DNA from: an uncultured Gammaproteobacteria bacterium
Lineage (GTDB): Bacteria > Patescibacteriota > Patescibacteriia > UBA9934
NCBI GenBank assembly: GCA_964452565.1
Contig: CAYVLY010000001.1
Coordinates: 78,638-142,637 of the forward strand
Direction of reading: 5' to 3'
Length of the DNA: 64,000 nt
Shown here: in pieces, positions 1 to 64,000 of the stretch
How the letters are laid out: every line of letters begins with the position of its first letter
How positions within the stretch are numbered: the first letter of the stretch is position 1
The notes under the pieces: model-generated
Seen by the model: only the letters and a program-made list of their open reading frames with translations
What the model was told of the DNA's origin: nothing
The model's database searches: none
Program-made: the position numbers and the translations under genes

Positions 1-458
1 GATTATTGTGCAACATGATGCTACGAGCAAATGATAACTTATGGGTCCAGCATCTTGATACAATGACTTATCTGCGACGATCGATTGGTCTTCAAGGCTA
101 TGGGCAGCGCGATCCGTTGGTTGAATATAAGCGTGAGGCATTTGGCATGTTCCAAGATTTTCAGGCAGAAGTTGCGCGTGAGGTTGTTTACAATATCTTC
201 AAAGTTCTTGAGCAATCATTGGCAGTAGAAAAGATGATCCAAGCAGCACCTAGCATTCTTGAAAAGGCTGGATTAGTATTCTCAGGAGCGCAAAAGACAA
301 TGGTTAAGAAGACAGTCGAATCGCTTTTAAAAGGCGCAGCCAAAAGTGCAAAACGCAAGTTCCCTAAAGTCGGCCGGAACGATGCGTGTCCATGCGGAGC
401 GGTCAAACCAGATGGAAAGCCGAAAAAATATAAGAACTGTCATGGAAAGAATAATTAA
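1..458 (+). CDS. secA: Preprotein translocase SecA, C-terminal fragment (5' end outside window)
   Basis: ORF runs from the window edge; C-terminal zinc-binding tail CPCGAVKPDGKPKKYKNCHG typical of SecA. Confidence 0.8.
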   Translation, partial: LLCNMMLRANDNLWVQHLDTMTYLRRSIGLQGYGQRDPLVEYKREAFGMFQDFQAEVAREVVYNIFKVLEQSLAVEKMIQAAPSILEKAGLVFSGAQKTMVKKTVESLLKGAAKSAKRKFPKVGRNDACPCGAVKPDGKPKKYKNCHGKNN

Positions 459-480
459 GAAAAATTTCTCACGAGCGAAG

Positions 481-510
481 TCCTTCCGAAGCCCGCAGGG
501 CGAAGGAGGA
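481..510. repeat. GC-rich imperfect hairpin element tccttccgaagcccgNagggcgaaggagg (copy 1 of 2)
   Basis: Near-identical 30-mer at 24181..24210; CCTTC/GAAGG and GCCC/GGGC stems; shares the gagcgaagtcc core with the element at 35750..35850. Confidence 0.6.
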
Positions 511-550
511 TGGATCGGGGAAGAAGTATAAGAAATGCCACGGAGCCTAA

Positions 551-1102
551 TTGAAATATATGCCCGTAACAATAGTTTTTGAGTCGCATTCGACGACATT
601 TGATAATGAAGCCCACAAAGCCTCGGGTTGGAATGATGTTGACCTGTCACCTCTTGGTGAAACTCAGGCTAAGGAGCGTGGTGAGTGCCGGCGTGATGAT
701 GGCATCGATACAGTATTCTGTTCAGATCTAGTTCGATCATATCGAACAGCGCGGATTGCTTTTGAAGGAACCGATATGCCGATTTTTATGGACTGGCGCC
801 TGCGAGAGTGTGATTATGGAGAGATGACACAGAGTGATTCGGACATTGTTGACCCAGAAAAACCAAATCGGATCAAAGAACCTTTTCCAGGTGGAGAGAG
901 TTATGAGCAGTCAAATGAACGAATGAAAAGCTTCTTGCAAGATCTTCTTAAGTTCTATGACAACAAGCGTGTGATGATCGTAGGTCACCGGGCAACACAG
1001 TATGCACTCGAGAGTTTGATTCTTGGAAAACCACTTGAGGAAGTTGTTCCAGCTCCATGGTCCTGGCAGCCGGGTTGGGAGTATGAGTTGAAAAAACTAT
1101 AA
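551..1102 (+). CDS. Histidine phosphatase family protein (phosphoglycerate-mutase-like), non-canonical SHS in place of RHG
   Basis: Aligns to PGM/GpmB N-terminus (ESHSTTFDNEAH..GWNDVDLSPLGETQA), conserved SDLxRSYRTA and VGHRATQYAL second His. Confidence 0.65.
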   Translation: MKYMPVTIVFESHSTTFDNEAHKASGWNDVDLSPLGETQAKERGECRRDDGIDTVFCSDLVRSYRTARIAFEGTDMPIFMDWRLRECDYGEMTQSDSDIVDPEKPNRIKEPFPGGESYEQSNERMKSFLQDLLKFYDNKRVMIVGHRATQYALESLILGKPLEEVVPAPWSWQPGWEYELKKL

Positions 1103-1229
1103 GTTTTCTAGTCAGTTCAGTAAATTAAACAAAAAGCCCCTGAAGAGGTCTTTTTTGCATGTCCTGTATAATCTGACCAAGGCGTCGGGAAATCTGGAAC
1201 ATATAAAAATCAGCTTCAAAGTCACGTCA

Positions 1230-1266
1230 AACCCCGCGCCGCTGGTGCGGGGTTCACTGCGTCTAA
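1230..1266 (+). promoter_or_regulatory. 37-bp hairpin element (AACCCCGC-loop-GCGGGGTT + ttcactgcgtctaa), copy a, 14 nt upstream of TTGACA (1281..1286)
   Basis: 35/37 identical to 2198..2234; same spacing to a TTGACA -35-like box; precedes GC-rich ORF 1373..2092. Confidence 0.6.
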
Positions 1267-1372
1267 GGCTAAGTTTATGCTTGACAAAATGGCATAAATA
1301 GAGTAGCTTTCAGGGTCGTATCCACGGCAAAATCCGTCAAATAGTCCAATAGGGCTGAAAGAGAGAGGAACG

Positions 1373-2092
1373 ATGAAAGACAGACACTGGCAGTCACAGA
1401 TGGTCCTGCTCGGAGCATCAATACAGGGTCAGCAGGTCGCAGATGAGTTGCTCGCTGTTGAGTGGAACTCGCTGACAGCGGACCAGATCCTTGACGACTA
1501 CAGGCCGCTTTGCTGGTCTGCGATCGGCTCGAGCCTCGCACTTGGCGCTGAGGATCTCGAGGGCCTGCAGCAGCAGGTCGTCAGCCTCGCGATCGAGCGG
1601 ATTCAGAACGGTGATATCCAGCCGGTCCAGGTGCTGATCGAGATGGCTGGTGATTCCTGGATCGACGAGGTGGCAGTCGCTGCCCTCGAACAGATCAAGG
1701 GTCAGATCACCGACTCCGCGGCGGTGGTGCAGTTCTGTGCCCTGGTCGATCATCTGGCCGGATTCTCCTTGTCGGGTCTCCGAGACGGCGAGACACAGCA
1801 GGTGCTCCAGCAGATCGTCAACGATCACATGCTGTGCGGTGAGCCCTTCGAAATCGAGCTGGACCACGCCAAGGCTATCGTGCTCGACGTTGGTGGTGAT
1901 CCGGGTCTGGCAATGCTCAGGCTCATGACCGCCGCAATGCCACTGCGTGCGATGCACGAGCTGTGGGGCTACATGTGCTATCATGCCGAGTCTCCGATCA
2001 CCATGGAGAGCCGAGAGACGGCACAGGCAGCCGTCGACATGCTCAACGCCGCCTACGATCGAGAGCTCTTCAGCAACCCCTGGAACGACTAG
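1373..2092 (+). CDS. Hypothetical protein, GC-rich island gene (GC3-rich codons)
   Basis: 239-aa ORF with AGAGGAA RBS-like stretch before ATG; acidic, helical-looking composition; the fully overlapping antisense ORF looks spurious. Confidence 0.5.
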   Translation: MKDRHWQSQMVLLGASIQGQQVADELLAVEWNSLTADQILDDYRPLCWSAIGSSLALGAEDLEGLQQQVVSLAIERIQNGDIQPVQVLIEMAGDSWIDEVAVAALEQIKGQITDSAAVVQFCALVDHLAGFSLSGLRDGETQQVLQQIVNDHMLCGEPFEIELDHAKAIVLDVGGDPGLAMLRLMTAAMPLRAMHELWGYMCYHAESPITMESRETAQAAVDMLNAAYDRELFSNPWND

Positions 2093-2197
2093 CTGTCCCT
2101 GCGTGGTGTGTGGCTACTGCTGGTTCACTCACATTGCTTACTTCTATAGCTCGAGCCCAATCGAGAAATACAAGATAAGTAATGCGACTACTCAATA

Positions 2198-2234
2198 AAC
2201 CCCGTGCCGCTGGTGCGGGGTTCAGTGCGTCTAA
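2198..2234 (+). promoter_or_regulatory. 37-bp hairpin element copy b, 14 nt upstream of TTGACA (2249..2254) - 17 bp - TATTTT (2272..2277)
   Basis: Direct repeat of 1230..1266; followed by a sigma70-like promoter for ORF 2323..2625. Confidence 0.6.
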
Positions 2235-2322
2235 TGTCGAGCGTATTCTTGACAAAGGGCTTTTGAAAGGCTATTTTCTATTTGCTAACCAAATTTGGTC
2301 CTAGTTGACCAGGGGAGAGACC

Positions 2323-2625
2323 GTGAAACCCATTCTTGCGATGACCATGCAGGAGCTGGAGGCAACTGCTGCAGCCAAAGAGGATAGCGACCGTGCGATG
2401 CAGGCATTCCAGCGTATCGTGGATAGTGCAAATTACACTCAGGTGGCGCAGATTTGGGCGCGTATCTGTACATCTGGTGCTTTCATCATCAAGAGTTCTG
2501 ATACTGCGCTGCAGGCATATCACTACATGCGTGGCGAATTTCCTGAGGGGCAATTCGTGATTCCGGCTATCATTCGCGACACCGTTCAATCTGATGTTGA
2601 ATGTGATGGGCTTGATAGCAACTGA
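2323..2625 (+). CDS. Hypothetical small protein (GC-rich island)
   Basis: ORF with AGGGGAGAG RBS 6-8 nt before GTG 2323 (alternative ATG at 2341); promoter upstream. Confidence 0.4.
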   Translation: MKPILAMTMQELEATAAAKEDSDRAMQAFQRIVDSANYTQVAQIWARICTSGAFIIKSSDTALQAYHYMRGEFPEGQFVIPAIIRDTVQSDVECDGLDSN

Positions 2626-3028
2626 CAGTCCGCACAATCCGTAATCGCGGCTTCGGCTGGTTCTACGTGAGCCAGCTGTTTTGTTTCAATATAAAAAAAA
2701 GATGACCACCCTGGGAGTTCCGCAGGGTGGGGCGCGTCGCGTTAAAGCGGGATCGTGTTGCACATGGGCGTCGTGCTGATCTGGCTTATGGCGATAAGCA
2801 AGGTGCGATTTGGGTCTGAGGCGTTTTTGAGCTCAATCACATTTCCACCGCCGTTGTGGATACCTATAACTTTACTCGAGTCGAGATGCCGAAGGCACGT
2901 AGCGCTGCGCACAGCTGCATTTCGATAAAAGTATTATTTCAATATCCATCAGCAGCGTCAACAATTTTATCCACACATGCTTGAAGACCTGCCATACGGC
3001 AGGTCTGCACGATGCAACGCAAGGGCTG

Positions 3029-3283
3029 CTAGTTGGGGTTGTGGACGGCCACGATTGGTTCTTCGAAGACGGTCCTGTCGTACGGGATCATGAGCTTTGT
3101 TCCGCCCTCCTCTGGAGCCAATACGCAGATAGTGGTTGCAGGCCCATCATGGGCGGTCCGCACCTCCACGTTCTGAGCCATACAGTCGACGCACTGCTTC
3201 GGATGACATCGTATTCGGGTGTTCTCGGCACAGCCTCGCAGGAAGGCCGATACAGCATCTTCACCAGTTATCCATCCAGGCAT
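3029..3283 (-). CDS. Hypothetical small Cys-containing protein (CHPKQCVDC)
   Basis: Strong RBS GGAGGTG 4 nt before the ATG on the minus strand (plus 3288..3294); GC-rich. Confidence 0.35.
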   Translation of the reverse strand: MPGWITGEDAVSAFLRGCAENTRIRCHPKQCVDCMAQNVEVRTAHDGPATTICVLAPEEGGTKLMIPYDRTVFEEPIVAVHNPN

Positions 3284-3332
3284 TATCACCTCCAAGTTAG
3301 TGGCTGGATTCCATACAACGTTATCTTGGTTT

Positions 3333-3360
3333 TTGCTCGTGGTCAATTCTGAGGTATAAT
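3333..3360 (+). promoter_or_regulatory. Sigma70-like promoter TTGCTC-16-TATAAT upstream of the ABC exporter operon
   Basis: TTGCTC 3333..3338, TATAAT 3355..3360, AAGGAG RBS 3391..3396. Confidence 0.5.
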
Positions 3361-3402
3361 AAACGCGCTTTTATTGACAATTAGTAATAAAAGGAGCAAG
3401 CT

Positions 3403-5268
3403 TTGCTTCTTATGGAAAATAACGAAAATCAGGAGGTTTCGGCTTTGCCTATTGAGCAAAAGCCAAAATCAAAGCTAATGAGCTTTTTAGGACGCCGACG
3501 ATGGTGGATTGTTGGTGTTGTTATTGTTTTACTCATTGCTGGCGGTGTATTGGCAGGAAGAGGGTCAGATGACATTTTTACTTACGCTGAAGTTCAAAAA
3601 GGTGATTTGATTCAGACAGTTGAAGTTTCAGGTGAACTGGAATCTTTCCAAGAGGCAGATTTAGCGTTTGAGATGAGTGGAACTGTTAGCTATGTGTTTG
3701 TAGAGGCTGGAGATGAAGTTGTTGAAGGGCAGATTATAGCTGTACTTGATAGCGGTGAACTTTTGGCAGATCTTTCTGCTGCCCAACAGGCAGCGTACCT
3801 AGCAGACGCAAACCTTGATCAGTTTTTGGCCGGCGCAACAGATCAAGAGATCGCAGCAGCACAAGCAACGCTTGATAGTGCATTGGCAGATCTTGAATCA
3901 AAAACAGAACTTGCAAGTTTAAATGTCGCCGAGGAGCTAGTGGATTTAAATACTTCTGAAGATGATTTGGAAAATACACTTGCAGATAATGAAGAAGATC
4001 TTGAGCAGGTGTATGAAGATCTTGAAAACTTGTTGTTTGGAGCTGTGATTGATGTGCGAAGTGCTTTAAGTGCAGCGGATGAGATCCTTGGAGTAGAAAA
4101 CACACTTCACAATCAAGATTTCAAAAACGTATTATCAGCAACAGATCCGCAACAGTACACTTGGGCAAAGAATTACTATGACTATGCTGCTGATGCACGA
4201 GACGCAGCTGAAGATCTTGTTTATGCATTAACAGTAGATTCAACAGCAGATGAGATCGGCGTAGCTGCAGATAAAGTCGAAGAAGCGCTTGATTACACAT
4301 CCGAGACCCTGCTTTACACTCGACGTGTACTTGATGCGACCAAGTCAGACAGTTCTGATCTTAGCCTGAGCGACATCTCAACCTACAAATCAACCATCGA
4401 TACAGAACGCGACACCATTCAGACCGAGGAAACAAATATTCTTACTCAACGTCAGTTGGTTGATTCAACAGTGATTAGTGCTGACGATGCAGAGGACGCA
4501 GCATATAGCGCAGTTGATTCAGCTGAGTATGACTATTCGCAGGCTGTTTCAAATGCTGATTCAAGTGTTGCAATGGCACAGGCTACTGTTGATCTAAGAC
4601 AGGCAGAATATGATGCACTTACTGTAGAAAAGCGATCTGTTGATACTGCTTCATACTATGCTCAACTTGGACAGGCGCAGGCGCAGCTTGCTGCTGCAGA
4701 AGCACGTTTTGAAAAATCAGAGATCTCAGCTCCGTTTGATGGGATTGTTACCCACATGGACTTAAGCCTTGGAGAACCTGTCACTCTTGGGACAACAGTA
4801 GCTGGAGTCCAGTCAAGCATTGAGCAGTATCGTGTGCTTGTTGATGTTCCTGAAGCAGACATTGTGAAGCTCACATTGGACGATGAGGCTGTAGTTACAT
4901 TTGATGCTTATGGTGATGACGTTGAGGTGCCAGCACGTGTTGGAAAGATCAATCCAGGTGAAAGCGATATCGAAGGTGTTGTGTACTACGGGGTTGAGGT
5001 ATATATAAGTGACGAAGTTGACCTGACTCTTAAATCAGGAATGTCAGCAGATGTAATTGTCACAACAGAAACCAAGTCAGATGTTCTTTATATTCAGCAG
5101 CGTGCTGTTTATGAGTATGATGATGGAACTCGATATGTACGCGTGCCAAAAGGGGATGAATATGAGGAGCAGGTGATAGTAACAGGGCTCCGTGCAGATG
5201 GTGGATATGTTGAGCTGATCTCTGGTCTTGAAGAAGGGGATGAGGTTATTACCGCAATAAATGATTAG
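3403..5268 (+). CDS. HlyD/MacA-family periplasmic adaptor with a very long coiled-coil hairpin
   Basis: N-terminal TM helix, biotinyl/lipoyl-like beta segments flanking ~350 aa of predicted coiled coil, C-terminal beta-barrel motifs; precedes the ABC ATPase and permease. Confidence 0.7.
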   Translation: MLLMENNENQEVSALPIEQKPKSKLMSFLGRRRWWIVGVVIVLLIAGGVLAGRGSDDIFTYAEVQKGDLIQTVEVSGELESFQEADLAFEMSGTVSYVFVEAGDEVVEGQIIAVLDSGELLADLSAAQQAAYLADANLDQFLAGATDQEIAAAQATLDSALADLESKTELASLNVAEELVDLNTSEDDLENTLADNEEDLEQVYEDLENLLFGAVIDVRSALSAADEILGVENTLHNQDFKNVLSATDPQQYTWAKNYYDYAADARDAAEDLVYALTVDSTADEIGVAADKVEEALDYTSETLLYTRRVLDATKSDSSDLSLSDISTYKSTIDTERDTIQTEETNILTQRQLVDSTVISADDAEDAAYSAVDSAEYDYSQAVSNADSSVAMAQATVDLRQAEYDALTVEKRSVDTASYYAQLGQAQAQLAAAEARFEKSEISAPFDGIVTHMDLSLGEPVTLGTTVAGVQSSIEQYRVLVDVPEADIVKLTLDDEAVVTFDAYGDDVEVPARVGKINPGESDIEGVVYYGVEVYISDEVDLTLKSGMSADVIVTTETKSDVLYIQQRAVYEYDDGTRYVRVPKGDEYEEQVIVTGLRADGGYVELISGLEEGDEVITAIND

Positions 5269-5269
5269 T

Positions 5270-5995
5270 ATGTCAGGCAAATCAAAGCCTTTGATCGAGC
5301 TCAAAGATATCTACAAAAATTATGTAAATGACGATGTCGTGACGCGTGTGCTTCGCGGCATCTCTTTGACTATTCAAGAAGGAGAGTTTGTAGCGATCAT
5401 GGGTCCATCTGGCTCTGGAAAGTCAACTTTGATGAACATTTTGGGATTTTTAGATTCTGTTACCTCTGGTGACTATGAGTTTAAGGGTCATAATGTGTCA
5501 GGCCTGAGTGATGATCAAAAGGCGATCATGCGCCGCAAAGAGGTGGGGTTTGTCTTTCAGACGTTTAATCTACTGCCTAGAACATCAGTTTTGGAAAATG
5601 TTACTCTTCCGATGATCTATGAGCGGATTCCTGAAGCAAAGCGTCGTGTAATGGCAAAGAAGGCGCTAAAGACTGTAGGGCTGGAACATCGGCTTGACCA
5701 CCTTTCAAACCAACTCTCTGGAGGTGAGAAGCAGCGCGTAGCTATCGTTCGCGCAGTTGCTAATGATCCAAGCATAGTCTTTGCAGATGAGCCAACAGGA
5801 AACCTTGATACAAAGACAGGCGAGGAGGTTTTAATCATGTTTCAAAAGCTACACAAAAAAGGACGAACGGTCATTATGATTACACACGAGCAAGAGGCTG
5901 CAGAGTTTGCAGAGAGAATCGTATCGATTCGTGATGGAAAGATTGTATCAGACACAACAGGTCATAGCCGACGAACAGGGAGGTTTCATAAATAA
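5270..5995 (+). CDS. ABC transporter ATP-binding protein (MacB/LolD-type)
   Basis: Walker [10 protein letters not shown], signature [14 protein letters not shown], Walker [14 protein letters not shown]-loop ITHE. Confidence 0.85.
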
Positions 5996-5997
5996 AA

Positions 5998-6057
5998 GTG
6001 ATTAGAGGTTATAGAAGTGATAAAAAATAATTATCACCTCTAATTACCTCTAATCAC
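5998..6057 (+). promoter_or_regulatory. Nested palindrome in the ATPase-permease intergenic region
   Basis: GTGATTAGAGGT (5998..6009) pairs with ACCTCTAATCAC (6046..6057); inner GTGATAA/TTATCAC (6017..6037); repeated cctctaat and taatcac units. Confidence 0.5.
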
Positions 6058-6073
6058 CTTTAATCACTTCAAA

Positions 6074-7312
6074 ATGCTTTGGAAAGACCTAATCACATCA
6101 TCAACTGTATCGATTCGACGAAATAAATCTCGAAGCGCTTTAACGATACTCGGAATAGTTATCGGAATCGCATCGGTTATTTTGATGTTGTCGATTGGTA
6201 AAAGTGCTGAGGGATTGATCTTGTCGCAGGTTTCAGATCTTGGATCTGATTTAGTTTTTGTAGAAGCAAGTGCCGGTGACCCAACTGAAGGACCGCCTAA
6301 TCCATTCATTGAACAAACAATCACAAGAGATGATGAGCACGCGATTGAGAAAAGCGGATTGTTCAGTGCTGTAAGTTCTATCTTAGCGTCAACTGAAACA
6401 GTCTCTCACGATCAGGAGACCATGTATGCAAGTATAAATGGAACTGATGAGGATTATATTGATATCTTTCCAGCTGATTTGCTCTACGGACGATCATTCA
6501 CATCGTCTGACATTGATAGTTACTCACGAGTTGCTGTATTGGGAGTTGACCTCGCTGAAGATTTATTTGGAGAGCAGGATCCAACTGGCATGAAATTAAA
6601 GATTGGGAACGTTTCCTTCCGCGTTATCGGTGTTTTTGAAGAACAGGGAACTCGATTTTTTCAAGATCTAGATATGCAGATGAGTGTGCCAATCACAACA
6701 ATGCAGCAGGATTTAATGGGCGTTGATCATGTCAGTTACCTAGCGGCAAGGGCACTGCCTGATATTGAGTTGGATTATGCCAAAGATGAAGTAAGGTTCA
6801 TTTTGCGAGATGAGCATGATATTGATAACCCGCAGCGTGACCTGGATTTGGATGACTTTTATGTATCATCACAAAGTGACGCCGAAGAGATTATAGGCAT
6901 TGTAGGAGATGTGCTAACGATATTATTATCATCAATTGCTGCAATCTCATTAGTTGTTGGTGGTATTGGTATCATGAACATTATGCTTGTGTCAGTTACT
7001 GAGCGGACGCGTGAGATTGGTTTGCGAAAGTCTATTGGAGCCACGCGTGGTGAGATTTTGCAACAATTCTTAGCTGAGGCTGTGTTGTTGACTCTGATTG
7101 GTGGAATAGTTGGAGTTTTAATGGGAGTTTTGGCATCTATTGTCATCGCACTTGGTGCAAAGTACTTCCTTGAAGATTGGTCGTTGTACATTCCGCTGAG
7201 CGCGATTGTTGCTGGTGTAGTTGTTGCAACATGCGTTGGAGTTGTATTTGGAGTATATCCAGCTAAACGTGCAGCAAATCTTGATCCAATTGAGGCGTTG
7301 AGGTACGAATAA
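6074..7312 (+). CDS. ABC transporter permease, FtsX/MacB-like (4 TM + large periplasmic domain)
   Basis: N-terminal TM, ~250-aa extracytoplasmic domain, C-terminal FtsX-like TM bundle. Confidence 0.8.
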   Translation: MLWKDLITSSTVSIRRNKSRSALTILGIVIGIASVILMLSIGKSAEGLILSQVSDLGSDLVFVEASAGDPTEGPPNPFIEQTITRDDEHAIEKSGLFSAVSSILASTETVSHDQETMYASINGTDEDYIDIFPADLLYGRSFTSSDIDSYSRVAVLGVDLAEDLFGEQDPTGMKLKIGNVSFRVIGVFEEQGTRFFQDLDMQMSVPITTMQQDLMGVDHVSYLAARALPDIELDYAKDEVRFILRDEHDIDNPQRDLDLDDFYVSSQSDAEEIIGIVGDVLTILLSSIAAISLVVGGIGIMNIMLVSVTERTREIGLRKSIGATRGEILQQFLAEAVLLTLIGGIVGVLMGVLASIVIALGAKYFLEDWSLYIPLSAIVAGVVVATCVGVVFGVYPAKRAANLDPIEALRYE

Positions 7313-7334
7313 AATTAAAATACAACTGTGGATA

Positions 7335-7366
7335 GAATTGCGCGCAAAGTTCGCGTAATTCTTTTA
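7335..7366 (+). terminator. Hairpin GAATTGCGCG-caaagtt-CGCGTAATTC followed by TTTT
   Basis: 10-bp stem with one G-U pair, T-run; ATG of the next gene follows immediately. Confidence 0.5.
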
Positions 7367-7368
7367 TA

Positions 7369-10263
7369 ATGAAAAAAAGTTTTAACAAAATAATTATGAA
7401 GCGCATAATATCTTTTATTTGGATTTTCGCTTTTTTTGCAAGTGCGATTTTACCAGCAATGCATGTTCAGGCAGCTGACATAGAAGCCACTGCTGGAAGC
7501 CTTGTCAAGAACGAAACCCAATCAGCCGTATATTACTATGGCAGCGACGGAAACAGATACGCCTTTCCTAACGAGAAGGTGTTTTTTACTTGGTACGATG
7601 ATTTTGATGATGTAGTCGAAATTTCAGATGACGATATGGCAGATCTGCCATTGTCCGGGATAGTTACCTATCGGCCGGGAATTCGAATGGTTAAGATTCA
7701 GTCAGTACCAAATGTTTATGCAGTTTCAGCTGGTGCAGTTTTGCACTGGGTAACAACAGAAGAGGTTGCTGAGGCATTGTATGGATCAAGTTGGAATGCA
7801 TACATCGACGATGTATCTGATGCATTCTGGTATCACTATTCATTTGGTGGAGATCTAACACTTTCTAGCGGTTATGATCCAGACGAGGAAGAGTCATCGT
7901 CCGATGATATTGATGATGACCTTGATTTACGAGACGATGATGCAGTAGAGGGCTCACCAGAGGCTCCGACCCTTACAGCCCCTACGTCAGCAGAATCTGG
8001 AGAAGAATTTGATATCACCTGGACAGTTGAAGATGACGCGCTCTATTACTTACTACAAACCTCAACAAATGTCTCTTTCGCAGATGCAGATGAGGAGCAA
8101 TTTTCAAATTATCCAGATTTATCAGATGGAGAAACAACTGACAGCATTACAGAAACCACCTATTACAGGATGAGAGGTGATAATAACATTGGACAGGGCT
8201 CCTGGAGTAATGTTGAGACTGTTGTGATCGACACGGGTGAGGAAGACGAGGACTCTGACGGCGATGAAGACGAAGACGAGGATCCGGATGATGACGAAGA
8301 TCCTGATGAGGATGAAGAGCCCGATGAGGATCCAGACGAAGACGAGGATCCGGATGATGACGAAGATCCCGATGAGGACCCAGTCGACGATGATGACGAC
8401 GATGATGTGGATCCATTTGTGATTATCGAAAATGTACCAGATGGCCAGCAGCCACCAATGAACTCATATGGATATGGAGATACAAATTTCTGTGCTCCTA
8501 TTTCAGCTGCAAACGTCACTGAATATTGGGATGTAGTTATGGGTGAGCCAAATGCTGATCAAGTTGATGCTGATTTATTTGTAGTTGAAACAGTCGCAGA
8601 TTTTATTGGATTCTTCATGAATACTAATGGCATGGGAAGTATTAACCGTGACTTTGGCCTTGGTATGGGAACTCCGATAAGTAATATAGAAGACGGAATT
8701 TTGGATTGGGTTGTTTGGGATGGACTAGATGGAACGCAGTACGGATTTGATGATCCATGGTTTGATCTAGCTGGAAAAGTAGATTACACATCTTGGGATG
8801 TTGAGACACTAGACTTTACTGAGTCCTCAGATACGGATGCCTGGGATGATTATATGGATGAGATTGATGCTGGTAGGCCAACAGTCTTGTCATTTGCATA
8901 TTGGAATCCAAAATTTATAGATGAAGATACTGATCATGATGTTAAATTCTACAGTTGGGGCGATCAGATTTATTCATCTGAGGAGTCAGAGTTTGCACCT
9001 GAATTTAATGAGCCAGAATACTGGTACACAGATTCCTCTCCAAAGTATTCAACAGGGCATTCTGTGACTGGTGTTGGTTATGTTGAAGAATATGATGCTG
9101 GAGACGGATACACACGTGATTGGGCAATTGTGCACGATAACTGGGATACAACTGGAGAAAATGTTGCTATTCCATGGGAAATGTGGACAGCAACCACAAC
9201 AATCGAACCATTGGCTAATGCAGTCCCAGATGTACCAGAGCCATCAGGCCTGCCAGAGATCATGGTTGAAGACGTTTCATATACCCTTGAGTGGGATCAT
9301 GTACAAGGTGCAAAGACATATTGTATTGAGTGGGCAACTAATGAAGATTTTGACGATGCCCTTGCATCATGTGCCTGGAATGGTTATGAGACAACTTATG
9401 ATGTGACTCCTAGCATTGACCTGTGGACAGAAGAGCGGTTCCATAGAGTAAAGGCATGTAATGATATGGGATGTAGTGATTGGAGCGATACAGTTGAGTC
9501 AATAGTATTTTGGGACGATCCAGTTGTAGTTCCAGATGAGTCTGCCACGATTGGAGATGCTTTAAATGCCGTTGATGATTATGGAATCGTATATATTGAA
9601 CCCGGAACATATTATGAGGGTGAATTGTCTCTTCCAACTGGTGTATATCTAGCTGGTGCAGGAATTGATGAGGTAACCATTGATTCAACCGGTAGTTATG
9701 TTGGAGCTTATTGTTCAGATTCATATAATGTTATTCATAGTCTAACGATGACCGGTGCTAGAAGTACGCTTGTGTCATGTGATAACGGTGGCATTACTAT
9801 TCAAAAGTCAGTATTAATTGCAGATAATCAAGAAGGCTGGAATGCTAGTGGTGTCTATGCAGCTAATGGAGCCTATGTTGGTCTTTATAATGTTACTGTG
9901 GCAGCTCCAACTTACGGCGATAACGGGGTTATCACAGATACAGATAGTGATAATTATGTGTACGTCTACAACTCAATAATAGAAGGATTCACGCAAGGAA
10001 TATTTATACAGGGAGGTTTATTTATCGGTGATTATAATGATGTAAATGGGCCATATGGTGAAAGAAACTGGTATGGATATGCAACCCCAGGTGCCAATTC
10101 AATAACTGCTGATCCGTTATTCGTGGATCCTGCTGGGCATGATTTCCATTTAGATCCTGCATCTCCGTGTGTTGATGCTGGAGATCCAGAGGCTTGGTAT
10201 GCCGATGAGGATGGAACTATGAATGACATGGGAGCTTATGGAGGAACATTGATGGGGGATTAG
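7369..10263 (+). CDS. Secreted multidomain protein: signal peptide, poly-Asp/Glu repeat linker, papain-like Cys peptidase-like domain, Fn3-like domain, C-terminal right-handed beta-helix
   Basis: Signal peptide MKKSFNKIIMKRIISFIWIFAFFASAILPAMHVQA; Cys motif NFCAPISAAN, His motif GHSVTGVGY, DNWD in papain order; parallel beta-helix repeats and ..DPLFVDPAGHDFHLDPASPCVDAG.. tail. Confidence 0.75.
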   Translation: MKKSFNKIIMKRIISFIWIFAFFASAILPAMHVQAADIEATAGSLVKNETQSAVYYYGSDGNRYAFPNEKVFFTWYDDFDDVVEISDDDMADLPLSGIVTYRPGIRMVKIQSVPNVYAVSAGAVLHWVTTEEVAEALYGSSWNAYIDDVSDAFWYHYSFGGDLTLSSGYDPDEEESSSDDIDDDLDLRDDDAVEGSPEAPTLTAPTSAESGEEFDITWTVEDDALYYLLQTSTNVSFADADEEQFSNYPDLSDGETTDSITETTYYRMRGDNNIGQGSWSNVETVVIDTGEEDEDSDGDEDEDEDPDDDEDPDEDEEPDEDPDEDEDPDDDEDPDEDPVDDDDDDDVDPFVIIENVPDGQQPPMNSYGYGDTNFCAPISAANVTEYWDVVMGEPNADQVDADLFVVETVADFIGFFMNTNGMGSINRDFGLGMGTPISNIEDGILDWVVWDGLDGTQYGFDDPWFDLAGKVDYTSWDVETLDFTESSDTDAWDDYMDEIDAGRPTVLSFAYWNPKFIDEDTDHDVKFYSWGDQIYSSEESEFAPEFNEPEYWYTDSSPKYSTGHSVTGVGYVEEYDAGDGYTRDWAIVHDNWDTTGENVAIPWEMWTATTTIEPLANAVPDVPEPSGLPEIMVEDVSYTLEWDHVQGAKTYCIEWATNEDFDDALASCAWNGYETTYDVTPSIDLWTEERFHRVKACNDMGCSDWSDTVESIVFWDDPVVVPDESATIGDALNAVDDYGIVYIEPGTYYEGELSLPTGVYLAGAGIDEVTIDSTGSYVGAYCSDSYNVIHSLTMTGARSTLVSCDNGGITIQKSVLIADNQEGWNASGVYAANGAYVGLYNVTVAAPTYGDNGVITDTDSDNYVYVYNSIIEGFTQGIFIQGGLFIGDYNDVNGPYGERNWYGYATPGANSITADPLFVDPAGHDFHLDPASPCVDAGDPEAWYADEDGTMNDMGAYGGTLMGD
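8237..8415 (+). repeat. Tandem ~66-bp repeat encoding an EDEDPDDDEDPDEDEEPD acidic low-complexity linker
   Basis: Unit gacgaagacgaggatccggatgatgacgaagatccNgatgagga repeated from 8269 and 8335. Confidence 0.8.
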
Positions 10264-10291
10264 ATGATTCAAATACAATTGAAATAGCATA

Positions 10292-10320
10292 CCGCCCGGT
10301 CCATCGAATGGACCGGGCGG
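10292..10320. terminator. Bidirectional terminator: 12-bp perfect stem CCGCCCGGTCCA-tcgaa-TGGACCGGGCGG
   Basis: Lies between convergent genes 7369..10263 (+) and 10344..11081 (-). Confidence 0.7.
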
Positions 10321-10343
10321 TTCGTTGTACGTCGGTATAGCGG

Positions 10344-11081
10344 CTAGGCCTCGAATTCACCGAGTGTCTTGAGGCATTGGGTCAGGTGGTTCTTGATCGC
10401 GGCTTGGTCGAGGATGAAGCCATGATCTCCATAGACACGATGCACAGTCACGTCCTGGTCACAGTACTTGGCATCGTAGTAGAACAGGTCGTTGTGAGGG
10501 ACGACTGCGACCACAGGGCACTTCAGTGGGCCGGTATTGCCGTGGAAGAAGGGCAAGGGAACCAGCCTCAGGCAGCAGCGCATGGGCTCGGGGCGTACGA
10601 TCTCGATGAGTTCCCGAGCCTTTCTGCTGGAATGGGCTTCGCCACGCTGCTCCCAGTTGAAGAAGGCCCTCCGGATCCTATCGAGGTTGTCGAGTGTCAC
10701 GTTGCCGGCGAAGAACCCGCGGAAGAATTCCCAGGGGATCGTCAGTACGCCGCGGACGTAGCCCCAGAAGGGCAGGCCGTACTGCGTAGTGGCTGCGAGC
10801 AGGATCACACTACTGAAGAGCTTGGGATTGTGGCGCGCGAGACGGCGGAGTGGAACGCCACCCATGGAGTAGGCGATTCCGATCACACCCTCGGTGATGC
10901 CTTCGTCGCCGAGCTGCTGCTTGCACGCGTCGACCATCTCGCGGACAGTGGTACCCTTGTAGCGCATGATGATCACGCGGTAGTCGCGGTCCGTGAAGAA
11001 TTCGATCACGAACTTGAGCCAGAGCTCAACGACTCCGCGGCTCCAGGCGCCAGGGAAAAGAACAACAGTCTTCTGCTTCAT
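10344..11081 (-). CDS. Alpha/beta-hydrolase fold protein (GxSxG nucleophile elbow GIAYSMGG)
   Basis: AAGGAG RBS 6 nt before ATG (MKQKTVVLFPG); GYSMGG motif, C-terminal His (GDHGF); GC-rich codons. Confidence 0.65.
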   Translation of the reverse strand: MKQKTVVLFPGAWSRGVVELWLKFVIEFFTDRDYRVIIMRYKGTTVREMVDACKQQLGDEGITEGVIGIAYSMGGVPLRRLARHNPKLFSSVILLAATTQYGLPFWGYVRGVLTIPWEFFRGFFAGNVTLDNLDRIRRAFFNWEQRGEAHSSRKARELIEIVRPEPMRCCLRLVPLPFFHGNTGPLKCPVVAVVPHNDLFYYDAKYCDQDVTVHRVYGDHGFILDQAAIKNHLTQCLKTLGEFEA

Positions 11082-11189
11082 CTTTGGCTCCTTCTGGTCC
11101 ATCCTTGGACCTGCCAGCTTGGGCGTCATGCCCTTTCTCGAAGCCGAGTACTACACCATGATTAGCGACTTTTGTCAATTAAAACATAA

Positions 11190-11220
11190 AAAACTACTAA
11201 CGTTTAACGTTGGTAGTTTT
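11190..11220. promoter_or_regulatory. 31-bp near-perfect palindrome AAAACTACTAACGTT-T-AACGTTGGTAGTTTT between divergent -35 boxes
   Basis: TTGACA on the minus strand (plus 11174..11179) and TTGACA on the plus strand (11222..11227) flank the palindrome symmetrically; candidate operator shared by divergent genes. Confidence 0.6.
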
Positions 11221-11284
11221 ATTGACATATTCGGCTAATCACAGTACATTTCGTTCTTGTCCCATCACTTGAAAGGAGACTCTC

Positions 11285-12160
11285 TTGAGTGCAACTACAC
11301 TTCTTGTCCTGTTGGCAATGGCGCTCTTCGGGGGCTTTGCTGATGCATTCCGAAAGGTCGTGCTCGGGAAGCTCGGTCTGTATTCAACTGTGGGGTTCAT
11401 CTATCTGGGTTTTGCATTGCCCTTTGGAATCGCCTTCATGATCGTCACCAGAACATATCCGATCATTACTAGCAGTCTGATTGTGGCACACATGACTGCA
11501 CTTCCATTTGTCGGCCTGACAGTGGTTCTGTTCTACAGTGCGTTGCAGAAGACGGACTTCTCGATTTCTGCATCCATCTTCGGATTGGCGCCAGCAACTG
11601 CCATGATTGGAGAGTGGATTATTGGACGTTCCGAGCCAAGCTGGGCTGGAGCGCTTGGGATCCTCGTTGTGTCACTCGGTGCTTATATCCTTCATCTAGA
11701 CGCCTTCAAACATGGGCCGCTGACGCCGTTCAAACGGTTGCTCAAGGATCGGGGCGCCAGGCACGCACTTTACGCAGTGATTGCTATCGCGATCGCTATT
11801 CCATTCCAGCGTGAGGCTGTCTGTGTCTCCAAGAGTCCCGGATTCTGGATGGTCGTGGAGTCGAGCCTATGCATTCCGTTCCTGCTCTTTGGGGTGATCA
11901 AGGAGCGCGCCAAATGGCAGGTCACCACACAAACCAGGCTTTTCACCTTAGGCGCCGGGTCCATGTGGAGTATACATGGGATTTTGCTCTACACGGGTCT
12001 TCAGCTCACGCTCGGTGGATATGTCATGGCCATGCGTTCGTTGGCACTACTAGTCGGCTTCACGCTCGCTTACTTGATCCTCAGGGAAAAGGTGCGTTCG
12101 CGTATTCCTGGAATGCTTGTGATCATCATCGGAACGTTCGTGATCTCGCTCCTGGCTTGA
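11285..12160 (+). CDS. EamA/DMT-superfamily transporter (10 predicted TM helices)
   Basis: TTG start with GGAGA RBS; two repeated 5-TM halves; GC-rich. Confidence 0.65.
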   Translation: MSATTLLVLLAMALFGGFADAFRKVVLGKLGLYSTVGFIYLGFALPFGIAFMIVTRTYPIITSSLIVAHMTALPFVGLTVVLFYSALQKTDFSISASIFGLAPATAMIGEWIIGRSEPSWAGALGILVVSLGAYILHLDAFKHGPLTPFKRLLKDRGARHALYAVIAIAIAIPFQREAVCVSKSPGFWMVVESSLCIPFLLFGVIKERAKWQVTTQTRLFTLGAGSMWSIHGILLYTGLQLTLGGYVMAMRSLALLVGFTLAYLILREKVRSRIPGMLVIIIGTFVISLLA

Positions 12161-12185
12161 TCGCATCAGGTAGCCTCACCTCGGT

Positions 12186-12207
12186 CCTCCCTTGCGGAGG
12201 GCTTTTT
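12186..12207 (+). terminator. Hairpin CCTCCC-ttgc-GGAGGG + CTTTTTG, immediately followed by TTGACG
   Basis: Stem-loop plus T-run after the transporter gene. Confidence 0.55.
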
Positions 12208-12288
12208 GCTTGACGCAATGCTGGAAAAACGCTAACTTTCAAATGTCGCACGGAGCGGCAATAAGTAAATAGGAAGGGAAGTGAGAGA

Positions 12289-12738
12289 ATGGATCCGACT
12301 ACATGGATATGCGCTGCCGTAGCTGGCTTGTTCATCCTGTGGCTGATCGCGAAGGTCGTCAGCAAGCAGCAGACACGGTGGCGTCTTTCTCGCCCGATCA
12401 GCGCGTTCGATAGCTCTGCAGATAAGCTCCTGATCGAGGGTACGATCACGTCTGCGCGTGGCCGAGTTGTTGATACTGGGGAATATCGAAGTATCGGCCC
12501 TGGTGATCTTGCACCAGACATCGCTACATTCTGGACCTATAAGGTGCAGCTCAGCGATGGCACTACAGAGATCGTTCCAGGTATCCGTGAGAGTGTTCGG
12601 AAAAGGAGGGGTCTGCCAAACGACAACTCGGTCGGGCATGTCGCAGTCCTGTTCCTGCGCCGACGTGTCTTCTTCAGACAGAGGTGGGTCCGCTGGAAGT
12701 TGCAGGCCTGGAGCCACGAGGCAATACGCCTAGACTAG
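12289..12738 (+). CDS. Hypothetical membrane-anchored protein
   Basis: GGAAGGGAAG RBS before ATG, N-terminal TM helix; an antisense ORF of similar length looks spurious. Confidence 0.4.
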   Translation: MDPTTWICAAVAGLFILWLIAKVVSKQQTRWRLSRPISAFDSSADKLLIEGTITSARGRVVDTGEYRSIGPGDLAPDIATFWTYKVQLSDGTTEIVPGIRESVRKRRGLPNDNSVGHVAVLFLRRRVFFRQRWVRWKLQAWSHEAIRLD

Positions 12739-12926
12739 CACAGGGATCCTGCCGCACATCGTCGTTCAAGTTCGGCTCACACAGCCGGGCTTTTTGCTTT
12801 GTTGTAGTTTTATTTATCCACATTGACAAAAAGTAGATTTACCCCATGTTTCGGGCATAGGGGCCAGCACCCGGTGCTGGACATGAAATGTGATATAATT
12901 GCGCGCGATAATGAGTTACATCTTTT

Positions 12927-13274
12927 ATGCAATCACTTGAGCAAGTTTATTTAAGATTACAAAAATCAAAAGCAAAGCGTCGGGAGTTTAATAAGATGAT
13001 TCGCGATGAGCTTTCGCAGGACCAGAGATATCGCGAGCTGACAGAGGAAATGAAAAAGCTGCGAGACGAGCGCAAGTCCATCGAAAACGAAATAAAGGCT
13101 CAGACAGCAAGCCCACAAGAGCTTGATGAGCTAAAGATCGAGATTCAAACAGATCAAGAACTTTTGGCTGATGTTGCACTGAATATGTTTATGGATAACG
13201 AATCAGTTGAAATCCTTGATGAACATGATCAGCGGTGGGTGCCACTGTTCTCAGTAAAATTCATTAAAGACTAA
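12927..13274 (+). CDS. Hypothetical coiled-coil protein
   Basis: TGATATAAT extended -10 at 12890..12898; charged heptad-rich sequence; rho-independent terminator at 13281..13303. Confidence 0.5.
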   Translation: MQSLEQVYLRLQKSKAKRREFNKMIRDELSQDQRYRELTEEMKKLRDERKSIENEIKAQTASPQELDELKIEIQTDQELLADVALNMFMDNESVEILDEHDQRWVPLFSVKFIKD

Positions 13275-13280
13275 CAAGAC

Positions 13281-13303
13281 CCCCGCAAACGCGGGATTTT
13301 GTT
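13281..13303 (+). terminator. Hairpin CCCGC-aaac-GCGGG + ATTTTGTT
   Basis: Stem-loop followed by a T-run. Confidence 0.55.
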
Positions 13304-13370
13304 ATCCATAGAGTACTTGCATTCGAGACGTTTATCCCGTAAAATAGCGTCGTTATTCACTTATTTGATT

Positions 13371-15401
13371 ATGGAGAAAAAACGAGGATTTCGTACACGG
13401 CGAGGGCTATATGGTGCTTTAATTGCGATTGTCGTGGTTTTTGTTTTAACAGCATCTGCTGCATTTCCTGGACCTTGGAATACGGCCGCGCGAGGCATCG
13501 AAAGCGCAGTTGGGCTAAACATGCCCGAGTTTAATGAAGATGACTTTAAACTCGGACTTGACCTTCAGGGAGGTGTGCATTTGGTATATGAGGCAGATAT
13601 GTCCGCGATCGATGCAGGAGATCGTGCCACTGCAGTTGAAGGTGTGCGCGATGTCATTGAGCGTCGTGTAAACGCATTTGGAGTTTCCGAACCAATTGTT
13701 CAAACAAATATAAACGGCGATCACTTTAGAATCATTGTTGAACTTGCAGGTATTTTCGATATTGAAGAGGCTGTAGGGCTGATTGGAGAGACACCAATCC
13801 TTGAGTTCAAGGTTCCAAAGGAGGATTTGGATGAGGCAGTAGAGTTAACAGAAGAACAGGAGATCCAAATGGCAGAAGCGCAAGCAGAAGAAGAAACTGC
13901 GGCCCTTGAGGTGTTAGATAGGGCACTAGCAGGTGAAGACTTTGGAGATTTGGCTCGCGAGATATCAATATCTTCAACTTCATTTAATAAAGGGTATTAC
14001 GGATATGTAACAGAAGATGACACTGTATTTGGCGAGCTTGTTGATCAAATCCAGAGCGAAAGACTTTCAGAAGGGGTTATTGATGGGCTTTATGAGTACA
14101 ACTCAACTCTTCATATAGTCGAGTACACAGGGACACAAGAGTCCGAGGAGGTCGAATTGTCACATATTCTTATATGCCACTCAGAGTCAACTTCGTGTGA
14201 TTCAGATCGTCCAATTGTTGAAGCGCAGCTTTATATTGAAGAGATACTGGCAGAAGTAACAACTTCAAATTTTGCAGATAAAGCAATTGAGTACTCAGAG
14301 GGTCCATCTGGTCCAGACGGAGGATATCTAGACTGGGTTGTAGAAGGAATGATGGTTGAACCGTTTGAAGATGCTGCATTTGCACTTTCAGATGGTGAGA
14401 TATCTGAGGTTGTAGAAACAGAGTTTGGTTACCACATTATTTATCGATCAGATTCACGAACAGAGACTCAGTACGAGATCTCTCACATTGAAATGGAATG
14501 GACAACAGAATCGGATCTGCTTGATCTAGATCCATGGGAGAACACTGAGCTTTCTGGAAAGCATGTAGATCAGGCAGCAGTTGCATTTGATCCAAACACT
14601 GGAATTCCATATGTATTGCTTAACTTTGATAGTGAGGGTGCAGATTTGTTCACAGCACTTACTGAGGAGCACGTAGGTAATATAATCGGAATCTTCCTAG
14701 ATGGAACAGCAATCTCAACTCCAGTTGTTCAGGATGTAATCTATGGAGGCGAGGCGACTATTACAGGAGATTTCACTATTGATGAGGCAAAGCTATTAGC
14801 TCAGCGACTAAATGCTGGTGCACTACCAGTACCAATCGAACTTTTAAGTCAACAGACGGTTGGACCTACCTTAGGCGCCATATCACTTGAGAGCAGCATT
14901 AACGCCGCACTTATCGGAATTATTTTACTAGCTCTGTTCATGATTACTTACTACCGATTATCTGGAATTTTGGCAGTATTGGCATTAATAGTGTATACGG
15001 GAGTTAACCTAGCACTATATAAGTGGCTTGGAGTTACAATGACATTGGCTGGAATCGCTGGATTTATCCTGTCACTTGGAATGGCAGTTGATGCAAATGT
15101 CCTTATCTTTGAGCGGCTTAAAGAGGAACTTAAGAGTGGACGTGATCTTTCAACAGCGATTGATGAAGGATTTAGACGGGCATGGACATCTATCCGTGAT
15201 GGAAATATTACAACATTGATCGCAGCGGGAGTGCTATTTACACTCAGCGGATTTATCAAAGGATTTGCTCTGACGCTTGCCATTGGTATCTTAGTTTCAA
15301 TGATGACAGCAATCTTTGTGACACGAATCTTATTGCAATGGGTAAGTGGATGGAAACCAGCACAGAAGCATTGGCTCTACGGTGTAAAGAAAACAAAATA
15401 G
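13371..15401 (+). CDS. secD: Protein translocase subunit SecD with inserted tandem parvulin-type PPIase domains
   Basis: SecD N-terminal motifs (LGLDLQGGVHLVYE, GVSEPIVQ, IGETPILEFK) and C-terminal TM bundle (GPTLG..LALYKWLGVTMTLAGIAGFILSLGMAVDANVLIFERL); the insert contains a PpiC-like LSHILICH..GPSGPDGGYLDWVVEGMMVEPFEDAAF..FGYHIIYR. Confidence 0.85.
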   Translation: MEKKRGFRTRRGLYGALIAIVVVFVLTASAAFPGPWNTAARGIESAVGLNMPEFNEDDFKLGLDLQGGVHLVYEADMSAIDAGDRATAVEGVRDVIERRVNAFGVSEPIVQTNINGDHFRIIVELAGIFDIEEAVGLIGETPILEFKVPKEDLDEAVELTEEQEIQMAEAQAEEETAALEVLDRALAGEDFGDLAREISISSTSFNKGYYGYVTEDDTVFGELVDQIQSERLSEGVIDGLYEYNSTLHIVEYTGTQESEEVELSHILICHSESTSCDSDRPIVEAQLYIEEILAEVTTSNFADKAIEYSEGPSGPDGGYLDWVVEGMMVEPFEDAAFALSDGEISEVVETEFGYHIIYRSDSRTETQYEISHIEMEWTTESDLLDLDPWENTELSGKHVDQAAVAFDPNTGIPYVLLNFDSEGADLFTALTEEHVGNIIGIFLDGTAISTPVVQDVIYGGEATITGDFTIDEAKLLAQRLNAGALPVPIELLSQQTVGPTLGAISLESSINAALIGIILLALFMITYYRLSGILAVLALIVYTGVNLALYKWLGVTMTLAGIAGFILSLGMAVDANVLIFERLKEELKSGRDLSTAIDEGFRRAWTSIRDGNITTLIAAGVLFTLSGFIKGFALTLAIGILVSMMTAIFVTRILLQWVSGWKPAQKHWLYGVKKTK

Positions 15402-15404
15402 CTT

Positions 15405-16319
15405 ATGAAGTACTTTGACGTAATAGGAAAATCAAAAATCTGGCTTACAGTCTCTGGAATATTGATTGCGGCATCTATCGTAAGCATTGCAGTCTTTGGA
15501 CTAAATATTGGAATTGACTTTACTGGTGGGTCTCTGATGGATGTCACATTTGACGAGCCAGTCACTATTGATCAAGTTCGTTCTGTATATGAGACCTCAG
15601 AGTATTCAGCAACAGTGCAGCAGAGTAGTGAAACTGAGTATCTCGTCAGGCTTGAATCACTAACACAGGAGCAGCACACACAGCTTTTAGTTGATTTAGA
15701 AGAGCAGATAGGATCATTCGAAGAAAATAGATATGAGACTATTGGATCAGTAATTGGGAGTGAGCTAAAAGCAACATCAGTCAAGGCGATTATTATTTTG
15801 CTTGTATTGATCGTTATCTATGTAGCTTGGGCGTTCCGAAAGGTTTCGGAGCCAGTTAAATCGTGGAAGTACGGTGTTTTGACTATTGTTGCAGCAGCCC
15901 ATGATGTGATTATTCCACTTGGAATTTTCGCAGCACTGGGACATTACCTGGGATATGAGGTGAACACCGCGTTTGTTGCAGCACTATTGACCATTTTGGG
16001 TTATTCGATTAACGATACAATTGTTATCTTTGATCGGACTCGTGAGAATTTAGTGAATAATAAGAATAGCGCAAAGTCATTCAAGGAAGTTGTGAACATG
16101 AGTGTTGCTCAAAGTTTTGCAAGGTCAATTAATACTTCTTTGACAACCTTATTAGTTTTGCTTGCAATTCTCATATTTGGTGGAGAAACAACAAAGCCGT
16201 TTGTACTTGCATTGATTATCGGAGTTATGTCAGGTGCGTATTCATCAATTTTCCTTGCAAGTCCATTGCTTGTGAAATGGGAAGAGTGGAAGCGCAAGCG
16301 TGAGTCAATCACAGAATAA
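15405..16319 (+). CDS. secF: Protein translocase subunit SecF
   Basis: SecF motifs GIDFTGGS, 6-TM C-terminal domain; adjacent to secD. Confidence 0.85.
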   Translation: MKYFDVIGKSKIWLTVSGILIAASIVSIAVFGLNIGIDFTGGSLMDVTFDEPVTIDQVRSVYETSEYSATVQQSSETEYLVRLESLTQEQHTQLLVDLEEQIGSFEENRYETIGSVIGSELKATSVKAIIILLVLIVIYVAWAFRKVSEPVKSWKYGVLTIVAAAHDVIIPLGIFAALGHYLGYEVNTAFVAALLTILGYSINDTIVIFDRTRENLVNNKNSAKSFKEVVNMSVAQSFARSINTSLTTLLVLLAILIFGGETTKPFVLALIIGVMSGAYSSIFLASPLLVKWEEWKRKRESITE

Positions 16320-16332
16320 AAAAGAAATAAAA

Positions 16333-16358
16333 AACTCTCGACTTCGGTCGGGAGTTTT
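16333..16358 (+). terminator. Hairpin AACTCTCGAC-ttcg-GTCGGGAGTT + TTTTATTTT
   Basis: 10-bp stem with one G-U pair, T-run. Confidence 0.6.
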
Positions 16359-16431
16359 ATTTTAAATTCATCCCCAATCCACTATTCCAGATTCCTGATT
16401 CTAGATCCCTACGTGCTATAATACACATGAT

Positions 16432-18033
16432 ATGGAGGCCATTTATCAATGGTTTACAAACTACTTAGCAACAACCCCACCTGATCAGCTTGGTGTTGAT
16501 ATTTTGCTTTACTTTGGATGGTTCCCGATTTTTTCGATTGTCGTATGGGGATTTTTGCAGATTTGGACAGATGTAAAACAAGGGCAGTATTGGGAAAAGC
16601 TTGAGTGGGATTTACTCGCAGTTACAATCCCACAAGATGCAGTTCAGACCCCAAAAGGAATGATGAACTTCTTTAACAACCTTTCAGGAAGTAAGTCTGC
16701 AATCACTTGGAAAGAAAAATGGTTCTGGGGAAAGTTTCAGGCCTACTTTACATTTGAGATTGTAAGTAACGGTGGACATATCCAGTATTACATTCGTACT
16801 ATCAAAAAATACCGTGATCTTGTCGAAGCAGCGCTTTATGCTCAGTATCCAGAAGCTCAGATCGTTGAGGTTGAAGACTATGTTGATCAGATTCCAAATG
16901 ATTTTCCAAACGATGAATGGGACTGTTTTGGAACAGAGCTCAGCATGTCCAAGGATCATATCTACCCAATCAAGCGCTTTGAAGACTTTGAGCATGTTGG
17001 TGAGAAGGATCTCAGATTCAAAGATCCGATCCTTCCAATGCTTGAGATGATGGGAAAGATGAGACAGGGTGAATATTACTGGATCCAGCTTTTGATTATG
17101 GGACCTGAGGGTCAGGATTGGCGTAAAGATGCAGCTAAATGGATGAAAAAGATGTATGGAATCGAGGATAAGAAAAAGAAGGGTCTCATTGAGAGTTCTA
17201 TTGGCTGGGTTCCAGCTGGTATTTTTGAACAAGTAACAGGGACGGCATTTGGTGCAGGGGATGAGCCTTCAGCAGATGATTTCAGAATGTGGAAAATGAC
17301 ACCAGACGAGCAAGATACTTTAAAGGCAGTTAATGAAAAATCAAAGGAGATAGGATGGCTTTCAAAGATCAGAATGGTTTATTGTGCAAGAAAAGAGGTA
17401 TTTCGAAAGGGAACAATTGCTTCAATGACAAAGGGGATCTTTTTACAGTTTGATTCTAGGATGAATAAACTCGGACTCACCGCTAATGTTACGACGAAAG
17501 ATGATTACTTCTGGCAGGAATGGCAAATGCCTGGAAAACAAAGGACTTTGGTTAAGAAATATAAGAACAGGTCCTTTGGTGCGGGGACAACCCCTTACAT
17601 TCTTTCATCTTCAGAGCTTGCAACTTTATGGCACTTTCCACCAGCTGACGCTAGGACACCAGTTCTTACTTCTCTTGGCGCGCGTATGGCAGAAGCTCCT
17701 GTTGAGCTAGGATTTGCACGTGATGAAGAATCGATTTTACCGAACATTGAGAGAAGCTCATCAGATGTTGAGGGTTCTGCGCCAGTTCGTGCAGAGGCTG
17801 CTCCAGAGTTTGTACCAGAGACTCCTACACCAACAGCGCCAACTACATCTGCACCAGCAGAGCAATTTGAACCTACAGTTCCTGAACCAGCCGCACCAAC
17901 TCAGGTGGAAGAGGTGTTAGCACCTGATAAGCCAGAATTTCAAGCTGGCATGCCAGCCCCAATGCCACCAGGGCTTGATATATCTGATATAGATGTCGAA
18001 CAAGCTGGGGCGCCTGACGATTTACCAGTTTAA
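16432..18033 (+). CDS. Membrane protein homologous to the N-terminal domain of the fused VirD4-like protein 38857..41355; Pro/Thr/Ala-rich C-terminal tail
   Basis: TGCTATAAT extended -10 ends 8 nt before ATG; IQYYIRTIKKYRDLVEAALYAQYPEAQIVEVEDY matches ITFYITVPRYMQNFVEQQLHAQYSAAAIEPVKDY, and ELATLWHFPPADARTP matches EELAGLWHLPIPSTETP. Confidence 0.6.
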   Translation: MEAIYQWFTNYLATTPPDQLGVDILLYFGWFPIFSIVVWGFLQIWTDVKQGQYWEKLEWDLLAVTIPQDAVQTPKGMMNFFNNLSGSKSAITWKEKWFWGKFQAYFTFEIVSNGGHIQYYIRTIKKYRDLVEAALYAQYPEAQIVEVEDYVDQIPNDFPNDEWDCFGTELSMSKDHIYPIKRFEDFEHVGEKDLRFKDPILPMLEMMGKMRQGEYYWIQLLIMGPEGQDWRKDAAKWMKKMYGIEDKKKKGLIESSIGWVPAGIFEQVTGTAFGAGDEPSADDFRMWKMTPDEQDTLKAVNEKSKEIGWLSKIRMVYCARKEVFRKGTIASMTKGIFLQFDSRMNKLGLTANVTTKDDYFWQEWQMPGKQRTLVKKYKNRSFGAGTTPYILSSSELATLWHFPPADARTPVLTSLGARMAEAPVELGFARDEESILPNIERSSSDVEGSAPVRAEAAPEFVPETPTPTAPTTSAPAEQFEPTVPEPAAPTQVEEVLAPDKPEFQAGMPAPMPPGLDISDIDVEQAGAPDDLPV

Positions 18034-18034
18034 T

Positions 18035-20125
18035 ATGCCAATGCGATACCCGCATGATCACGAAAATGACGTAATATATTTCGGACGAGTTAATTTCCGT
18101 AATAAATTGCAAACCTTTGGGGTAAAAACTGACGATAGACGTCGGCATATTTATGTTGTTGGAAAAACAGGTATGGGTAAAACAACCCTGCTTGAAAACA
18201 TGATACTTTCTGACATCTATGCTGGACATGGCTGCGCTTATATTGACCCTCACGGAGATACAGCTGAGAAGTTGCTTGATTATATTCCAAGTTGGCGTAT
18301 CAATGATGTTGTTTATTTTGATCCATCAGATCTTGAACACCCAATCGGATTTAATATTTTGGAAGCAGTAGATGAGAAAATGAAGCATTTAGTTGCAGCA
18401 GGGATGATGTCAGTGTTTAAAAAAATCTGGGAAGGAGTCTGGTCTGCACGAATGGAATACATCTTGAATAACACGATCTTGGCTTTGATGGATACACCAA
18501 AGACAACACTTCTTGGAATTAATAGAATGCTCTCAGACGATTCGTATAGAAAAGAGATTATATCAAATGTAAAAGATCCGATCGTTAAGCAGTTCTGGGT
18601 GATGGAGTTTGAAAGTTATCAGTCAAAGTTTGCTTCAGAGGCTGTAGCCCCGATTCAGAACAAGGTTGGTCAGTTTCTTTCAGCGAGCATTATTCGAAAT
18701 ATCGTTGCTCAGGCCAAATCATCCATGAATATTCGTGAGTTAATGGACAATCAGAAGATTTTTATTGTTAATCTATCAAAGGGACGCATTGGAGAAGATG
18801 CTTCAAGGCTGCTTGGAGGGCTTTTGATTACGAAAATTCAGATGTCTGCGATGGAACGAGTTGATGTGCTTGAGGAGGAGCGACAGGATTTTTACATGTA
18901 CGTTGATGAGTTCCAAAACTTTGCAGTTGAATCATTTGCTTCTATTTTGTCTGAGGCGCGAAAGTATCGACTAAACTTGGTCATGGCGCATCAGTATATT
19001 GCACAGCTTACAGAAGAGGTACGTGATGCTGTTTTTGGTAACGTTGGAACAATAATTACGTTTCGTGTTGGTGGGCCAGATGCTGCTTTTATGGAAGAGG
19101 AGTTCATGCCAAGGTTTTTACCAAATGACATGATCAACCTTCCTAAGTTCCATGTTTATCTAAAGTTGATGATCGATGGAGTTACATCTCAGCCATTTTC
19201 AGCACTGACATTGCCTCCAATCGCAACAAACACTAGTTCACGTGAAAGAGTTGTGGAGCAGTCTCGCGAGCGTTATGCTGGGAGTAAGGAAAAAATTGAG
19301 GAAAAGGTTGCTGAGTGGAGTGGGTTTGGAAAAGATGTTGATTTAGAAGGTGAATACGCTAAAGCAAAGCAGACCAAAAAGGATGCTAAAAAGGCAAGAT
19401 TTTCACATGAGTACACATGCACGCGCTGTGGAAAGGTATTCCCATTGCCAGTTGAGTTGGATCGATCAAGACCGATTTATTGTGAGGAATGTCATCCGAT
19501 TGTAATGGAAGAGAGAAAGAGTGGTAAAAAAAGAGGCGGTGAGAAAAGACAGTCTCGGGAAAGAGAAAAGAAAGTAGTTGAAAAGCCGCCAAAGGTTGAT
19601 GAGGGTGAGGTTATAGAAAAGGACACTGGAAAGACAGTGGGTCTTGATGCTTTGTCGTCCGATAAGATTAAAGACAAGAAGGAAAGAAAGCCTGAACCAG
19701 AGAAGAAAAAAGAAAAGCCAAAGCCAGAGATCGAGGCTAAGGAGATGATGGATCAGAACTCAGAACTCAGAACCCAGAACGCAGACAAAGATCAAAATCT
19801 GAAGAACCAATCAGAAGGGCAGGAGAAAAGGCCTGATCGGCCTAAGCAGGAACCAAAACCTGATAAAAGACCGCAGCAAAGAGAGTCACGGCAAAGGGGT
19901 GATCAACAAGATCGATCAAGTCAACAAGAGCAGCCAAAGCGCAAGCGACGTAGGAGAAAGAGGAAGAAGAAACCGGGTGGAGGATCTGGGAATCAAAATC
20001 AAGCAGATTCTTCGACTAGGCCTCAGAAAGACGTAGATACTGGTAAAAAGCCAAAGGCAGATAGGTCAAGAGATAATAAAACCCAATCAGTACTTCCTGG
20101 CGAACGAGTGACATTCGAGGAGTAA
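18035..20125 (+). CDS. VirD4/TraG/TraD-like type IV secretion coupling ATPase with C-terminal zinc ribbon and Lys/Arg/Glu-rich disordered tail
   Basis: Walker A VVGKTGMGKTT, Walker B YVDEFQNF, MAHQY; CTRCGK..CEECH CxxC-CxxC motif; (CAGAACN)x4 microsatellite at 19754..19786. Confidence 0.75.
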   Translation: MPMRYPHDHENDVIYFGRVNFRNKLQTFGVKTDDRRRHIYVVGKTGMGKTTLLENMILSDIYAGHGCAYIDPHGDTAEKLLDYIPSWRINDVVYFDPSDLEHPIGFNILEAVDEKMKHLVAAGMMSVFKKIWEGVWSARMEYILNNTILALMDTPKTTLLGINRMLSDDSYRKEIISNVKDPIVKQFWVMEFESYQSKFASEAVAPIQNKVGQFLSASIIRNIVAQAKSSMNIRELMDNQKIFIVNLSKGRIGEDASRLLGGLLITKIQMSAMERVDVLEEERQDFYMYVDEFQNFAVESFASILSEARKYRLNLVMAHQYIAQLTEEVRDAVFGNVGTIITFRVGGPDAAFMEEEFMPRFLPNDMINLPKFHVYLKLMIDGVTSQPFSALTLPPIATNTSSRERVVEQSRERYAGSKEKIEEKVAEWSGFGKDVDLEGEYAKAKQTKKDAKKARFSHEYTCTRCGKVFPLPVELDRSRPIYCEECHPIVMEERKSGKKRGGEKRQSREREKKVVEKPPKVDEGEVIEKDTGKTVGLDALSSDKIKDKKERKPEPEKKKEKPKPEIEAKEMMDQNSELRTQNADKDQNLKNQSEGQEKRPDRPKQEPKPDKRPQQRESRQRGDQQDRSSQQEQPKRKRRRRKRKKKPGGGSGNQNQADSSTRPQKDVDTGKKPKADRSRDNKTQSVLPGERVTFEE

Positions 20126-20126
20126 T

Positions 20127-20915
20127 ATGACAATACCTCAGGCAATAATTGCAGGTATCGTTCAAGGAATCACTGAGTTTATTCCAATATCAAGTTCTGG
20201 TCATCTGATTATAGTACGTGAACTTTTTGGAATTGAAATGGAAAGTCTAAGTTTTGATGTTGCCGTCCATATCGCAACGCTTGCGGCTGTAGTTTGGGTA
20301 ATGCGCAGGGAGATTTTCGATATTGTTAAAGAGTTCTTTTCTAAGAAGATCTGGAAATCAACTGGGCTTAAGATAATTGCAGCAACAATACCAGCTGTTA
20401 TCTTCGGACTCATTCTAAATGGTGATTTGATCGACCTGATTCGAACAACTCAAGTGGTTGCAGTGTCATTAATATTTTGGGGCATTGTTTTGTTCATTGC
20501 TGACATTTTTGCTAAAAAGCAGAAGAAGCTGATCGAAAAGCTCCAAAAAATTGGCTGGATTCGCGCAATTATAATCGGTATAGCACAAGCTATCGCGCTT
20601 ATTCCAGGCACGTCACGCGCTGGAATCACAATGACAGCTGGACTTTTTACAGGGATCGATCGGGTGCGTGCAGCACGATTCTCTTTTCTTCTTTCAATAC
20701 CAGTAATCCTTGGAGCTGGTTTATTAACAGCTGTCGAGGCTGTTGAAACAGGGCTAGATATTGGTATTGGGATTCTGATCGCGGGTTGTATTGCGGCGCT
20801 TATCTCAGGAATTATCGCAATTCGATTCTTATTAAAGTTTTTGGAAAAGGGGACATTTGCTGGTTTTGCAGCTTACAGAATCATAATTGGCCTTTTGTTG
20901 TTAATTCTTATTTAG
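20127..20915 (+). CDS. uppP: Undecaprenyl-diphosphatase
   Basis: Conserved EFIPISSSGHLII and PGTSRAGITM motifs; 8 TM. Confidence 0.85.
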   Translation: MTIPQAIIAGIVQGITEFIPISSSGHLIIVRELFGIEMESLSFDVAVHIATLAAVVWVMRREIFDIVKEFFSKKIWKSTGLKIIAATIPAVIFGLILNGDLIDLIRTTQVVAVSLIFWGIVLFIADIFAKKQKKLIEKLQKIGWIRAIIIGIAQAIALIPGTSRAGITMTAGLFTGIDRVRAARFSFLLSIPVILGAGLLTAVEAVETGLDIGIGILIAGCIAALISGIIAIRFLLKFLEKGTFAGFAAYRIIIGLLLLILI

Positions 20916-20916
20916 T

Positions 20917-21465
20917 ATGGGGGAGTTGGAGGTAATAATTTTGATTCTATCATCAGTTATAGTTTTGTTGATTATTGCTGGTACAGTTCTTTCAATTCGA
21001 TTTAAGCACGCACGAGATAGGTTTGAGCAGATTTTTTTAAAGTCAAACGATGCAATGTTTCTTGTAGATATGTATGGAAAGATTAAAAAGGCAAACAAGG
21101 TGTCATCAGAGTTATTTAGGTACGATCTAAAGGTATTGAAAAAAATGGCGGTTTTTGATCTTCACAAGCCAGAGGATATACCTAAAGCAAAGGAGATGTT
21201 TGAGAATATAAAGATGAGACCTGGATCAAAGTTTGAACTTGAGTTAGTTAGATCTGATCAAGAGTCAATAGATGTTGAGATATCAGCAAGCTTGATCGAT
21301 AAGTCAACCATGCTTGCGATTATGAGAGATATTTCTGGACACAAGTTAAGAGAAGTCCAGATGAAAAAGAAGGCTGAAGAACTACAAAGAATCAATAAAC
21401 TCATGATTGGACGAGAGTTGAAGATGAAAGAGATGAAGCAACATATAAGTAATAACAGAAAATAA
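20917..21465 (+). CDS. Membrane-anchored PAS-domain protein with coiled-coil tail ending in an INKLMIGRELKM motif
   Basis: N-terminal TM, PAS-like FLKSNDAMFLVDMYGKIKKAN; gene ends 2 nt before the histidine kinase. Confidence 0.55.
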   Translation: MGELEVIILILSSVIVLLIIAGTVLSIRFKHARDRFEQIFLKSNDAMFLVDMYGKIKKANKVSSELFRYDLKVLKKMAVFDLHKPEDIPKAKEMFENIKMRPGSKFELELVRSDQESIDVEISASLIDKSTMLAIMRDISGHKLREVQMKKKAEELQRINKLMIGRELKMKEMKQHISNNRK

Positions 21466-21467
21466 TC

Positions 21468-23912
21468 ATGCAGCCAGGTGGACTAAAAAATAAACTCTCT
21501 TTAGCAGTAGTTGCTATTATTGCTGTTTTGGGATTGGCTGCGACATTGATGGTTTACCGCTATGCAAGTCAAGAGTTTTTGGAGTATGAAAAGGGTGAGG
21601 TAGAGCTTACTGCAACTGAGAAATCAAACCAGATCAATTCAATAATGAATTATGGCTTCGCTGCTGTAACTACACTTGGTAGCCATCAGGCTGTTGCAGA
21701 TTTTGTAACAGGAGCAGATGGAAGGATTACGCAGGAGCAGATGTTGAATCAGTTAATTGATGCTAATATTGCTGATTTGTTTTCTGCTATTTATATAATG
21801 GATGAAACTGGCTTAACCCTGGTCTCAACTGATGAAAGATTTACTGGAAACAACTACGGGTTTAGAACGTACTTCGAAACTGCAAAAAATGGTGAGGTTT
21901 CGGTTGATGTAGCGCTTGGGGTAACGAGCCAGAAAATTGGATTCTATTTCTCAAGCCCTATTTATGATAGTGCTGGTGAATTTGCAGGTGTTGTTGTTGC
22001 AAAGCTAGAGCCTGATGCACTTGGTGGAGTACTTGCACTGCCATCTGTCATGCAACACGCACACATAATGTTTGTTGATCGCTTTGGTGTGATCGTATAT
22101 TCAGGTAATACAGAACATGAATTGATGGCTCTATCAGAACTTGACGATGATCAGCTTGCGGAGATTGATGAAAAAAGATATTACGAGGGCGCAATGTTGG
22201 CGTCTATGGGGCTAGATCAGATTGCAGATTCTCTATTTATACAAGATTACTATTTGATAAAGAGTGTTGAGAGTGCCACAGGCGAGGAATTCATTATAGG
22301 GATTGATAGAATCGGTGATACTTCTTTTCATCTTTTAATAATGGAGGAAACTGAGCATTATCTTGTTGCAGTAAGAAATCTTGCATATCTAATCTCGCTT
22401 TTCGTACTTTTAGCTGCAGTTCTTGCTGCATTAATTATTTCAGGAATTATCTCTCGATTTTTGTCACCACTTGATAAGTTGCGTATTGCTGCGCAAAGGA
22501 TTACGGCTGGGGATTTTTCTCAAAGTGTGGATATCGAGCAAAAGAATGAACTCGGACTTTTGGCACAGGCGTTTAATAGAATGATGAGCTCTTTGATAAG
22601 TGAAAAGGAGCGAGTCGATCAACAGATCTCAGTACAGACCGAACAGTTACGATCGCAGACCGGTGAGCTTGAACAGCGTCAAGCAGCTATGATGAATGTG
22701 CTTGAGGATGTGGCAGATGAAAAGAATAAGACCCAGCAGGTTGCCCAAGATCTACGCAAGTTCAAAATGGCTGTTGATGGAACATCTGATCATGTTGTAT
22801 TAACTGATCCCAATGGAGTAGTTCTTTATGCAAATCCTGCAGTAAAACGCATTACAGGTTTTTCTATTGAGGAGGTAGTTGGTAAGAAAGTTGGCATAAA
22901 GATGATGTGGGGAGGTTTGATGGATTTGGGCTTTTACAAAAAACTATGGGATACGATAAAGATCCAAAAAAGAGTGTTTGTTGGCGAAATCCTCAATAAA
23001 CGAAAAAATGGCGATTTATACGAAGCTGCTGTGACCATAACCCCAATCCTTGATGAAAAAAATAATGTGATTTTCTTTTTGGGTATTGAACGCGACATTA
23101 CGATTGAGAAGAACATCGAACGCGCAAAATCTGACTTTGTTTCTTTAGCATCTCATCAGCTTCGTACCCCGCTGACTGCTATTCGTTGGTATCTTGATTT
23201 GATGCTAGAGGGAGATGTCGGGAAGATGACAGAGGAGCAACTGGATTATCTGAATACAATCAAAGTCAGCAATATACGAATGGTTAATCTTGTTAACTCA
23301 CTATTGAATGTGTCTAGGCTTGAGCTTGGAACCTTCTCTGTTGATCCAGAACCAGTTGACCTCATCAAGATGATCAAGTCTGAATTAGAAGAGCTTGGTG
23401 TGCAGATTCGAACAAAGAGGTTAACACTTGCTGAGAATTATGATCAAACAATTGGCGAACTATCTCTTGATGTTAATTTATCAAGTATTGTTGTTCAAAA
23501 TATCATTTCTAATGCTGTTAAGTATACAAAGGATGAGGGTGAGATATACATTGATCTTTATCAAGGAACTCAAAAGGGTAATCCGAGCAAGAGCCCAACA
23601 CATGTTATCTTTAAAGTTCGAGATACTGGTGAGGGAATTCCTCAAAGTGATCAGCATAGGATTTTTGAAAAGATGTTCCGTGCTGATAATGCTCGAACAA
23701 TAGATCCAGAAGGAAATGGACTCGGACTCTATATGGTCAAGAAAGTTATTGAGGAGACTGGTGGAAGGATTTGGTTTGAAAGTAAAGAGAATGAAGGCAC
23801 TACGTTCTATGTTGCGATTCCAAAGAAGGGGATGAAGAGGCGTGAAGGGACTAAGAGATTGGCATCAGAAGTTGTAAAATCAAATGGCATTAAGCCAGCT
23901 TCAGATAAGTAA
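21468..23912 (+). CDS. Sensor histidine kinase (TM - Cache-like - TM - HAMP - coiled coil - PAS - HisKA - HATPase_c)
   Basis: HAMP LDKLRIAAQRITAGDFSQ.., H-box SHQLRTPLTAI, G-boxes DTGEGIP and GNGLGLYMVKK. Confidence 0.85.
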   Translation: MQPGGLKNKLSLAVVAIIAVLGLAATLMVYRYASQEFLEYEKGEVELTATEKSNQINSIMNYGFAAVTTLGSHQAVADFVTGADGRITQEQMLNQLIDANIADLFSAIYIMDETGLTLVSTDERFTGNNYGFRTYFETAKNGEVSVDVALGVTSQKIGFYFSSPIYDSAGEFAGVVVAKLEPDALGGVLALPSVMQHAHIMFVDRFGVIVYSGNTEHELMALSELDDDQLAEIDEKRYYEGAMLASMGLDQIADSLFIQDYYLIKSVESATGEEFIIGIDRIGDTSFHLLIMEETEHYLVAVRNLAYLISLFVLLAAVLAALIISGIISRFLSPLDKLRIAAQRITAGDFSQSVDIEQKNELGLLAQAFNRMMSSLISEKERVDQQISVQTEQLRSQTGELEQRQAAMMNVLEDVADEKNKTQQVAQDLRKFKMAVDGTSDHVVLTDPNGVVLYANPAVKRITGFSIEEVVGKKVGIKMMWGGLMDLGFYKKLWDTIKIQKRVFVGEILNKRKNGDLYEAAVTITPILDEKNNVIFFLGIERDITIEKNIERAKSDFVSLASHQLRTPLTAIRWYLDLMLEGDVGKMTEEQLDYLNTIKVSNIRMVNLVNSLLNVSRLELGTFSVDPEPVDLIKMIKSELEELGVQIRTKRLTLAENYDQTIGELSLDVNLSSIVVQNIISNAVKYTKDEGEIYIDLYQGTQKGNPSKSPTHVIFKVRDTGEGIPQSDQHRIFEKMFRADNARTIDPEGNGLGLYMVKKVIEETGGRIWFESKENEGTTFYVAIPKKGMKRREGTKRLASEVVKSNGIKPASDK

Positions 23913-23929
23913 GATCCAATCAAAAGCAC

Positions 23930-23966
23930 AAAACCCCGCGACGGCCGAGAGCCTTGCGGGGTTTTT
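23930..23966 (+). terminator. Hairpin AAAACCCCGC..GCGGGGTTTTT
   Basis: 10-bp stem + T-run; same stem type as the 1230/2198 elements. Confidence 0.65.
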
Positions 23967-24022
23967 GGTAAGTAGGGCTTGCTTTATTCGATATTTATGC
24001 TATACTCTTCGCGCTAGATAAT

Positions 24023-24097
24023 GGCCCTATCGTCTAGCGGCTAGGACGCCGCCCTCTCACGGCGGAAACCCGGGTTCGATTCCCGGTAGGGTCACCA
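24023..24097 (+). tRNA. tRNA-Glu (anticodon CTC), encoded CCA
   Basis: Cloverleaf: acceptor ggcccta/tagggtc, anticodon stem ccgcc/ggcgg with loop ctCTCac, T-arm cgggttcgattcccg; promoter TTGCTT-16-TATACT at 23979..24006. Confidence 0.85.
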
Positions 24098-24100
24098 ATA

Positions 24101-24126
24101 AGAAAGCCACCGTAAGGTGGCTTTCT
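24101..24126 (+). terminator. Hairpin AGAAAGCCACC-gtaa-GGTGGCTTTCT + tattgg
   Basis: 11-bp perfect stem directly after the tRNA. Confidence 0.6.
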
Positions 24127-24133
24127 TATTGGT

Positions 24134-24225
24134 CTGCTGAATCGAACCCGGGTTGTGCAGGGTTTGATATCCCGGCTGTGTCCTTCCGAAGCCCGAAGGG
24201 CGAAGGAGGGTAGGGTCACCATAAG
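24134..24225. repeat. tRNA-fragment scar: inverted T-arm copy, T-arm-like segment, embedded GC-rich hairpin element (24181..24210) and degenerate tRNA 3'-end copy tagggtcacca-taag (24211..24225)
   Basis: gaatcgaacccggg is the reverse complement of the tRNA-Glu T-arm; gggtagggtcaccataag matches the tRNA 3' end with one deletion. Confidence 0.55.
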
Positions 24226-24395
24226 GGACTCGTCACCGCAACGGGTCTTTTGTTGTTCTAAAATTAGCGATAATTTTGTAGTTACAAGGTCAATTCTTAT
24301 CCAAGTGAATCTAATAAATAAAATGTTTTCAAAAATGGCATGTATGGTAGAATCTATCTAGAAAAAAGATGTTGAATATTTAGTTACAAAAAAAT

Positions 24396-25373
24396 ATGCA
24401 AGAAGAACGATCGATGTGTGGTAGGTGTGGGTATCCAACTCACATGGGAAAACATGCCCCAGATTGTGCGGCGTTAAAAAAAGGGTCAGAAAAAAAGTCT
24501 GACCAGGGAAATGAGGTTGATCCATATGGACCAGAGGCAATACGCCGTGATATTCAAAGCAAAGTAGAGATTCTTAGATCCTGGGCAGAAAGGCTGGGAC
24601 TTAAAGAGGGTAAGGATTTATTGATCATCGAAAGCATTGAAGATTTTGTTGGTGATGATTATGATATTGCCCCTCACGAAGCTAAGTCATTCGCAGTTGG
24701 TATTTTGGAACCACACTATAAAGCCTTCCGTGAGTATGTTTTAGGTGAGTACAGGCAACAGAGAAAAAAAAGGAATCCAAAAGGTGATGTGCAGATCTAC
24801 TATAGCTGGGGAGGAAGATTCCTTGTTGGGTGGGACGGGGTGCCATTCGAAACTGTAGCAATGGAAAGTATTGATCCGCCACGTGCTCAAACTCACCATG
24901 AAGAGTTCAAAAATTTTTTCAAGGATCGATATGGCTTTGAGTTCCCCACATCGGATATGCTTAACCCTTTGCTGGCTGAAATGAGTCGGGCTGGTCTTTC
25001 AACGTATGAACAGGCTCTTGCTAATCTGAAAGATAAACGAGGAGCCGGTACCCTCCCAGACGAGGGCTATGCAGCCATTGACTCATTGGAGTATGCCATT
25101 GTCATTCTGAAAGATGCAGCCTTAGGTAAAGCGCTCGTGGATCTACCTGAAACAATTGAGGGTGCAATGGAAGATAAAATGGCTCATTATGTTGATCTAA
25201 CCTATAACGCTGAGTCTATTATTGACTGTGATCAGGTAGCTGAACTATCTGGTTTACCGTTCTCTGACGATATTCGTCTGGATAAACTTTTTGATCGTTG
25301 GAATTTTGATCGAAATAGTATGGAAGATGTGTGTCATGGGTTTGCAGATTATTTAGACGAAGTTGGGCGCTAG
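24396..25373 (+). CDS. Hypothetical protein with N-terminal Cys/His cluster (CGRCGYPTHMGKHAPDC)
   Basis: 325-aa ORF lying between the tRNA-Glu and its 17-bp direct repeat; no recombinase motifs recognised. Confidence 0.55.
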   Translation: MQEERSMCGRCGYPTHMGKHAPDCAALKKGSEKKSDQGNEVDPYGPEAIRRDIQSKVEILRSWAERLGLKEGKDLLIIESIEDFVGDDYDIAPHEAKSFAVGILEPHYKAFREYVLGEYRQQRKKRNPKGDVQIYYSWGGRFLVGWDGVPFETVAMESIDPPRAQTHHEEFKNFFKDRYGFEFPTSDMLNPLLAEMSRAGLSTYEQALANLKDKRGAGTLPDEGYAAIDSLEYAIVILKDAALGKALVDLPETIEGAMEDKMAHYVDLTYNAESIIDCDQVAELSGLPFSDDIRLDKLFDRWNFDRNSMEDVCHGFADYLDEVGR

Positions 25374-25448
25374 AGTTTCAACTTGAATAACCAGAAAACA
25401 ACTCCATTTTTTTAATTCAGCTGCAAGATGGTTGAAACCAAGTCGCTC

Positions 25449-25465
25449 TAGGGTCACCAATAAGA
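25449..25465 (+). repeat. 17-bp exact direct repeat of the tRNA-Glu 3' end plus 6 downstream nt (TAGGGTCACCAATAAGA), att-like
   Basis: Identical to 24087..24103; followed by terminator hairpin AGACCGCAGG-atatac-CCTGCGGTCT (25463..25488), analogous to the hairpin after the tRNA. Confidence 0.65.
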
Positions 25466-25488
25466 CCGCAGGATATACCTGCGGTCTT
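25463..25488. terminator. Bidirectional terminator, 10-bp perfect stem AGACCGCAGG/CCTGCGGTCT
   Basis: Lies between convergent genes 24396..25373 (+) and 25510..26607 (-). Confidence 0.6.
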
Positions 25489-25509
25489 ATTGTTTAGTCT
25501 CCGATCGGA

Positions 25510-26607
25510 TTATAGATCAAATCCGGTTTGTTCTATGTATGCCTCGTAGATTTCTTTGTGCGTTCCGAAGTTGAATAGTCCCATGTCTTCAAGTTTCCCA
25601 ATTTCTGAGAAGAAGTAGTTAAGCAATACCACATTGTCTTTGACATATAGGTTTGATGGAATATAGACTGTCATCTTTGCAACCCCACGTTCGGGATCGT
25701 AGTGCTCTGCGACATCAATGATTGACGCGACAATCACATCAACATCCTGTGCGGTGAATTCACAACTTGAGCTTTTTCTACATTTATCATCTTCATCTTC
25801 TGCAGCATAGTCAAGCCTATCAATGCTTCCAGGCATCATTATGATAACCGGATCATCATCAGCTATAAGATCATTTGAGTCTGCAAGAGGGATGGGGTAG
25901 ATAGCCTCATAAATGTCTTCAGGAAGACTAACATGCCAGCCATCGCCTTTAATGTATTCATCTGTCCATTTTTCATCAGGTCGGTTTTCATAAGGGATTG
26001 CAAGCAGATGTGCGCCAACAATTCCGTTCAGATACTTGAATCCCGCAAGCGATGCAGCTGTTGCCCAGTCATTGATACTTCCACCACCAGAGCATCCCAG
26101 ATTGTTCTCCTCACCGATAAGATCATCAATGATTGATTTATTACGTTCAAATGACTTTGAATAATCCTCAGCACTGATTTCGATATCTGCATAGCGCGAT
26201 CCAAGATCGCAATGAGTCTGTACTCCATGTCCGCTTTCGAAGATTTCTTGCAAAATATTTATTCCCCAAATGCTGTTGGCGATTGCAAATGGTTTTTCAC
26301 TTTCAATACTTAAGATGGCCCCAACTGTATCAGCAAGCTCCATTGCAAAGCGTAACTGTTCAACATGAAGCAAAAATCCCATTTCGTTTTCATCGTCCGT
26401 GAACTCATGCTCCATATGAGTCATAATTGTGAGGTAAAGCTGGTTTTCAGGTTCATCAACATCATCCATGGATATAACACCTGGCGTAGTTTGATCATCT
26501 GAATCCTGTGGAACAGTCTCCTCCATCCAGAAGAAGAAAAGCGCCAATACTGCTAGAAGAATGACGATTATTATTGAAGTAAGAATGGCATTTCTATGTG
26601 ATTTCAT
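25510..26607 (-). CDS. Hypothetical membrane-anchored extracytoplasmic protein
   Basis: N-terminal TM helix then an acidic soluble domain; no recognisable catalytic motif. Confidence 0.5.
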   Translation of the reverse strand: MKSHRNAILTSIIIVILLAVLALFFFWMEETVPQDSDDQTTPGVISMDDVDEPENQLYLTIMTHMEHEFTDDENEMGFLLHVEQLRFAMELADTVGAILSIESEKPFAIANSIWGINILQEIFESGHGVQTHCDLGSRYADIEISAEDYSKSFERNKSIIDDLIGEENNLGCSGGGSINDWATAASLAGFKYLNGIVGAHLLAIPYENRPDEKWTDEYIKGDGWHVSLPEDIYEAIYPIPLADSNDLIADDDPVIIMMPGSIDRLDYAAEDEDDKCRKSSSCEFTAQDVDVIVASIIDVAEHYDPERGVAKMTVYIPSNLYVKDNVVLLNYFFSEIGKLEDMGLFNFGTHKEIYEAYIEQTGFDL

Positions 26608-26630
26608 ATGCGCATAGTATAGCCATTTTA

Positions 26631-26639
26631 TGGTATAAT
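26631..26639 (+). promoter_or_regulatory. Extended -10 TGGTATAAT ending 10 nt before ATG 26650 (near-leaderless)
   Basis: TGnTATAAT consensus match. Confidence 0.5.
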
Positions 26640-26649
26640 AATCAAGGAT

Positions 26650-28323
26650 ATGGAGGATCTCCTCTTTTTTGAAATAGCCATTGTAATAGTGACTGCAGGC
26701 TTGCTCTCTTTTATAGCGAGAATTTTAAGGCAGCCACTAATAATCGCATATATCATCACTGGACTTCTTGTAGGGCCGGCCATTTTTGGTTTTGCAGAGT
26801 CCTCTGAAGTGTTTGACATGCTTGCAAAGATTGGAATCGCATTCTTGCTCTTCTTGGTAGGACTTCACCTGAACTGGCGAAACATCAAAGATGTTGGAAA
26901 GGTTGCGATCTTCTCGGGGCTTGGTCAGGTGATCATTACAAGCGCTGCTGGGTTTGGAATCACACAGTTACTTGGATTTGATGTTGTAGAGTCAATCTTC
27001 ATTGGAGTCGCTTTTGCATTCTCTAGCACAATCATCATTGTAAAGCTTTTATCAGACAAACAAGACATCGATCGGTTCTATGGAAGGATCAGTGTTGGAA
27101 TACTGATCGTGCAAGATTTGATGGCCATGTTAATCTTGCTTGGCCTGAGTGCATTTAGCCAGGACTCGGGAGGCATCGCTAGCATTGTTGGTATCTCATT
27201 ATTGAAGTTAGTAGCCGTTCTGTTTGTCCTGTGGTTTATGGCGCGCTATATACTACCTCATGTTTTCAAGGCTGCAGCGCGATCTGGCGAACAACTATTC
27301 TTAATCGCGATCGCATGGTGTTTTGCCCTAGCAAGCGGATTAACTTTCTTTGGATTTGGAATTGAGATAGGAGCACTCTTGGCCGGAATTGCATTAGCCG
27401 GAACTGGATTTAGGCGTGAGATTGAATCTCGAATACGACCACTTCGAGATTTCTTCTTGATATTATTCTTTATATACCTTGGAACGCAGCTGCCAATTGA
27501 TACGATAATGTCATCATTGCCGATTGCTCTAGCCTTAAGCGTTTTCATCTTGATTGGAAATCCGCTCATTGTAATTTTTGTACTGAGAATTTTCAAATAT
27601 CATCCACGAACAGGATTTCTATCAGGAGTCACAATGGCGCAAGTTAGTGAGTTTTCATTCATTCTTCTAACTGCTGCAATTGCTGCTGATCTGGTTGGCA
27701 TGGAAACGCTATCAATCGCTACGATTGTTGCAATGATCACCATTACAATCTCATCATACGTCATAAAATACAACGAAGAGATTTATGAGAAGATCGAACC
27801 CTTGTTTAAGTGGCTTGAACATGTTCCAGATACAAAGGAACATGAGAGACGAAAAACAACTCCTTCAATTATTCTATTTGGTTGTCATGGAATGGGGCAG
27901 TCGATTCTTGAGTCAATACAAAAAACAAAATATGAGTATTTGGTTGTAGATCTAGATCCTTCGGTAATCGATGACCTTCAGCAAGATCAGGTGCCGCACA
28001 TGTACGGCGACATGGCAAATCGTGATTTCCTGCATTACATAGTCTCAGAAAAAGCAAAGTTAATTATTTCAACCATTCCTGACGTGAGTGCAAATCGCGA
28101 CATGATGGAATATCTAAAGTCAAAGAAGTCAAAGGCATCTGTGATTGTGACAGCGAAGAATACGTATGATGCAAAGAAAATGTATAAAGCAGGCGCGACC
28201 TATGTTATTGTCCCTGGATTAATGAGCGGAGAGTTGTTCTCGCAGATGCTTTCATCAAAAAAGCTTAAGAAGACTTCATGGATGGCCTCAGCAAAGCGCC
28301 ATAAATGGGCGATTGATAAATAG
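26650..28323 (+). CDS. Monovalent cation:proton antiporter-2 (Kef-type) with C-terminal RCK/TrkA-N domain
   Basis: 12-13 TM CPA2 core; Rossmann-like ILFGCHGMGQSILESI..YLVVDLDP RCK domain. Confidence 0.8.
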   Translation: MEDLLFFEIAIVIVTAGLLSFIARILRQPLIIAYIITGLLVGPAIFGFAESSEVFDMLAKIGIAFLLFLVGLHLNWRNIKDVGKVAIFSGLGQVIITSAAGFGITQLLGFDVVESIFIGVAFAFSSTIIIVKLLSDKQDIDRFYGRISVGILIVQDLMAMLILLGLSAFSQDSGGIASIVGISLLKLVAVLFVLWFMARYILPHVFKAAARSGEQLFLIAIAWCFALASGLTFFGFGIEIGALLAGIALAGTGFRREIESRIRPLRDFFLILFFIYLGTQLPIDTIMSSLPIALALSVFILIGNPLIVIFVLRIFKYHPRTGFLSGVTMAQVSEFSFILLTAAIAADLVGMETLSIATIVAMITITISSYVIKYNEEIYEKIEPLFKWLEHVPDTKEHERRKTTPSIILFGCHGMGQSILESIQKTKYEYLVVDLDPSVIDDLQQDQVPHMYGDMANRDFLHYIVSEKAKLIISTIPDVSANRDMMEYLKSKKSKASVIVTAKNTYDAKKMYKAGATYVIVPGLMSGELFSQMLSSKKLKKTSWMASAKRHKWAIDK

Positions 28324-28370
28324 TATTCTCGATATAACGAATTCGTGTTAATCTTTAGTCTATAAAGTTA

Positions 28371-28844
28371 ATGAATATAAGTATGAAAAGAGCAAAAGAA
28401 TTAGCGGCTAGAATAATGGGGGGTAGTCCTGAACAGGGACAAGGAAAGCTTGAACGTGAGGTTAGTCGCGTTGAGGCTGAAATAAAAGAAGGACTCAAGG
28501 ACATGATTCGTTCTGTAGACGCTATTGGGCAGTGGATTGATCAATGGCAAGAGGCTGATCGAGATGAACTTGAAAACAGGTATCAGATGGGTACAGATGA
28601 AAAATTTGCAGGTGCAATACGTCTTGAGAAAGAGGAGGCGATAAATGGTGCTGCTGAATGGGCCGAGTATGCTCATCAGACATTTGCTGATTTAGAGGAT
28701 ATAAAAGGTCTAACTGATGAGGAAATTCAGTTAATGCATGATAAGCTTGATGAGGTGGACCGATTGGTTGAGACATCGACTGGAGGGCTCAAGAAAGACA
28801 TTCAATCAAGAATAGATCAGCTTAGAACAAGTGCGGCAGCATAA
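28371..28844 (+). CDS. Hypothetical acidic coiled-coil protein
   Basis: ORF only; alternative start at 28383. Confidence 0.4.
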   Translation: MNISMKRAKELAARIMGGSPEQGQGKLEREVSRVEAEIKEGLKDMIRSVDAIGQWIDQWQEADRDELENRYQMGTDEKFAGAIRLEKEEAINGAAEWAEYAHQTFADLEDIKGLTDEEIQLMHDKLDEVDRLVETSTGGLKKDIQSRIDQLRTSAAA

Positions 28845-28847
28845 AAG

Positions 28848-28888
28848 TTGACACAAAGAAATTAGCACTCTATAATGCAGAGTGCTAA
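28848..28888 (+). promoter_or_regulatory. Sigma70 promoter TTGACA-17-TATAAT with a perfect CIRCE operator TTAGCACTC-N9-GAGTGCTAA overlapping the -10
   Basis: TTGACA 28848..28853; CIRCE 28862..28888 with TATAAT (28871..28876) inside the 9-nt spacer. Confidence 0.85.
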
Positions 28889-28898
28889 TTTTATTTCT

Positions 28899-29594
28899 GT
28901 GTTAAACGAACGTCAGCTAAAAATTCTATCAGCAATCGTTGAAGAGTATGTGGCCACTGCACAACCTGTTGCTTCGCGTACATTGGTAAACAAGTACGCG
29001 TTTTCTGTTTCTCCGGCAACAATACGAAACGATATGGTTTTGCTTGAATCAGAAGGGCTTCTGCGTCAGCCACACACGTCTGCAGGACGCGTTCCAACCG
29101 AGGAAGGTTATCGAATCTATCTTGAGACCTTTGTAAAGCGTTCACGATCAAATCGAACTAGCACACAAATGCAGCAAGCTGTTGAGCAGGCACAAACACC
29201 GCGTCAGTTAGTTCGTGAGATGGCTCAATGTCTGACTCGACTATCTGGAGAGACTGCAGTCGCATCACTAGACACCGGGTGGAATCACTACACCGGAATA
29301 TCGAAGTTATTTGATAAGCCTGAGTTTAGTGATGTAGCAACACTGCGTGCACTTTCAAGTGTGGTTGATGGTTTTGATCAGACTCTTCGCGATATCTTTG
29401 GCGACATTGAAGATGACGTGAACATTTGGATTGGTGGAGAGAATCCGTTTGGAGAGCAGATCGCAACAATGATGGTTAAGTATCGATTACCAAACGGAAT
29501 GATCGGAACACTTGGACTTATCGGCCCAATGCGAATGAATTATGAAAAAAATATCTGCTTGCTTGAGCAGGCTAAAGACATATTAGATGCTTAG
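28899..29594 (+). CDS. hrcA: Heat-inducible transcription repressor HrcA
   Basis: N-terminal winged-helix RQLKILSAIVEEYVATAQPVASRTL; start moved to GTG 28899 because ATG 28875 lies inside the -10/CIRCE. Confidence 0.8.
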   Translation: MLNERQLKILSAIVEEYVATAQPVASRTLVNKYAFSVSPATIRNDMVLLESEGLLRQPHTSAGRVPTEEGYRIYLETFVKRSRSNRTSTQMQQAVEQAQTPRQLVREMAQCLTRLSGETAVASLDTGWNHYTGISKLFDKPEFSDVATLRALSSVVDGFDQTLRDIFGDIEDDVNIWIGGENPFGEQIATMMVKYRLPNGMIGTLGLIGPMRMNYEKNICLLEQAKDILDA

Positions 29595-29596
29595 AT

Positions 29597-30145
29597 ATGA
29601 AGAAGGATAAAAGTAAAAAGTTGAAAGATCAAAGTCGAGTAGATTCTTCGGCTGCGCCTCAGAATGACACTTCCACTTGTCATCCTGAACGGAGTGAAGG
29701 ATCTACTGAGTGCGAGAAGTGCGCCGAGTACTTAGCGGGCTGGAAACGCGCGCTGGCAGATTATGAGAATATGAAGGCAGATATTGATAAGGTCAGATCT
29801 CATAATCGCGATCAGATCAAGATCGACCTAGCGCTAAGCCTCTTGCCTGTGATGGACAACTTCGATCAGGCTGTAAGTCATGCGCCAGAAGCGTCAGATG
29901 CTATCGAAACTTGGCTTCAGGGTGTAAAGTTCATCAAAAAGCAGTTTGAGGATGTATTTGAGGAGATGGGACTGGAGATGATCGATACTTCGATCGAATT
30001 CGATCATAATCTACATGAAGCGGTAGAAGAGCGCGAAGAAAAGGGGTCAGACCCGGGAAGGATCATAGAAGTTCAACAAACCGGCTGGAAGATTGGGTAT
30101 CGAATACTAAGGCCGGCTAAGGTGATAATAAATAAATTAAAATAA
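29597..30145 (+). CDS. grpE: Nucleotide exchange factor GrpE
   Basis: GrpE motifs WKRALADYENMK..LLPVMDNFDQAV; position between hrcA and dnaK. Confidence 0.85.
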   Translation: MKKDKSKKLKDQSRVDSSAAPQNDTSTCHPERSEGSTECEKCAEYLAGWKRALADYENMKADIDKVRSHNRDQIKIDLALSLLPVMDNFDQAVSHAPEASDAIETWLQGVKFIKKQFEDVFEEMGLEMIDTSIEFDHNLHEAVEEREEKGSDPGRIIEVQQTGWKIGYRILRPAKVIINKLK

Positions 30146-30147
30146 TT

Positions 30148-30268
30148 GTCATCCTGAGCGAGTCGATTCGTCGCCGGCCGTCGCTAAAGCTATGGCCGGT
30201 CCGCCGAAGCTTTATGCGAAGGCGGAAAGGATCCCTGTAAGAGATTTCTCGGCTTCGCTCGGAATGAC
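30148..30268. repeat. GC-rich palindromic repeat element, family GTCATCC..GAGCGAG..GGGATCC..GGATGAC (copy A)
   Basis: Terminal inverted repeats gtcatcctgagcgagtcga / tcggcttcgctcggaatgac; internal GC hairpins; related copies at 32270, 38105, 50290, 53258, 56754, 58560, 60537. Confidence 0.65.
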
Positions 30269-30295
30269 GAAGAATAAATAAAACAATAAAAACAT

Positions 30296-32269
30296 ATGCC
30301 AAAGATTCTAGGAATTGATTTAGGAACTACAAACTCAGCTATGGCTGTGATGGAGGGTGGTTCACCAAAGATCCTTGAGAACAAAGAAGGATCACGCACA
30401 ACACCTTCAATGGTGGCGGTTACAAAGAATAATGAGCGCTTGGCTGGAACACCTGCAAAGCGTCAAGCTGTTACAAACCCAAAAGATACACTCTTTTCGA
30501 TCAAACGACTTATCGGACGAAGATTCAATGATGAAGAGGTTAAGTATGACATGGAGCACATGCCATATGAGATTGTTGCACGTGGAGAAGGTGTGGGTAT
30601 CAAAATGGGTGATAAGGAATACACACCGCAGCAGGTTGGTGCAATGGTTTTGCAAAAGATGAAAGCAGATGCTGAGGAAAAGACTGGTGAGACAATCACA
30701 GAAGCAGTGATCACGGTTCCTGCTTACTTTGATGATGCACAGCGACAAGCTACAAAGGATGCAGGTGAGATTGCAGGGCTTAAGGTCCTCCGAATCATCA
30801 ACGAGCCAACTGCGGCCGCACTCGCTTATGGATTTGATAAAAAGGTTGGTCAGCAAGTTCTGGTGTACGATCTAGGTGGTGGAACTTTTGACGTGTCAGT
30901 GCTCGACGTATCTGAAAATACCGTTGAGGTTCTATCAACCAATGGTGACACTCACCTTGGAGGAGATGACTTTGATAAGGCGATTATCGACTGGATTATC
31001 ATGGAGTTTAAGGCGCAAGAAGGTGTAGATCTTTCTGGAGACCCACTTGCTATGCAACGTGTAAAAGACGCAGCAGAGCGGGCTAAGATTGAGTTATCCA
31101 CAGCAGCACAAACTGAGATCAATCAACCATTCATTACTTCAGGAGCAGAAGGGCCAAAACACTTGGTTATGACTTTGACACGCGCAAAGCTTGAGGAGCT
31201 AATTATGCCGCTTGTTGAAAAGACTCTTGAGCCAGTTAAGAAAGCACTTAACGATGCAAAGCTTCAACCGTCAGACATCGAAGAGATCATCTTGGTTGGA
31301 GGGATGACACGAATGCCAGTGATCGGAAAGAAAGTAGAAGAGTTTTTCAGTAAGAAGCCAAATGCGACTGTAAACCCAGATGAAGTTGTTGCAATGGGTG
31401 CAGCAATCCAGGCTGGTGTTCTTCAAGGTGATGTTAAGGATGTGCTGTTGCTTGATGTGACTCCACTGTCTCTCGGAATCGAAACTATGGGTGGAGTGTT
31501 TACAAAGCTTATCGAGAGAAACACAACAATTCCTACAACCAAGAGTCAAATCTTTTCTACTGCAGCTGATAGTCAGCCTTCTGTTGAAATTAAAGTTTAC
31601 CAAGGTGAGCGTCAGATGGCTGCTGACAACAAGGTTCTTGGACGGTTCATGTTGGACGGAATCCCACCAGCACCACGAGGAGTTCCACAGATCGAAGTTA
31701 GTTTCGATATCGATGCGAACGGAATCCTTAATGTTTCTGCAAAAGATAAGGGAACTGGTAAGGAGCAGAAGATTACCATTCAGGCATCTTCAGGATTGTC
31801 GGACGAAGAGGTTGAAAAGATGAAGCAGGATGCAGAGGCTCATGCTGATGAGGATAAAAAGAAAAAAGAGAGCGTAGAAGTTAAAAATGTTGCAGATACC
31901 ATGGTGTATACTGCAGAGAAGATGCTGATCGATGGTAAGGACAAAATCGACGAGGCTGAAGCAAAGAATGTTCAAGAAAAGATTGACGCTCTTAAAGACG
32001 TTAAGGATAGTGAAGATATTGAAAAGATCAAAGCTGTGTCTGAAGAACTATCAAAGGTTGCTCAGGAAGTTGGAGCAAAGATGTATCAAGCTGAGCAGGC
32101 AGAACAGAACCCAGAAGCCAGTACCCAGAACCCAGCCGAAGGTCACGAGCAAAGTCGAGGGGAAGGCGACGACGTAAAAGACGCGGATTTTGAGGAGGTG
32201 AAAGAGGAAAAGAAGGACGAAGGCGCTGACGCCGCTGATCAAACTGATCAAGGATCGGAAAATAAATAA
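30296..32269 (+). CDS. dnaK: Chaperone DnaK (Hsp70)
   Basis: [18 protein letters not shown], full Hsp70 architecture. Confidence 0.95.
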
Positions 32270-32342
32270 CCCCTCTCGTCCATCCCGACGTGAGGAGGGA
32301 TCCCGGCCGGGCTGACGCATTTATCGCCCGGCCGTCGATCTG
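32270..32342. repeat. GC-rich palindromic repeat element (copy B) with catcccgacgtgaggagggatcc core and 9-bp CGGCCGGGC/GCCCGGCCG hairpin
   Basis: Shares a 23-nt motif with the copy at 38105..38255. Confidence 0.6.
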
Positions 32343-32353
32343 ATTAACCCACC

Positions 32354-32563
32354 ATGCATATGTTTAGTAAGAAAGAAAAACCAAAAAGGAATATATTGCT
32401 TCGGCTTGTAATCGGAGTAGGTTCGTTTGTGATGTGGCTACTTAGCTTTAAGGCCGTTCGATCCTGGATTTGGAAACGAGTTGAGTCAAAAGGTAGAGAA
32501 AAGATAATCGATGCGAAAGCAAAGGTTGTAGAAAAAAGTGAGAAAAAGAGATTTTTAAAGTAG
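32354..32563 (+). CDS. Hypothetical small membrane protein
   Basis: ORF with one TM; between dnaK and dnaJ. Confidence 0.3.
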   Translation: MHMFSKKEKPKRNILLRLVIGVGSFVMWLLSFKAVRSWIWKRVESKGREKIIDAKAKVVEKSEKKRFLK

Positions 32564-32565
32564 TT

Positions 32566-32988
32566 ATGGTCTTAAGTAATGTAAAAAAATTCCTAAAGCC
32601 ACACCGTCTATTGCTTTTATCAATGGCTGTTTTTGCTGTTGCTATATGGCTGGCAATGCATATTTTATTGGATAACCTATGCCTTGTTCCATACTGTAAC
32701 CAATACGATCATTTTTGGCTTGCATGGGTCCTTATCCCAATAATGGTTGTGATAGCCATTTTCTCGATACCAATTTTAATTGCATTTGGAATTTGTCACT
32801 TTCTGTACATGTCTTTTGGTTACCAGGATATGACGATTTGGGCTTGGGTGATGGTGAAAATGTATGATATTGGATTCATGAATGTCAGAGAGATATTATC
32901 CATTTTAATATCGGTATTTGGAGGGGTTATATATGGTGGTATTTTCTATTCGATTGTAAGCATTCCAATAAAAAAGATGCGTAAATAA
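32566..32988 (+). CDS. Hypothetical 4-TM membrane protein
   Basis: ORF, hydrophobic; between dnaK and dnaJ. Confidence 0.4.
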   Translation: MVLSNVKKFLKPHRLLLLSMAVFAVAIWLAMHILLDNLCLVPYCNQYDHFWLAWVLIPIMVVIAIFSIPILIAFGICHFLYMSFGYQDMTIWAWVMVKMYDIGFMNVREILSILISVFGGVIYGGIFYSIVSIPIKKMRK

Positions 32989-33009
32989 TGATTTTGGAAT
33001 GAAGTAGCT

Positions 33010-34065
33010 ATGAGCAAAGACTATTACAAGATTTTAGGGGTGGAAAAGGGTGCGGATAAGAATGAGATCAAGCGTGCTTTTAGGAAACTTGCGCATGAGC
33101 ATCATCCAGATAAGGGTGGTGATCAGGATAAGTTCAAGGAGATAAATGAGGCGTATCAAGTTTTATCAGATGATACTAAGCGATCGCAGTACGATCAGTT
33201 TGGTTCTACTTTTGATCAAGCTGGTGGTGCTGGCGGATTTGGTGGGTTTGGTGGTCAGGGATTCTCTGGTCAAGGCATGAACTTTGAAGATCTTGGAGAT
33301 ATGTTCTCAGGTATGTTTAGTAGAGGCGGAGGTCGATCAAGACGTGCACAAGGATCTCATATCCAAGTCGACATGCAGCTAAGCTTCAAAGAAGCTGTGT
33401 TTGGTGTTGAAAAGGAAATCCAAGTATCAAAAAATAATAGTTGTGATCGTTGTGGTGGTGTTGGATCAGAGCCAGGCAGTTCAATGAAGACCTGTTCGAC
33501 ATGTTCAGGATCAGGAGTTCAAGAGAAAGTTCAGCAGACTATTCTTGGGTCGATCAAAGCTAGAACTGCTTGTGAGTCATGCCAGGGACGCGGAGAGGAA
33601 CCAGAAGATCCATGTTCGACCTGCGGAGGAAGCGGAATGGAATATGGAAAAAAGTCATTACGCGTTGAAGTTCCTGCAGGAGTCGATAATGGTATGAAGA
33701 TCCGCGTGCGCGGTCAGGGCGAGTCTATTGGCGCTTCTGGCGTTGCAGGTGATCTTTACGTAGTTTTGTATGTTAAGCCTGACCCAAGGTTTGAACGCGT
33801 TGGAGAGCATATTTATACGCATCACAAGATTGGATTCACACAAGCGGCATTAGGTGATGAGGTTTCGATTGAAACGCTTAATGGAAAAGTAAAGCTAAAG
33901 GTTCCGTCAGGAACCCAGAGCAGTGATAAGCTTCGGTTGCGAGGTAAAGGTGTGCCAAAGGCGCGAGGTCGTGGAGATATGATTGTTGTAGTTCAAGTTG
34001 TAACGCCAAAGAAGGTTTCGAGGAAACAAAAGAAGCTGTTGGGAGAGTTAGACCTAAAAGAATAA
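33010..34065 (+). CDS. dnaJ: Chaperone DnaJ
   Basis: J-domain HPD motif, Gly/Phe-rich region, four CxxCxGxG zinc-finger repeats. Confidence 0.9.
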   Translation: MSKDYYKILGVEKGADKNEIKRAFRKLAHEHHPDKGGDQDKFKEINEAYQVLSDDTKRSQYDQFGSTFDQAGGAGGFGGFGGQGFSGQGMNFEDLGDMFSGMFSRGGGRSRRAQGSHIQVDMQLSFKEAVFGVEKEIQVSKNNSCDRCGGVGSEPGSSMKTCSTCSGSGVQEKVQQTILGSIKARTACESCQGRGEEPEDPCSTCGGSGMEYGKKSLRVEVPAGVDNGMKIRVRGQGESIGASGVAGDLYVVLYVKPDPRFERVGEHIYTHHKIGFTQAALGDEVSIETLNGKVKLKVPSGTQSSDKLRLRGKGVPKARGRGDMIVVVQVVTPKKVSRKQKKLLGELDLKE

Positions 34066-34070
34066 TCAGA

Positions 34071-34127
34071 TCGGGGCATCCTGCCCCGTACCCCTGGCCC
34101 CATTTCTTTGGAGCAGCAAAGAAATGG
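34071..34127 (+). terminator. Two consecutive hairpins after dnaJ: GGGGCA-tcc-TGCCCC and 13-bp CCCCATTTCTTTG-gagcag-CAAAGAAATGGGG
   Basis: Perfect stems. Confidence 0.55.
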
Positions 34128-34586
34128 GGAAAAGAAACTGCTGGCCCATACTGCGTTCGTCCAGGCGTACCCCTTGTCATACAGACGGGCATTTTGAGGA
34201 TCTGGTTTGTATCTATGGATAAACCAGACCGGCAAAATGCTATTCCGTCTTCCTGCCAGGGGACAAGCCTGAACGTACTCGTGGTGGGCCTAAAATGCTA
34301 AGAGCCGGGTCGCGTCAAAATTGGCTGGGGACTCAGTTGAGAATTACAAGAACCGGCATATGCCGGTTCTTGTACATCTTCATTAAAAAAAGGAGCCGCC
34401 GAGGTAAGTCGGCGGCTGTGTGAGTTGTCCAAGACTCACAGAGACGCATGACCCAAGCCTCCCTTCGCTTGAATCATCATGAAGAAGTGGATGGCCCTAG
34501 CTCATCGGTACATCCACAAAAATAATATCAAAAATTGTTGAAAAAGCAAGAGCCGCAGCCTGTGTAGGCTGCGGACTGACGACGGG

Positions 34587-35270
34587 CTAGTGAAGCGTAA
34601 CCTCAGTATCAAGCGCATCAAAGAGCTCAGCTATGAGGTCTACAAGGTCCTGTAGTAGCCTGACGCCACCTTCAAGATCATTGGTTTGTCTCAGAGTCAG
34701 GACGTTAGCTTCAGAAAGTAGGCTATTAGCCATGCTGCGTACCATATAAGCTGCAGTAAATGCAGCCATGAATGTGGAACTGGCCACACTGCCTTCCTCA
34801 AGTGCTATATGAATGATTGCAACATATTCACCCCACTGCTGATAGTCCACTCTCGTAGGCCTGTGATGCATGATTTTTGATTGACAAATCAACACATCCA
34901 GAGCCGGATCAGAGTCGCAAGCTCTATAGATCAGACGCAATTCCTTGAGAAGAAGCTCAACGGAAATGTGCAGTTGAATAAGGTGACAGCGTATAGGCCC
35001 GTAGGATAGCCAAGGTGTGCCATGCGTGATGCCGTAGATGAGTTGCCTGTTGGATGCTATAGCGCACTGGCGTATTATGCGAAGGTGCTGATCAATCCTT
35101 GGAAGGATTGTATCTCGAATCTCAGTTACCGTAGACACGATTCCTCCAGGGTTAATGTTCGCGGAGATCGTAGCTGTTTCCCAGACTTGAGTCAACTTTG
35201 ATATACTGAATATATGCCGGAGGATTTGATCGAAATAGACTCCATTGAGGGAGTAACCGAGTTTGTTCAA
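34587..35270 (-). CDS. Hypothetical protein (compositionally atypical region)
   Basis: Only long ORF in the region; its 5' end overlaps the 5' end of divergent ORF 35214..35744, so one of the two starts is probably internal. Confidence 0.3.
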   Translation of the reverse strand: MNKLGYSLNGVYFDQILRHIFSISKLTQVWETATISANINPGGIVSTVTEIRDTILPRIDQHLRIIRQCAIASNRQLIYGITHGTPWLSYGPIRCHLIQLHISVELLLKELRLIYRACDSDPALDVLICQSKIMHHRPTRVDYQQWGEYVAIIHIALEEGSVASSTFMAAFTAAYMVRSMANSLLSEANVLTLRQTNDLEGGVRLLQDLVDLIAELFDALDTEVTLH

Positions 35271-35744
35271 AACACGTCGTACTTCACGTGGGATGCTTTG
35301 GTTGTGATTGGGTTGATTGTTTTGATATGCGCGTATGGTTTCACATTTGGTAAAGACTTTGTTGTGCCTTTGTTGGTTTCTGTTTATGTCGCAGGTTTTG
35401 TAATGGCGTTTGTGCCGTATGTGGAGTGGTTGCGAGGACTGATCGAAGCAGACACTGGAATTGCATCATCGATCGTATTTATCGGAATTTTGTTGATCGT
35501 ATTCTTTATTCTCAAGTCAAACGGATTTTTTGAACCTTATATAGTGCCCACGGGCTTTGAACTTGCTACGTTTTGTATTGGGATAACTGGGCTGACCTTA
35601 GTGATAGTTGCAAGTTTTATGGGTGAAGAGATGATTGCAAGCTTTTCGCCGCTAGTTCGATCTGTGTTTGTTGGCGATATACAAATGACAGCATGGGCCC
35701 TGGTGCCAGTTGTTTTGTTGGTTTTGATAAGAGGCGAGACCTAA
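35214..35744 (+). CDS. Hypothetical 4-5 TM membrane protein
   Basis: ORF, hydrophobic helices. Confidence 0.4.
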   Translation: MPEDLIEIDSIEGVTEFVQNTSYFTWDALVVIGLIVLICAYGFTFGKDFVVPLLVSVYVAGFVMAFVPYVEWLRGLIEADTGIASSIVFIGILLIVFFILKSNGFFEPYIVPTGFELATFCIGITGLTLVIVASFMGEEMIASFSPLVRSVFVGDIQMTAWALVPVVLLVLIRGET

Positions 35745-35749
35745 AACAT

Positions 35750-35850
35750 ACCTCCCACTTCCCCTGCCTACCGGCAGGCAGGCAAGGGGGAGATAGCCTG
35801 CCGGTCGAAGCTCCGACAGGAGCGAAGTCCGGAGGGGGTTGCCGTTTTTG
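35750..35850. repeat. GC-rich structured element with the gagcgaagtccggagggggttgccg core; shares the 12-mer agggggttgccg with the intragenic dnaX element
   Basis: Hairpins CCCCTGCC..GGCAAGGGGG; ends in a T-run, so terminator-like. Confidence 0.55.
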
Positions 35851-35932
35851 ATCTAAGCGTCATTCATTGACGTTTTTCTTTTTTTATGACAATATGCGCA
35901 GTCATCAGGAATAACCCTGATAGATCATTCAC

Positions 35933-36610
35933 ATGGGGGACGAGATGGACCAGCATAGCTTCTGGAGCCCAAAACCTGACCATGATGCAATGGTCTACTG
36001 GCTCTTCTCAGGCTTTCTGAATTCAGATTTCAATGCGCAAGTACTTGTAAAGGGATGCCTTCAGCATGTACGAGTGTTTGGAATGTGGTGCCGTGAGGAT
36101 TTCCACAGCAAGGAAGACACTAGTGGAGCCTTTAACTGGACTGACCACGAATGGACATGGTATGCACATAGGCAGCCAGAGCGAGCTGCTGATGGGTATG
36201 TGGTTGGACAGTACTTCCAGAAATCGCCCATCAAGGCAGATACATCGTTGGTCCGAGGTTCCCAAACACATATTCGAACACTGGCCTATAGGGTGTTTCA
36301 CCAGAATCTGGTGCCTGAAAATGCTGCAAGTATCACCACGGCCACTGCTCATCCCATTGAGGTTAGAAGACTGATCCCATCGATCATCGACACCTCGAAA
36401 ACCTTCAGTTTCTCCCCAATGAGTTTTTCACTGGGCGATTCTGATGAAGTAATTGCATGCTCAGTGGGCATCTTCCATTGCTACAAATCCAAACCTCGTG
36501 CCCCAAGATTCATCTGGGCTGGAGAGGTCTTGATTGATGGCATGTGGTATCTAGCAATAGCTACCATTCGGATAAAGAGACCCACAATCCTTCGCATCTA
36601 CGGACTCTAG
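35933..36610 (+). CDS. Hypothetical protein
   Basis: ORF only, Trp/His-rich. Confidence 0.4.
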   Translation: MGDEMDQHSFWSPKPDHDAMVYWLFSGFLNSDFNAQVLVKGCLQHVRVFGMWCREDFHSKEDTSGAFNWTDHEWTWYAHRQPERAADGYVVGQYFQKSPIKADTSLVRGSQTHIRTLAYRVFHQNLVPENAASITTATAHPIEVRRLIPSIIDTSKTFSFSPMSFSLGDSDEVIACSVGIFHCYKSKPRAPRFIWAGEVLIDGMWYLAIATIRIKRPTILRIYGL

Positions 36611-36684
36611 CGCTGCTCTCATGCGGCGCTTTCATGCTTTTTTATAACAATAGGCGGTATAAAAGTTTGTTTATCAACCATCTA

Positions 36685-36718
36685 CTGCATACTGCCTACT
36701 TTTGATATAATCAACCCA
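36685..36718 (+). promoter_or_regulatory. Promoter module ctgcatactgcctacttttgaTATAATcaaccca (extended -10 TGATATAAT), ATG 9 nt downstream (leaderless-like); copy 1
   Basis: Near-identical module at 38276..38323. Confidence 0.55.
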
Positions 36719-36720
36719 CT

Positions 36721-38103
36721 ATGCCTATCAAACTCTATAATACACTTACGCGGCAGAAGGAGGGTCTTAAGCCGATAATCAAGGGAAAAGTCGGGCTTTA
36801 TTCTTGTGGACCAACAGTTTATCTTCGAGCTAGTATTGGAAATCTTCGAGCTTATGTGTTTGTTGATCTTCTAAAACGTGCACTTAGATTGAATGATCTT
36901 GAAGTAAAGCATGTGATGAACATAACAGATGTTGGTCATTTGGTTGGTGATGAATCAGAAGGTGAAGATAAACTTGAAAAGACATCTCGAGAGACTGGGA
37001 AAACAGCTTGGGATATTGCCAAAGAGTACACCGATCTTTTCATGAAGGACATGAAGAAGCTCAATATTATAGAACCTGATGTGATACCAAAAGCAACTGA
37101 TCATATTGAACAGCAGATCGAGCTCATCAAAGTCCTAGAAGAGAAAGGATTCACTTATCAAACATCAGACGGCATTTATTTTGATACTTCGAAGTTGGAT
37201 GATTACGGCAAGCTCTCAGGTCAGAAGCTTGAAGAAAAAGAAGAAGGCGCGCGGGTTGAAAAAAATCCAGAAAAGAAAAACGCTACTGACTTTGCGCTTT
37301 GGAAGTTCTCGCCTAAAGATCAAAAGCGTCAGATGGAGTGGGAGTCACCCTGGGGGATTGGTTTTCCAGGCTGGCATATTGAATGTTCTGCGATGAGTGA
37401 GGAGTATCTTGGCGTGCCGTTCGATATTCACACTGGAGGAATAGATCACATTCCAGTTCATCACCCTAATGAGATTGCTCAGACTGAAGCAGCTCGTGGC
37501 AAGCCATTGTCTAACATCTGGATGCATAATGAGTTTTTACAGATCGATGGCGGAAAAATGTCAAAGTCACTTAGAAATGTGTACTCGCTCGATAATTTAA
37601 AGGAAAAAGGCTTTGAGCCACTTACATATCGATATTTCTTGCTTGGAGCGCATTATCGTCAAAAGCAAAACTTTACATGGGAATCGATTGAAGCTGCGCA
37701 GAATGCTTTGAACAAGCTTCGAAAGCTAATTATTGAACTTCCTCACGGTAATGATATTAGCGAGAGCTATGAGTCTCAGCTGATTGATCGCATTAATGAT
37801 GATTTGGATATCCCTGGTGTATTATCAGTGCTGTGGACAATGCTAAAGGACAAAGATCTAAAGCCAGGAACAAAGTATGCAACTGCAATGAAATTTGATG
37901 AGGTTTTAGGGCTTGAGTTGTCAGATCTTGAAAAACAGCAAATCGAAATACCGCAAGAGGTCCATGATTTGCTTGAGCTTCGAAAGAAGGCGCGTGAAGA
38001 AAAGAATTGGGACTTGTCAGATGAGATTCGCGATAAAATTAAAGATCATGGTTTTGAAGTAAAGGACTCAGATGAGGGTCAAGATCTAGAGGCGATTGTT
38101 TAG
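36721..38103 (+). CDS. cysS: Cysteinyl-tRNA synthetase (HIGH motif replaced by SIGN; KMSKS intact)
   Basis: CGPTVY..SIGN, zinc ligands ([26 protein letters not shown]), KMSKSLRN. Confidence 0.9.
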
Positions 38104-38104
38104 T

Positions 38105-38255
38105 GTACCTAATGGCATTCCGTCTCCCTGGCACCATCCCAACGTTAGGAGGTATCCCAGGTCTTATCGTTTCTAAATTAGATCGAACGGCCGGCCAAAG
38201 AATAATATCAAGCCGGCCGGGATCCCTCGGCATTCGCCTCGGGATGGACGTGCTC
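38105..38255. repeat. GC-rich palindromic repeat element (copy C), composite
   Basis: catcccaacgttaggaggtatcc motif, CGGCCGGC..GCCGGCCG hairpin, ends ..cgggatccctcggcattcgcctcgggatggacg. Confidence 0.6.
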
Positions 38256-38275
38256 GCAGTGTGGCTGAGATTTTA

Positions 38276-38323
38276 ACTGCATACTGCCTACTGCATACTG
38301 TATACTTTTGATATAATAAACCC
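38276..38323 (+). promoter_or_regulatory. Promoter module copy 2 with internal tandem duplication (ctgcatactgccta ctgcatactgtata) + cttttgaTATAATaaaccc, ATG 6 nt downstream
   Basis: TATAAT 38312..38317, ATG 38324. Confidence 0.55.
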
Positions 38324-38860
38324 ATGCCTGATGAGGAGGTAAAAGTCGAAAAGCAAACTAGTACGGCCCAAGAGCAAGGGCCTGATTTAGGTTTAGAAAG
38401 AGAGGTGCCAGCAGAAGTTAAAGAAGAGGTTCGTGAAGCTGAAAAAAAACCAGAGGCTAAACCTGAAAAGATTGAGCCAGAAAAGCCTCAGGAAGCTCCA
38501 GAAGTATCAGTTCCAAAAGCTGTTCCTGAAGAGCCAACTCAGGCACCAATAAAGAAAGATGAAATCTTAGTTGATCTAGAGGGTATTCTCGCAGATGATT
38601 TAACTGAAGTTTTTTTGGAGTTACCTGATGACAAGAAACTTGCTTTTAAGAAAAAGGGTGAGGAAGTTGCAATAAGAGTCTATGAGATGATCCACTCCGG
38701 AAAAGTTAAGGTTGGAAAGATTTTAGGTTGGATCCGCGAATGGCTTCGAATGATCCCAAGAGTTAATAAGTTTTTTATTGATCAAGAGGCTAAGATTAAG
38801 GCAGACAAGATTCTCACGTACGCAAGAGATCAACAAAAGCGTCGTCAAGATAAAATATGA
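38324..38860 (+). CDS. Hypothetical protein with acidic Pro/Glu/Lys-rich N-terminus
   Basis: ORF; 4-nt overlap (ATGA) with the next gene. Confidence 0.5.
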   Translation: MPDEEVKVEKQTSTAQEQGPDLGLEREVPAEVKEEVREAEKKPEAKPEKIEPEKPQEAPEVSVPKAVPEEPTQAPIKKDEILVDLEGILADDLTEVFLELPDDKKLAFKKKGEEVAIRVYEMIHSGKVKVGKILGWIREWLRMIPRVNKFFIDQEAKIKADKILTYARDQQKRRQDKI

Positions 38861-41355
38861 TCGAAGAGTTTTTAAACAATCCACTTATGCTGGTGTACCT
38901 GTTGCTAGGGGTTGTTTTGATTTTTGCAATCATTATAGCGGTGCTATTTTTTGTCAGAAAGTATTTAAGAAAGGGACAGATGATGCGTGGAGGCGAGTTC
39001 TCAGGCGTCACAATGATGATTACTGTGCCAAAGTTCAAAAGTGAAGCAGAATCAAAGAGTGATGAAAAGACAGCTGACATTAAGGAAGATATTGCAATAG
39101 CTGAGACATTTTTCGCTGCAATTGGTGGTCTAAAGCCTCAAAAAGGATTTAAGCCATGGCTTTACGGAAGAACAGATGAAATTGCACTTGAAATGGTTGC
39201 ACATGAAAAGGTTATAACGTTTTACATCACAGTTCCTCGCTACATGCAGAACTTTGTTGAGCAGCAACTTCATGCTCAATACAGTGCCGCAGCAATTGAA
39301 CCAGTGAAAGATTACAATATATTTTCACCAAGTGGAACCATTGTTGGTGGTTATTTGGTTTTGAAGCGTGAGAATGCATTACCTATCAAAACGTATACCG
39401 AAATGGAGGGCGATCCGCTTAATGCAATTACAAATGCTCTCTCAAAGGTTCCAGAAGGTGATGGTGTGGCTGTGCAGTACGTTGTTCGATCAGCAAGAGG
39501 AGAATGGCGGTCATTAGGAAAGAAGATCGTCAAGAACATGAAAAAGGGAATGGGCTATGAGGAAGCAAAGAAAGGAGGGGACTCTGGATGGGGAAAGATG
39601 CTAAAGTCTCAGGTATCAAAGACTGATGAGGGTCCAAAAGAGCCAAGGCAACTTTCTGCTACAGAGCAAAAGATGATGGAGGGAATTGAAAAGAAGGCCA
39701 GCAAGGCTGGGCTTGATATAAATGTAAGAATTGTTGCGAGCGCACAAAGCTCTGATGCTGCAACAATGTACTTGAATCAGGTTTTGCAGGCTTACAACCA
39801 GTACAACATTTACGAATACGGAAATTCATTTGAAAAGTCAGTTCCAAGACGTAGTACCTTAGTTCAAGATTTTATTTATCGAAAGTTAAGGAGTAAGTAT
39901 AAGCTCGTTCTTAATACTGAAGAGCTTGCTGGACTTTGGCATCTTCCAATTCCTTCAACTGAAACCCCGAATATCCGTTGGATGCTAGCAAGAACAGCGC
40001 CAGTACCGCCTGAGGTTCCAGATGAAGGTGATTTTAAGATTGGACACAATATATATCGTGGACATAAAACAGATGTTTTCATGAAAAATGAGGATCGTAC
40101 GCGACACATGTACGTCCTTGGTAAAACCGGTACTGGTAAATCTGTATTTTTGCGGTCAATGGCAATTCAGGATATTAAGAATGGAAAAGGTGTTGCTGTG
40201 ATTGATCCACATGGTGATTTAGTTGATGCAATCATGGGCCAGATCCCAAAGGAGCGCATTGATGATGTGATTTACTTTAATCCGTCTGACACGGAGAGGC
40301 CAATGGGTCTTAACATGCTTGAGGCTAAGAGTGAAGCTGATCGCGATTTTGCGGTGCAGGAGATGATCTCAATCTTCTACATGTTGTTCCCACCAGAGAT
40401 GATCGGTCCGATGTTTGAGCACAACATGCGTAACTTTATGCTGACTCTGATGGCTGATCAGGAGAATCCTGGAACAATTGCAGAGATACCGCGAATGATT
40501 TCAGACGAAAAGTTCCAAAAGAAGTGGGTGTCAAAAGTTAAAGATCCAGTCGTTAGATCCTTCTGGGAAGACGAAATGGCAAAGACTTCTGATTATCATA
40601 AGTCTGAGATGATGGGATATCTTGTATCAAAAGTTGGTCGTTTTGTAGAAAACGAGATGATGCGTAACATCATCGGTCAGTCAAAATCAGCATTTAACTT
40701 TCGCGAGATAATGGACGAGGGCAAGATTTTGCTTGTGAACCTTTCGAAAGGTAAAACTGGTGATGTAAACGGAAACCTACTTGGACTAATCATGGTATCG
40801 AAGCTCCAAATGGCAGCGTTTGGCCGAGCAGACATGGCAGAGGAGGATCGAAAAGATTTCTTCTTGTATGTTGATGAGTTCCAAAACTTTATTACGCCTT
40901 CAATCGCGACAATCCTGTCTGAGGCTAGAAAGTATCGATTAAATCTTATAATGGCCCATCAGTACATGGGGCAATTAATAAAAGACGGTAAGACTGAGAC
41001 GCGGGATGCCATTTTAGGTAACGTTGGAACAACGCTTGTATCAAGAATTGGTCCAGAGGATGTTGAGATTTTATCGAAAATATATGAACCGACTCTATCT
41101 GGTTATGATTTGATGAATAATGAGGAGTTTGCATGGAATGCGCGTATCATTGTAGATATGTCACAAACAAAGCCATTTACACTGAAGGCAGAGTGGCCAG
41201 GAAAGCATAATCAAAAGTTAACCGATGCTCTTAAGGAGGTATCTCGACTTACATATGGACGGCCAAAGGATTTGGTTGAGCGTGGAATCGCACTGCGAGC
41301 GGGAATTGGAGCAAAGCGTGAAGTAACAAAGCCTCCGATGCCAACAGGGCGATAG
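38857..41355 (+). CDS. Fused membrane N-domain + VirD4/TraG/TraD-like coupling ATPase (paralog of 16432..18033 + 18035..20125)
   Basis: N-terminal TM; Walker A VLGKTGTGKSV, Walker B YVDEFQNF, MAHQY; N-terminal 350 aa homologous to ORF 16432..18033. Confidence 0.8.
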   Translation: MIEEFLNNPLMLVYLLLGVVLIFAIIIAVLFFVRKYLRKGQMMRGGEFSGVTMMITVPKFKSEAESKSDEKTADIKEDIAIAETFFAAIGGLKPQKGFKPWLYGRTDEIALEMVAHEKVITFYITVPRYMQNFVEQQLHAQYSAAAIEPVKDYNIFSPSGTIVGGYLVLKRENALPIKTYTEMEGDPLNAITNALSKVPEGDGVAVQYVVRSARGEWRSLGKKIVKNMKKGMGYEEAKKGGDSGWGKMLKSQVSKTDEGPKEPRQLSATEQKMMEGIEKKASKAGLDINVRIVASAQSSDAATMYLNQVLQAYNQYNIYEYGNSFEKSVPRRSTLVQDFIYRKLRSKYKLVLNTEELAGLWHLPIPSTETPNIRWMLARTAPVPPEVPDEGDFKIGHNIYRGHKTDVFMKNEDRTRHMYVLGKTGTGKSVFLRSMAIQDIKNGKGVAVIDPHGDLVDAIMGQIPKERIDDVIYFNPSDTERPMGLNMLEAKSEADRDFAVQEMISIFYMLFPPEMIGPMFEHNMRNFMLTLMADQENPGTIAEIPRMISDEKFQKKWVSKVKDPVVRSFWEDEMAKTSDYHKSEMMGYLVSKVGRFVENEMMRNIIGQSKSAFNFREIMDEGKILLVNLSKGKTGDVNGNLLGLIMVSKLQMAAFGRADMAEEDRKDFFLYVDEFQNFITPSIATILSEARKYRLNLIMAHQYMGQLIKDGKTETRDAILGNVGTTLVSRIGPEDVEILSKIYEPTLSGYDLMNNEEFAWNARIIVDMSQTKPFTLKAEWPGKHNQKLTDALKEVSRLTYGRPKDLVERGIALRAGIGAKREVTKPPMPTGR

Positions 41356-41370
41356 AAATTAGAAAGCATG

Positions 41371-41398
41371 AACCGCACCTCAAGGGGTGCGGTTTTCG
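41371..41398. terminator. Bidirectional terminator AACCGCACC-tcaagg-GGTGCGGTT + TTTCG
   Basis: 9-bp stem between convergent genes. Confidence 0.65.
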
Positions 41399-41414
41399 AA
41401 TCGTACGAGTTGGT

Positions 41415-41942
41415 CTACTGGGCGTAGTATAGAGTGCTTGTGTACGATATGCAGTTGTAGAAGAAGTGAAGTGCCCAGCAGCAGGCTAGTCCGACCAGGA
41501 TGCCCCAACCACCTCTCCAGCCGCCGCACTTCAGATAAACGATATGTAGCGCGATTCCGAGCGGCAGGTAGGTGAAAAGCGCCATCAGGACTCCCATCGA
41601 GCCGAGTGTATGGAGAATTGAGAAGATCACGGATGAAGTGATGATCAACGGCAGTATCACGAACCTATGTGTTCCAGCGATCCACTTCGCGACAGCAGTA
41701 GTCAGTACCCGTCCCACCAGTTCTTCGAAAAGAGACTGGAGGGGTGTGACGAAGATCATGACCAGGATCATGTCGTGAACCAGCTCAGGGTAGCGCTCGG
41801 GCCGCGGCTCGTGCATGACGTAGATTGCGACCAGTGGTTTGATCTGTGCGTAGATCGTCAGGGCGAGAAGCGTTATGCCAAGCATTACGATCAGCTCGCT
41901 GGCCTTGGGCTTTTCTTCGATCCAGTTCAGGAACGTGTTCAC
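41415..41942 (-). CDS. CPBP-family intramembrane glutamic endopeptidase (CAAX protease-like)
   Basis: Motifs EELVGR, FSILH, HFFYN in the canonical order; GC-rich. Confidence 0.65.
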   Translation of the reverse strand: MNTFLNWIEEKPKASELIVMLGITLLALTIYAQIKPLVAIYVMHEPRPERYPELVHDMILVMIFVTPLQSLFEELVGRVLTTAVAKWIAGTHRFVILPLIITSSVIFSILHTLGSMGVLMALFTYLPLGIALHIVYLKCGGWRGGWGILVGLACCWALHFFYNCISYTSTLYYAQ

Positions 41943-41997
41943 GGTGTACCTCCGGGGTTGTTTAGCGAACAGATGATATTAGACCACAAATGTAGTT

Positions 41998-42028
41998 TTG
42001 TCAATCATAATTGCAAGTGTGGTAAAAT
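41998..42028 (+). promoter_or_regulatory. Promoter TTGTCA ... TGGTAAAAT (extended -10) ending 9 nt before the dnaX ATG
   Basis: Sequence match. Confidence 0.45.
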
Positions 42029-42037
42029 GATCCGCGT

Positions 42038-43531
42038 ATGAGTCAAGCGCTTTATCGAAAATATAGACCATCGCAGTTTAGCGATGTTTTTGGTCAAAAA
42101 CATGTTGTTCAGACCATTCAGAATCAGATCGCTGATGAGAATGTTGCGCACGCTTATCTTTTTGCAGGCCCTCGTGGGATTGGTAAGACAACGATTGCAC
42201 GGTTGTTGGCTAAGACTGTTAATTGCGAAGATCGTAAAGGTAAGCCAGAGGCCTGTGGGAAGTGTAAGCATTGTGAGGCGTTTAATAAGAACAATGCGCT
42301 GGATATTGTTGAAATAGATGCTGCAAGTAATACGGGTGTGGACAATGTTCGTGAGAATATTATCGAAGCCATAAGGTTTGCGCCAACAACCGGATCCTTC
42401 AAGGTTTTTATTATTGATGAGGTTCACATGCTTTCAGCAAGTGCTTTTAATGCGCTTTTGAAAACTCTGGAAGAGCCGCCTGAATATGGAATATTTGTTT
42501 TGGCTACAACTGAGATTCACAAGATTCCACAAACAATTATTTCAAGGTGTCAGCGTTTTGATCTTCATAGATTGACTGAGGATGAGATTGTTAAGCGTTT
42601 GAATTCAATTCTAAAGGCTGAGAAAATTAAGGCCGATGATTCAGTGCTAAAGACTGTCGCGAAGCTCTCAGAGGGCTGCCTGCGTGATGCTGAGAGTCTT
42701 TTGAGCCAGATCATGGCACTTGGTGAGAAGGAGATAACTGAGGACCTAGCTTCGATCGTCTTACCGCGTACAAACACTCAAACTGTTGAGAATATACTGC
42801 AGTTCTGCGAGGTGTCAGATGCTTCTGCTGCAATTAGTGAATTGTTGGAATTTATCGAGCAAGGCGGGTCTGTAAAAAGATTGAATGACGATCTCATCGA
42901 AGAGTGTAGATTAAAAATGATGGAAAACTTAGGTCAAGACATGTCAAAGGTCGCATGGTTTAGATCAGCCCTTGAGGAATTCTTAAAGGCACGGACAACA
43001 TCGGCACCTGAGACGATCCCACATTTATCGCTTGAGCTGGCAATTGTAGAAATTTGTGGGGCGGGCAAGTCAAATCTCCCCCTTCCCAAGGGGGAGGAAG
43101 AGGGGGTTGCCGATGATAAAATCAAACAAGATTCGACCCCCCTCCTTGCGAAGGAGGGGTTGGGGGAGGTCACTAATCAAACCACGGAGGAAAAGAATAC
43201 GGCCTCCAGTGCCGTATTTAACATTGAGGACCTTCGATCAAAGTGGAAGCGTTGCTGCGATGAAGTTTCAAAAACAAACATTGCATTGCCTTTAGCTTTG
43301 AAAGACGCCCAGCTTATCGAAATAAATGATCAAGGATTAGTGATGGGTTTTGAGCGGCAATTTCATTTTGATTCAGTAAGTCAGCGTAAGAATCTCGACG
43401 TGGTCTCTGACGCGATCGAGCGAGTGATTGGGGCTAAGCTCGTCATTTTTACAAAGTTTATAGACGCCAAGGAGGACGAGGTGCCAATCCAGAATCTAGC
43501 TGCCGCCTTTGGTGGATCTGTAGTCGATTAG
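42038..43531 (+). CDS. dnaX: DNA polymerase III subunit gamma/tau
   Basis: AAA+ Walker A GPRGIGKTT, zinc-module CEDRKGKPEACGKCKHC, sensor motifs; GC-rich palindromic insertion inside the linker at 43073..43172. Confidence 0.9.
   Translation: MSQALYRKYRPSQFSDVFGQKHVVQTIQNQIADENVAHAYLFAGPRGIGKTTIARLLAKTVNCEDRKGKPEACGKCKHCEAFNKNNALDIVEIDAASNTGVDNVRENIIEAIRFAPTTGSFKVFIIDEVHMLSASAFNALLKTLEEPPEYGIFVLATTEIHKIPQTIISRCQRFDLHRLTEDEIVKRLNSILKAEKIKADDSVLKTVAKLSEGCLRDAESLLSQIMALGEKEITEDLASIVLPRTNTQTVENILQFCEVSDASAAISELLEFIEQGGSVKRLNDDLIEECRLKMMENLGQDMSKVAWFRSALEEFLKARTTSAPETIPHLSLELAIVEICGAGKSNLPLPKGEEEGVADDKIKQDSTPLLAKEGLGEVTNQTTEEKNTASSAVFNIEDLRSKWKRCCDEVSKTNIALPLALKDAQLIEINDQGLVMGFERQFHFDSVSQRKNLDVVSDAIERVIGAKLVIFTKFIDAKEDEVPIQNLAAAFGGSVVD
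43073..43172 (+). repeat. Intragenic in-frame GC-rich hairpin pair (CTCCCCCTT-ccc-AAGGGGGAG; CCCCTCCTT-gcg-AAGGAGGGG) within dnaX, related to the intergenic repeat family
   Basis: Two 9-bp perfect stems; shares agggggttgccg with 35843..35856. Confidence 0.6.
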
Positions 43532-43544
43532 AAAAAACAGGACG

Positions 43545-44006
43545 CTAGTCCTGTTTTCTTATTATCTGTTCGAATTCTCTCAAAGCCTTTTTTTGACCTT
43601 TTAGGATGTGCGCACCGCGACGCTTGCTTTGTACTAGTTCGATCGCCTCATCTACTGTGTAGCCATTATGTATCAGATAGGCAGCTACCATTGTCGGCCC
43701 ACGACCGTGACCATTCATACAATGGATGTATATCTTCTTTCCAGCATCCATCAGTGATTTCATGGCTCGTACTCCTTGTAGTAATTGATCTTGGCTCGGA
43801 GCAGTTGCATCTGGCACTGGTAGCCAGAGATAGTATTCGATGCCAAATGGAGCATCAACACGCTCACCTTCAAGTGAGATGTCGGCGTAGACACCTTTTT
43901 CGATCAACTCCTGATCAAAGTGAACCTGGCAGCAGAAGTTGGTTCCTACAAATATCTGATCAGTAATCTGATCATAATCTAGTTTGTTGTGTGGCACATC
44001 TCCCAT
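43545..44006 (-). CDS. Dual-specificity/tyrosine protein phosphatase (CX5R)
   Basis: Active-site HCMNGHGRG P-loop. Confidence 0.7.
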   Translation of the reverse strand: MGDVPHNKLDYDQITDQIFVGTNFCCQVHFDQELIEKGVYADISLEGERVDAPFGIEYYLWLPVPDATAPSQDQLLQGVRAMKSLMDAGKKIYIHCMNGHGRGPTMVAAYLIHNGYTVDEAIELVQSKRRGAHILKGQKKALREFEQIIRKQD

Positions 44007-44072
44007 ATATTATAAGTCTATCACGCATTGACTAAAGTGTCCTTTTTAGGTATTATCGCTTCGCGCAATTAT

Positions 44073-44146
44073 TCCCGGATCGTCTAACGGCAGGACGTCT
44101 GGTTCTGGTCCAGAAAATCGGGGTTCGAATCCCTGTCCGGGAACCA
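44073..44146 (+). tRNA. tRNA-Gln (anticodon CTG), encoded CCA
   Basis: Acceptor tcccgga/tccggga, anticodon stem tctgg/ccaga with loop ttCTGgt, T-arm cggggttcgaatccctg. Confidence 0.85.
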
Positions 44147-44149
44147 AAA

Positions 44150-44177
44150 AACACCACTCAATGAGTGGTGTTTTTTG
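44150..44177 (+). terminator. Hairpin CACCACT-caatg-AGTGGTG + TTTTTTG
   Basis: Stem-loop followed by a T-run. Confidence 0.6.
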
Positions 44178-44182
44178 TATGC

Positions 44183-44211
44183 TTGACTTTTTCGATAAAA
44201 TAAGCTATAGT
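44183..44211 (+). promoter_or_regulatory. Promoter TTGACT-17-TATAGT
   Basis: Followed by GGAGGA RBS and ATG 44249. Confidence 0.5.
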
Positions 44212-44248
44212 CCTTTGTCTACCCAAAACCCGCAACCCTGGAGGAATC

Positions 44249-44533
44249 ATGAAGGGTATGGCCAATTGGTGGTGCTTCAAGCTGCTCGTGAGCCTCTGGA
44301 TCCGAGTATGCGCCACCTCCCGCTCTGACGAGCTGGCAACAGATGATGCTGCATTGGTCGAAGATACCAATGAGGCATCTGAGCTACTCCCACCCCTGCT
44401 GGAGCTTGTGTACGACAGCGGAGCCCCTCAGACACGAGGACTGCGTCTTCCAGAGACGCGCGATGATCTCATTCGTCGCCGATCCCATCTCGAGCTTAAG
44501 TGGAGTCGATCCGGGCGTCGCCAGGCCAGCTAG
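44249..44533 (+). CDS. Hypothetical small protein (GC-rich, next to tRNA-Gln)
   Basis: Good promoter and RBS; terminator-like hairpin CAGCGACCCA-tctc-TGGGTCGCTG at 44547..44570. Confidence 0.35.
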   Translation: MKGMANWWCFKLLVSLWIRVCATSRSDELATDDAALVEDTNEASELLPPLLELVYDSGAPQTRGLRLPETRDDLIRRRSHLELKWSRSGRRQAS

Positions 44534-44689
44534 AGTCCACCATCCGTTCGTATCAGCGACCCATCTCTGGGTCGCTGAAGTGCTTTTCAAAAACCACTAA
44601 TTTTTGCAAAATATTTATCAACAACTATTGACAAAAGGCCATTTTTATGCTAAAGTTATTGTGTTAACTTAATCTTAAAATATATTTAT

Positions 44690-44911
44690 ATGGTATATGG
44701 TAGAGTTGAAAGTGAAGATCCAAATGTTGCACGAATGCGTAAGCGTGCTGCAGAATCTCGAGATAAGAGACGTGCAGAAGCTGAGGGAGCAGAAGAGGAA
44801 GATACTCGAACCCCTGAGCAGGTTAACGCTGATGCACAGCGTGATGCAGATGCACGTGCGGCGGCAGCAGCAGGTGAAGCACCTGCAGAAGATGTGAAGG
44901 AAGCTGCATAA
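44690..44911 (+). CDS. Hypothetical small highly charged Ala/Glu/Arg/Asp-rich protein
   Basis: TTGACA-17-TAAAGT upstream; terminator hairpin + T-run at ~44925..44955. Confidence 0.4.
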   Translation: MVYGRVESEDPNVARMRKRAAESRDKRRAEAEGAEEEDTRTPEQVNADAQRDADARAAAAAGEAPAEDVKEAA

Positions 44912-44978
44912 AGATCTCAAATAAACAAAACAGGCCCTACGTGGGCTTGTTTTGTTTTTCATGATATTCTTTTTAGGT

Positions 44979-46055
44979 ATGAAAAAGCCAAAAGTACTAG
45001 TTGGAATGAGTGGTGGAGTTGATTCTTCTGTTGCTGCTTTGCTGCTGAAAAAGCAGGGTTTTGAGGTTATTGGTGGGTTCATGAAAAACTGGAGTGATGA
45101 AGTTTGCTATAAGGAAAAGGTATCGGAATGTGAGTGGCGCACTGAACGGCGTGATGCAATGCGCATAGCTGCAAGTCTGGGGATCGAACTTCATACTTTT
45201 GATTTCGAAGACGAATATCGAAAGCAAGTTTATGAGTACATGCTTTCTGAGTATAAGGCTGGCCGAACTCCAAATCCTGACGTTTTGTGTAATAAGTACA
45301 TGAAGTTTGGATTATTTCTTGAAAAGGCAAAGGAGCTTGGTTGTAAATATGTTGCAACAGGTCACTATGCTCGGATTAAGCATGGTCGATCAGGCTCAAA
45401 GTTACTCACAGGCAAAGATCGAGATAAAGATCAGTCTTACTTCCTGGCGCGATTGACCCAGGATCAGCTTAGTCATGTTTTATTTCCGATTGGCAAATTA
45501 AAGAAGTCTAAGGTTCGAAAAATAGCAGAAAAGAACGATCTACATGTTGCGGGTAAGAAAGATAGTCAAGGGATTTGCTTCGTGGGCAAGGTTGCACTTG
45601 ATGATTTTCTTAGCGATCGCATCAAAGAGCAAGAAGGGGATATTATTAATACTAAAGGAAACATTCTTGGAAAGCACAAAGGTCACATGTTTTTCACGAT
45701 TGGTCAGCGACATGGTTTAAATCTAGGCGGGACTGATCCATACTTTGTTGTTGAACGTCGACCTGAGTCAAACGAGGTTGTTGTAGCGCATGAAGGCGAT
45801 CAAAGCTTATTTCGATCTGAGCTAGTTGCAACTGATATAACAGAAACAATCGAGGGCCGACTTGAGAAGCTGATCGGAAAAAAGCTAAAAGCTCGTATTC
45901 GTTATCGGCAACCACTCCAAAAGTGCCGAATAACTAAAATAAAAAGGGGTCAGACCCACGTAGAATTCAACAAACCTCAACGCGCTGTAGCTCCAGGGCA
46001 GTTCATTGCTTGGCATAAGGGAAAAGAGCTTATCGGATCAGGGATTATTACATAG
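44979..46055 (+). CDS. mnmA: tRNA-specific 2-thiouridylase MnmA
   Basis: PP-loop VGMSGGVDSS, catalytic cysteines, C-terminal beta-barrel. Confidence 0.9.
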   Translation: MKKPKVLVGMSGGVDSSVAALLLKKQGFEVIGGFMKNWSDEVCYKEKVSECEWRTERRDAMRIAASLGIELHTFDFEDEYRKQVYEYMLSEYKAGRTPNPDVLCNKYMKFGLFLEKAKELGCKYVATGHYARIKHGRSGSKLLTGKDRDKDQSYFLARLTQDQLSHVLFPIGKLKKSKVRKIAEKNDLHVAGKKDSQGICFVGKVALDDFLSDRIKEQEGDIINTKGNILGKHKGHMFFTIGQRHGLNLGGTDPYFVVERRPESNEVVVAHEGDQSLFRSELVATDITETIEGRLEKLIGKKLKARIRYRQPLQKCRITKIKRGQTHVEFNKPQRAVAPGQFIAWHKGKELIGSGIIT

Positions 46056-46178
46056 GTACAAGAGTTGATACGATAGTATCAAACATGCGACATTCTCGAC
46101 AATTGGTCTTATTTTAGGTACTCTATTCAACGCTAATACCAGCCGGAAGTCGAATTTTGAAATTAGCATTATTGTTTT

Positions 46179-47981
46179 ATGACCTCACAAGATAGAATCA
46201 GAAATTTTTGCATTATTGCGCATATTGACCACGGCAAGTCTACACTTGCCGATCGTTTGCTTGAAAAAACTGGAACTGTGGATAAACGTCAAATGAAAGA
46301 GCAGGTTTTGGATCAGATGGAACTTGAACGCGAACGTGGAATCACTATCAAGCTTGCTCCTGTGCGGATGAAGTATGTGAAGGATGGTAAGGAATTTACA
46401 CTTAACTTGATAGACACTCCTGGGCACGTTGACTTCAGCTATGAGGTTTCACGATCTTTGGCTGCGGTTGAAGGTGCTATATTGCTTGTTGATGCAACTC
46501 AGGGAGTTCAGGCGCAGACACTGGCAAACCTTTATCTTGCATTGGATCAGAACCTTGAGATTATCCCAGTCCTTAATAAGATCGATCTTCAAAACGCAGA
46601 TGTGCCAACTCGCACAAAAGAGATAATGGCTTTGATCGGGTGCAAAGAAAAAGATGTCATTGCGGTTTCAGCAAAGACTGGAGAAAATGTTGAATTGCTT
46701 TTAGATAAAGTTGTTGATTCAGTGCCAGCGCCTGAGGGCAGGGATGTTGAATCTACGCGCGCGCTTGTTTTTGACTCCCATTACGATGATTACAAAGGCG
46801 TAGTTGCATATGTTCGAGTTATAGATGGCGCCCTTCGAAAGCGTGATCAGATGAAGATGATGGCAACTAAAACTACAGCTGAGATTATTGATGTGGGCGC
46901 TCTGAAACCTGAATTTGCAAGTACTGATGTTCTTGGAACTGGACAGATTGGATATGTAGTTACAGGTCTTAAAGATATCCAGGGATGTCAGGTGGGAGAT
47001 ACAATGACACTCTCTGCCTCAACAGATGTTGATCCGCTTGGGGGTTACAAAAAGGTCCAACCCATGGTGTTTGCCGGAATATTTCCGCAAGAGGGAGATG
47101 ACTATAGCGCTCTTCGCGATGCAATGGATCGTCTTAAGCTCAATGACGCAGCTCTTGTTTATGAGCCGGAACAGTCTCCAGCACTTGGTTTTGGATTTCG
47201 TGCAGGGTTTCTTGGAATGCTTCACCTTGAGATATTGAAAGAACGACTTGAACGTGAGTTTGGACTTCATCTCGTTGTCACAGTTCCGTCGGTAGCTTAT
47301 AACGTGTATTCTCGAGGATCCCTTAAGCCAGATCTAGTAAAGAGTGCACTTGATTTACCTGATGCTGGGCATGTTGATAAAATTGAGGAGCCTTGGGCTA
47401 ATCTAGATATCATTACACCAGTTGAGTATATCGGGGGTGTGATGACATTCACGCAGGAAAGATTTGGAATATACAAAAATACAGAATATTTGTCTGAGGG
47501 CAGAGCGATTTTAAAGTATCAAATCCCGCTTTCATCTTTAATTGTTGATTTTTACGACAAGCTAAAGAGTATAAGTAGCGGATTTGCTTCCATGAACTAC
47601 GATGTTTTTGAGTATCGTGAGGCTGACGTTGTTCGACTTGATATATTAGTTGCAGATGATGTAATTGATGCATTATCTACCTTTGTATACAGAGATGATG
47701 CACATTCTGCAGGCAAACGTATTATCAAGACTCTAAAAGATTCAATTCCTCGACAACAGTTTGTCATTAAGATTCAGGCCGCAGTTGGTGGTAAAATAGT
47801 TGCAGGGGATCGACTCTCTGCTCTTCGAAAGGATGTTACTGCAAAGTTATATGGCGGAGACGTTACACGAAAACGAAAGCTTCTTGAGAAGCAGAAAAAG
47901 GGAAAGAAGCGGATGCTTGCAATGGGTAAGGGAAAGGTTCAGATTCCAAGTGAAGCATATTTAAATGTACTTAAGCGTTAA
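46179..47981 (+). CDS. lepA: Elongation factor 4 (LepA)
   Basis: GTPase G1-G4 (AHIDHGKST, DTPGH, NKID), LepA-specific C-terminal domain. Confidence 0.95.
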   Translation: MTSQDRIRNFCIIAHIDHGKSTLADRLLEKTGTVDKRQMKEQVLDQMELERERGITIKLAPVRMKYVKDGKEFTLNLIDTPGHVDFSYEVSRSLAAVEGAILLVDATQGVQAQTLANLYLALDQNLEIIPVLNKIDLQNADVPTRTKEIMALIGCKEKDVIAVSAKTGENVELLLDKVVDSVPAPEGRDVESTRALVFDSHYDDYKGVVAYVRVIDGALRKRDQMKMMATKTTAEIIDVGALKPEFASTDVLGTGQIGYVVTGLKDIQGCQVGDTMTLSASTDVDPLGGYKKVQPMVFAGIFPQEGDDYSALRDAMDRLKLNDAALVYEPEQSPALGFGFRAGFLGMLHLEILKERLEREFGLHLVVTVPSVAYNVYSRGSLKPDLVKSALDLPDAGHVDKIEEPWANLDIITPVEYIGGVMTFTQERFGIYKNTEYLSEGRAILKYQIPLSSLIVDFYDKLKSISSGFASMNYDVFEYREADVVRLDILVADDVIDALSTFVYRDDAHSAGKRIIKTLKDSIPRQQFVIKIQAAVGGKIVAGDRLSALRKDVTAKLYGGDVTRKRKLLEKQKKGKKRMLAMGKGKVQIPSEAYLNVLKR

Positions 47982-47982
47982 T

Positions 47983-48084
47983 ATGGCTCGAAAATCAAAA
48001 AAACTGCAAAGAGTTTTAGGTATCATTGCACTGATCGCAATGGTTTCTATGACTTTTGCATCACTCGCATACACAATGTTTTAG
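47983..48084 (+). CDS. Possible 33-aa single-TM peptide (MARKSKKLQRVLGIIALIAMVSMTFASLAYTMF)
   Basis: Short ORF directly after lepA; no independent support. Confidence 0.2.
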   Translation: MARKSKKLQRVLGIIALIAMVSMTFASLAYTMF

Positions 48085-48145
48085 AGGTGGTTTGATATCA
48101 GCTTTCGATTAAATCGAACGCTGGATTTAAACTAAACTCTTTTAA

Positions 48146-49831
48146 ATGAAGTTTAATTGGAAACTTCAGCCTAAGGCTGGAGAAACTCTTGTTGATCAAT
48201 TACTTGTAAATCGAGGCATTGACAATGAGGATAAGGAGGCATTTTTGCATCCAGACTGGGATCGCGATATTCACGATCCATTTTTATTTACTCAAATGCA
48301 AGAAGCTGTAGATAGAACTTTTGCTGCGATTGAAAAAGAGCAAAAAATTGTCATTCATGGCGACTATGATGCTGATGGCATTTGCGGGTCAACAATCATC
48401 GCTGATACGTTAGGTGAAATTACAAGGGTTTTAGGTTCAAGGTTGAACCTTGAAGCGTTTTTACCACATCGTGAACGTGATGGTTATGGCGTTGCAATGC
48501 ATACAATTGAACGTCTTAAAGATCAGAAGATCGAACTTCTCATAACTGTGGACTGCGGTATTGCAAATGCTACAGAGCTTAATGCGGCAGGTGAGGCTGG
48601 AATAGATGTGATTATTTGTGATCATCACCAACTTGGTGATGACCTTCCGGAAGATGCGATGATTATTCACCCCTTGGCGCCGGGCGAGGTTTATCCAAAT
48701 AAGAAACTTGCTGGGTCAGGTGTTGCATTTAAGTTTGCATGTGCACTTTTGAGTGAGGCGCGAAAGCGGGGTTTGGAAGTTCCTGCAGGCCATGAAAAAT
48801 GGCTGCTTGATCTAGTCGCGATCGCTACAGTAACTGACGTTGTTCCTCTTGTGGGTGAAAATCGAGTTCTTGAGAAGTTTGGGTTGATTGTTTTGAATAA
48901 GACTCGCCGACCAGGGTTGCATCGGATAATCGAAAATGCCAAGCTTGAGTTTGGAAATATAAACACAACAGATATCGGTTATCGAATTGGTCCGCGAATA
49001 AATGCATCAGGCCGTATCCGTGAAGCTCAGATTGCTTATGATGCACTAAACGCAAAAGATAAAAATGATGCAGCTGCGTATGCCTTGGAGCTTGAGATGA
49101 TCAACCGCGAACGTCAGCGTTTATCAGATGCAGCTTACAAAGAAGCTCGTTTACAAATCGAAGTAGATCAACACGTACACGTAATTTGGAATCAAACATG
49201 GGCGCCTGGCATTGTTGGTTTGGTAGCAGGAAAGATTGCACACGAGACAAATACATCAACTTTTGCTTTGACTATATCTGGTGATCAATATCTTGGGTCA
49301 GGTCGGTCAGCTCGTGGACTGCATTTGGTTGAGGCAATGCGATCTTGTGGGGATATCTTTGTTAAGGCTGGTGGTCATCCAGAGGCCTGTGGATTAACCA
49401 TCAAGGGCATTGAGATGGTTGAGATCTTCAAGATCCGAGTGAATGAGTTTGCGAAAGATAAACTAGCTTTAGCTGACGAAAAGCAGGAGCTTTTAATCGA
49501 TGCCGAGGTGAAGTTCGATGATATTGACTGGTTCCTATATGAGCAAGCATCGCAATTTGCACCATTTGGCAAAGGTAATACAGAGCCGATATTAATGATC
49601 AAGGATGTGCAGGTGGCATCGGTCAAAGTCATTGGATCAACTGGCAAGCATCTCAAACTTCGAATAGGAACAGAACAGCGATCAATTGATTGCATCGGAT
49701 TTGGATTTGGCCATCTTGGAACGTCGATCAAAATCGGATCTAAAATCGACTTAGCCTTTAGGATCAGCCTTAACGAATGGAACGGCCAGCGAAAACTTCA
49801 AATGGTTATTGAAGATATTGTGATAAAATAG
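48146..49831 (+). CDS. recJ: Single-stranded-DNA-specific exonuclease RecJ
   Basis: DHH motifs (HGDYDADGI, DHH) and DHHA1 domain. Confidence 0.85.
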   Translation: MKFNWKLQPKAGETLVDQLLVNRGIDNEDKEAFLHPDWDRDIHDPFLFTQMQEAVDRTFAAIEKEQKIVIHGDYDADGICGSTIIADTLGEITRVLGSRLNLEAFLPHRERDGYGVAMHTIERLKDQKIELLITVDCGIANATELNAAGEAGIDVIICDHHQLGDDLPEDAMIIHPLAPGEVYPNKKLAGSGVAFKFACALLSEARKRGLEVPAGHEKWLLDLVAIATVTDVVPLVGENRVLEKFGLIVLNKTRRPGLHRIIENAKLEFGNINTTDIGYRIGPRINASGRIREAQIAYDALNAKDKNDAAAYALELEMINRERQRLSDAAYKEARLQIEVDQHVHVIWNQTWAPGIVGLVAGKIAHETNTSTFALTISGDQYLGSGRSARGLHLVEAMRSCGDIFVKAGGHPEACGLTIKGIEMVEIFKIRVNEFAKDKLALADEKQELLIDAEVKFDDIDWFLYEQASQFAPFGKGNTEPILMIKDVQVASVKVIGSTGKHLKLRIGTEQRSIDCIGFGFGHLGTSIKIGSKIDLAFRISLNEWNGQRKLQMVIEDIVIK

Positions 49832-49837
49832 TGTTAT

Positions 49838-50263
49838 ATGAACGTACGACTTTATACAGATGGAGGGGCGCGAGGGAATCCAGGACCAGCAGGCGCTGGG
49901 TTTGTTATATATGCGATTAATGATCAGGGCGAGCAGACTGATAGGCTTGTCGAGGGCAATGAGTACATGGGTGAGGCAACTAATAATCAAGCCGAGTACC
50001 ATGCGATTATTATTGGGCTTGAAAAGGCGCTTCAGCTCAACGCATCAACAGTTGATACTGTTATGGATTCTGAACTTGCAGTCAAGCAATTGAATCGTGA
50101 GTACAAAGTGAAAAATGAAGAGCTTGCAAAAAAGTTTGTGCAGATTCACAACATGCTCCACAGATTTGATAGAGTGACTTTTCGGCACGTTCGTCGTGAG
50201 CAAAATAAGGAGGCTGACGCGCAAGTGAATAAAGCAATCGACCAGGCTTTAGGTGTGGTATAA
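49838..50263 (+). CDS. rnhA: Ribonuclease HI
   Basis: RNase H fold with catalytic DEDD-type residues (YTDGGARGNPG, NNQAEY, D..). Confidence 0.75.
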   Translation: MNVRLYTDGGARGNPGPAGAGFVIYAINDQGEQTDRLVEGNEYMGEATNNQAEYHAIIIGLEKALQLNASTVDTVMDSELAVKQLNREYKVKNEELAKKFVQIHNMLHRFDRVTFRHVRREQNKEADAQVNKAIDQALGVV

Positions 50264-50289
50264 TCATTTTAGATTAGCATAATATTCAT

Positions 50290-50368
50290 GTCATTCCTGC
50301 GTAGGCAGGAATCCATCAATTATCGAATTCGATAGTCGATGGATCCCCGATCGTAGTCGGGGATGACA
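50290..50368. repeat. Structured repeat element (copy D): GTCATTCC-hairpin-GGAATCCATC..TCGATAGTCGATGGATCC-hairpin-GGATGAC
   Basis: ~80% identical to 53258..53338, with a compensatory stem change (a-c to g-c) supporting a conserved secondary structure. Confidence 0.7.
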
Positions 50369-50383
50369 AATTTTGAAGTACAT

Positions 50384-51541
50384 ATGGGACTTTTTTCAAA
50401 AAAAGAAGAATCAGCTGCCGGGATGATTGGAGTTGATATTGGAGCTGGTGGAATCAAGATGGTAGAACTCTTGCCACAAAGGGGAAGGGTGAAGCTTTCC
50501 ACCTATGGTCATGCTGAGCGTAAGTCACATACTGACGGTGCGTTGATTGATCAACCGCAAAAAGCAGCAAAGCTTATCCAAGAGATCATTAAAAAATCTG
50601 GGATGAAATCAGCTCAAGTGAATGCGGCGCTTCCATCACAGGCCGTGTTTCATGCGATTGTGACTATTGCCCAACCGAAAAGTAAAAAAGAAGATCTAAA
50701 GCCGCTTATCGAAGCTCAGGTAAAAAAGCTTTTACCTCGACCGCTTGATGAGATGATTTTGGACTCAACAGTTATTGATAAGCATCTTTTGCCAAAAGAT
50801 GAGCCACAGCCGAAAAAGAAACCAGAAAAAAAGGGTGAGAAAAAACAGGAAGGCAAAAAAACTGAGGAAATTCTGAAACGAAAAGAGCGAAAGCATATTC
50901 GGGTATTGATTTCAGGTGCGCCAAAAGATTTAGTTCAAAAGTACGTTGATATCTTCAAGCTTGCAAAGTTGCAACTCTCATCGCTTGAGACTGAGTCGTT
51001 TGCATTAATCCGATCGCTGATTGGAAAAGACATGTCACGAATCATGATTGTTGATATTGGGTATGAGCGTACAAATATTAATATTGTGAATCATGGTATT
51101 CCGTTCTTGCACCGTTCAATCAAAGCTGGTGGTATCAATGTTACAAATGCGATTTCAAAGCAGATGGGCGTATCCCCAGCGCAGGCTGAGCAAGTAAAGT
51201 TTGATCTTGCAATTGCGGCTCAAAAAGAACAAAAGATGCCAAATGTTGTGCGTGAGGCAGTAATGCCAATCTTGCATGAGGTCAAGTATGCACTTGAGCT
51301 TTACGATCAACAGGACTTTCACGAGCACTCAACAGTTGAAAAGATCATCTTAACAGGAGGATCTGCACACCTGCCATTCCTAGACCCATTTTTAACTGAA
51401 GCACTAAATATAAACGTATATTTGGGTAATCCATGGGCTCGTATTGCCTCACCAGAAGGGTCTCAAGTGGTTTTGAGTGAGATAGGACCACGAATGGCAG
51501 TTGCAGCAGGACTAGCAATGAAAATGCTTAAAGACGCATAG
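50384..51541 (+). CDS. pilM: Type IV pilus assembly protein PilM (actin-like ATPase)
   Basis: GVDIGAGGIKMVEL N-terminus, actin-fold motifs; Lys/Glu-rich insertion; start set at ATG 50384 because ATG 50363 lies inside the repeat. Confidence 0.75.
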   Translation: MGLFSKKEESAAGMIGVDIGAGGIKMVELLPQRGRVKLSTYGHAERKSHTDGALIDQPQKAAKLIQEIIKKSGMKSAQVNAALPSQAVFHAIVTIAQPKSKKEDLKPLIEAQVKKLLPRPLDEMILDSTVIDKHLLPKDEPQPKKKPEKKGEKKQEGKKTEEILKRKERKHIRVLISGAPKDLVQKYVDIFKLAKLQLSSLETESFALIRSLIGKDMSRIMIVDIGYERTNINIVNHGIPFLHRSIKAGGINVTNAISKQMGVSPAQAEQVKFDLAIAAQKEQKMPNVVREAVMPILHEVKYALELYDQQDFHEHSTVEKIILTGGSAHLPFLDPFLTEALNINVYLGNPWARIASPEGSQVVLSEIGPRMAVAAGLAMKMLKDA

Positions 51542-51542
51542 T

Positions 51543-51911
51543 ATGCGGTCTATATTGATCATCGCGTGTGATCCATTTTTAGCAGGAATCTACGGTCGAA
51601 AGTTTGAGCGTGATGGTTGGGATGTGGAGATAGCTGAAAACCTCGGTAATGGTAAGACCCAGATATCAAAAATGAAACCAGACATTGTTTTATTTGAAAA
51701 GGGATGTTCCACAGACCTAATCAAAATTGTGCGAGACTTGAAAGCACTTCCAACAATGCAGCAGTCAAAGCTAGTGATACTTGCGAGTGAGTCAGACCGT
51801 GAAGAGATTCAAAAGGCAAGAAACGCTGGCGCTGATCAATATCTTCTACTGGGACACTTTGTACCGCATGAGGCAGTTGAGAAGATGCGTGATCTTGTCA
51901 AAGTCTTATAA
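51543..51911 (+). CDS. Receiver (REC)-like domain protein with Glu in place of the phospho-acceptor Asp
   Basis: CheY-like fold alignment: KPDIVLFE where the D of the consensus kPDlvllD acceptor position is E. Confidence 0.5.
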   Translation: MRSILIIACDPFLAGIYGRKFERDGWDVEIAENLGNGKTQISKMKPDIVLFEKGCSTDLIKIVRDLKALPTMQQSKLVILASESDREEIQKARNAGADQYLLLGHFVPHEAVEKMRDLVKVL

Positions 51912-51951
51912 CTCTACCTACTTACTACTATCTACGTTATAATCGACCCAT

Positions 51952-52461
51952 ATGTATAAGAACGGATTTACAAAAGTTGAAGTCCTAATCATTGCTGCGA
52001 TAATCGGAGTCCTTGGAATTACAGCAGTATTTGCAGTGATGACAGCTCGGTCGCGGACTCGTGATGCTGTTAGGATGTCAGATGTGCGACAACTGCAAGC
52101 TGGACTTGAAATGTTCTTCATAGATTACAATACATATCCAGAGTCTCTTGACTACATGGCATTGGGAGCTGCAACAACGCAATGTTTAACATCGCAGGGC
52201 TTTACATCAAGTTGCTCTGAAGGAGGATACCTAGAAGCTGTACCAACTATGCCATCTGCTGGGCTGAAAGGACTTTCATCATGTAGCGATTTATCAAATA
52301 TGTATTGCTATGCAGCTGAAAACGGAGATTATAGGATTCATTTTGAACTGGAATATGATAATCCGCTCATCGGGCTTGAAAAGGGAATTAACTGTGTGAC
52401 ACCTGGTGGCTTAGAGCCTGGGGAATGCGACCCATTGCCAATTAGCGGCATAGAGGAATAA
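51952..52461 (+). CDS. Type IV pilin / pseudopilin (prepilin-type N-terminal cleavage/methylation motif)
   Basis: MYKNG|FTKVEVLIIAAIIGVL with G-1, F+1 and E+5. Confidence 0.7.
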   Translation: MYKNGFTKVEVLIIAAIIGVLGITAVFAVMTARSRTRDAVRMSDVRQLQAGLEMFFIDYNTYPESLDYMALGAATTQCLTSQGFTSSCSEGGYLEAVPTMPSAGLKGLSSCSDLSNMYCYAAENGDYRIHFELEYDNPLIGLEKGINCVTPGGLEPGECDPLPISGIEE

Positions 52462-52462
52462 T

Positions 52463-53254
52463 ATGATGGAAATCATCTGGACAATATTAGTGAGTCTTGG
52501 GGGAATCTGTGTTGGGTCATTCCTCAACACAGTTGTTTTTAGAACACAAAAAAATATCCCGATAAAAGAACGGTCAAAGTGTATGAAGTGCATGAAGCCT
52601 ATTCATTGGGTTGATAAGGTGCCGATTGTTAGTTTCTTTAACCTCAAAGGACGATGCCGAAGCTGTTCTGATATTATCCCATGGCAATATCCAATAATAG
52701 AAATGGCAACTGGGATCTTGTTTGGACTATTATTTGTGCGTGCCTTGTTCGGATTTGGCTTTTTCGGATTTGAAAGTCACTCAGAGTGGTTGATTGTGTT
52801 TGCTCGCGATGCGATTATTGCTTGCTTGCTTTTGATCATATTTGTCTACGATTACAAATATTCGATAATATTGGATCGATTCTCAGTCCCTGCCATTGGT
52901 GCGGCAATCGTATTTAATCTGATTTTGGGTGGTGACTCTGCGGACATGCTTCTGTCTGGACTGTTCATTGGATCATTCTTCGCATTCCAGTTTCTGATTT
53001 CTCGTGGTAAGTGGGTCGGATCAGGCGACATTCGTATGGGACTTTTAATTGGATTTTTATTTGGAGCCAAACTTGGAGTCGTAGCATTGTTGCTTTCCTA
53101 CGTCCTTGGAGCACTGGGCGGGCTATTCCTGATCGTATTTAGGCATCGAAAGCTTGAAAGCCACGTGCCATTCGGTACCTTCATGTCGCTTGCGATTATA
53201 TTGACGCTGTTCTTTGGTGAAGCAATGGCAAATTGGTATCTGGGGATGTTCTAG
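52463..53254 (+). CDS. pilD: Prepilin peptidase (A24 family, PilD)
   Basis: N-terminal CxxC..CxxC zinc motif (CMKCMK..CRSC), polytopic membrane domain with conserved Asp residues. Confidence 0.85.
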   Translation: MMEIIWTILVSLGGICVGSFLNTVVFRTQKNIPIKERSKCMKCMKPIHWVDKVPIVSFFNLKGRCRSCSDIIPWQYPIIEMATGILFGLLFVRALFGFGFFGFESHSEWLIVFARDAIIACLLLIIFVYDYKYSIILDRFSVPAIGAAIVFNLILGGDSADMLLSGLFIGSFFAFQFLISRGKWVGSGDIRMGLLIGFLFGAKLGVVALLLSYVLGALGGLFLIVFRHRKLESHVPFGTFMSLAIILTLFFGEAMANWYLGMF

Positions 53255-53257
53255 TAT

Positions 53258-53338
53258 GTCATTCCTGGCCCAGACCAGGAATCCATCGTTTATCGAACTC
53301 GATAGTCGATGGATCCCGGCTCTACGGCCGGGATGACA
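53258..53338. repeat. Structured repeat element (copy E), direct repeat of copy D, flanking the pil operon
   Basis: Same architecture and orientation as 50290..50368. Confidence 0.7.
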
Positions 53339-53352
53339 GTAAAATGATAATT

Positions 53353-53382
53353 AAAAGACCCGCTCGATCGAGCGGGTCTTTT
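53353..53382. terminator. Perfect 30-bp palindrome AAAAGACCCGCTCGA|TCGAGCGGGTCTTTT, bidirectional terminator
   Basis: 15-bp arms flanked by A/T runs between pilD (+) and 53391..54017 (-). Confidence 0.7.
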
Positions 53383-53390
53383 AATTATGC

Positions 53391-54017
53391 CTACCAACCA
53401 ATCTCTTCAGCGGCAGTGCTTGCGGCTTCGTGCGCCTGCGCTTGTGCTGTAGACTTTAGCGCATCTGATTCGATTTCATCGATTTCATCAAGTATCTCCC
53501 TTGCTCCTTGTTCCCATGCAACTGCATCAGATTTCCATAATGGGTCTACATTGGTTTCGCGTTTTGATTCATCTTTGATCTGATCGACTGCACCTTCAGC
53601 CTTTTCTAGATTATGCGCAATAGCCGCTGTATCACGCAAAACTATTTCCATCTTTTGCTTTGTATTTCCAAGAATATTGTTCATAGCATCTACAAGACCT
53701 TCTGATGGTATATTTGCGTTAGCGATTATCTGCTTTGCATCCTCAAGTGCCTGTTTCATACCTTCAAAGCCTTTGTATGTTTTACCGTCTCGAGATGAGC
53801 TTAGATCAATTGTTGTGAGTAGCCCATCGATCTTTGATGAAAGATCATCAAATCCTTGCTGGGCTCTACGGACTTCGAGCTCAGCATCTTTGTTGTGTTT
53901 AGAAATATCCTCTGCAGATTGCTCCGATGTCTCTCTTATCGATTCGGTTCTAATCTCACCAGCTTCTTGTGAGTCAACTGGTCGTACTTCAGCATCTGCT
54001 TTTGATCCATCACGCAT
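53391..54017 (-). CDS. Hypothetical charged coiled-coil protein
   Basis: ORF; the antisense Ser/Cys-rich ORF 53677..54366 looks spurious. Confidence 0.45.
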   Translation of the reverse strand: MRDGSKADAEVRPVDSQEAGEIRTESIRETSEQSAEDISKHNKDAELEVRRAQQGFDDLSSKIDGLLTTIDLSSSRDGKTYKGFEGMKQALEDAKQIIANANIPSEGLVDAMNNILGNTKQKMEIVLRDTAAIAHNLEKAEGAVDQIKDESKRETNVDPLWKSDAVAWEQGAREILDEIDEIESDALKSTAQAQAHEAASTAAEEIGW

Positions 54018-54086
54018 ATATTGTATATTACAAGCTTATTGTAGCAGGTCGGATGTTATTGGCTACTTTTATCCACAGCAAGGTCC

Positions 54087-54146
54087 AACCTCCGGGAGGT
54101 TGGACCTTGGATTAGAACGAACAACCCCGCGTCACGATGACGCGGG
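54087..54146. terminator. Two strong hairpins: AAGGTCCAACCT-ccggg-AGGTTGGACCTT (12 bp) and CCCCGCGTCA-cgat-TGACGCGGGG (10 bp)
   Basis: Downstream (minus strand) of gene 54172..54447. Confidence 0.55.
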
Positions 54147-54171
54147 GGTGAGTCCAGGAGACGAGGGTGGC

Positions 54172-54447
54172 CTACATCCTGGAGATGTTGCCCTTGCGGG
54201 TGTCGGTGCGGTAGTAGCCCCCGATATTGTCGCCGTCTTTGTTGTGGCCTTCGTAGTTCCAGCTTTCGCCGGATCCGTCCTCGCGCTGGACCGAGTCGAT
54301 GCCGACCTTGATCTGACTACTGCCATCCGGTGTCGTGACCTCGAAGGTCACGAAGCGGCGGCTTGATGCGGTGTTGTCGAAGAGGCCGAGCATCAGGTCC
54401 CATTTGCTGGGGCCGTTGACGATCTTGTGCGTGGGGTTGGAGGACAT
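54172..54447 (-). CDS. Hypothetical small protein (GC-rich mini-island)
   Basis: RBS AAAGGGGTGA 3 nt before ATG on the minus strand; GC3-rich codons. Confidence 0.45.
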   Translation of the reverse strand: MSSNPTHKIVNGPSKWDLMLGLFDNTASSRRFVTFEVTTPDGSSQIKVGIDSVQREDGSGESWNYEGHNKDGDNIGGYYRTDTRKGNISRM

Positions 54448-54663
54448 ACGTCACCCCTTTCATCGTATACATGTGCAGATGAGCGGATGCATCTACAAAA
54501 CATCGTCACCCTTTCGGGTCACCTAGGTATACACCCAGGAATTTGGTTAACAAATATAGCATTAAAAAGCAGTTTTGTCAAGGCTAGCAGCTTATCCACA
54601 GAGCGGGATCATTCAGTAAAACCAGCTAAATCCGCACTACAGTAAAAGCGTCAAATTTGATAA

Positions 54664-56724
<2,061 letters not shown>

Positions 56725-56753
56725 CGGTAGCGAATATAGGTATTCCAGAAGCC

Positions 56754-56800
56754 GTCATCCCGAGCGACCGAGCGTTTACGCGAGGAGTCGAGGGATCTTT
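56754..56800. repeat. Partial GC-rich repeat element (copy H): cgtcatcccgagcgaccgagcg..gagtcgagggatcttttt
   Basis: Shares catcccgagcga and gtcgagggatct with 60537..60642. Confidence 0.5.
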
Positions 56801-56821
56801 TTGAAGAAGTAATAACAATAT

Positions 56822-57115
56822 ATGCCGAATATTGAATTTGATATTGATCATGTGGCCCAGCTAGCAATGCTCGACCTTAATAACGAGGAGCGAGCTATGT
56901 TTGAAGAGCAGCTACCATCGATTTTAGCTTATGTAAGTAAGCTTGGAGAAGTTGACACAGAAGGTGTAGACTCTTCAGCTTATATTTCAGATCTGCATAA
57001 TGTGATGCGTGATGATAAAGCGAAGAAATCCTCAAATAAGCTACGGTCAGATCTTGTTAAGTCATTTCCAAAGGAGTCTGGTGATGCGCTGGAGGTTCCT
57101 GCGATTTTTGAATAA
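56822..57115 (+). CDS. gatC: Asp-tRNA(Asn)/Glu-tRNA(Gln) amidotransferase subunit C
   Basis: GatC family pattern; precedes gatA. Confidence 0.8.
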   Translation: MPNIEFDIDHVAQLAMLDLNNEERAMFEEQLPSILAYVSKLGEVDTEGVDSSAYISDLHNVMRDDKAKKSSNKLRSDLVKSFPKESGDALEVPAIFE

Positions 57116-57120
57116 GGCTT

Positions 57121-58545
57121 ATGGAATATAGAACAGCAACTGACATTCGAAAGGCTATTGAAGACAAGAAGATTACAGCAGTTGAAGTGCTTGAGTATTA
57201 TCTTTCGATCATATCAAAAGAAGATGAAGAGATTGGAGCATTTCTTGAGGTGTTTGAAAAGTATGCAAAAAAGCAAGCCAAGAAGATAGACAAGATGGTC
57301 GCGGAGGGCAAATCACTTCCACGTCTAGCTGGAGTTCCTATCGCGATCAAAGACAATATGCTCTATAAGGGGCACGTAGCCTCGGCAGGATCAAAGATGC
57401 TTGAGAAGCATGTGTCGACTTACAGCGCGACTGCTGTGGATCGGTTGATAAAAGCAGGTGCAGTTATTGTTGGTCGAACAAACATGGATGAGTTTGCAAT
57501 GGGAACTTCAACTGAAACAAGTTTTTGGAAATTAACAAAGAACCCATCAGACACCTCAAAGGTTCCAGGGGGCTCATCCGGAGGTTCGGCAGCAGCAGTT
57601 GCAGCTGGAATGGTTCCAGTTGCACTAGGGTCAGACACTGGTGGGTCAATACGCCAACCATCGGCAATGTGTGGTGTTGTTGGTATGAAGCCAACATATG
57701 GACGTGTTTCTCGATACGGACTTATAGCGTTTGCTTCAAGCTTTGACCAAATTGGACCGATTGCAACTACTGCAGATGATGCCGCGCTTATTCTTGAAGT
57801 GATCGAGGGGCCAGATAAACATGATGCGACTACCTTTGAGTTGCAAGAGACCACGGCGTCCGAGCTCATCGAAAAGAGCTTCAAGGGTATGACATTTGGT
57901 GTTCCAAAAGAATACTTTCTTGATGAGATGGATCCGCGCATGACTAAAGTCATCAGAGATTCGATCAACAAGATCGAAGAAGCTGGCGGTGAGATTAAAG
58001 AAGTAAGTCTGCCATTGACTGAATTCGCACTTCCAACTTATTACATAATCCAACCTGCGGAAGCTAGCTCTAACCTTGGGCGATTTGATGGTATGCGTTA
58101 TGGAACACGCGCACAGTCAGATAGTTTGAATGAAAGCTACTTAATGGCGCGTGGAACCGGCTTTGGAAAAGAGGTTAAGCGTAGAATCATGATTGGAACC
58201 TACGTATTATCAGCAGGTTATTACGACGCATACTACAAAAAAGCGCTTCAGGTACGTCAGATGATTACAAAGGACTTTGAGAGAGTGTTTGAGGATGTTG
58301 ATGTAATTGTCTGTCCGACATCACCAGGAGTCGCTTGGGGACTTGGGGATAAGTTTGATGATCCAATAGCAATGTATCTTGCTGATATATTTACTGTTTC
58401 AGCTAACATTGCAGGAATCCCAGGGATTTCAATTCCTTGTGGAGAGGTTGACGGACTCCCAGTTGGATTACAGTTTTTGGCAGGTCCACAACATGATGGT
58501 AAAATTTTGCGTGCAGCAGCAGCCTATCAGGCGCTGATAAAATAA
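57121..58545 (+). CDS. gatA: Glutamyl-tRNA(Gln) amidotransferase subunit A
   Basis: Amidase signature GGSSGGSAAAVAAG, Ser-cisSer-Lys triad. Confidence 0.9.
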   Translation: MEYRTATDIRKAIEDKKITAVEVLEYYLSIISKEDEEIGAFLEVFEKYAKKQAKKIDKMVAEGKSLPRLAGVPIAIKDNMLYKGHVASAGSKMLEKHVSTYSATAVDRLIKAGAVIVGRTNMDEFAMGTSTETSFWKLTKNPSDTSKVPGGSSGGSAAAVAAGMVPVALGSDTGGSIRQPSAMCGVVGMKPTYGRVSRYGLIAFASSFDQIGPIATTADDAALILEVIEGPDKHDATTFELQETTASELIEKSFKGMTFGVPKEYFLDEMDPRMTKVIRDSINKIEEAGGEIKEVSLPLTEFALPTYYIIQPAEASSNLGRFDGMRYGTRAQSDSLNESYLMARGTGFGKEVKRRIMIGTYVLSAGYYDAYYKKALQVRQMITKDFERVFEDVDVIVCPTSPGVAWGLGDKFDDPIAMYLADIFTVSANIAGIPGISIPCGEVDGLPVGLQFLAGPQHDGKILRAAAAYQALIK

Positions 58546-58559
58546 GCACATAGCAGCTT

Positions 58560-58638
58560 GTCATTCTGAGCAGAGCGAAGAATCTACTTGAGTCGGTCGA
58601 GCTCGATTAATAGACCCTTCACTGCGTTCAGGATGACA
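58560..58638. repeat. GC-rich palindromic repeat element (copy G): gtcattctgagcagagcgaag..cttcactgcgttcaggatgac
   Basis: Terminal inverted repeats; located after gatA. Confidence 0.6.
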
Positions 58639-58671
58639 AGTTAGGAGGGAAATTAACAAATAAATAAAACT

Positions 58672-59382
58672 ATGAGTGAGAAATCAAAAGGATTTTTTGA
58701 TGCAAACCCCAAGATGCTATTTATCTTTGGATTAGTTTGTGGAATTGCAGTTACATTAGTAATTGGAGGTGCATGGCCAAACCTTGATTCAGCTGGGTTA
58801 GATGGCGAAGAAGTAGTTGTGGTAGATGATGTTGGCGGCGATGCTGGAGAAGAGGAGCCTGCAGTACTTGCAGCAGTGACAGAGGATGATCACATTCGTG
58901 GAGATATTGAAACAGCAAAGGTTGTAATTGTAGAGTACTCAGATTATGAATGTTCATACTGTGCACGGCATCATCCAACGCTAGTTGAGTTAATGGATAC
59001 TTATGGGGATGATGTTGCATGGGTTTATCGACATTATCCACTATCATTCCACGCAGAAGCAGTACCAGCAGCACTTGCTGCCGAGTGTGCTTCAGAGCAG
59101 GATATGTTCTGGGAATTCACAGACGAGATGTATGATAACCAGACATCGCTTGGTGAAGACCTTTACTTCGAGGTGGCCGAGACATTGGGGCTTGATATCG
59201 ATGAGTTCACCACTTGTTATGAGGAAGAGCGTTACGTCGATGACATACAAGCAGATATGGAGAGTGGAACTGCAGCAGGTGTTGCAGGAACCCCAGGTAA
59301 CTTCGTTAACGGAGTTGCAGTATCAGGTGCGCAACCAGCATCAGTATTTGAAGGTTTGATTGATCAGATCTTGGCTGAGTAA
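58672..59382 (+). CDS. Membrane-anchored DsbA-like thiol:disulfide oxidoreductase
   Basis: N-terminal TM, thioredoxin fold with CSYC active site. Confidence 0.75.
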   Translation: MSEKSKGFFDANPKMLFIFGLVCGIAVTLVIGGAWPNLDSAGLDGEEVVVVDDVGGDAGEEEPAVLAAVTEDDHIRGDIETAKVVIVEYSDYECSYCARHHPTLVELMDTYGDDVAWVYRHYPLSFHAEAVPAALAAECASEQDMFWEFTDEMYDNQTSLGEDLYFEVAETLGLDIDEFTTCYEEERYVDDIQADMESGTAAGVAGTPGNFVNGVAVSGAQPASVFEGLIDQILAE

Positions 59383-59405
59383 TTAGATCGAAATTTGAAA
59401 AACCG

Positions 59406-59437
59406 TCCGCAAGGGCGGTTTTTTGTTATAATATTCT
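59406..59437 (+). terminator. Hairpin AAAAACCGTC-cgcaag-GGCGGTTTTT + TG
   Basis: Stem with A-U extension and T-run. Confidence 0.5.
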
Positions 59438-59440
59438 TGT

Positions 59441-60511
59441 ATGATTAAAGTAACAAAGTTCGTCATTCTAGTAATTGCAGCGCTGGTCATTATCTTTGGC
59501 GCTTATTTTGTATACTCACCAGAGCAGGAGGTGCCGCGGGGGACTGTGGATGAATATCTTGAAGTTACGATCTACGATGAAGAGAAGGCCTATGAGGGTA
59601 CGACTTTTCTGACTGATAGTAACTCAAAGCGTGTTGTTGAGATAAACATGTTAGGTGAAGTGCTCTGGGAGTTCAGCCCACTTGATGAATGGGATGGATT
59701 TGATCAAATGAGAATGGTTGAGGCAGAACTTCTGCCTAACGATAATATTCTTTTGCTGCTAGGGAATTACGGTCTTTATGAGATCGACCGCGAGTACAAT
59801 ATTATTTGGTCTTACGAGGATTCAAAGGCGAGTCATGATGCTGACCGTCTAGAAAATGGAAATACGCTCTATGTTTTTGGTATGGATGACACTCACAACG
59901 ATGCCCAAGTAAAGGAAGTTGATCAAGACGGAAACTTAGTCTGGGAATGGTATGCAGAGGATACATTTGGTGAGAATGAGAATCTAAGTTCTATTGAGGA
60001 AGAGGGCTGGACGCATATCAATGCAGTTCAACGGTTCGAAAATGGAAATACAATGGTCAGTTTAAGAAACTTTCAGATGACCGCGATTATCAATCCAAAT
60101 GGTGAGATCGTGAAGCAATTTAATTGGAAGTCACTAGGGTATGGAAATCTTCCAGAGCCTCATGAGCCAGTTGTATACGAGAATGAAGGCACGATTATGG
60201 TCTGTTTACAAAATGATTCAACGTATGAGGTGTTGGAAGTGGATCTTGAAACAGGTGAGGAGGTTTGGAGCTATGATCATCCAACGCTTAGAACCGCGAG
60301 AGACTGTGACTTGCTACCGAATGGGAATGTTCTAATAACAGCTGTAAATATGATCGAAGATACCCAGGCGGATAATGATTACAGCAACGACATTTCAACA
60401 ATAATCGAAGTTACCCCAGATGGTGAGGTTGTTTGGCAGCTTGTGCACAGGCTGATAAAGGATGGAGTTTCACCTGGCTGGTTCTTCAAGGCCGAGAGAG
60501 TTGATTACTAG
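59441..60511 (+). CDS. Membrane-anchored beta-propeller repeat protein (arylsulfotransferase/PQQ-like repeats)
   Basis: N-terminal TM; repeated ..NGN(T/V)L..D..(L/V)VWE(W/F).. blades. Confidence 0.55.
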   Translation: MIKVTKFVILVIAALVIIFGAYFVYSPEQEVPRGTVDEYLEVTIYDEEKAYEGTTFLTDSNSKRVVEINMLGEVLWEFSPLDEWDGFDQMRMVEAELLPNDNILLLLGNYGLYEIDREYNIIWSYEDSKASHDADRLENGNTLYVFGMDDTHNDAQVKEVDQDGNLVWEWYAEDTFGENENLSSIEEEGWTHINAVQRFENGNTMVSLRNFQMTAIINPNGEIVKQFNWKSLGYGNLPEPHEPVVYENEGTIMVCLQNDSTYEVLEVDLETGEEVWSYDHPTLRTARDCDLLPNGNVLITAVNMIEDTQADNDYSNDISTIIEVTPDGEVVWQLVHRLIKDGVSPGWFFKAERVDY

Positions 60512-60536
60512 AAATAAAAAAACACCCAGCTTTTTT

Positions 60537-60642
60537 CCATCCCGAGCGAGTCCATTGGGCGAGTCGAGGGATCTCTTAGGTATCAGTTTCGTGAGATCCT
60601 TCGACTCCGTTCGCTATTACTCACTACGCTCAGGATGGACGG
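60537..60642. repeat. GC-rich palindromic repeat element (copy F): ccatcccgagcgagtcc..gctcaggatggacgg, nested in flanking aaacacccag/cgggtgttt inverted repeat
   Basis: Terminal inverted repeats plus outer complementarity suggesting insertion into a pre-existing terminator stem. Confidence 0.6.
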
Positions 60643-60657
60643 ATTCGGGTGTTTTGT

Positions 60658-60975
60658 TTAGTTTGGATTTTTAATGCAGTGGTTCACCCATCCAGTAATC
60701 CGATTTAGTTCGCGTTCGACAATCGGTGAGTCATACTCAGCATTGTGCATGTGCCCGCCCTTGTACCCGGGCTTTTTTTGATCAACATGAAGGTCAAAAG
60801 TAATTTTTTCAGGCCTACGCTTCAAATATAAATGGAAACGCGGGTAGTATCCAGAAGTTAATTTTAAAACAAAACTCTCCTTTTTGGTTCGTGGATCAAT
60901 AAAAGGTGAGTATCCCGCCTTACGAAGTACTGCAAGCGGATTAGGAACGTGTTTCGCTTCGAATGTAGCCTTCAT
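60658..60975 (-). CDS. Hypothetical protein overlapping the 3' end of udk out of frame
   Basis: ORF only; start set at the internal Met (MKATFEAK). Confidence 0.3.
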   Translation of the reverse strand: MKATFEAKHVPNPLAVLRKAGYSPFIDPRTKKESFVLKLTSGYYPRFHLYLKRRPEKITFDLHVDQKKPGYKGGHMHNAEYDSPIVERELNRITGWVNHCIKNPN

Positions 60976-61615
60976 AAGATTTTGGGTGATAAAGGTGTTC
61001 GACCTTTGATTTTTCAAACTTCGATTCTTTGGCCTGCTTAAAGTGACCATGAATAATGTTAATACATTGCTCAGCAACACCAGTTGGATTCATTTCAGCA
61101 TTTATAACATAGTCTGCATATAGCTTTGTTGGCGCTATAAACTGACGTGCTGCTGGTAGCATTATCGAATGCAGGTATTCCTCTTGTACCCATGGTTGTC
61201 TCATCTTACGGCGCTTGATTTGGCTGTCTTCAGATAAATCGAAATAAAGCTTGAGGTCGATAAGTTCCCGAAGATCTGGGTTAACTAGCGTCATGAATCC
61301 ATCAAATAGCATGACATCCGCAGGGAAGACGCACTTTTCGCCAACTTGTTTATCGTGCTTTCGAGAGTAATGTGGAACCATTGCGTGCTGACCATTCTTT
61401 AGATCTTGAGCGGCGCTAAGCATCAGATCCCACTTTAGACTATCAGGATGATCCCAGTTGATGCACCCATCGATTACAGGCACGTCTTCGATATTTTTGA
61501 AGAAATCATCTAGTTTTAATCGAGAAACATTTGAGTATCTTGATTGCAATATACGACAAAATAGCGACTTCCCAGCCCCTGATGGTCCTGCAACTGCAAT
61601 AAAATACGTTTTCAT
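60941..61615 (-). CDS. udk: Uridine kinase-like P-loop nucleoside kinase
   Basis: IAVAGPSGAGKS Walker A, NWDHPDS, VPHYSRKHDK, VMLFDGFMTL, DLKLYFDLSEDSQIKRRKMR match the Udk family. Confidence 0.8.
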   Translation of the reverse strand: MKTYFIAVAGPSGAGKSLFCRILQSRYSNVSRLKLDDFFKNIEDVPVIDGCINWDHPDSLKWDLMLSAAQDLKNGQHAMVPHYSRKHDKQVGEKCVFPADVMLFDGFMTLVNPDLRELIDLKLYFDLSEDSQIKRRKMRQPWVQEEYLHSIMLPAARQFIAPTKLYADYVINAEMNPTGVAEQCINIIHGHFKQAKESKFEKSKVEHLYHPKSYEGYIRSETRS

Positions 61616-61698
61616 ACCTTCTCCATTATACCAAAATCCAGCACCGAGTGCTGGCCCTTGGTTGAAAAAAAGTCAATAAATGCTATGATTCTGCGCGT

Positions 61699-61786
61699 GG
61701 AGAGGTGGCCGAGTGGTTTAAGGCGCACGCTTGGAAAGCGTGTAAAGTGAAAGCTTTCGCAGGTTCGAATCCTGTTCTCTCCGCCA
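61699..61786 (+). tRNA. tRNA-Ser (anticodon GGA), long variable arm, encoded CCA
   Basis: Acceptor ggagagg/tctctcc, anticodon stem cacgc/gcgtg with loop ttGGAaa, variable arm gtaaagtgaaagctttcgc, T-arm caggttcgaatcctg. Confidence 0.85.
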
Positions 61787-61878
61787 TGAAAAGCAGATGA
61801 TCTCTTGATTGTCTGTTTTTATGCTAGGCCAACTGCTATAATAATTTTAGAACGTGCGAAATCACAAAATTTTATAAT

Positions 61879-63186
61879 ATGAAATTAACCAACTTGGTAA
61901 TCGTTTCATTTATAGCAGTAGGTTTATTTAGCAGCCTGGTAGGTGGAGTTATTTATTATTATACAGCTGAGGATTTAATGGAAGAGAAAATCAATAATAG
62001 TTTGCTTGCTATTGCAGAATCAAGAGCAGAGCACATAGAAACACTCATGGAACAATTAAGAGCATCTGTAGAAATAGCTGCAACTCACAGTGAACTTACA
62101 ACTGAGGAATTACAGTATATAAGGGAGATTGAGCCTGACTTTTTCGAAATTTTTGTTATGGATGCAAATGGTGTAATAGTTACGTCTACTGACTCAGCCA
62201 AGGTAGGCCTAGACCGTTCTGATGATGAATATTTTGTAGAAGCAAGAGAGGGTACTCATTTAAAAAATTTCTACTTTTCAGAAGACACTCAAAGAAACGC
62301 GATGGCTATTTCAACACCCCATGCCGGTGGAGTATTAGTAGCAAGATTTGACCTGGCAGCATTAGAGGGAATTGCGAGAGACAGAACTGGGCTGGGTGAA
62401 ACTGGTGAGGTTCTAGTTGCAGTTAAGGAAGATGATGAATTAGTTTTTGTATTTGATAGGCTTTTTGAAGAAGATGTTGCCATTGGAGAGGAATTTTCAG
62501 AAAAAAGTGCAGAACCAATGACGCAAGCTTTGCTTGGAAACGAACTTATATTTCGGAGTGCCCTTGACTATAGAAACGTTCCAGTTATAGCTGCTTCACA
62601 ATATATCCCGATAATTGATATGGGCCTAGTAGCTAAAATAGACCACGAGGAAATAGTAGGCTCCTACAGACAATTATTAATCAAAAATTCCATTTTTATC
62701 GGGATTCTTATAGTCTTAATCTCCATTTTGATTGGAATAATTGTATTCCGTAAAAAATTGAAAGCCATAAATATTCTAGAAGAGGGAGCAAGAATTATTG
62801 GAGATGGTAATTTAGATCATCGTATTGATATTCAAAGTAAGGATGAGATAGGAAAGTTAACCAATTCATTTAATAAGATGGCAGGAAAGTTAAAGAAATC
62901 CTATGCAGGCCTAGAGCAAAGGGTAAATGAAAGAACTATGGAATTGGAGTATGCAAAAACTGGATTAGAAAAAAAGGTGCAAGAGCAGACAATCGAATTA
63001 CAAAAAAGAAACAAGGATTTACTAGCTGCAAAAACTGGATTAGAAAAAAAGGTGCAAGAGCAGACAGCTGAGATACAAAGGAAATTAGATGAAGTTGAGA
63101 GTATTAATAAAACTATGGTAGGCCGTGAACTTAAAATGGTGGAACTTAAAAAGAAAATTGATACCTTAAATAAGCAGAAAACCTAA
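61879..63186 (+). CDS. Sensor-type membrane protein: TM - Cache-like - TM - HAMP - coiled coil, with no output domain and an INKTMVGRELKM tail
   Basis: HAMP ILEEGARIIGDGNLDHRIDIQSKDEIGKLTNSFNKMAGKL; 39-bp perfect direct repeat 62953..62991 / 63028..63066. Confidence 0.6.
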   Translation: MKLTNLVIVSFIAVGLFSSLVGGVIYYYTAEDLMEEKINNSLLAIAESRAEHIETLMEQLRASVEIAATHSELTTEELQYIREIEPDFFEIFVMDANGVIVTSTDSAKVGLDRSDDEYFVEAREGTHLKNFYFSEDTQRNAMAISTPHAGGVLVARFDLAALEGIARDRTGLGETGEVLVAVKEDDELVFVFDRLFEEDVAIGEEFSEKSAEPMTQALLGNELIFRSALDYRNVPVIAASQYIPIIDMGLVAKIDHEEIVGSYRQLLIKNSIFIGILIVLISILIGIIVFRKKLKAINILEEGARIIGDGNLDHRIDIQSKDEIGKLTNSFNKMAGKLKKSYAGLEQRVNERTMELEYAKTGLEKKVQEQTIELQKRNKDLLAAKTGLEKKVQEQTAEIQRKLDEVESINKTMVGRELKMVELKKKIDTLNKQKT

Positions 63187-63212
63187 ATGATAAAGCTGCT
63201 ATAATCTCACAT

Positions 63213-64000
63213 ATGGAGGAAAAACAAACACAAGGTCAAATAAGTAACTTAAAGCTCCTTTGGCTATTTATTTTGATAATGCTATTTGGTCTAGGTCTGC
63301 CACTTCTCATAAGCCTGTGGATCATTCCATTGTATGATCCAACAGGCTTTATCTGGGATCATGTTCCTGTACATTCATTTATTGAAGCAGCTGGAAGTAG
63401 TATTGCGATATTTTTTGCTCTAATACTATTAGTTAGTCCCCGAATAGAATATAAAGGCATATTTAGGGTCATTGCCACTGCGTTCATATCAATGGGAATG
63501 CTGGATCTCTTCCACTCAATCTATGAAGCTGGTAATGAATTTGTTTGGCTACACAGTTCAGCAACGTTTGCAGGCGGCTTTCTACTGCTTTTACTATATC
63601 TACCAAATAAGCTACTAGATAGAATAGGTAGAAAGTTGTTCATAATAATGACTGCACTCACATTTCTCATTGGTTTATACGTTATCTTTGAACCATTTCC
63701 ACTGATAAGAATGCTTGATGATGCTGGCGAGTTTAATAATGTGGCTAGATTTACAAACTATTCTGCAGGTGTATTTTTCTTGCTTGTTATACCCAAGTTT
63801 TTACAACTTTATAAAAAGTACAGAGATAAGACATTTATTTATCTGGCCCTTCTAACAGCAATGTTTAGTTCGTCAGGATTTATATTCGAGAATTCTACAA
63901 TCTGGAATGTTGAGTGGTGGTGGTGGCATGTCCTACGATTTGCTGCATATATATTAGTTCTAATATATGCAATGACTCTATTACGCTATCTTGTTGGTCG
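63213..64000 (+). CDS. Polytopic membrane protein, 3'-truncated by the window end
   Basis: Open reading frame from ATG 63213 to the window edge with at least 7 hydrophobic helices. Confidence 0.4.
   Translation, partial: MEEKQTQGQISNLKLLWLFILIMLFGLGLPLLISLWIIPLYDPTGFIWDHVPVHSFIEAAGSSIAIFFALILLVSPRIEYKGIFRVIATAFISMGMLDLFHSIYEAGNEFVWLHSSATFAGGFLLLLLYLPNKLLDRIGRKLFIIMTALTFLIGLYVIFEPFPLIRMLDDAGEFNNVARFTNYSAGVFFLLVIPKFLQLYKKYRDKTFIYLALLTAMFSSSGFIFENSTIWNVEWWWWHVLRFAAYILVLIYAMTLLRYLVG

Follow-up and report, generated by a model that had tools for sequence, protein, structure and literature searches.

A split DUF8128 and coupling-type ATPase gene pair and its single-chain paralog in the chromosome of Patescibacteria

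Results and Discussion

Organization of the Two Loci

The 64,000-nucleotide stretch of DNA analyzed here (the window; GCA_964452565.1, CAYVLY010000001.1:78638-142637) encodes one ATPase architecture twice, as two separate, adjacent ORFs (A and B) at locus 1 and as a single polypeptide at locus 2. All three ORFs lie where the original prediction had placed them, with the following features.

16331..16358, + strand: terminator-like hairpin (12-bp stem, then a T-rich tail) within the 112 nt that separate secF from A
16432..18033, + strand: ORF A, 533 aa, DUF8128 (PF26449) protein encoded on its own, corresponding to the N-terminal half of a split coupling-type ATPase
16495..16566, + strand: single transmembrane helix of A, aa 22-45 (hydrophobic segment; AF2 helix 17-56)
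16600..17661, + strand: globular DUF8128 domain of A, aa ~57-410 (AF2 pLDDT mostly >90)
17677..18033, + strand: Pro-rich, acidic tail of A, disordered according to the predicted model and composition
18010-18030, + strand: C-terminal motif of A, APDDLPV; family-wide (E/A)PPxNLP-phi
18031..18037, + strand: stop-start junction TAA-T-ATG, B in the +1 frame
18035..20125, + strand: ORF B, 696 aa, TrwB/VirD4-type ATPase (nucleotide-binding domain and all-alpha domain)
18161..18184, + strand: Walker A of B, GKTGMGKT, invariant across orthologs
18902..18922, + strand: Walker B region of B, VDEFQNF, invariant across orthologs
19418..19492, + strand: zinc ribbon of B, CTRC-x17-CEEC (CxxC-x17-CxxC), cysteines invariant in aligned orthologs
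19937..19972, + strand: polybasic run KRKRRRRKRKKK in the low-complexity tail of B
20096..20122, + strand: extreme C-terminal motif of B, PGERVTFEE; conserved as PGE(R/K)-phi-x-F-(D/E)
38324..38860, + strand: small partner protein, 178 aa, no known family, directly upstream of the fused gene
38857..41355, + strand: fused paralog, 832 aa, with transmembrane helix (aa 4-39), DUF8128 domain and TrwB-type ATPase
40120-40143, + strand: Walker A of the fused paralog
40870-40890, + strand: Walker B of the fused paralog

Matches to PF26449 are precomputed for the identical proteins P0001 (ORF A) and P0121 and for all homologs listed. Since A has no basic residues before its transmembrane helix and K/R after it, we infer an N-out/C-in topology from the positive-inside rule. 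The N-domain is predicted to comprise this one helix and a ~350-aa globular cytoplasmic domain, with YAQYPEA and LATLWHFP as conserved motifs, and not to be polytopic. A fold search of the PDB with the A model gave TrwK/VirB4 for each of the ten best matches (lowest E 2.9e-5), and the DUF8128 profile found no match among PDB sequences; the predicted fold of this domain matches only the N-terminal half of VirB4/TrwK. Thus, of the "membrane N-domain" originally proposed, the membrane anchoring stands, but most of the domain is predicted to be cytoplasmic and VirB4-like in fold. The anticipated Pro-rich tail of A is present (20 P in 106 aa) and is acidic as well (22 D/E and 4 K/R).

A hydrophobic-segment scan revealed no membrane segment in B. 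Its 266-aa post-ATPase tail is net basic (74 K/R versus 52 D/E); as predicted, B carries a zinc ribbon and a Lys/Arg/Glu-rich tail, while zinc ribbon, polybasic run and basic tail are all absent from the fused paralog. The cysteine spacing of the ribbon is exact in B, and many B orthologs have precomputed PF23477 matches; for this B, the scores for zf_Tbcl_2 (PF23477; 21.0 bits, cut-off 27) and TIGR04272 (19.7 bits, cut-off 36) are both below threshold. Ribbon and tail occur together in 57 of 65 complete B orthologs, the ribbon being missing from the other 8. Judged from these sequences, they are conserved features of the split lineage, and this conservation fits the originally suggested, putative divergence in partner or substrate recruitment. 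A further short motif, DGExV, is also conserved on B.

The homology of the two N-domains is confirmed by BLASTP, which aligns A with the first 390 aa of the fused protein (E 1e-17, 24% identity, ~400 aa) across both of the motifs quoted in the original prediction; B aligns with the C-terminal half at 41% identity (E 2e-103). In the fused model, helices 493-620 are inserted between Walker A and Walker B as the all-alpha domain. Acidic and rich in Pro at its N-terminus, the small partner is conserved over ~90 aa in its C-terminal region. The end of its gene overlaps the fused gene start by 4 nt, and it lies directly 5' of the fused paralog in both relatives checked (L087 and L088).

The Split Is Old and Fixed

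At the A/B junction, a single base separates the TAA stop of A (18031-18033) from the ATG of B at 18035. The frame of B is open upstream to 17993, overlapping the end of A, and one indel within ~40 nt would fuse the ORFs; the split could therefore have reflected a sequencing indel, a frameshifted pseudogene, or a programmed frameshift or readthrough yielding a 1,230-aa protein. Comparative data refute these readings. A and B are separate ORFs in 73/73 species-level loci where both are visible, with spacers of 1-274 nt and relative frames of 0, 1 and 2 in 34, 21 and 18 loci, so that no single recoding signal could serve, and sequencing error, frameshift and programmed recoding are ruled out. 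Against decay, both halves are strongly conserved (B core ~70% identity among orthologs), and B orthologs retain a common MPMRY or MRY start; because of this start, the 710-aa gene call from 17993 is probably an over-extended version of B. We consider the likelihood of an artefact or a decaying gene to be practically nil. Among the best 120 homolog clusters of A, all 120 are stand-alone proteins (467-597 aa), and all of the best 120 clusters of B lack the N-domain; the two genes are separate and adjacent throughout the Uhrbacteria, Magasanikbacteria and Falkowbacteria part of Patescibacteria. On these comparative grounds, the split at locus 1, for which fission, frameshift and sequencing error had been posed as alternatives, is a real, old and fixed gene fission.

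In several relatives, B was not found beside A; a contig end may explain these cases apart from a Magasanikbacteria locus (L068), in which inspection showed B to be absent from the ~5.8 kb downstream of A. The gap at the junction is mostly 2-10 nt in relatives, which suggests that translation of A and B is coupled.

Relation to T4CPs and VirB4

Profile searches bear out a VirD4/TraG-like ATPase in both proteins. B and the fused protein, respectively, score 41.6 and 42.6 bits with TrwB_AAD_bind (Pfam cut-off 20.5), 28.7 and 39.6 bits with T4SS-DNA_transf (cut-off 20.1), and 23.8 and 28.9 bits with TraG-D_C (cut-off 22). By hhalign, the ATPase matches TrwB with 96.9% probability over 267 columns, TrwK with 8%, and TrsE at the P-loop only; Foldseek aligns TrwB chains at TM 0.60-0.65 (normalized to TrwB) with an rmsd of 6-7 Å. 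As in the T4CPs (VirD4/TraG/TraD; TrwB of R388), a RecA-like domain with an all-alpha insertion carries intact Walker A and B motifs. Unlike T4CPs, however, these proteins lack a two-helix N-terminal membrane domain (a single hydrophobic segment was seen in A and in the fused protein, none in B) and place a 350-aa DUF8128 domain between anchor and ATPase, which in locus 1 is a separate polypeptide. Typical T4CPs also differ in their setting, since a relaxase or mating-pair-formation T4SS adjoins only the plasmid homologs of this family. F-type TraD proteins have acidic, substrate-binding tails, in contrast to the basic zinc-ribbon tail of B.

The order of domains, with a ~400-aa N-terminal domain followed by a TrwB-like ATPase, is reminiscent of VirB4 (TrwK of R388; PDB 7O42, 7O43 and 8RTD). 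The fused model aligns with full-length VirB4/TrwK over ~900 columns (E 9e-15), above TrwB in the ranking, at a global TM of ~0.3. The VirB4 sequence signature is absent: CagE_TrbE_VirB (Pfam) matches none of A, B and the fused protein, and the NCBIfam VirB4 model (VirB4_plasma) matches at the P-loop level only. On plasmids, moreover, the DUF8128 protein is encoded alongside a distinct VirB4-like gene and adjoins a relaxase, which assigns it to the T4CP slot.

Relatives on Plasmids, Phages and in Archaea

The family, defined by DUF8128 together with a T4CP ATPase, extends well beyond this genome: it is found widely, both among Patescibacteria and on monoderm and archaeal plasmids and phages. 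A DUF8128+ATPase fusion of identical architecture occurs on B. subtilis NRS6107_2, on B. methanolicus pBM69 and on an Embleya plasmid (as a "DUF87 domain-containing protein"). The B. subtilis plasmid protein matches the DUF8128 profile at E 1.7e-7 and the ATPase profile at 4e-40, and tblastn to the monoderm plasmid homolog gives a single segment over query residues 100-813. These plasmid homologs directly precede a replication-relaxation family relaxase, with VirB3, VirB4 and hydrolase genes around them, and are genuine T4CPs, whereas the Patescibacteria copies are chromosomal orphans in a clade of their own.

Phage proteins of phrog_5156 (Bacillus phage G gp156, SPO1 gp27.4, 0305phi8-36 ORF201) give a full-length match with the fused protein (E 3e-75, positions 72-804 of 824), A matching their N-terminal and B their C-terminal part. 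The predicted structure of phage G gp156 aligns with the fused model at TM 0.61 over 870 columns (E 4e-50). These phage proteins have no zinc-ribbon tail; the SPO1 homolog adjoins a "replication initiation by nicking" gene and the phage G homolog a VirB-like gene. The haloarchaeal conjugative plasmid pHTS138 of Haloterrigena shows the same split arrangement, in which the gene of a 399-aa DUF8128 protein (E 1.2e-15 with the DUF8128 profile) overlaps the 5' end of that of a T4CP-type ATPase (E 8e-49). Unlike the Patescibacteria pair, this one belongs to a T4SS cluster on the plasmid, with a pilin among its genes, and the ~500-aa C-terminal extension of its ATPase differs from that of B. The haloarchaeal split is probably independent, since the tree places the pHTS138 ATPase apart from Patescibacteria B.

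That tree, a rough neighbor-joining analysis of 29 sequences including six mobile-element homologs and TrwB/TrsK, places the split-type and fused-type ATPases in separate clades that are jointly monophyletic with respect to the mobile-element homologs. Bootstrap support is 92% for the B clade, 100% for the fused clade, and 85.5% for all Patescibacteria against the mobile-element homologs and TrwB/TrsK. Because the Patescibacteria copies group together relative to plasmid and phage homologs, this rough tree suggests that duplication and fission arose within the Patescibacteria lineage. In six cases, the longest contig listed for a split-type cluster equals in size that listed for a fused-type cluster, consistent with the two paralogs sharing contigs there.

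Genomic Neighborhood

Locus 1 has the order SecD-SecF-A-B-UppP, which recurs in relatives, and locus 2 the conserved order CysS-small partner-fused-DnaX; the SecDF/UppP and CysS/DnaX neighbors are retained down to ~32% identity of A, and the gene order does not vary among the 80 best-matching species genomes examined. The terminator-like hairpin between secF and A suggests that A, B, uppP and a PAS-kinase gene form a transcription unit apart from secDF. The window contains 52 ORFs of at least 150 aa. Among the 30 scanned besides A, B and the fused protein, none encodes VirB4, VirB6, VirB8 or a relaxase, in agreement with the earlier claim that the window holds no other T4SS components; envelope machines are represented among them only by PilM and PilD of a type IV pilus and by Sec/ABC components. 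No relaxase, integrase, VirB gene or repeat boundary lies near either locus, the GC content of both equals that of their flanks (native composition), and neither relaxase nor VirB genes were seen beside A-B or the fused paralog in the relatives inspected. Since DNA-transfer machinery is absent nearby, the coupling motors of Patescibacteria are probably put to another use.

Alternative Explanations and Proposed Function

Several other roles must be weighed against such a change of use. Many T4CPs, among them VirD4 and DotL, recruit proteins, and the two motors might likewise recruit or export proteins, as effectors for an epibiotic T4SS or as envelope proteins together with Sec, with the tails serving as docking modules. 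The conserved synteny with secDF and uppP, and the conservation of PPxNLP-phi on A and of DGExV and PGExxxF on B, which resemble peptide docking sites, would fit this role, and protein export has been proposed for the Saccharibacteria T4SS (PMC10633639). However, the Sec link may be positional only, given the hairpin between secF and A; a zinc ribbon accompanied by poly-K/R runs points more typically to nucleic-acid binding, and no candidate substrate genes lie nearby. We regard protein export as unlikely. We judge as decidedly unlikely that the proteins are FtsK-like housekeeping DNA pumps, acting in chromosome clearing or segregation at division or in DNA import during natural transformation. 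The common FtsK/HerA superfamily, weak FtsK_SpoIIIE and HerA matches, the presence of HerA among the structure matches, and the combination of a membrane anchor with a Pro-rich linker, a DNA-binding-type zinc ribbon, a basic tail and core-genome synteny all speak for such pumps; yet the closest relatives in sequence and structure are T4CPs rather than FtsK, the FtsK gamma domain is absent, and FtsK itself, judging from literature titles, appears to be discussed for at least one Saccharibacterium.

The loci could also belong to, or remain from, an integrated conjugative or mobilizable element, their proteins coupling relaxase-bound DNA in the ordinary way to a T4SS encoded elsewhere, as the relaxase and VirB3-like and VirB4-like genes beside the plasmid T4CPs of this family would suggest; chromosomal T4SS clusters are, furthermore, carried by Patescibacteria (PMC12102498). 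The lack of element genes or boundaries at either locus, the native GC content and the retained neighbors argue against this role, as does a survey that found only 109 relaxase homologs, in 103 Patescibacteria genomes, versus 5,713 VirD4-type homologs in 2,918, only 148 of which were near virB4 (PMC12102498); we consider it highly unlikely. Finally, PADLOC finds a mad8 match in the ATPase part (E 4e-18 for B, 2e-17 for the fused protein), with weak HerA matches besides, as would be expected of an anti-phage module related to MADS or HerA-type systems. This match is limited to the common ATPase fold, A and the small partner have no PADLOC match, no other defense components are adjacent, and no MADS genes co-localize in the loci examined; defense islands are, moreover, variable, while the synteny here is fixed. 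The chance of a defense module appears very remote.

We favor a joint explanation, to which we assign a probability of roughly 0.6, in which locus 1 is an ancient fission of a DUF8128-type T4CP, locus 2 is its single-chain paralog, and both motors have been repurposed. We propose that A anchors in the membrane N-out/C-in, offering a VirB4-N-terminal-like scaffold to the cytoplasm, and that termination-reinitiation at TAA-T-ATG keeps synthesis of B in step with that of A. B would then dock non-covalently on A, possibly via the PPxNLP motif and acidic tail of A and the HDHEND N-terminus and basic tail of B, rebuilding the single-chain arrangement of the fused paralog and yielding a membrane-attached, hexameric, ATP-driven motor. 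The zinc ribbon and polybasic tail would add a nucleic-acid-binding receptor that the fused paralog is without; the basic tail could instead bind an acidic protein partner.

Under this proposal, Patescibacteria would have diverted the motors from conjugation to a chromosomal task that needs no relaxase, most likely to hand over or take up a polymer (DNA or RNA, with protein less likely) at the lineage's T4SS-like channel or at another envelope channel. This tiny-genome member of the Patescibacteria keeps two old coupling-motor copies in its core chromosome, one fused and one permanently split. The authors of the VirD4 survey state that exaptation cannot be ruled out (PMC12102498). The sole genetic datum in the phylum comes from a Saccharibacterium, a member of another class, in which a t4cp homolog is non-essential for epibiotic growth (PMC12102498).

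Split ORFs at Locus 1

To define the split pair at locus 1, which was predicted to pair an N-domain protein with a VirD4/TraG-like ATPase and to have a fused paralog at locus 2, we located the stop of the first gene and the start of the second. The ORFs are separate and abutting, as predicted:

16432-18033, plus strand: ORF A (533 aa), a stand-alone DUF8128 (PF26449) protein; stop codon TAA at 18031-18033
18035, plus strand: ATG of ORF B, a TrwB/VirD4-type ATPase, one base past the stop of A and in the +1 frame relative to A

The frame of B is open upstream to an ATG at 17993, which is the start used in the public annotation (protein record P0241, 710 aa); a gene starting there shares its first 41 nt with the end of A. 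However, 23 B orthologs start with MPMRY or MRY, equivalent to 18035 or 18041; thus, the real start of B is probably one of these two positions.

Among homologs of A, each of the 120 best clusters is a stand-alone protein, 467-597 aa long, with PF26449 as its only domain, while the 120 best clusters of B belong to ATPase families, often with the zinc finger PF23477 and in no case with DUF8128. The order SecD-SecF-DUF8128-ATPase-BacA/UppP recurs in two relatives (60% and 47% identity), with inter-gene gaps of 49 and 21 nt. A scan for the A-type motif, using one genome per species, identified 524 positive genomes, and the best 80 of these are Patescibacteria wherever named (Uhrbacteria, Magasanikbacteria, Falkowbacteria, Veblenbacteria, and the Parcubacteria group). 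A and B are separate ORFs in 73 of the 73 loci showing both genes. The spacer between them ranges from 1 to 274 nt (most commonly 2-10 nt); relative to A, the frame of B is 0 in 34 loci, +1 in 21, and +2 in 18. Because the gaps vary and all three frames are used, the 73-locus comparison rules out sequencing error, recent pseudogenization, and programmed frameshift or readthrough, and the split, for which fission, frameshift, and sequencing error had all been considered, is real. The very short spacers suggest that A and B are translationally coupled. Several loci were found without B beside A. In the one inspected (L068 5905-7317, Ca. Magasanikbacteria GW2011_GWA2_37_8), a lone DUF8128 gene follows secDF and no ATPase gene lies within ~5.8 kb downstream, which indicates that A and B are independent genes. 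Purifying selection acts on both genes.

Domain Anatomy of A and B

A comprises a membrane anchor and a DUF8128 domain; the family name comes from precomputed annotations, and the Pfam and NCBIfam copies that we searched have no model for A. Its single hydrophobic segment (aa 22-45) is preceded by zero basic residues and followed by lysines, so that, by the positive-inside rule, the bulk of the protein is predicted to be cytoplasmic. An AlphaFold2 model built with 61 homologs is confident over residues 1-410 (pLDDT mostly above 90) and leaves the Pro-rich acidic tail disordered. The tail terminates in a family-wide motif, (E/A)PPxNLP-phi, which appears here as APDDLPV; in the L068 protein the corresponding PPMNLP is internal, not terminal. 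Foldseek comparison of the model with the PDB gave R388 TrwK/VirB4 in all of the top ten places (E 2.9e-5 to 1e-2 over some 435 aligned columns), with no other match below E 0.04. At the sequence level, the DUF8128 profile gave no hhalign match to TrwK, TrsD, TrsE, TrsK, TrwB, or TrwM and, with E values as high as 10 allowed, 0 matches to PDB sequences; searching the PDB with a single sequence returned only noise. TrsD homologs have been reported as abundant in Patescibacteria; hhalign does not support A as their counterpart.

B and the fused protein both score above the curated cut-offs of Pfam for TrwB_AAD_bind, T4SS-DNA_transf, and TraG-D_C, the three families proposed for the HMM search, and the NCBIfam TraD and VirD4-like models gave sub-threshold matches alone. 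Both Walker motifs, A and B, are conserved among B orthologs, as is an almost invariant RYxHDHEND segment at the N-terminus; B has a T4CP motor that, judged from its Walker motifs, is catalytically intact. Beyond the shared ATPase core, B carries two further elements:

19418-19492: zinc ribbon, CTRC-x17-CEEC
19937-19972: KRKRRRRKRKKK run in the tail

The tail is net-basic, and the ribbon, the KRKRRRRKRKKK run, and the net-basic tail are all absent from the fused paralog, in agreement with the original prediction. Among 65 complete B orthologs, the four zinc-ribbon cysteines are present in 57, a K/R run of at least six in 29, and PGExxxF at the C-terminus in at least 38. Two similar short motifs in the tail, PKVDEGEV (19589-19612, just past the zinc ribbon) and PGERVTFEE (20096-20122, at the C-terminus), are both conserved among orthologs and may be two copies of a peptide on which a single partner docks.

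The Fused Paralog at Locus 2

Locus 2 contains two overlapping ORFs:

38324-38860: small protein (178 aa); its stop overlaps the start of the fused gene by 4 nt
38857-41355: fused paralog (832 aa), DUF8128 domain and ATPase in one ORF

The predicted homology of the split halves to the fused protein holds by BLASTP, in which A matches the first 390 residues (24% identity, E 1e-17) and B matches the remainder (41% identity, E 2e-103). The fused paralog is well conserved, with 120 clusters listed at 60% identity or more; 118 of these are 814-865 aa long, and the other two are 742 (labelled partial) and 793 aa.

The model of the fused protein (pLDDT 90) has full-length TrwK/VirB4 chains as its best PDB matches, collinear over 890-940 columns (E 9e-15 to 6e-13), although the global TM is only about 0.3, suggesting that both domains match TrwK/VirB4 and that their mutual orientation differs. 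For the ATPase half, TrwB chains rank next (TM 0.60-0.65 normalized to TrwB, 16-18% identity), followed by Cag-beta and HerA. The hhalign comparison of the ATPase sequence yields 96.9% probability for TrwB versus 8% for TrwK, and pGO1 TrsE and TrsK are matched at the P-loop only; by this sequence criterion, the ATPase is T4CP-like, not VirB4-like.

Pfam, PADLOC, and PHROG gave no match for the 178-aa protein, whose N-terminus is acidic and Pro-rich and which is conserved over a C-terminal region of ~90 aa (…GEE-x-A…WL-x-M-I-P…QEAKI…). Two relatives keep the order cysS ... small protein-fused-dnaX, with small proteins of 168 and 174 aa in which the C-terminal region is conserved. Based on this equivalent position, the 178-aa protein is likely a partner of the fused protein.

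Chromosomal Context

A, B, and the fused paralog lie in a chromosomal housekeeping context. Locus 1 is preceded by MacAB-like ABC transporter genes and secD-secF and followed, at spacers of 1-2 nt, by uppP and the genes of a PAS protein and a histidine kinase, while locus 2 sits between cysS and dnaX. The conserved SecDF-A-B order need not mean cotranscription, since a strong terminator-like hairpin separates secF from A:

16331-16358: hairpin right after secF and before A; 12-bp stem, loop TTCG, T-rich tail

The GC content of the loci equals that of their flanks, and no VirB4, VirB6, VirB8, relaxase, or integrase was found among the window ORFs scanned, which bears out the expectation that VirB4, VirB6, and VirB8 would be missing and leads us to reject a mobile island. 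Besides Sec and ABC systems, the only surface-machine genes found in the window are those of a type IV pilus some 10 kb away (PilM, 50363-51541; prepilin peptidase PilD, 52463-53254); this region, 50363-53254, also has an unannotated ORF of 169 aa between PilM and PilD. The stretch 10000-12000 has a GC content of 0.53 versus about 0.42 outside it and may be foreign DNA. It includes long ORFs on both strands and a transporter gene:

10344-11129, minus strand: ORF with a weak alpha/beta-hydrolase match
10377-11165, plus strand: ORF with no match
11285-12160: EamA-type transporter gene

Relatives on Plasmids, Phages, and in Archaea

The family extends beyond Patescibacteria. A profile search of 1.84 billion cluster representatives found 4,145 DUF8128 proteins at E up to 1e-3. 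The fused protein is matched over its whole length by PHROG phrog_5156 (E 3e-75), to which A aligns in the N-terminal part and B in the C-terminal part, and tblastn matches include Bacillus phage G gp156, SPO1 gp27.4, 0305phi8-36 ORF201, and others. The predicted structure of gp156 aligns with the fused model at TM 0.61 over 870 columns. Both gp156 and gp27.4, from large Bacillus phages, are full-length fused homologs; gp27.4 (SPO1, L089 5779-9316) adjoins gp27.3, annotated as "replication initiation by nicking", and gp156 (phage G, L092 2297-6439) adjoins the VirB-like gp155. Several records of phage homologs are misannotated as "lipid A export ATP-binding/permease MsbA".

Plasmid matches comprise 534 records (Bacillus 288, Streptomyces 52, Staphylococcus 33, Clostridium 24, haloarchaea, and Sulfolobus 11). 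On B. subtilis NRS6107_2, B. methanolicus pBM69, and an Embleya plasmid, a relaxase of the replication-relaxation family directly follows the fused homolog, and VirB3-like, VirB4-like, and cell-wall hydrolase genes lie beside it; there, the fused homolog serves monoderm conjugation as its coupling protein. The pLS20 T4CP (p48, 786 aa, two transmembrane helices) is laid out differently and is distinct from the Bacillus homolog identified here.

In the conjugative plasmid pHTS138 of Haloterrigena salifodinae (L091 7758-12051), DUF8128 and the T4CP-ATPase are separate overlapping genes within a T4SS cluster that includes a pilin gene, and the Patescibacteria-derived profiles match the two halves at E 1.2e-15 and 8e-49. 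The same two-feature pattern appears in many other haloarchaeal plasmids in the tblastn table.

Paralogy and Direction of Change

The longest listed contigs of split-type and fused-type clusters are equal in size in six cases (986404, 383515, 252277, 768188, 617687, and 105802 bp), consistent with the presence of both paralogs on common contigs. A third, ATPase-only paralog of 470-484 aa lies directly after B in some genomes of Uhrbacteria and the Parcubacteria group, found in four loci:

L044 8301-9713: third paralog
L045 8259-9704: third paralog
L046 9522-10946: third paralog
L049 9659-11113: third paralog

This protein opens with the motif found at the end of ORF A, here as ARRHEPPxxLP, and groups with B in the tree. 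We built a rough neighbor-joining tree of small sampling from 399 ATPase columns.

Bootstrap support in the ATPase tree (200 replicates)
B clade: 92%
Fused clade: 100%
Third-paralog clade: 98.5%
B plus third paralog: 87.5%
All Patescibacteria copies, versus six plasmid/phage homologs plus TrwB and TrsK: 85.5%

The phylogeny of the ATPase domains thus places B and the fused protein in distinct clades within a Patescibacteria clade, and the main interpretation of split versus fused paralogs stands. Because fused forms lie outside the Patescibacteria clade, duplication within the lineage followed by fission of one copy is the simplest reading. The pHTS138 ATPase falls outside the B clade; fission therefore probably occurred more than once.

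Proposed Function and Alternatives

Patescibacteria account for a large share of bacterial diversity and rely on host cells, and a T4SS-like system is essential in their one genetically tractable member. A survey of the group counted 5,713 VirD4-type homologs in 2,918 genomes, about two per genome and only 148 near virB4, together with 109 relaxase homologs in 103 genomes; its authors left the role open, noted that a t4cp homolog is nonessential in Ca. Southlakia epibionticum, and did not exclude exaptation (Quinonero-Coronel et al. 2025, PMC12102498). An essential T4SS cluster without a recognizable coupling protein has also been described (Wang et al. 2023, PMC10633639). The present proteins are T4CP-family ATPases of a DUF8128 subtype, occurring as core chromosomal split and fused paralogs. 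The family is already annotated: NCBI names its members [quoted passage not shown], and the N-domain is a DUF in Pfam. DUF8128 is mentioned in no paper in the literature searched, which also held nothing relevant on phage VirD4-like proteins or on a VirB4-like N-domain in coupling proteins. The split/fused paralog pair, the predicted VirB4-like fold of the N-domain, and the conserved tails, terminal motifs, and fixed synteny appear to be undescribed, as does their relationship to the subfamily on plasmids, in phages, and in archaea, which appears not to have been described as a T4CP subfamily by anyone.

We propose that A and B would reassemble into an equivalent of the fused protein, a hexameric ATPase attached to the membrane like TrwB. 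The zinc ribbon and polybasic tail may bind nucleic acid, or possibly the acidic tail of A, and the motors would serve a relaxase-independent process. Their role is most likely coupling to the T4SS-like channel of the lineage, or to another envelope channel, for DNA or RNA. The main rivals to this coupling role are that the motors recruit proteins or that they act in an FtsK-like manner. With this anatomy, one can test whether A docks on B, whether the tail binds nucleic acid, and whether the genes co-occur with VirB4 or FtsK. An anti-phage defence module is unlikely; PADLOC does report a mad8 match, but at the level of fold. Also unlikely are a mobile-element remnant, given the GC content and the scanned window ORFs, and an artefactual split, given the 73 loci.

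A bolder reading, to which we would allow roughly one chance in seven, is that DUF8128-type coupling proteins are a surviving VirB4-VirD4 intermediate, a T4CP motor retaining the VirB4 N-terminal domain; that two or three Patescibacteria paralogs became core relaxase-independent machines; and that the split zinc-ribbon one is a receptor/motor moving host-derived RNA or DNA across the epibiont membrane. If so, nucleic-acid uptake by the split motor would be central to the life of nucleotide-auxotrophic Patescibacteria. If the function is instead ordinary coupling to a known T4SS, the result is a useful annotation, not a discovery. The orphan VirD4-type genes gain an anatomy, namely a VirB4-like predicted DUF8128 fold, two anciently diverged paralogs (one permanently split), a zinc ribbon and polybasic tail, terminal motifs, and fixed synteny, which bears on the VirB4/VirD4 divergence and on the role of orphan coupling proteins in Patescibacteria.

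Many metagenome-assembled genomes titled "uncultured Gammaproteobacteria bacterium" (compared loci L011, L012, L015, L019-L023, and others) share the Patescibacteria-specific SecDF-A-B-UppP synteny at 50-60% identity, and the organism names of these records look like placeholders or mislabels.

Follow-up and report, generated by a model that had tools for sequence, protein, structure and literature searches.

On balance, the DNA that separates a tRNA-Glu gene from its downstream neighbour in this Patescibacteria genome was probably acquired as a unit, as accessory DNA that entered through site-specific recombination, with the tRNA-Glu 3' end as the core sequence. Analysis of the 64-kb stretch that contains the locus (the window) revealed that copies of the tRNA 3' end lie on both sides of a 325-aa accessory gene (p325). 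The tRNA itself is intact, neither the insert nor the rest of the window has an integrase, and parallel insertions occur at the same core elsewhere.

Copies of the tRNA-Glu 3' end surround a single gene

The tRNA-Glu(CTC) gene (24023..24097, + strand) is intact and encodes its CCA, as determined by ARAGORN and by the Rfam tRNA model (61.9 bits). The tRNA 3' end from position 66, the CCA and the following ATAAGA form the 17-mer TAGGGTCACCAATAAGA (24087..24103, + strand; copy D0), which comprises the acceptor 3' strand, the CCA and 6 nt, and includes 11 nt of the tRNA. An exact second copy (D2; 25449..25465, + strand) is bare, begins exactly at tRNA position 66 and is the probable attR. These two occurrences (24087 and 25449) are the only ones in the window, with no other identified even when up to 3 mismatches were allowed; shuffled sequence gave an expectation of 0.17 matches at this stringency (<=3 mismatches). 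We calculated an expectation of ~7e-6 for an exact recurrence of any one 17-mer in 128 kb (two strands). Sequence comparison identified a degenerate middle copy, D1 (GTAGGGTCACCA-TAAGG; 24210..24226, + strand), which is the probable attL. Thirteen nt here (GGTAGGGTCACCA, 24209-24221) match the end of the tRNA exactly and are followed by TAAGG; when D1 is aligned with D2 (from 24211 and 25449, respectively), 15 of 16 nt are shared, with one indel. The counterpart of D1 in L157, a relative with conserved synteny, is CCGTGGGGTCACCATAA.

Both exact copies run into terminator-like hairpins. Hairpin t (24094..24133, + strand), detected as an inverted repeat, has an 18-bp perfect stem that starts in the ACCA of the tRNA, and it dominates the predicted fold of the region. 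Hairpin t'' (25458..25492, + strand), detected as an inverted repeat and in a terminator scan, has a 15-bp perfect stem; its position suits termination of both p325 and the convergent 365-aa gene. The two hairpins have a common outer stem (CAATAAGA/TCTTATTG) and unrelated inner stems, and from their sequences these resemble joints made by recombination more than a duplication that has drifted. The terminators of all three tRNA genes in the window begin inside the encoded CCA or immediately after it.

Between hairpin t and D1 lie two fragments of the T-arm. An inverted copy of the T-stem 5' strand and T-loop (GAATCGAACCCGGGTT, 16 nt; 24139..24154, + strand) was detected as an inverted repeat that is perfectly complementary to tRNA positions 24067-24082, and in the predicted fold it pairs with 24160-24171 as a foldback; L157 has GAATCGAAC at this place. 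The second fragment, GGGTTTGATATCCCGG (24160..24175, + strand), is direct and degenerate when read against the tRNA. It is followed by a GC-rich hairpin insert of 34 nt (24176..24209, + strand) where the T-stem meets the acceptor (between tRNA positions 65 and 66). This insert is a dispersed repeat, with 29 of 30 nt found again at window positions 480-509 and none expected by chance. A previous reading of the sequence alone had described the 17-bp repeat around the gene, the degenerate third copy, an analogous hairpin after each 17-mer, the inverted and direct T-arm fragments, and a GC-rich repeat element inserted in the fragment; each of these was confirmed.

The insert is variable among relatives and has parallels at other tRNA-Glu genes

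The host of the locus is a member of the Patescibacteria with a reduced genome of ~0.7 Mb. The locus region is 100% identical in two further assemblies (L014 and L015), which makes a one-off misassembly unlikely; the samples with identical contigs are SRR8146440 and SRR8146441. An exact metagenome scan for very close relatives, using a 51-mer from the tRNA-Glu 3' region, gave no match.

The chromosomal side of the insert is marked by p365, a 365-aa gene (25510..26607, - strand) with homologues and synteny in L157, L158/159 and L160; its position next to the Na+/H+ exchanger gene is conserved in relatives. In four syntenic relatives (L157, L158/159, L160 and L131), p325 is missing from the same UppP...NhaP-HrcA-GrpE-DnaK neighbourhood. 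Identity to the window proteins is 84-88% for NhaP and 90-95% for DnaK in L157-L160, and lower in L131. The promoter region and tRNA-Glu of the window align with L157, which also has the same layout of tRNA, terminator, inverted T-loop copy and direct acceptor copy with CCA. Comparison of the locus in relatives, which the sequence-only reading had proposed as a check, thus showed absence of the gene but yielded no clean empty site: the tRNA is inverted or absent among the syntenic relatives, and no uninterrupted attB was recovered from them. The tRNA of L157 and L131 is in the opposite orientation relative to the flanking genes, so at least one rearrangement also took place. The same reading had named conserved synteny, with the 17-mer as part of a conserved terminator, as the outcome that would speak against it; instead, TAGGGTCAC lies outside the second hairpin and the terminators of the relatives differ.

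At least seven further species-level genomes have unrelated, integrase-less cargo (1.4-3.6 kb) with this tRNA-Glu 3'-end core at its boundaries. In L064, 2.26 kb encoding DUF5680, a NUDIX protein and one unknown gene lies between copies of TAGGGTCAC[A/G]CGTAG, and the related L031 lacks this insert; this was the one clean occupied/empty pair found. In L069, an exact 100-bp repeat starting at TAGGGTCA surrounds 3.57 kb. In the three well-resolved cases (the window, L064 and L069), tRNA position 66 is exactly where the distal copy begins, and distal copies without a preceding T-stem were also identified in L022, L076, L104 and L105. The 8-mer TAGGGTCA is enriched 3' of the tRNA and not 5'. No protein family is shared among the eight cargo sets, none of the eight contains an integrase, and the only conserved neighbours of tRNA-Glu are housekeeping genes.

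The sequence-only reading had noted that no integrase is enclosed, and this holds for the insert, where the 325-aa gene is the sole ORF, and for the 64-kb window as a whole. No XerD-like or large serine recombinase was detected by phmmer among window ORFs of at least 90 aa, using an approximate XerD query and the serine recombinase of L011. Neither the window nor 119 tRNA-Glu loci of other species yielded a cognate ICE or IME of matching site specificity. p325 was itself considered as the recombinase and ruled out, as other cargo occupies the same site without it.

With a lower probability than site-specific entry, but one that still deserves weight, the interval from UppP to p365 could be a hypervariable islet in which homologous or microhomology-mediated recombination after DNA uptake exchanges the contents, with no dedicated integrase. 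The units of tRNA 3' end and terminator would then act as portable homology, and the 17-mer would be a by-product of recombination between paralogous units. The content between UppP and p365 indeed differs in every relative, L157 also lacks the histidine kinase and PAS genes that flank the tRNA on its other side, and the inverted tRNA of L157 and L131 and the lack of a recombinase in every cargo and in the window are consistent with such exchange. Copies of the tRNA end, inverted ones among them, are reiterated around these tRNAs, and the 100-bp repeat of L069 is long enough for RecA. The repeats of the window and L064 (15-17 nt), however, are short for homologous recombination. Furthermore, the start of the distal copy at position 66 in three independent lineages is as expected for a fixed crossover or attP boundary, whereas homology predicts scattered breakpoints.

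p325 belongs to a small orphan family

The p325 ORF (24396..25373, + strand) encodes 325 aa with an N-terminal CxxC...H...C motif, and a consensus scan alone places a promoter-like site upstream of it (TTTTCA, 16 nt, TAGAAT, with TG; 24326..24353, + strand). The motif CGRCGYPTHMGKHAPDC, previously described as metal-binding-like, is present and is otherwise found only in the three closest homologues. A total of 35 homologues were identified, and the family amounts to 36 clusters among 1.84 billion representatives; p325 is an accessory gene of a tiny, unannotated orphan family. Neither p325 nor the 365-aa protein matched any entry in Pfam, PHROGs, PADLOC or NCBIfam, and a PDB sequence-profile search returned nothing. 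The AF2 model of p325 (pLDDT 88) gave no significant fold match (all E >= 0.3); among the weak, non-significant matches, Pol-beta-type nucleotidyltransferases predominated, with CCA-adding enzymes and CD-NTases among them. A comparison with mobile-element cargo, also proposed earlier, was negative: the family had no match in phage and plasmid collections (tblastn) or in IMG/VR (family scan).

Homologues of p325 sit in many unrelated contexts, and nucleotide similarity between p325 and other family members ends at the ORF boundaries. Most have no tRNA nearby, and some lie in attC-like arrays or beside a serine recombinase. Homologues directly 3' of a tRNA and a tRNA-3'-fragment element were found at Glu (the window), Gln (L144) and Pro (L008), and at tRNA-Ser (L005) one ORF separates the homologue from the tRNA element. 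No repeat was found on the far side of the tRNA-adjacent homologues in L144 and L008. The GC content of p325 (0.435) equals that of the window (0.435), and the insert has no compositional contrast. The observations that we counted against insertion are the lack of an integrase, of a clean empty site, of a GC contrast, of a far repeat in L144 and L008, and of a match in the phage, plasmid and IMG/VR sets.

The repeated location of homologues beside tRNA elements at Glu, Gln, Pro and, with one ORF between, Ser would also suit a functional pair, in which the protein acts on, or is controlled by, mimics of the tRNA 3' end. Such a pair might consist of a nucleotidyltransferase-like enzyme and an RNA decoy, in a layout like that of type III toxin-antitoxin systems (RNA gene, terminator, protein gene), and the predominance of nucleotidyltransferases among the weak fold matches is in line with this. 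We consider this arrangement improbable: every one of those fold matches is non-significant, the majority of homologues lack a tRNA in their vicinity, some lie in the array and recombinase contexts described above, other cargo occupies the same tRNA-Glu sites without the p325 family, and in the window the tRNA and the element are set apart by a strong terminator. Finally, it is very improbable that the 17-mer repeat reflects chance or a convergent terminator sequence with no insertion history, since although 8 of its 17 nt (CAATAAGA) form the terminator stem base in both copies and all three window tRNAs have terminators at the CCA, TAGGGTCAC outside the second hairpin matches the tRNA acceptor strand exactly, the expected numbers of such matches are low (~7e-6 for an exact copy, 0.17 in shuffles with <=3 mismatches) and p325 is missing in relatives.

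The middle copy may be a resident feature of the locus

Foldback architecture, with inverted and direct copies of the tRNA 3' end, is found next to tRNAs across the phylum. Related Patescibacteria tRNA-Glu loci contain a structured module (R1) with four covarying helices and a closing helix that copies the tRNA end, and its terminal helices match the identity of the neighbouring tRNA. A covariance model of R1, built in this analysis from Patescibacteria tRNA-Glu loci, gave 31 matches in tRNA-Glu/Val loci. No match to this model was detected in the window at E <= 1, and L144 and L157 were also unmatched. The middle segment of the window was dropped as a member of R1 for lack of a model match, and has only the layout in common with it (inverted T-loop copy ... 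direct acceptor copy). The possibility that the module is a minus-strand tRNA or tmRNA was also rejected, as ARAGORN found nothing and inspection showed that no T-arm is possible on that strand. A scan at Rfam gathering thresholds of the window and 14 related loci identified tRNAs only, a permissive scan of the region gave only chance-level matches, and the module pattern had no match in IMG/VR. Our literature search found no paper on tRNA-like or integrative elements in CPR/Patescibacteria.

The sequence-only reading took the third copy as a sign that the site had been hit more than once. The analysis did not support this part. The middle copy and the inverted fragment have the same layout in L157 and fit the phylum-wide foldback; since D1 is part of a layout seen in this syntenic relative, a second hit need not be assumed, and D1 may have been resident at the locus instead of being a second scar. 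In that case, D1/D2 is a more likely att pair around p325 than D0/D2. The interpretation of the locus as an att scar was otherwise largely right, with accessory cargo between tRNA 3'-end copies, an intact tRNA and parallel cases; what changes is that the att pair may be D1/D2 instead of D0/D2.

For the site-specific entry favoured here, we infer a circular intermediate, a tyrosine-type recombinase and the identity of the copies that formed the crossover pair. The core would start at tRNA position 66 (TAGGGTCA), take in the encoded CCA and extend a few bases into the terminator; as read here, its sequence would be TAGGGTCACCA. A circular donor with one core copy would have recombined with a chromosomal copy, most likely D1, as a pseudo-3'-end already present 3' of the tRNA. 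Each side would then have a core (attL being D1 and attR being D2), the tRNA would be intact, and each unit would keep a terminator. The segment defined in this way would measure ~1.24 kb (24222-25459); with the tRNA itself as the starting point, the figure would be 1.36 kb. Recombination between D1 and D2 is predicted to produce the junction ...GGAGGGTAGGGTCACCAATAAGACCGCAGG... in the excised chromosome and ...AAGTCGCTCTAGGGTCACCATAAGGGACTCG... in the circle. The recombinase, which is not in the segment, would have acted in trans or been lost, so that the segment would now be an integrase-less, att-flanked, CIME-like islet. The earlier description of a decayed or trans-mobilised mini-island therefore largely holds for this integrase-less, repeat-flanked accessory gene, and the locus, as a mini-island that is decayed or depends on functions in trans, comes closest to a CIME.

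Comparison with known systems and significance

The Yersinia HPI, at an asn tRNA, is an example of an island that has 16-20-bp repeats of a tRNA 3' end on its flanks. The Islander work catalogues genomic islands and prophages at tRNA/tmRNA genes; islands integrate at tRNA genes via tyrosine integrases, and a regenerated gene and a displaced fragment mark their ends (PMC4383910). The window insert is alike in its direct repeat of the tRNA 3' end beside an intact, regenerated tRNA, its displaced fragment, its accessory cargo and the repeated use of the site. It differs in that it has no integrase gene inside, measures 1.2-1.4 kb with one gene, lacks phage and conjugation genes and does not stand out in composition. 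CIMEs (cis-mobilizable elements) are att-flanked elements without recombination genes, and represent decayed ICE or IME remnants that keep attL and attR but no longer have their genes for integration and transfer (PMC5704250). The insert resembles them in its att flanks, its lack of a recombination module, its tandem arrangement with att-like copies where the target gene ends and its presumed dependence on functions in trans; its repeats are kept around a single orphan ORF with no integration or transfer genes. Unlike CIMEs, its cargo is one orphan gene in a ~0.7 Mb Patescibacteria host, and the adjacent att-like copy lies in a foldback and not in an obvious decayed element. We know of no ICE, IME or integrase cognate to this core.

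Integron cassettes are comparable as single-ORF units without their own recombinase. Some p325 homologues are found in arrays whose units are 1.1-1.3 kb long and have one ORF each, with imperfect palindromes of 100-145 nt (...TAAC / ACGTT... ends) between the units; these attC-like elements were found only around homologues in L136, L137, L146 and L148, and the likeness is one of resemblance only. In contrast, the repeat that bounds the window insert consists of a tRNA 3' end with perfect terminator hairpins, no IntI was seen, and the 3' end of p325 is followed not by an attC but only by the tRNA-end copy and the perfect 15-bp hairpin. Adjacent to archaeal tRNA genes, tRNA-fragment 'fossils' of successive integrations are known, and the window is similar in having several partial tRNA 3' copies stacked 3' of one tRNA gene. 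It is unlike these in that one copy is part of an inverted-plus-direct foldback that recurs in relatives and that forms a covarying structured module in other species.

Patescibacteria make up a large share of bacterial diversity, and to our knowledge few mobile elements are known in them. Quite tentatively, and with the odds against it, the phylum may have a tRNA-anchored form of cassette capture. Foldback modules 3' of tRNA-Glu/Val/Gln, with the inverted copy first, the direct T-stem/acceptor copy last and a covarying core not found in Rfam, would serve as recombination sites functionally like integron attI/attC, and integrase-less cassettes of 1-4 genes, such as p325, would be inserted by a trans-acting recombinase; the window would be one worn instance. 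Taken alone, the locus is a small integrase-less islet at a tRNA site and a marker of accessory-gene entry into Patescibacteria. As an entry point its interest is wider, with the same core bounding unrelated cargo elsewhere and with tRNAs accompanied by a conserved, covarying module that Rfam does not contain. Should these modules be sites of recombination or RNAs that mimic tRNA, they would represent a new gene-capture route or a new class of RNA.

Structure of the tRNA-Glu locus

The intact tRNA-Glu(CTC) gene (24023-24097) encodes its CCA, and its final 11 nt together with 6 nt of downstream sequence form the 17-mer TAGGGTCACCAATAAGA (D0, 24087-24103), an exact second copy of which (D2) lies at 25449-25465. 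No further copy was found in the 64-kb window with 3 mismatches tolerated. Each copy leads into a hairpin, with an 18-bp perfect stem at D0 (24094-24133) and a 15-bp perfect stem at D2 (25458-25492); the outer stem CAATAAGA/TCTTATTG is common to both, and the inner stems and loops are unrelated. In the interval between the repeats, the tRNA's T-stem 5' strand and T-loop are first repeated in inverse orientation, over 16 nt without mismatch (24139-24154). A degenerate T-arm in direct orientation (24160-24175) comes next, then a GC-rich hairpin of 34 nt (24176-24209) and a degenerate middle copy of the tRNA 3' end (D1, GTAGGGTCACCA-TAAGG, 24210-24226), followed by a promoter-like site (24326-24353) and the 325-aa cargo ORF, p325 (24396-25373). 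The hairpin belongs to a dispersed repeat, and 29/30 nt were found again at 480-509; if it is left out, D1 reads as an uninterrupted pseudo-3'-half of the tRNA. The entire tRNA-Glu/p325 region is identical in two further assemblies. The sequence-only reading, which had called the locus a tRNA-Glu integration scar with a one-gene cargo, was accurate in every item it described (repeats, fragments, hairpins and ORF).

All three tRNA genes of the window encode CCA and have a terminator hairpin directly 3', with stems that begin inside or just after the CCA (24094-24133, 44143-44177 and 61783-61830). The 30-nt GC-rich hairpin GTCCTTCCGAAGCCCG[A/C]AGGGCGAAGGAGG has two window copies, 480-509 and 24180-24209. 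The copy at 480 is flanked on one side by an ORF end coding ...CPCGAVKPDGKPKKYKNCHGKNN and a stop, and on the other by an out-of-ORF stretch reading GSGKKYKKCHGA and a stop; the pair resembles a SecA-type C-terminal motif present in duplicate, as might be left by insertion of the hairpin into the 3' end of the gene. A contig of an independent assembly (SRR8146440; L015:1-75, L numbers denoting loci from other genomes or contigs) begins exactly at the first base of tRNA-Glu, which may reflect strain heterogeneity 5' of the tRNA in that sample.

The p325 protein and its homologues

A protein identical to p325 is present on a 709-kb NCBI contig. Searches of Pfam, PHROGs, PADLOC, NCBIfam and PDB sequences gave no match to p325, and its family was absent from phage, plasmid and IMG/VR collections. 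Homologues numbered 35 among 5.8 billion clustered proteins, and the family comprised 36 clusters among 1.84 billion representatives. The CxxC...H...C motif is confined to the three closest homologues. The AlphaFold model was confident (pLDDT 88, pTM 0.80) and had no significant fold match in PDB or BFVD; weak, non-significant matches were mostly to Pol-beta-type nucleotidyltransferases, a likeness of the predicted fold that we treat only as a lead. A short zinc-knuckle-like N-terminus seems to be a module common to neighbouring genes, because a 494-aa ORF directly upstream of the closest homologue (72% identical; L010:1641-3125) resembles p325 in the N-terminal Cys/His motif region (33% identity over 61 aa, tblastn).

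In L136, L137, L146 and L148, the homologues are part of arrays whose units, 1.1-1.3 kb each, contain a single ORF. The unit spacers are imperfect palindromes of 100-145 nt that have a 12-bp covarying stem and conserved termini (...(C)CTAAC / ACGTT(A/G)...), and these attC-like spacers were located at L137:72-208, about 1338-1560 and 2492-2636, at L148:73-184 and 2376-2518, at L136:900-995, and at L146:about 130-250 and about 1540-1660. Such palindrome-separated one-ORF units of CPR-type contigs resemble integron attC-like cassette arrays; no integrase was visible on these four short contigs. At L011:1357-2990, and in the similarly arranged L012, a large serine recombinase gene precedes a homologue (60% identical). 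The two L011 genes flank GCGGGTCACCA, by appearance a tRNA 3' end with CCA, leading into a hairpin (CCAAAAAATAAATTTTTGG).

Accessory status of p325 in syntenic relatives

Syntenic relatives of the window were reached via the neighbouring 365-aa gene, p365 (25510-26607, minus strand). The close syntenic loci belong to Patescibacteria, one being labelled Candidatus Uhrbacteria. L157 carries, in order, DUF8128, TraG-like, UppP, a 665-bp gap with tRNA-Glu(CTC), the 365-aa gene, NhaP, HrcA, GrpE and DnaK, with amino-acid identities to the window of 74% (UppP), 86% (NhaP) and 95% (DnaK). It lacks p325, and only palindromes and a foldback element lie between its UppP gene and tRNA. Different genes adjoin the 365-aa gene in L158/159 and L160 (NhaP 84-88% identical), and L131 holds UppP, an SPFH gene, tRNA-Glu and NhaP. 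Nucleotide similarity between the window and other p325 family members stops at the ORF borders. Taken together, the differing content of the relatives and the loss of similarity at these borders show that this interval is hypervariable and p325 lineage-specific at this locus, where it is accessory. Since in L157 and L131 the tRNA is reversed with respect to UppP and NhaP, no uninterrupted attB was recovered from the syntenic relatives. Both flanks of the tRNA are variable. L157 also lacks two genes that lie just upstream of tRNA-Glu in the window (20917-23912), one with a PAS domain and one for an 814-aa Cache/HAMP/PAS histidine kinase.

A recurrent foldback layout downstream of tRNA genes

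The layout seen in the window also follows the L157 tRNA: behind a terminator, the T-loop is repeated in inverse orientation (GGGAATCGAAC), and a structured stretch then leads to the direct copy, CCGTGGGGTCACCA, with TAA after it. Because the inner parts cannot be aligned, the middle segments are orthologous by position alone. When 185,579 species genomes were scanned for the exact pattern of the tRNA-Glu 3' half, 119 loci were recovered, nearly all from Patescibacteria. Among the 109 loci with >400 nt downstream, an extra exact TAGGGTCA occurred within 1 kb downstream in 14 and an inverted TGACCCTA in 15; counts of both upstream of the tRNA were at chance level. The layout was also found at tRNA-Gln in L144, immediately before a p325 homologue, and in weaker forms at tRNA-Pro (L008) and tRNA-Ser (L005). 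Given the presence of this layout in L157 and its recurrence at other tRNAs, the window's middle copy agrees with a foldback architecture that recurs around them. D1 need not be a separate integration and may instead be a resident feature.

In L144 (3555-3900), tRNA-Gln(CTG), a palindromic terminator, the foldback element, a second hairpin and the p325 homologue follow in that order, and the first part of the foldback is an inverted T-loop/T-stem copy, while its last part directly repeats the tRNA-Gln 3' end (GTCCCCGAGC). In L005 (4655-5050), a disrupted tRNA-Ser copy precedes tRNA-Ser(TGA) and a 3' fragment follows it; within this fragment, a GC-rich hairpin (CCAGCCCTTCGTGAAGGGCAGGG) breaks the T-loop in a style similar to the hairpin insert of the window.

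A structured module and parallel insertions at the same core

Many Patescibacteria carry a module of 115-180 nt downstream of tRNA-Glu, comprising TGACCCTAAGC, a 9-bp hairpin, GCGTCCGGGAATCGAA, two more hairpins with conserved joining strands (GGTRTACTG) and GAT..CCCGGTAGGGTCA. Copies of the tRNA T-stem/acceptor 3' strand form its two ends, inverted at the start and direct at the finish. RNAalifold analysis revealed compensatory changes in 21/28 pairs, and covariance searching found 31 copies. In the model-fitted alignment, 91.7% of cells pair (70% in shuffles, 35-47% with slid partners), and both sides changed in 30/36 pairs, with four covarying helices. Module-bearing loci include L072, L122, L064, L066, L076, L031, L052, L045, L089, L032, L037, L069 and L114; the window has none, and R1, the covariance model built from Patescibacteria tRNA-Glu loci, had no match in it. 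Four copies follow tRNA-Val(GAC) (L113:4482-4597, L033:2364-2486 on the minus strand, L024:7673-7791 and L091:2731-2830 on the minus strand), 5 nt from the tRNA with no intervening terminator. Their terminal helices match tRNA-Val, not tRNA-Glu; thus, the module ends track the identity of the neighbouring tRNA. This arrangement suggests that the module is co-transcribed with the tRNA, as a tRNA-like RNA. Neither Rfam 15 nor IMG/VR contains the module.

Parallels to the window insert exist in other species. L031 and L064 have two modules in common (79-89% nucleotide identity), and L064 carries a 2.26-kb insert with three genes (DUF5680, NUDIX and one unknown) between TAGGGTCACACGTAG and TAGGGTCACGCGTAG that L031 lacks. 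In L069, 3.57 kb containing a UDG gene and three unknown genes is bracketed by an exact 100-bp repeat starting at TAGGGTCA. Additional distal copies without a preceding T-stem were found in L022, L076, L104 and L105, and the distal copy starts exactly at tRNA position 66 in the window, L064 and L069. Across eight cargo sets there was no common protein family and no recombinase. The genes conserved next to tRNA-Glu have housekeeping functions. In L105, a 107-aa ORF downstream of tRNA-Glu is bracketed by a >60-nt direct repeat containing CCGATTCCCGGTAGGGTCTATAC... (about +1904 and +2711 from the tRNA end), and a 486-aa protein with repeated helix-turn-helix-like segments is encoded between the tRNA and the first repeat copy.

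Origin of the insert

The best-supported reading, which we judge somewhat likelier true than false, is that a small circular segment inserted site-specifically at a core formed by the tRNA-Glu 3' end. Islands at tRNA sites generally follow this scheme (PMC4383910). Since it carries no integrase, the segment is most like a CIME (PMC5704250). The repeats, the intact tRNA, the accessory gene, the lack of an integrase and the parallels in other species are observed, and from them we infer a circular intermediate, an enzyme and a crossover pair. D1 is probably a resident feature and has TAGGGTCACCA[A]TAAG in common with D2, which makes D1 the favoured candidate for attL and D2 for attR. With this pair, the right flank of D1 would be donor-derived and the right flank of D2, the second hairpin, chromosomal. 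The perfect 17-mers D0 and D2 are a possible alternative pair.

In the main rival reading, DNA was taken up and the reiterated units of tRNA end and terminator then recombined with one another. It is favoured by the complete absence of recombinases and by the rearranged relatives; however, the repeats are short and the boundary is fixed at position 66, and we regard it as unlikely. That p325 is functionally paired with tRNA mimics would suit its repeated position behind tRNA-plus-fragment elements and the non-significant hints from its modelled fold, and appears highly improbable. Chance or terminator convergence as the source of the repeat is effectively excluded.

The earlier mini-island interpretation is partly supported: insertion at the tRNA 3' end retains its accessory cargo, att-like repeats and missing integrase, and does not require its repeated hits. 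The locus is an integrase-less, att-flanked islet at a tRNA, a kind already known, and is of interest chiefly as a pointer to a phylum-wide pattern and an undescribed module.

Follow-up and report, generated by a model that had tools for sequence, protein, structure and literature searches.

Dispersed DNA hairpin repeats resembling the NTS/SRM repeats in an Uhrbacteria-like Patescibacteria genome

Short GC-rich palindromic elements lie between the genes of the DNA analysed here, a stretch of 64 kb which we call the window. Do they form one family, and if so, what kind of repeat are they? The original prediction had placed eight main elements next to named genes, and both the coordinates and the neighbours were as stated; the latter are GrpE, Hsp70, CysS, RNase H, PilM, a weak REC-like ORF, an A24 prepilin peptidase, LigA and GatA. 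We find that the elements genuinely belong together, as a dispersed family of small DNA hairpin repeats present at high density in a Patescibacteria (Uhrbacteria-like) host with a tiny genome.

A family built on one hairpin module

The elements and their modules are as follows (window coordinates; z, DNA-folding z-score):

20006-20032, minus strand: degenerate module, GTCTTTCTGAGGCCTAGTCGAAGAATC, in the C-terminal tail of a TrwB-like ATPase ORF
29642-29668, minus strand: grpE module 1, GTCATTCTGAGGCGCAGCCGAAGAATC, strict regex match in the grpE ORF, frame reads ..DSSAAPQND..
29679-29703, plus strand: grpE module 2, GTCATCCTGAACGGAGTGAAGGATC, strict regex match in the grpE ORF, frame reads ..CHPERSEGS..
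30148-30268: element A, spacer grpE-dnaK, z = -3.2
30148-30233, plus strand: A-L, long insert with two GC hairpins
30243-30268, minus strand: A-R, regex match with one mismatch
32278-32335, plus strand: element B, 3' of dnaK, one module only, 32278-32302 (GTCCATCCCGACGTGAGGAGGGATC), with a CCGGCCGGGC hairpin after it, z = -4.4
38133-38249: element C, 3' of cysS
38133-38156, plus strand: C-L, degenerate
38221-38249, minus strand: C-R, GTCCATCCCGAGGCGAATGCCGAGGGATC
50290-50367: element D, spacer between the RNase H gene and pilM, with a palindromic spacer as centre, z = -5.8
50290-50313, plus strand: D-L, closest to NTS (see below)
50342-50367, minus strand: D-R, fits the published SRM regex (see below)
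53258-53337: element E, 3' of pilD, oriented as D, z = -7.1
53258-53283, plus strand: E-L
53312-53337, minus strand: E-R
56754-56797, plus strand: element F, ligA/gatC spacer, single module with a 28-nt insert, z = +1.0
58560-58637: element G, 3' of gatA, z = -2.0
58560-58584, plus strand: G-L, GTCATTCTGAGCAGAGCGAAGAATC
58613-58637, minus strand: G-R, regex match with one mismatch
60535-60640: element H, convergent spacer, z = -4.4
60535-60573, plus strand: H-L, regex match with one mismatch
60595-60640, minus strand: H-R

All eight main elements share one module, GTC(C)-ATYCY, then 4-70 nt of variable hairpin or loop, then RGRAT-C. The unit of about 24-45 nt consists of a conserved head, (T)GTC(C), of a stem with AT at its start and covariation in the three pairs that follow (ATYCY/RGRAT), and of a variable interior, with an invariant C directly past the stem. 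About 10 of the 16 modules have an interior made of a short GC stem with a tri- or tetraloop, framed by GA on both sides.

A strict regular expression finds the module 12 times in the window, whereas 0.25 copies are expected from 100 Markov simulations (simulation maximum 2). Tolerating one mismatch brings in A-R, G-R and H-L, and together with the degenerate C-L, which was spotted by eye rather than by regex, the set comes to 16. The 12-mer CATYCYGAGCGA has four exact occurrences and one with a single mismatch, every one in an element; by our own calculation about 0.03 exact matches are expected. Of the recurring cores proposed originally, GGGATCC taken alone is only weakly enriched (10 versus 4.6 expected) and GAGCGAAGTCC is non-significant (2 versus 0.8).

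Six elements are inverted module pairs with the heads pointing outward and a short non-coding spacer between both modules, in agreement with the terminal inverted repeats predicted for most of them; B and F are single modules. When folded as DNA, eight of nine regions gave z-scores from -2.0 to -7.1, F being the exception. Fourteen of the 16 modules are intergenic, though intergenic DNA makes up 10.7% of the window. The remaining two, overlooked earlier, sit in frame within the grpE N-terminus, and it is therefore untrue that all copies lie at gene 3' ends. They stand head-to-head, and the pair folds at z = -3.6. Module 1 is kept in the GrpE ortholog of L123 and missing from more distant GrpEs; the loop of module 2 recurs in L124 (GAACGGAGTGA) in reverse orientation with the stem ATCTC/GAGAT. 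The degenerate module in the TrwB-like ORF belongs to a direct repeat (D11), is 83% identical to 29628-29668 and shares its reading frame with the grpE copy.

The main elements are clustered, occupying 8 of 21 spacers in 29.5-61 kb versus 0 of 15 in 1-29.5 kb (p about 0.007, our hypergeometric estimate). Three further stretches had been counted as related, but 481-510 and 24181-24210 belong to an X family and 35750-35850 to a Y family, which are separate repeat families and not copies of the module.

Stem covariation and turnover between relatives

Elements D and E had been described as equally oriented copies which bracket the pilus operon and differ by a compensatory change. Indeed, over 63 nt they agree at 84% identity (direct repeat D7), they run in one direction and enclose pilM-pilD, and the differences in their stems are compensatory. 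Aligning four D/E-type copies gives pairing in 95% of cells and 4 compensatory pairs, all within module stems. The window contains the complementary stems ATTCC/GGAAT, ATCCC/GGGAT, ATTCT/AGAAT and ATCCT/AGGAT; the stems ATCTC/GAGAT, ATTTC/GAAAT and ACCCC/GGGGT of relatives are likewise complementary. Among viral contigs chosen by the head alone, 74 of 137 matches end in the exact complementary pentamer plus C, and these closings cover all four Y/R combinations. The family is thus not confined to the window, as relatives, other CPR genomes and viral contigs carry the module too.

At orthologous positions, relatives either have no element (A, F, G) or carry a different version. In L123 a 12-nt spacer without an element stands at site A. 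L124 has another element of two modules there and also a two-module element at site C, with the stems ATTTC/GAAAT and ATCTC/GAGAT. At the position of B both L123 and L124 have Y-type repeats and additional genes instead. Site F is empty in L142 and L143 and site G in L142, and inspection of L144 showed no module at any of its D, E, F and G sites. Element H occupies the loop of a terminator-like stem (AAAAAAACACCC / GGGTGTTTTGTTT), and the orthologous terminator of L142 is uninterrupted. Conversely, D/E-type copies are found at non-orthologous loci in L139 and L141 of a sister Uhrbacteria MAG, as is an F-type copy in L139, where the 35-nt stretch 5' of F (about 56719-56753) is conserved as well. 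The G loop GAGCAGAGCGA is common to G and an L124 module with another stem. Breaks of short-read contigs fall in D, E and F: the first base of Logan contig L002 falls exactly on 50290, the start of D, L001 and L002 both stop at 53331 within E, and L147/L148 starts within F.

Ssn-type nucleases, other readings and a possible mechanism

The Neisseria Transformation Sequence (NTS), which encompasses dRS3, and the broader class of Ssn-related motifs (SRM) have been described by Chenal et al. (Nat Commun 2025, PMC11893778). NTS reads CGTCATTCCCGCGMAVGCGGGAATCYRG; such repeats are bound and cut as single-stranded DNA by Ssn GIY-YIG nucleases, and the GTC head and the 3' C are critical for cleavage and binding (PMC11893778). 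These critical positions coincide exactly with the invariant GTC and C of our module. D-L agrees with NTS at 23 of 28 positions; of the five that differ, two compensate each other as a pair. The published degenerate SRM regex, which permits loops of up to 5 nt and requires GC-rich stems, matched one of the 16 modules (D-R). The conserved head and tail GTCAT...ATC are thus shared with the NTS/SRM repeats, a likeness which the original prediction had not recognised and which narrows the reading beyond REP or MITE in general.

Single-domain GIY-YIG proteins of 96-99 aa occur in genomes labelled Staskawiczbacteria, Pacebacteria and Wildermuthbacteria, and each of the three genes has inverted modules with outward heads on both sides. 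Three scored flanking modules (L127 and L129) match 25-27 of 28 NTS positions. Within 18 kb the Pacebacteria locus L129 contains at least about 35 distinct modules, among them GTCATTCTGAGCGAAGCGAAGAATC (45 regex matches, part of them nested). The modules directly beside the GIY-YIG gene in these CPR loci are NTS-like (D/E type), whereas the A, F, G and H types have GA...GA interiors. For the CPR proteins an assignment to cd10448 was not obtained, and NCBIfam and PDB searches gave weak generic GIY-YIG matches. A search for ssn/GIY-YIG genes found none in the window, none in L123 and L143-L146, and none in the roughly 36 kb covered of the sister Uhrbacteria MAG (L124, L139, L141); the sole find in L142 is a YhbQ-like gene inserted in a tRNA gene without SRM flanks.

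On the basis of the module and its statistics, the stem covariation, the dispersal, the insertion and absence differences and the modules around GIY-YIG genes in three other Patescibacteria genomes, we consider it likely that the elements are copies of an NTS/SRM-class DNA hairpin repeat with Ssn-type recognition and nicking.

Other readings have to be weighed. REP elements are hairpin modules recognised and mobilised by RAYT, a relative of the IS200/IS605 TnpA, and inverted pairs of them are REPINs. The inverted pairs here fold into long hairpins, are clustered in intergenic DNA and show the same anatomy, with a variable palindrome behind a conserved 5' head. REPs, however, typically carry a GTAG/GTGG tetranucleotide, whereas the head here is GTC, followed by the AT-stem and the 3' C. 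Further, a Pfam search of 40 window ORFs did not find a Y1 transposase, and the gene between the modules in the three Patescibacteria genomes is GIY-YIG and no RAYT. A REP/REPIN identity is thus unlikely, although the Ssn paper itself draws the parallel to REP/BIME-RAYT (PMC11893778).

We judge it equally improbable that the primary function lies in the RNA, where the elements would be 3'-UTR hairpins that stabilise, attenuate or terminate transcripts. In its favour, stable hairpins are predicted, TTTTT directly follows F, and A, which lies only 27 nt ahead of the dnaK start, has to be part of the hrcA-grpE-dnaK transcript. Every intergenic copy comes after a plus strand gene, as predicted, but this says little since nearly all window genes are on the plus strand. 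As terminators the elements are not typical: a terminator scan flagged none, E precedes a separate perfect terminator (53347-53388), and H is itself located in a terminator loop. Copies also occur in both orientations and in frame inside grpE, and an Rfam search matched no family. Orthologous spacers of relatives lack the elements or have different ones, so that no conserved cis-regulatory role is required. Finally, head and tail are conserved in sequence outside the helix, which points to recognition by a protein, and Nm SsnA does not bind RNA.

Even less probable are classical MITEs, that is, deletion derivatives of a DDE-transposase insertion sequence mobilised via the terminal inverted repeats TGTCAT...ATGACA. 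The original label "REP/MITE-like" is a fair structural analogy, as elements of 78-121 nt with terminal inverted repeats and without coding capacity vary in presence between relatives. Yet these inverted repeats are the hairpins themselves with covarying stems, single modules occur (B, F), target-site duplications are not clear in the ambiguous AT-rich flanks, and neither a RAYT nor a transposase was found in the window. A chance likeness of GC-rich hairpins, for which the individually non-significant short cores might speak, is refuted by the excess of strict modules and by the exact complementary closings in viral contigs.

For the NTS/SRM reading we suggest the following steps. In the single-stranded state, as in incoming transforming DNA or in replication or repair intermediates, each module would fold. 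An Ssn-family GIY-YIG endonuclease could then bind the folded module and nick a few nucleotides 5' of the GTC head. Nicking would modulate recombination or integration of repeat-bearing DNA and possibly also drive the spread of the repeats, for which the Ssn paper leaves the mechanism open (PMC11893778). The window pairs share the architecture of the SRM-ssn-SRM cassettes of other Patescibacteria minus the nuclease gene and therefore look like miniature, non-autonomous derivatives. The copies sit in places that tolerate them, in intergenic spacers, in a terminator loop and in disordered protein linkers such as the grpE N-terminus. Recognition by Ssn in this organism, the mode of mobilisation and an effect on transformation are what we infer from these likenesses.

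Comparison with known repeat systems

Rickettsia palindromic elements (RPE) are palindromic repeats inserted in frame in protein-coding genes and translated. By this description the in-frame translated copies are alike, but here only the grpE copies and the degenerate one in the TrwB-like tail are intragenic. Rickettsia is among the genomes with more than 300 SRMs (PMC11893778).

REP/BIME and REPINs with RAYT share the conserved head with an imperfect palindrome, the inverted pairs, the intergenic clustering and probably recognition at the level of single-stranded DNA. They differ in the head motif and in the enzyme, which is of the HUH Y1 family there and GIY-YIG here; RAYT was not seen in the window.

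Neisseria dRS3 is a 20-bp palindrome of the type ATTCCC-N8-GGGAAT with hundreds of copies, associated with variable loci. In the Neisseria intergenic mosaic elements (NIMEs) dRS3 forms inverted repeats around short intergenic repeat units, much like our elements, but the stem sequences of the window family are more variable. The exact dRS3 pattern is absent; D-L comes nearest with 2 mismatches which compensate each other.

From the published NTS/SRM repeats the window family differs in several aspects. Its host is a Patescibacteria (Uhrbacteria-like), a phylum unmentioned in the text of PMC11893778; most modules have long GA...GA-framed interiors and fail the published regex; most copies are inverted pairs without a gene, two are in frame in grpE, and an ssn gene was not found in the window. 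The likeness extends to the head (C/T)GTCAT, the palindrome with AT at both ends and the C immediately 3' of it. Both are oriented hairpins in many copies clustered around genes, a distribution reported for NTS (PMC11893778), and inverted copies around a gene for a GIY-YIG protein of about 95 aa were seen here in three other Patescibacteria genomes.

The common module of the repeat elements

The eight main elements of the original prediction, A–H, were confirmed in position by inspection of each of them, and Pfam agrees with the gene names grpE, dnaK, cysS, pilM, pilD (A24 prepilin peptidase), ligA and gatA as well as with the RNase H gene; the match of the REC-like ORF of the pil operon is weak. 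The window has a GC content of 43.6% and a positive GC skew along its whole length, with nearly all genes on the plus strand. What the elements have in common is a module which, read from the outer ends inward, consists of a GTC or GTCC head, the 5-bp arm ATYCY, an interior of 4 to about 70 nt, the arm RGRAT and a C. A strict regular expression for this module finds 12 copies in the window, whereas 100 first-order Markov simulations give a mean of 0.25 and a maximum of 2. Thus, the elements share more than GC-richness. All strict modules begin with GTC(C)AT. Their 3′ C is demanded by the regular expression and hence follows from the selection; the base is also present in the near-matches, in the modules of related genomes (by eye) and in 74 closed viral matches (see below). 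A search allowing one mismatch adds the right modules of A and G (A-R, G-R) and the left module of H (H-L) above a background of noise, the heads of near-matches being TTCC or ACC, and C-L is an additional degenerate copy. Exact copies of the 12-mer CATYCYGAGCGA number four, with one more at a single mismatch, and all five lie within elements. Two sequences originally listed as shared cores fared worse, as GGGATCC alone is weakly enriched (10 versus 4.6 expected) and GAGCGAAGTCC not significantly so (2 versus 0.8).

Intergenic DNA makes up 10.7% of the window, yet holds 14 of the 16 modules, and the overall density is about one module per 4 kb. The modules are clustered: counting spacers of 50 nt or more, 8 of 21 are occupied between 29.5 and 61 kb, compared with 0 of 15 between 1 and 29.5 kb. 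A, C, D, E, G and H are inverted doublets with heads outward which are able to form a long hairpin. B and F are single modules, so that the terminal inverted repeats ascribed to most copies are found in the six doublets but not in these two. About 10 of the 16 modules form a GA-framed subclass, whose interior is a short GC stem with a tri- or tetraloop (for example GC-GAA-GC) between two GA dinucleotides.

Across the window and the relatives we observe seven different 5-bp stems, all of them complementary. Folding as single-stranded DNA gives z-scores of −2.0 to −7.1 in eight of nine regions, which bears out the suspected structure except for F (z = +1.0), whose GA-framed interior gets no reward from the energy model. 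Elements D (between the RNase H gene and pilM) and E (3′ to pilD) bracket the pil operon in the same orientation, as predicted, and are 84% identical across 63 nt. Between the module stems of the two elements, base changes compensate each other (TGC/GCA versus TGG/CCA and CCGA/TCGG versus CGGC/GCCG). When D and E are taken together with two D/E-type copies of a sister genome, 95% of cells are paired and double changes are found at four pairs, all within module stems. The structural description first given is largely right. The longest pilM ORF (50363-50386 region) opens at an ATG in the head of D-R, GGGGATGAC, while the true start is likely the ATG at 50384; thus the repeats, which here appear to make a spurious start codon, can mislead gene callers.

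The original statement that all copies lie at gene 3′ ends had overlooked two clear modules within the grpE ORF.

Module copies within reading frames
29642-29668, minus strand, grpE module, head-to-head with the module at 29679-29703
29679-29703, plus strand, grpE module, head-to-head with the module at 29642-29668
20006-20032, degenerate module in the C-terminal tail of a TrwB-like ATPase ORF, reading frame as in the grpE copy

Both grpE modules are placed between two conserved parts of GrpE, the start MKK (immediately after the stop codon of hrcA in each of the three related genomes) and the core CxxC-EYL-GWKRALADYEN. There is no alternative in-frame start downstream and hence the modules are read in frame as ..DSSAAPQNDTSTCHPERSEGS..; real proteins gain repeat peptides such as CHPERSEGS in this way. 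The ortholog of the relative L123 (79% identical) has both modules. The ortholog at locus L124 of the sister Uhrbacteria MAG (75% identical) has a single one which shares the loop GAACGGAGTGA in opposite orientation, and its stem ATCTC/GAGAT differs from that of the window with complementarity kept. More distant GrpE proteins have a short N-terminus without any module.

Turnover between related genomes

By its GrpE homologs the window belongs to Patescibacteria. The closest named GrpE relative is a Candidatus Uhrbacteria MAG with 75% identity, and synteny with L124 covers window positions 16.4–38.6 kb. Element A occupies the grpE–dnaK spacer of the window; in L123 this spacer is empty (12 nt), and in L124 it contains a different two-module element with CCATCC-type heads. 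Downstream of cysS a two-module element is present in both the window and L124, with stems ATCCC/GGGAT in the former versus ATTTC/GAAAT and ATCTC/GAGAT in the latter. The sites of F (between ligA and gatC) and G (3′ to gatA) are empty in the metagenome relatives L142 and L143 (LigA 75% identical). In L144 (LigA 64%) inspection revealed no module at the D, E, F or G sites, the D-site spacer holding an atypical GC-rich stretch, and a regex scan of L144 and the further relative L145 returned AT-rich spurious matches only. With an 18-mer common to D and E we found two elements of the D/E type in the sister MAG, at loci (L139 and L141) that are not orthologous to theirs, one of the two elements having its left stem changed to ACCCC/GGGGT; an F-type copy is also present in L139. 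Short-read Logan contigs from the source sample end exactly within D, E and F, and thus the repeats break short-read assemblies. Taken together, empty or differently occupied sites, non-orthologous copies and contig breaks indicate that the family is dispersed and quickly gained and lost. It is not confined to the window either, as copies are found in relatives, in loci of other Patescibacteria (CPR) and in viral contigs.

Other repeats and sequence features

Three loci formerly counted as related copies belong to other families. Those at 481 and 24181 are the two copies (480-509 and 24180-24209, 97% identity) of a repeat X, GTCCTTCCGAAGCCCGMAGGGCGAAGGAGG, which resembles the module in its GTCC head, pyrimidine arm, GAA-framed GC mini-hairpin and purine arm but differs by having neither the AT stem start nor the 3′ C. 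The locus at 35750-35850 is a copy of Y, a second GC-rich palindromic repeat composed of CCCCTCCTT-loop-AAGGAGGGG followed by GGGGGTTGCCG, with further window copies at 43076-43112 and 43136-43172. The dnaX ORF holds two in-frame Y copies in the stretch that links the ATPase lid with the DnaX_C domain. In the relatives Y occurs at different loci (L123 ~5410-5450; L124 12640-12740 and 16471-16510; L139 ~6014-6050; L141 ~3793-3828).

Perfect palindromes centred on TCGATCGA or CGATCG and placed between A and T runs are apparent bidirectional terminators (window 53347-53388; L124 5290-5330, 13356-13392 and others; L144 ~9895-9930), some being identical duplicates within L124. A conserved promoter-like box CTACTGCATACTG...TTTTGATATAAT precedes both cysS and the gene that follows element C (window 36682-36718 and 38288-38324; L124 20231-20276). 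In the region 24023-24154, a perfect hairpin of 18 bp lies behind a tRNA-Glu gene whose orientation is reversed in L124, and after the hairpin the T-arm of this tRNA recurs as an inverted copy of 16 nt (24067-24082 versus 24139-24154); the arrangement may be the remnant of an integration or rearrangement site.

GC-rich islands (0.55-0.62) at 1000-3000, 10300-12900, 44250-44560 and 54115-54450 contain mostly ORFs without Pfam matches. L144 has pilD directly next to ligA and lacks the block 53391-54450, in which a 91-aa ORF on the minus strand (54172-54447) has promoter-like and terminator-like sites of its own. In the left part of the window, which is rich in GC and poor in ORFs, there is a 60-nt direct repeat of 85% identity (1229-1288 and 2197-2256) that contains the hairpin AAACCCCGCGCCGCTGGTGCGGGGTT and has a TTGACA-like box after it. 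Repeats within coding regions are a 75-nt tandem duplication in a dCache/HAMP sensor ORF (62930-63079) and 18-nt acidic (D/E-rich) repeats at 8238-8399 in the ORF 7369-10263. The TrwB/TraG-like coupling-protein ATPase genes 17993-20125 and 38857-41355 are paralogs with stretches of about 70% identity (18809-19052 versus 40777-41032).

Relationship to known repeat systems

Chenal et al. (2025; PMC11893778) described the Neisseria Transformation Sequence (NTS), CGTCATTCCCGCGMAVGCGGGAATCYRG, which encompasses dRS3, and a broader class of Ssn-related motifs (SRM). The motif typically flanks ssn genes, which code for small single-domain GIY-YIG proteins (cd10448). SsnA, a GIY-YIG protein of 94 aa, binds the motif only as single-stranded DNA and cuts a few nucleotides upstream of it; the most important base for binding is the C immediately after the palindrome, and cleavage depends most on the three nucleotides before the palindrome, GTC within HGTCWY (PMC11893778). 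Patescibacteria are absent from the text of that paper. The positions governing binding and cleavage, GTC and the 3′ C, are the invariant positions of the window module. Compared with the NTS, D-L matches at 23 of 28 positions and two of the five mismatches form a compensatory pair. The exact dRS3 pattern ATTCCC-N8-GGGAAT has no match in the window, D-L matching it with 2 mismatches. The published SRM search string, HGTCWYN(0-2)YYVSBRHN(0-5)WNVSBRGN(0-2)RNCYNB (hand-built; 29 genomes, 4 phyla; loop of at most 5 nt; PMC11893778), is a search heuristic and gives two matches in the window versus 0.18 expected, namely D-R, the only module that it matches, and a spurious one. The GA-framed subclass, with its longer GA...GA interiors, escapes this string and its loop limit of 5 nt.

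A full-text literature search for canonical module strings gave no relevant match, and one paper on Patescibacteria mentions a horizontally transferred GIY-YIG gene but not repeats. In viral contigs, 74 of the 137 matches listed for the head-plus-loop string GTCATYCYGAGCGAAG close with the exact complementary pentamer and a C, and the closures among the matches listed cover all four Y/R combinations. Thus, the module is widespread well beyond the Uhrbacteria-like lineage.

Searching for GIY-YIG proteins with an approximate consensus sequence as query, we retrieved PF01541 proteins of 94-144 aa, mostly 94-110 aa, with up to 84% identity, several of which are labelled Pacebacteria, Staskawiczbacteria, Wildermuthbacteria or Patescibacteria. 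In all three Patescibacteria genomes inspected the GIY-YIG gene is flanked by outward-headed modules, a plus-strand one that precedes the start by a few nucleotides and a minus-strand one located at the stop or immediately beyond it (in the loci L129-L132 it overlaps the stop). Three flanking modules that were scored (L127, L129) agree with the NTS at 25-27 of 28 positions. Over 18 kb of the Pacebacteria locus the regular expression gives 45 matches, some nested, which amount to at least about 35 distinct modules; NTS-like modules are mixed there with the GAGCGAAGCGA type also seen in the window. From the shared head and tail and this co-occurrence we infer that the GA-framed modules, too, could be Ssn substrates. 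NCBIfam and PDB searches place the CPR GIY-YIG proteins in no named subfamily and give no cd10448 assignment. An ssn gene was found neither in the window (regex, tblastn and a custom Ssn HMM on six-frame ORFs) nor in the sister MAG (L124, L139 and L141, about 36 kb), L123 and L143-L146 (regex, tblastn, HMM). The only extra GIY-YIG gene encountered in this search is a YhbQ-like one in L142 (16586-16950). It has gone into tRNA-Ser, and 35 nt of the 5′ half of this tRNA are duplicated; the tRNA-Ser of the window (61699-61786) is uninterrupted. Since inverted modules flank the GIY-YIG gene in the three CPR genomes, the two-module elements of the window look like SRM–ssn–SRM cassettes minus the gene.

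REP elements are marked by a 5′ GTAG/GTGG tetranucleotide beside the palindrome, and RAYT genes are flanked by REPs. That the inverted doublets are REPINs with a RAYT would fit the architecture of A, C, D, E, G and H, but seems improbable to us, as the module head is GTC-AT, the gene flanked in CPR is the GIY-YIG gene and Pfam detects no transposase (Y1 included), RAYT or GIY-YIG protein in the 40 scanned ORFs of the window. DDE-type MITEs, which are marked by terminal inverted repeats plus a target-site duplication, seem very unlikely to us. The inverted repeats TGTCAT/ATGACA are present, and empty-site comparisons show no unambiguous duplication in the AT-rich flanks. A primary role in RNA as terminator or transcript stabiliser, as proposed originally, is not supported: the terminator scan flags only the separate palindrome 53347-53388 and none of the elements, a separate perfect terminator palindrome follows E, H (in a convergent spacer) lies within the loop of a terminator stem at 60520/60650 which is uninterrupted in the L142 ortholog, and the same sites exist in relatives without the elements. 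F alone among the elements is followed by T5, and in an Rfam search only tRNAs passed the gathering threshold, with no element-specific match at E ≤ 1. The elements may still have an exapted RNA effect, since A is necessarily co-transcribed with grpE–dnaK.

The best reading is that the family represents NTS/SRM-type single-stranded DNA hairpin repeats, mostly gene-less inverted pairs, in an Uhrbacteria-like Patescibacteria genome. As to function, one could imagine, although we hold the scheme as a whole to be rather unlikely, that Ssn-type hairpins reached a density of about one per 4 kb in this Uhrbacteria-like lineage although no ssn is resident, or else that they work with a divergent nuclease which recognises a new subclass, the GA-framed mini-hairpins. 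They might serve as self-marks or as cut sites on incoming single-stranded DNA taken up by the type IV pilus machinery bracketed by D and E. Uptake and recombination of DNA would then be under their control in a bacterium for which a dependence on scavenged DNA is assumed, and essential genes (grpE) would at the same time tolerate them as translated peptides.

If the link to Ssn is true, a recently described nuclease/repeat system for single-stranded DNA extends into Patescibacteria and a GA-framed hairpin subclass is defined, which the published string misses, so that the abundance of SRM is probably underestimated. The modules would further be short candidate substrates for new site-specific single-stranded DNA nucleases. 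It can also be asked whether dense repeats with fast turnover near chaperone, pilus, ligase and Gat genes shape recombination and DNA uptake of an episymbiont with a streamlined genome.

In comparison with known systems, repeats of this kind have already been described in 2025, with older roots in dRS3/NIME, and the member in a Patescibacteria host is new. Less ordinary are the host phylum, the GA-framed subclass, the high density (one module in about 4 kb), the presence of copies within the grpE reading frame and the bracketing of a pilus operon.
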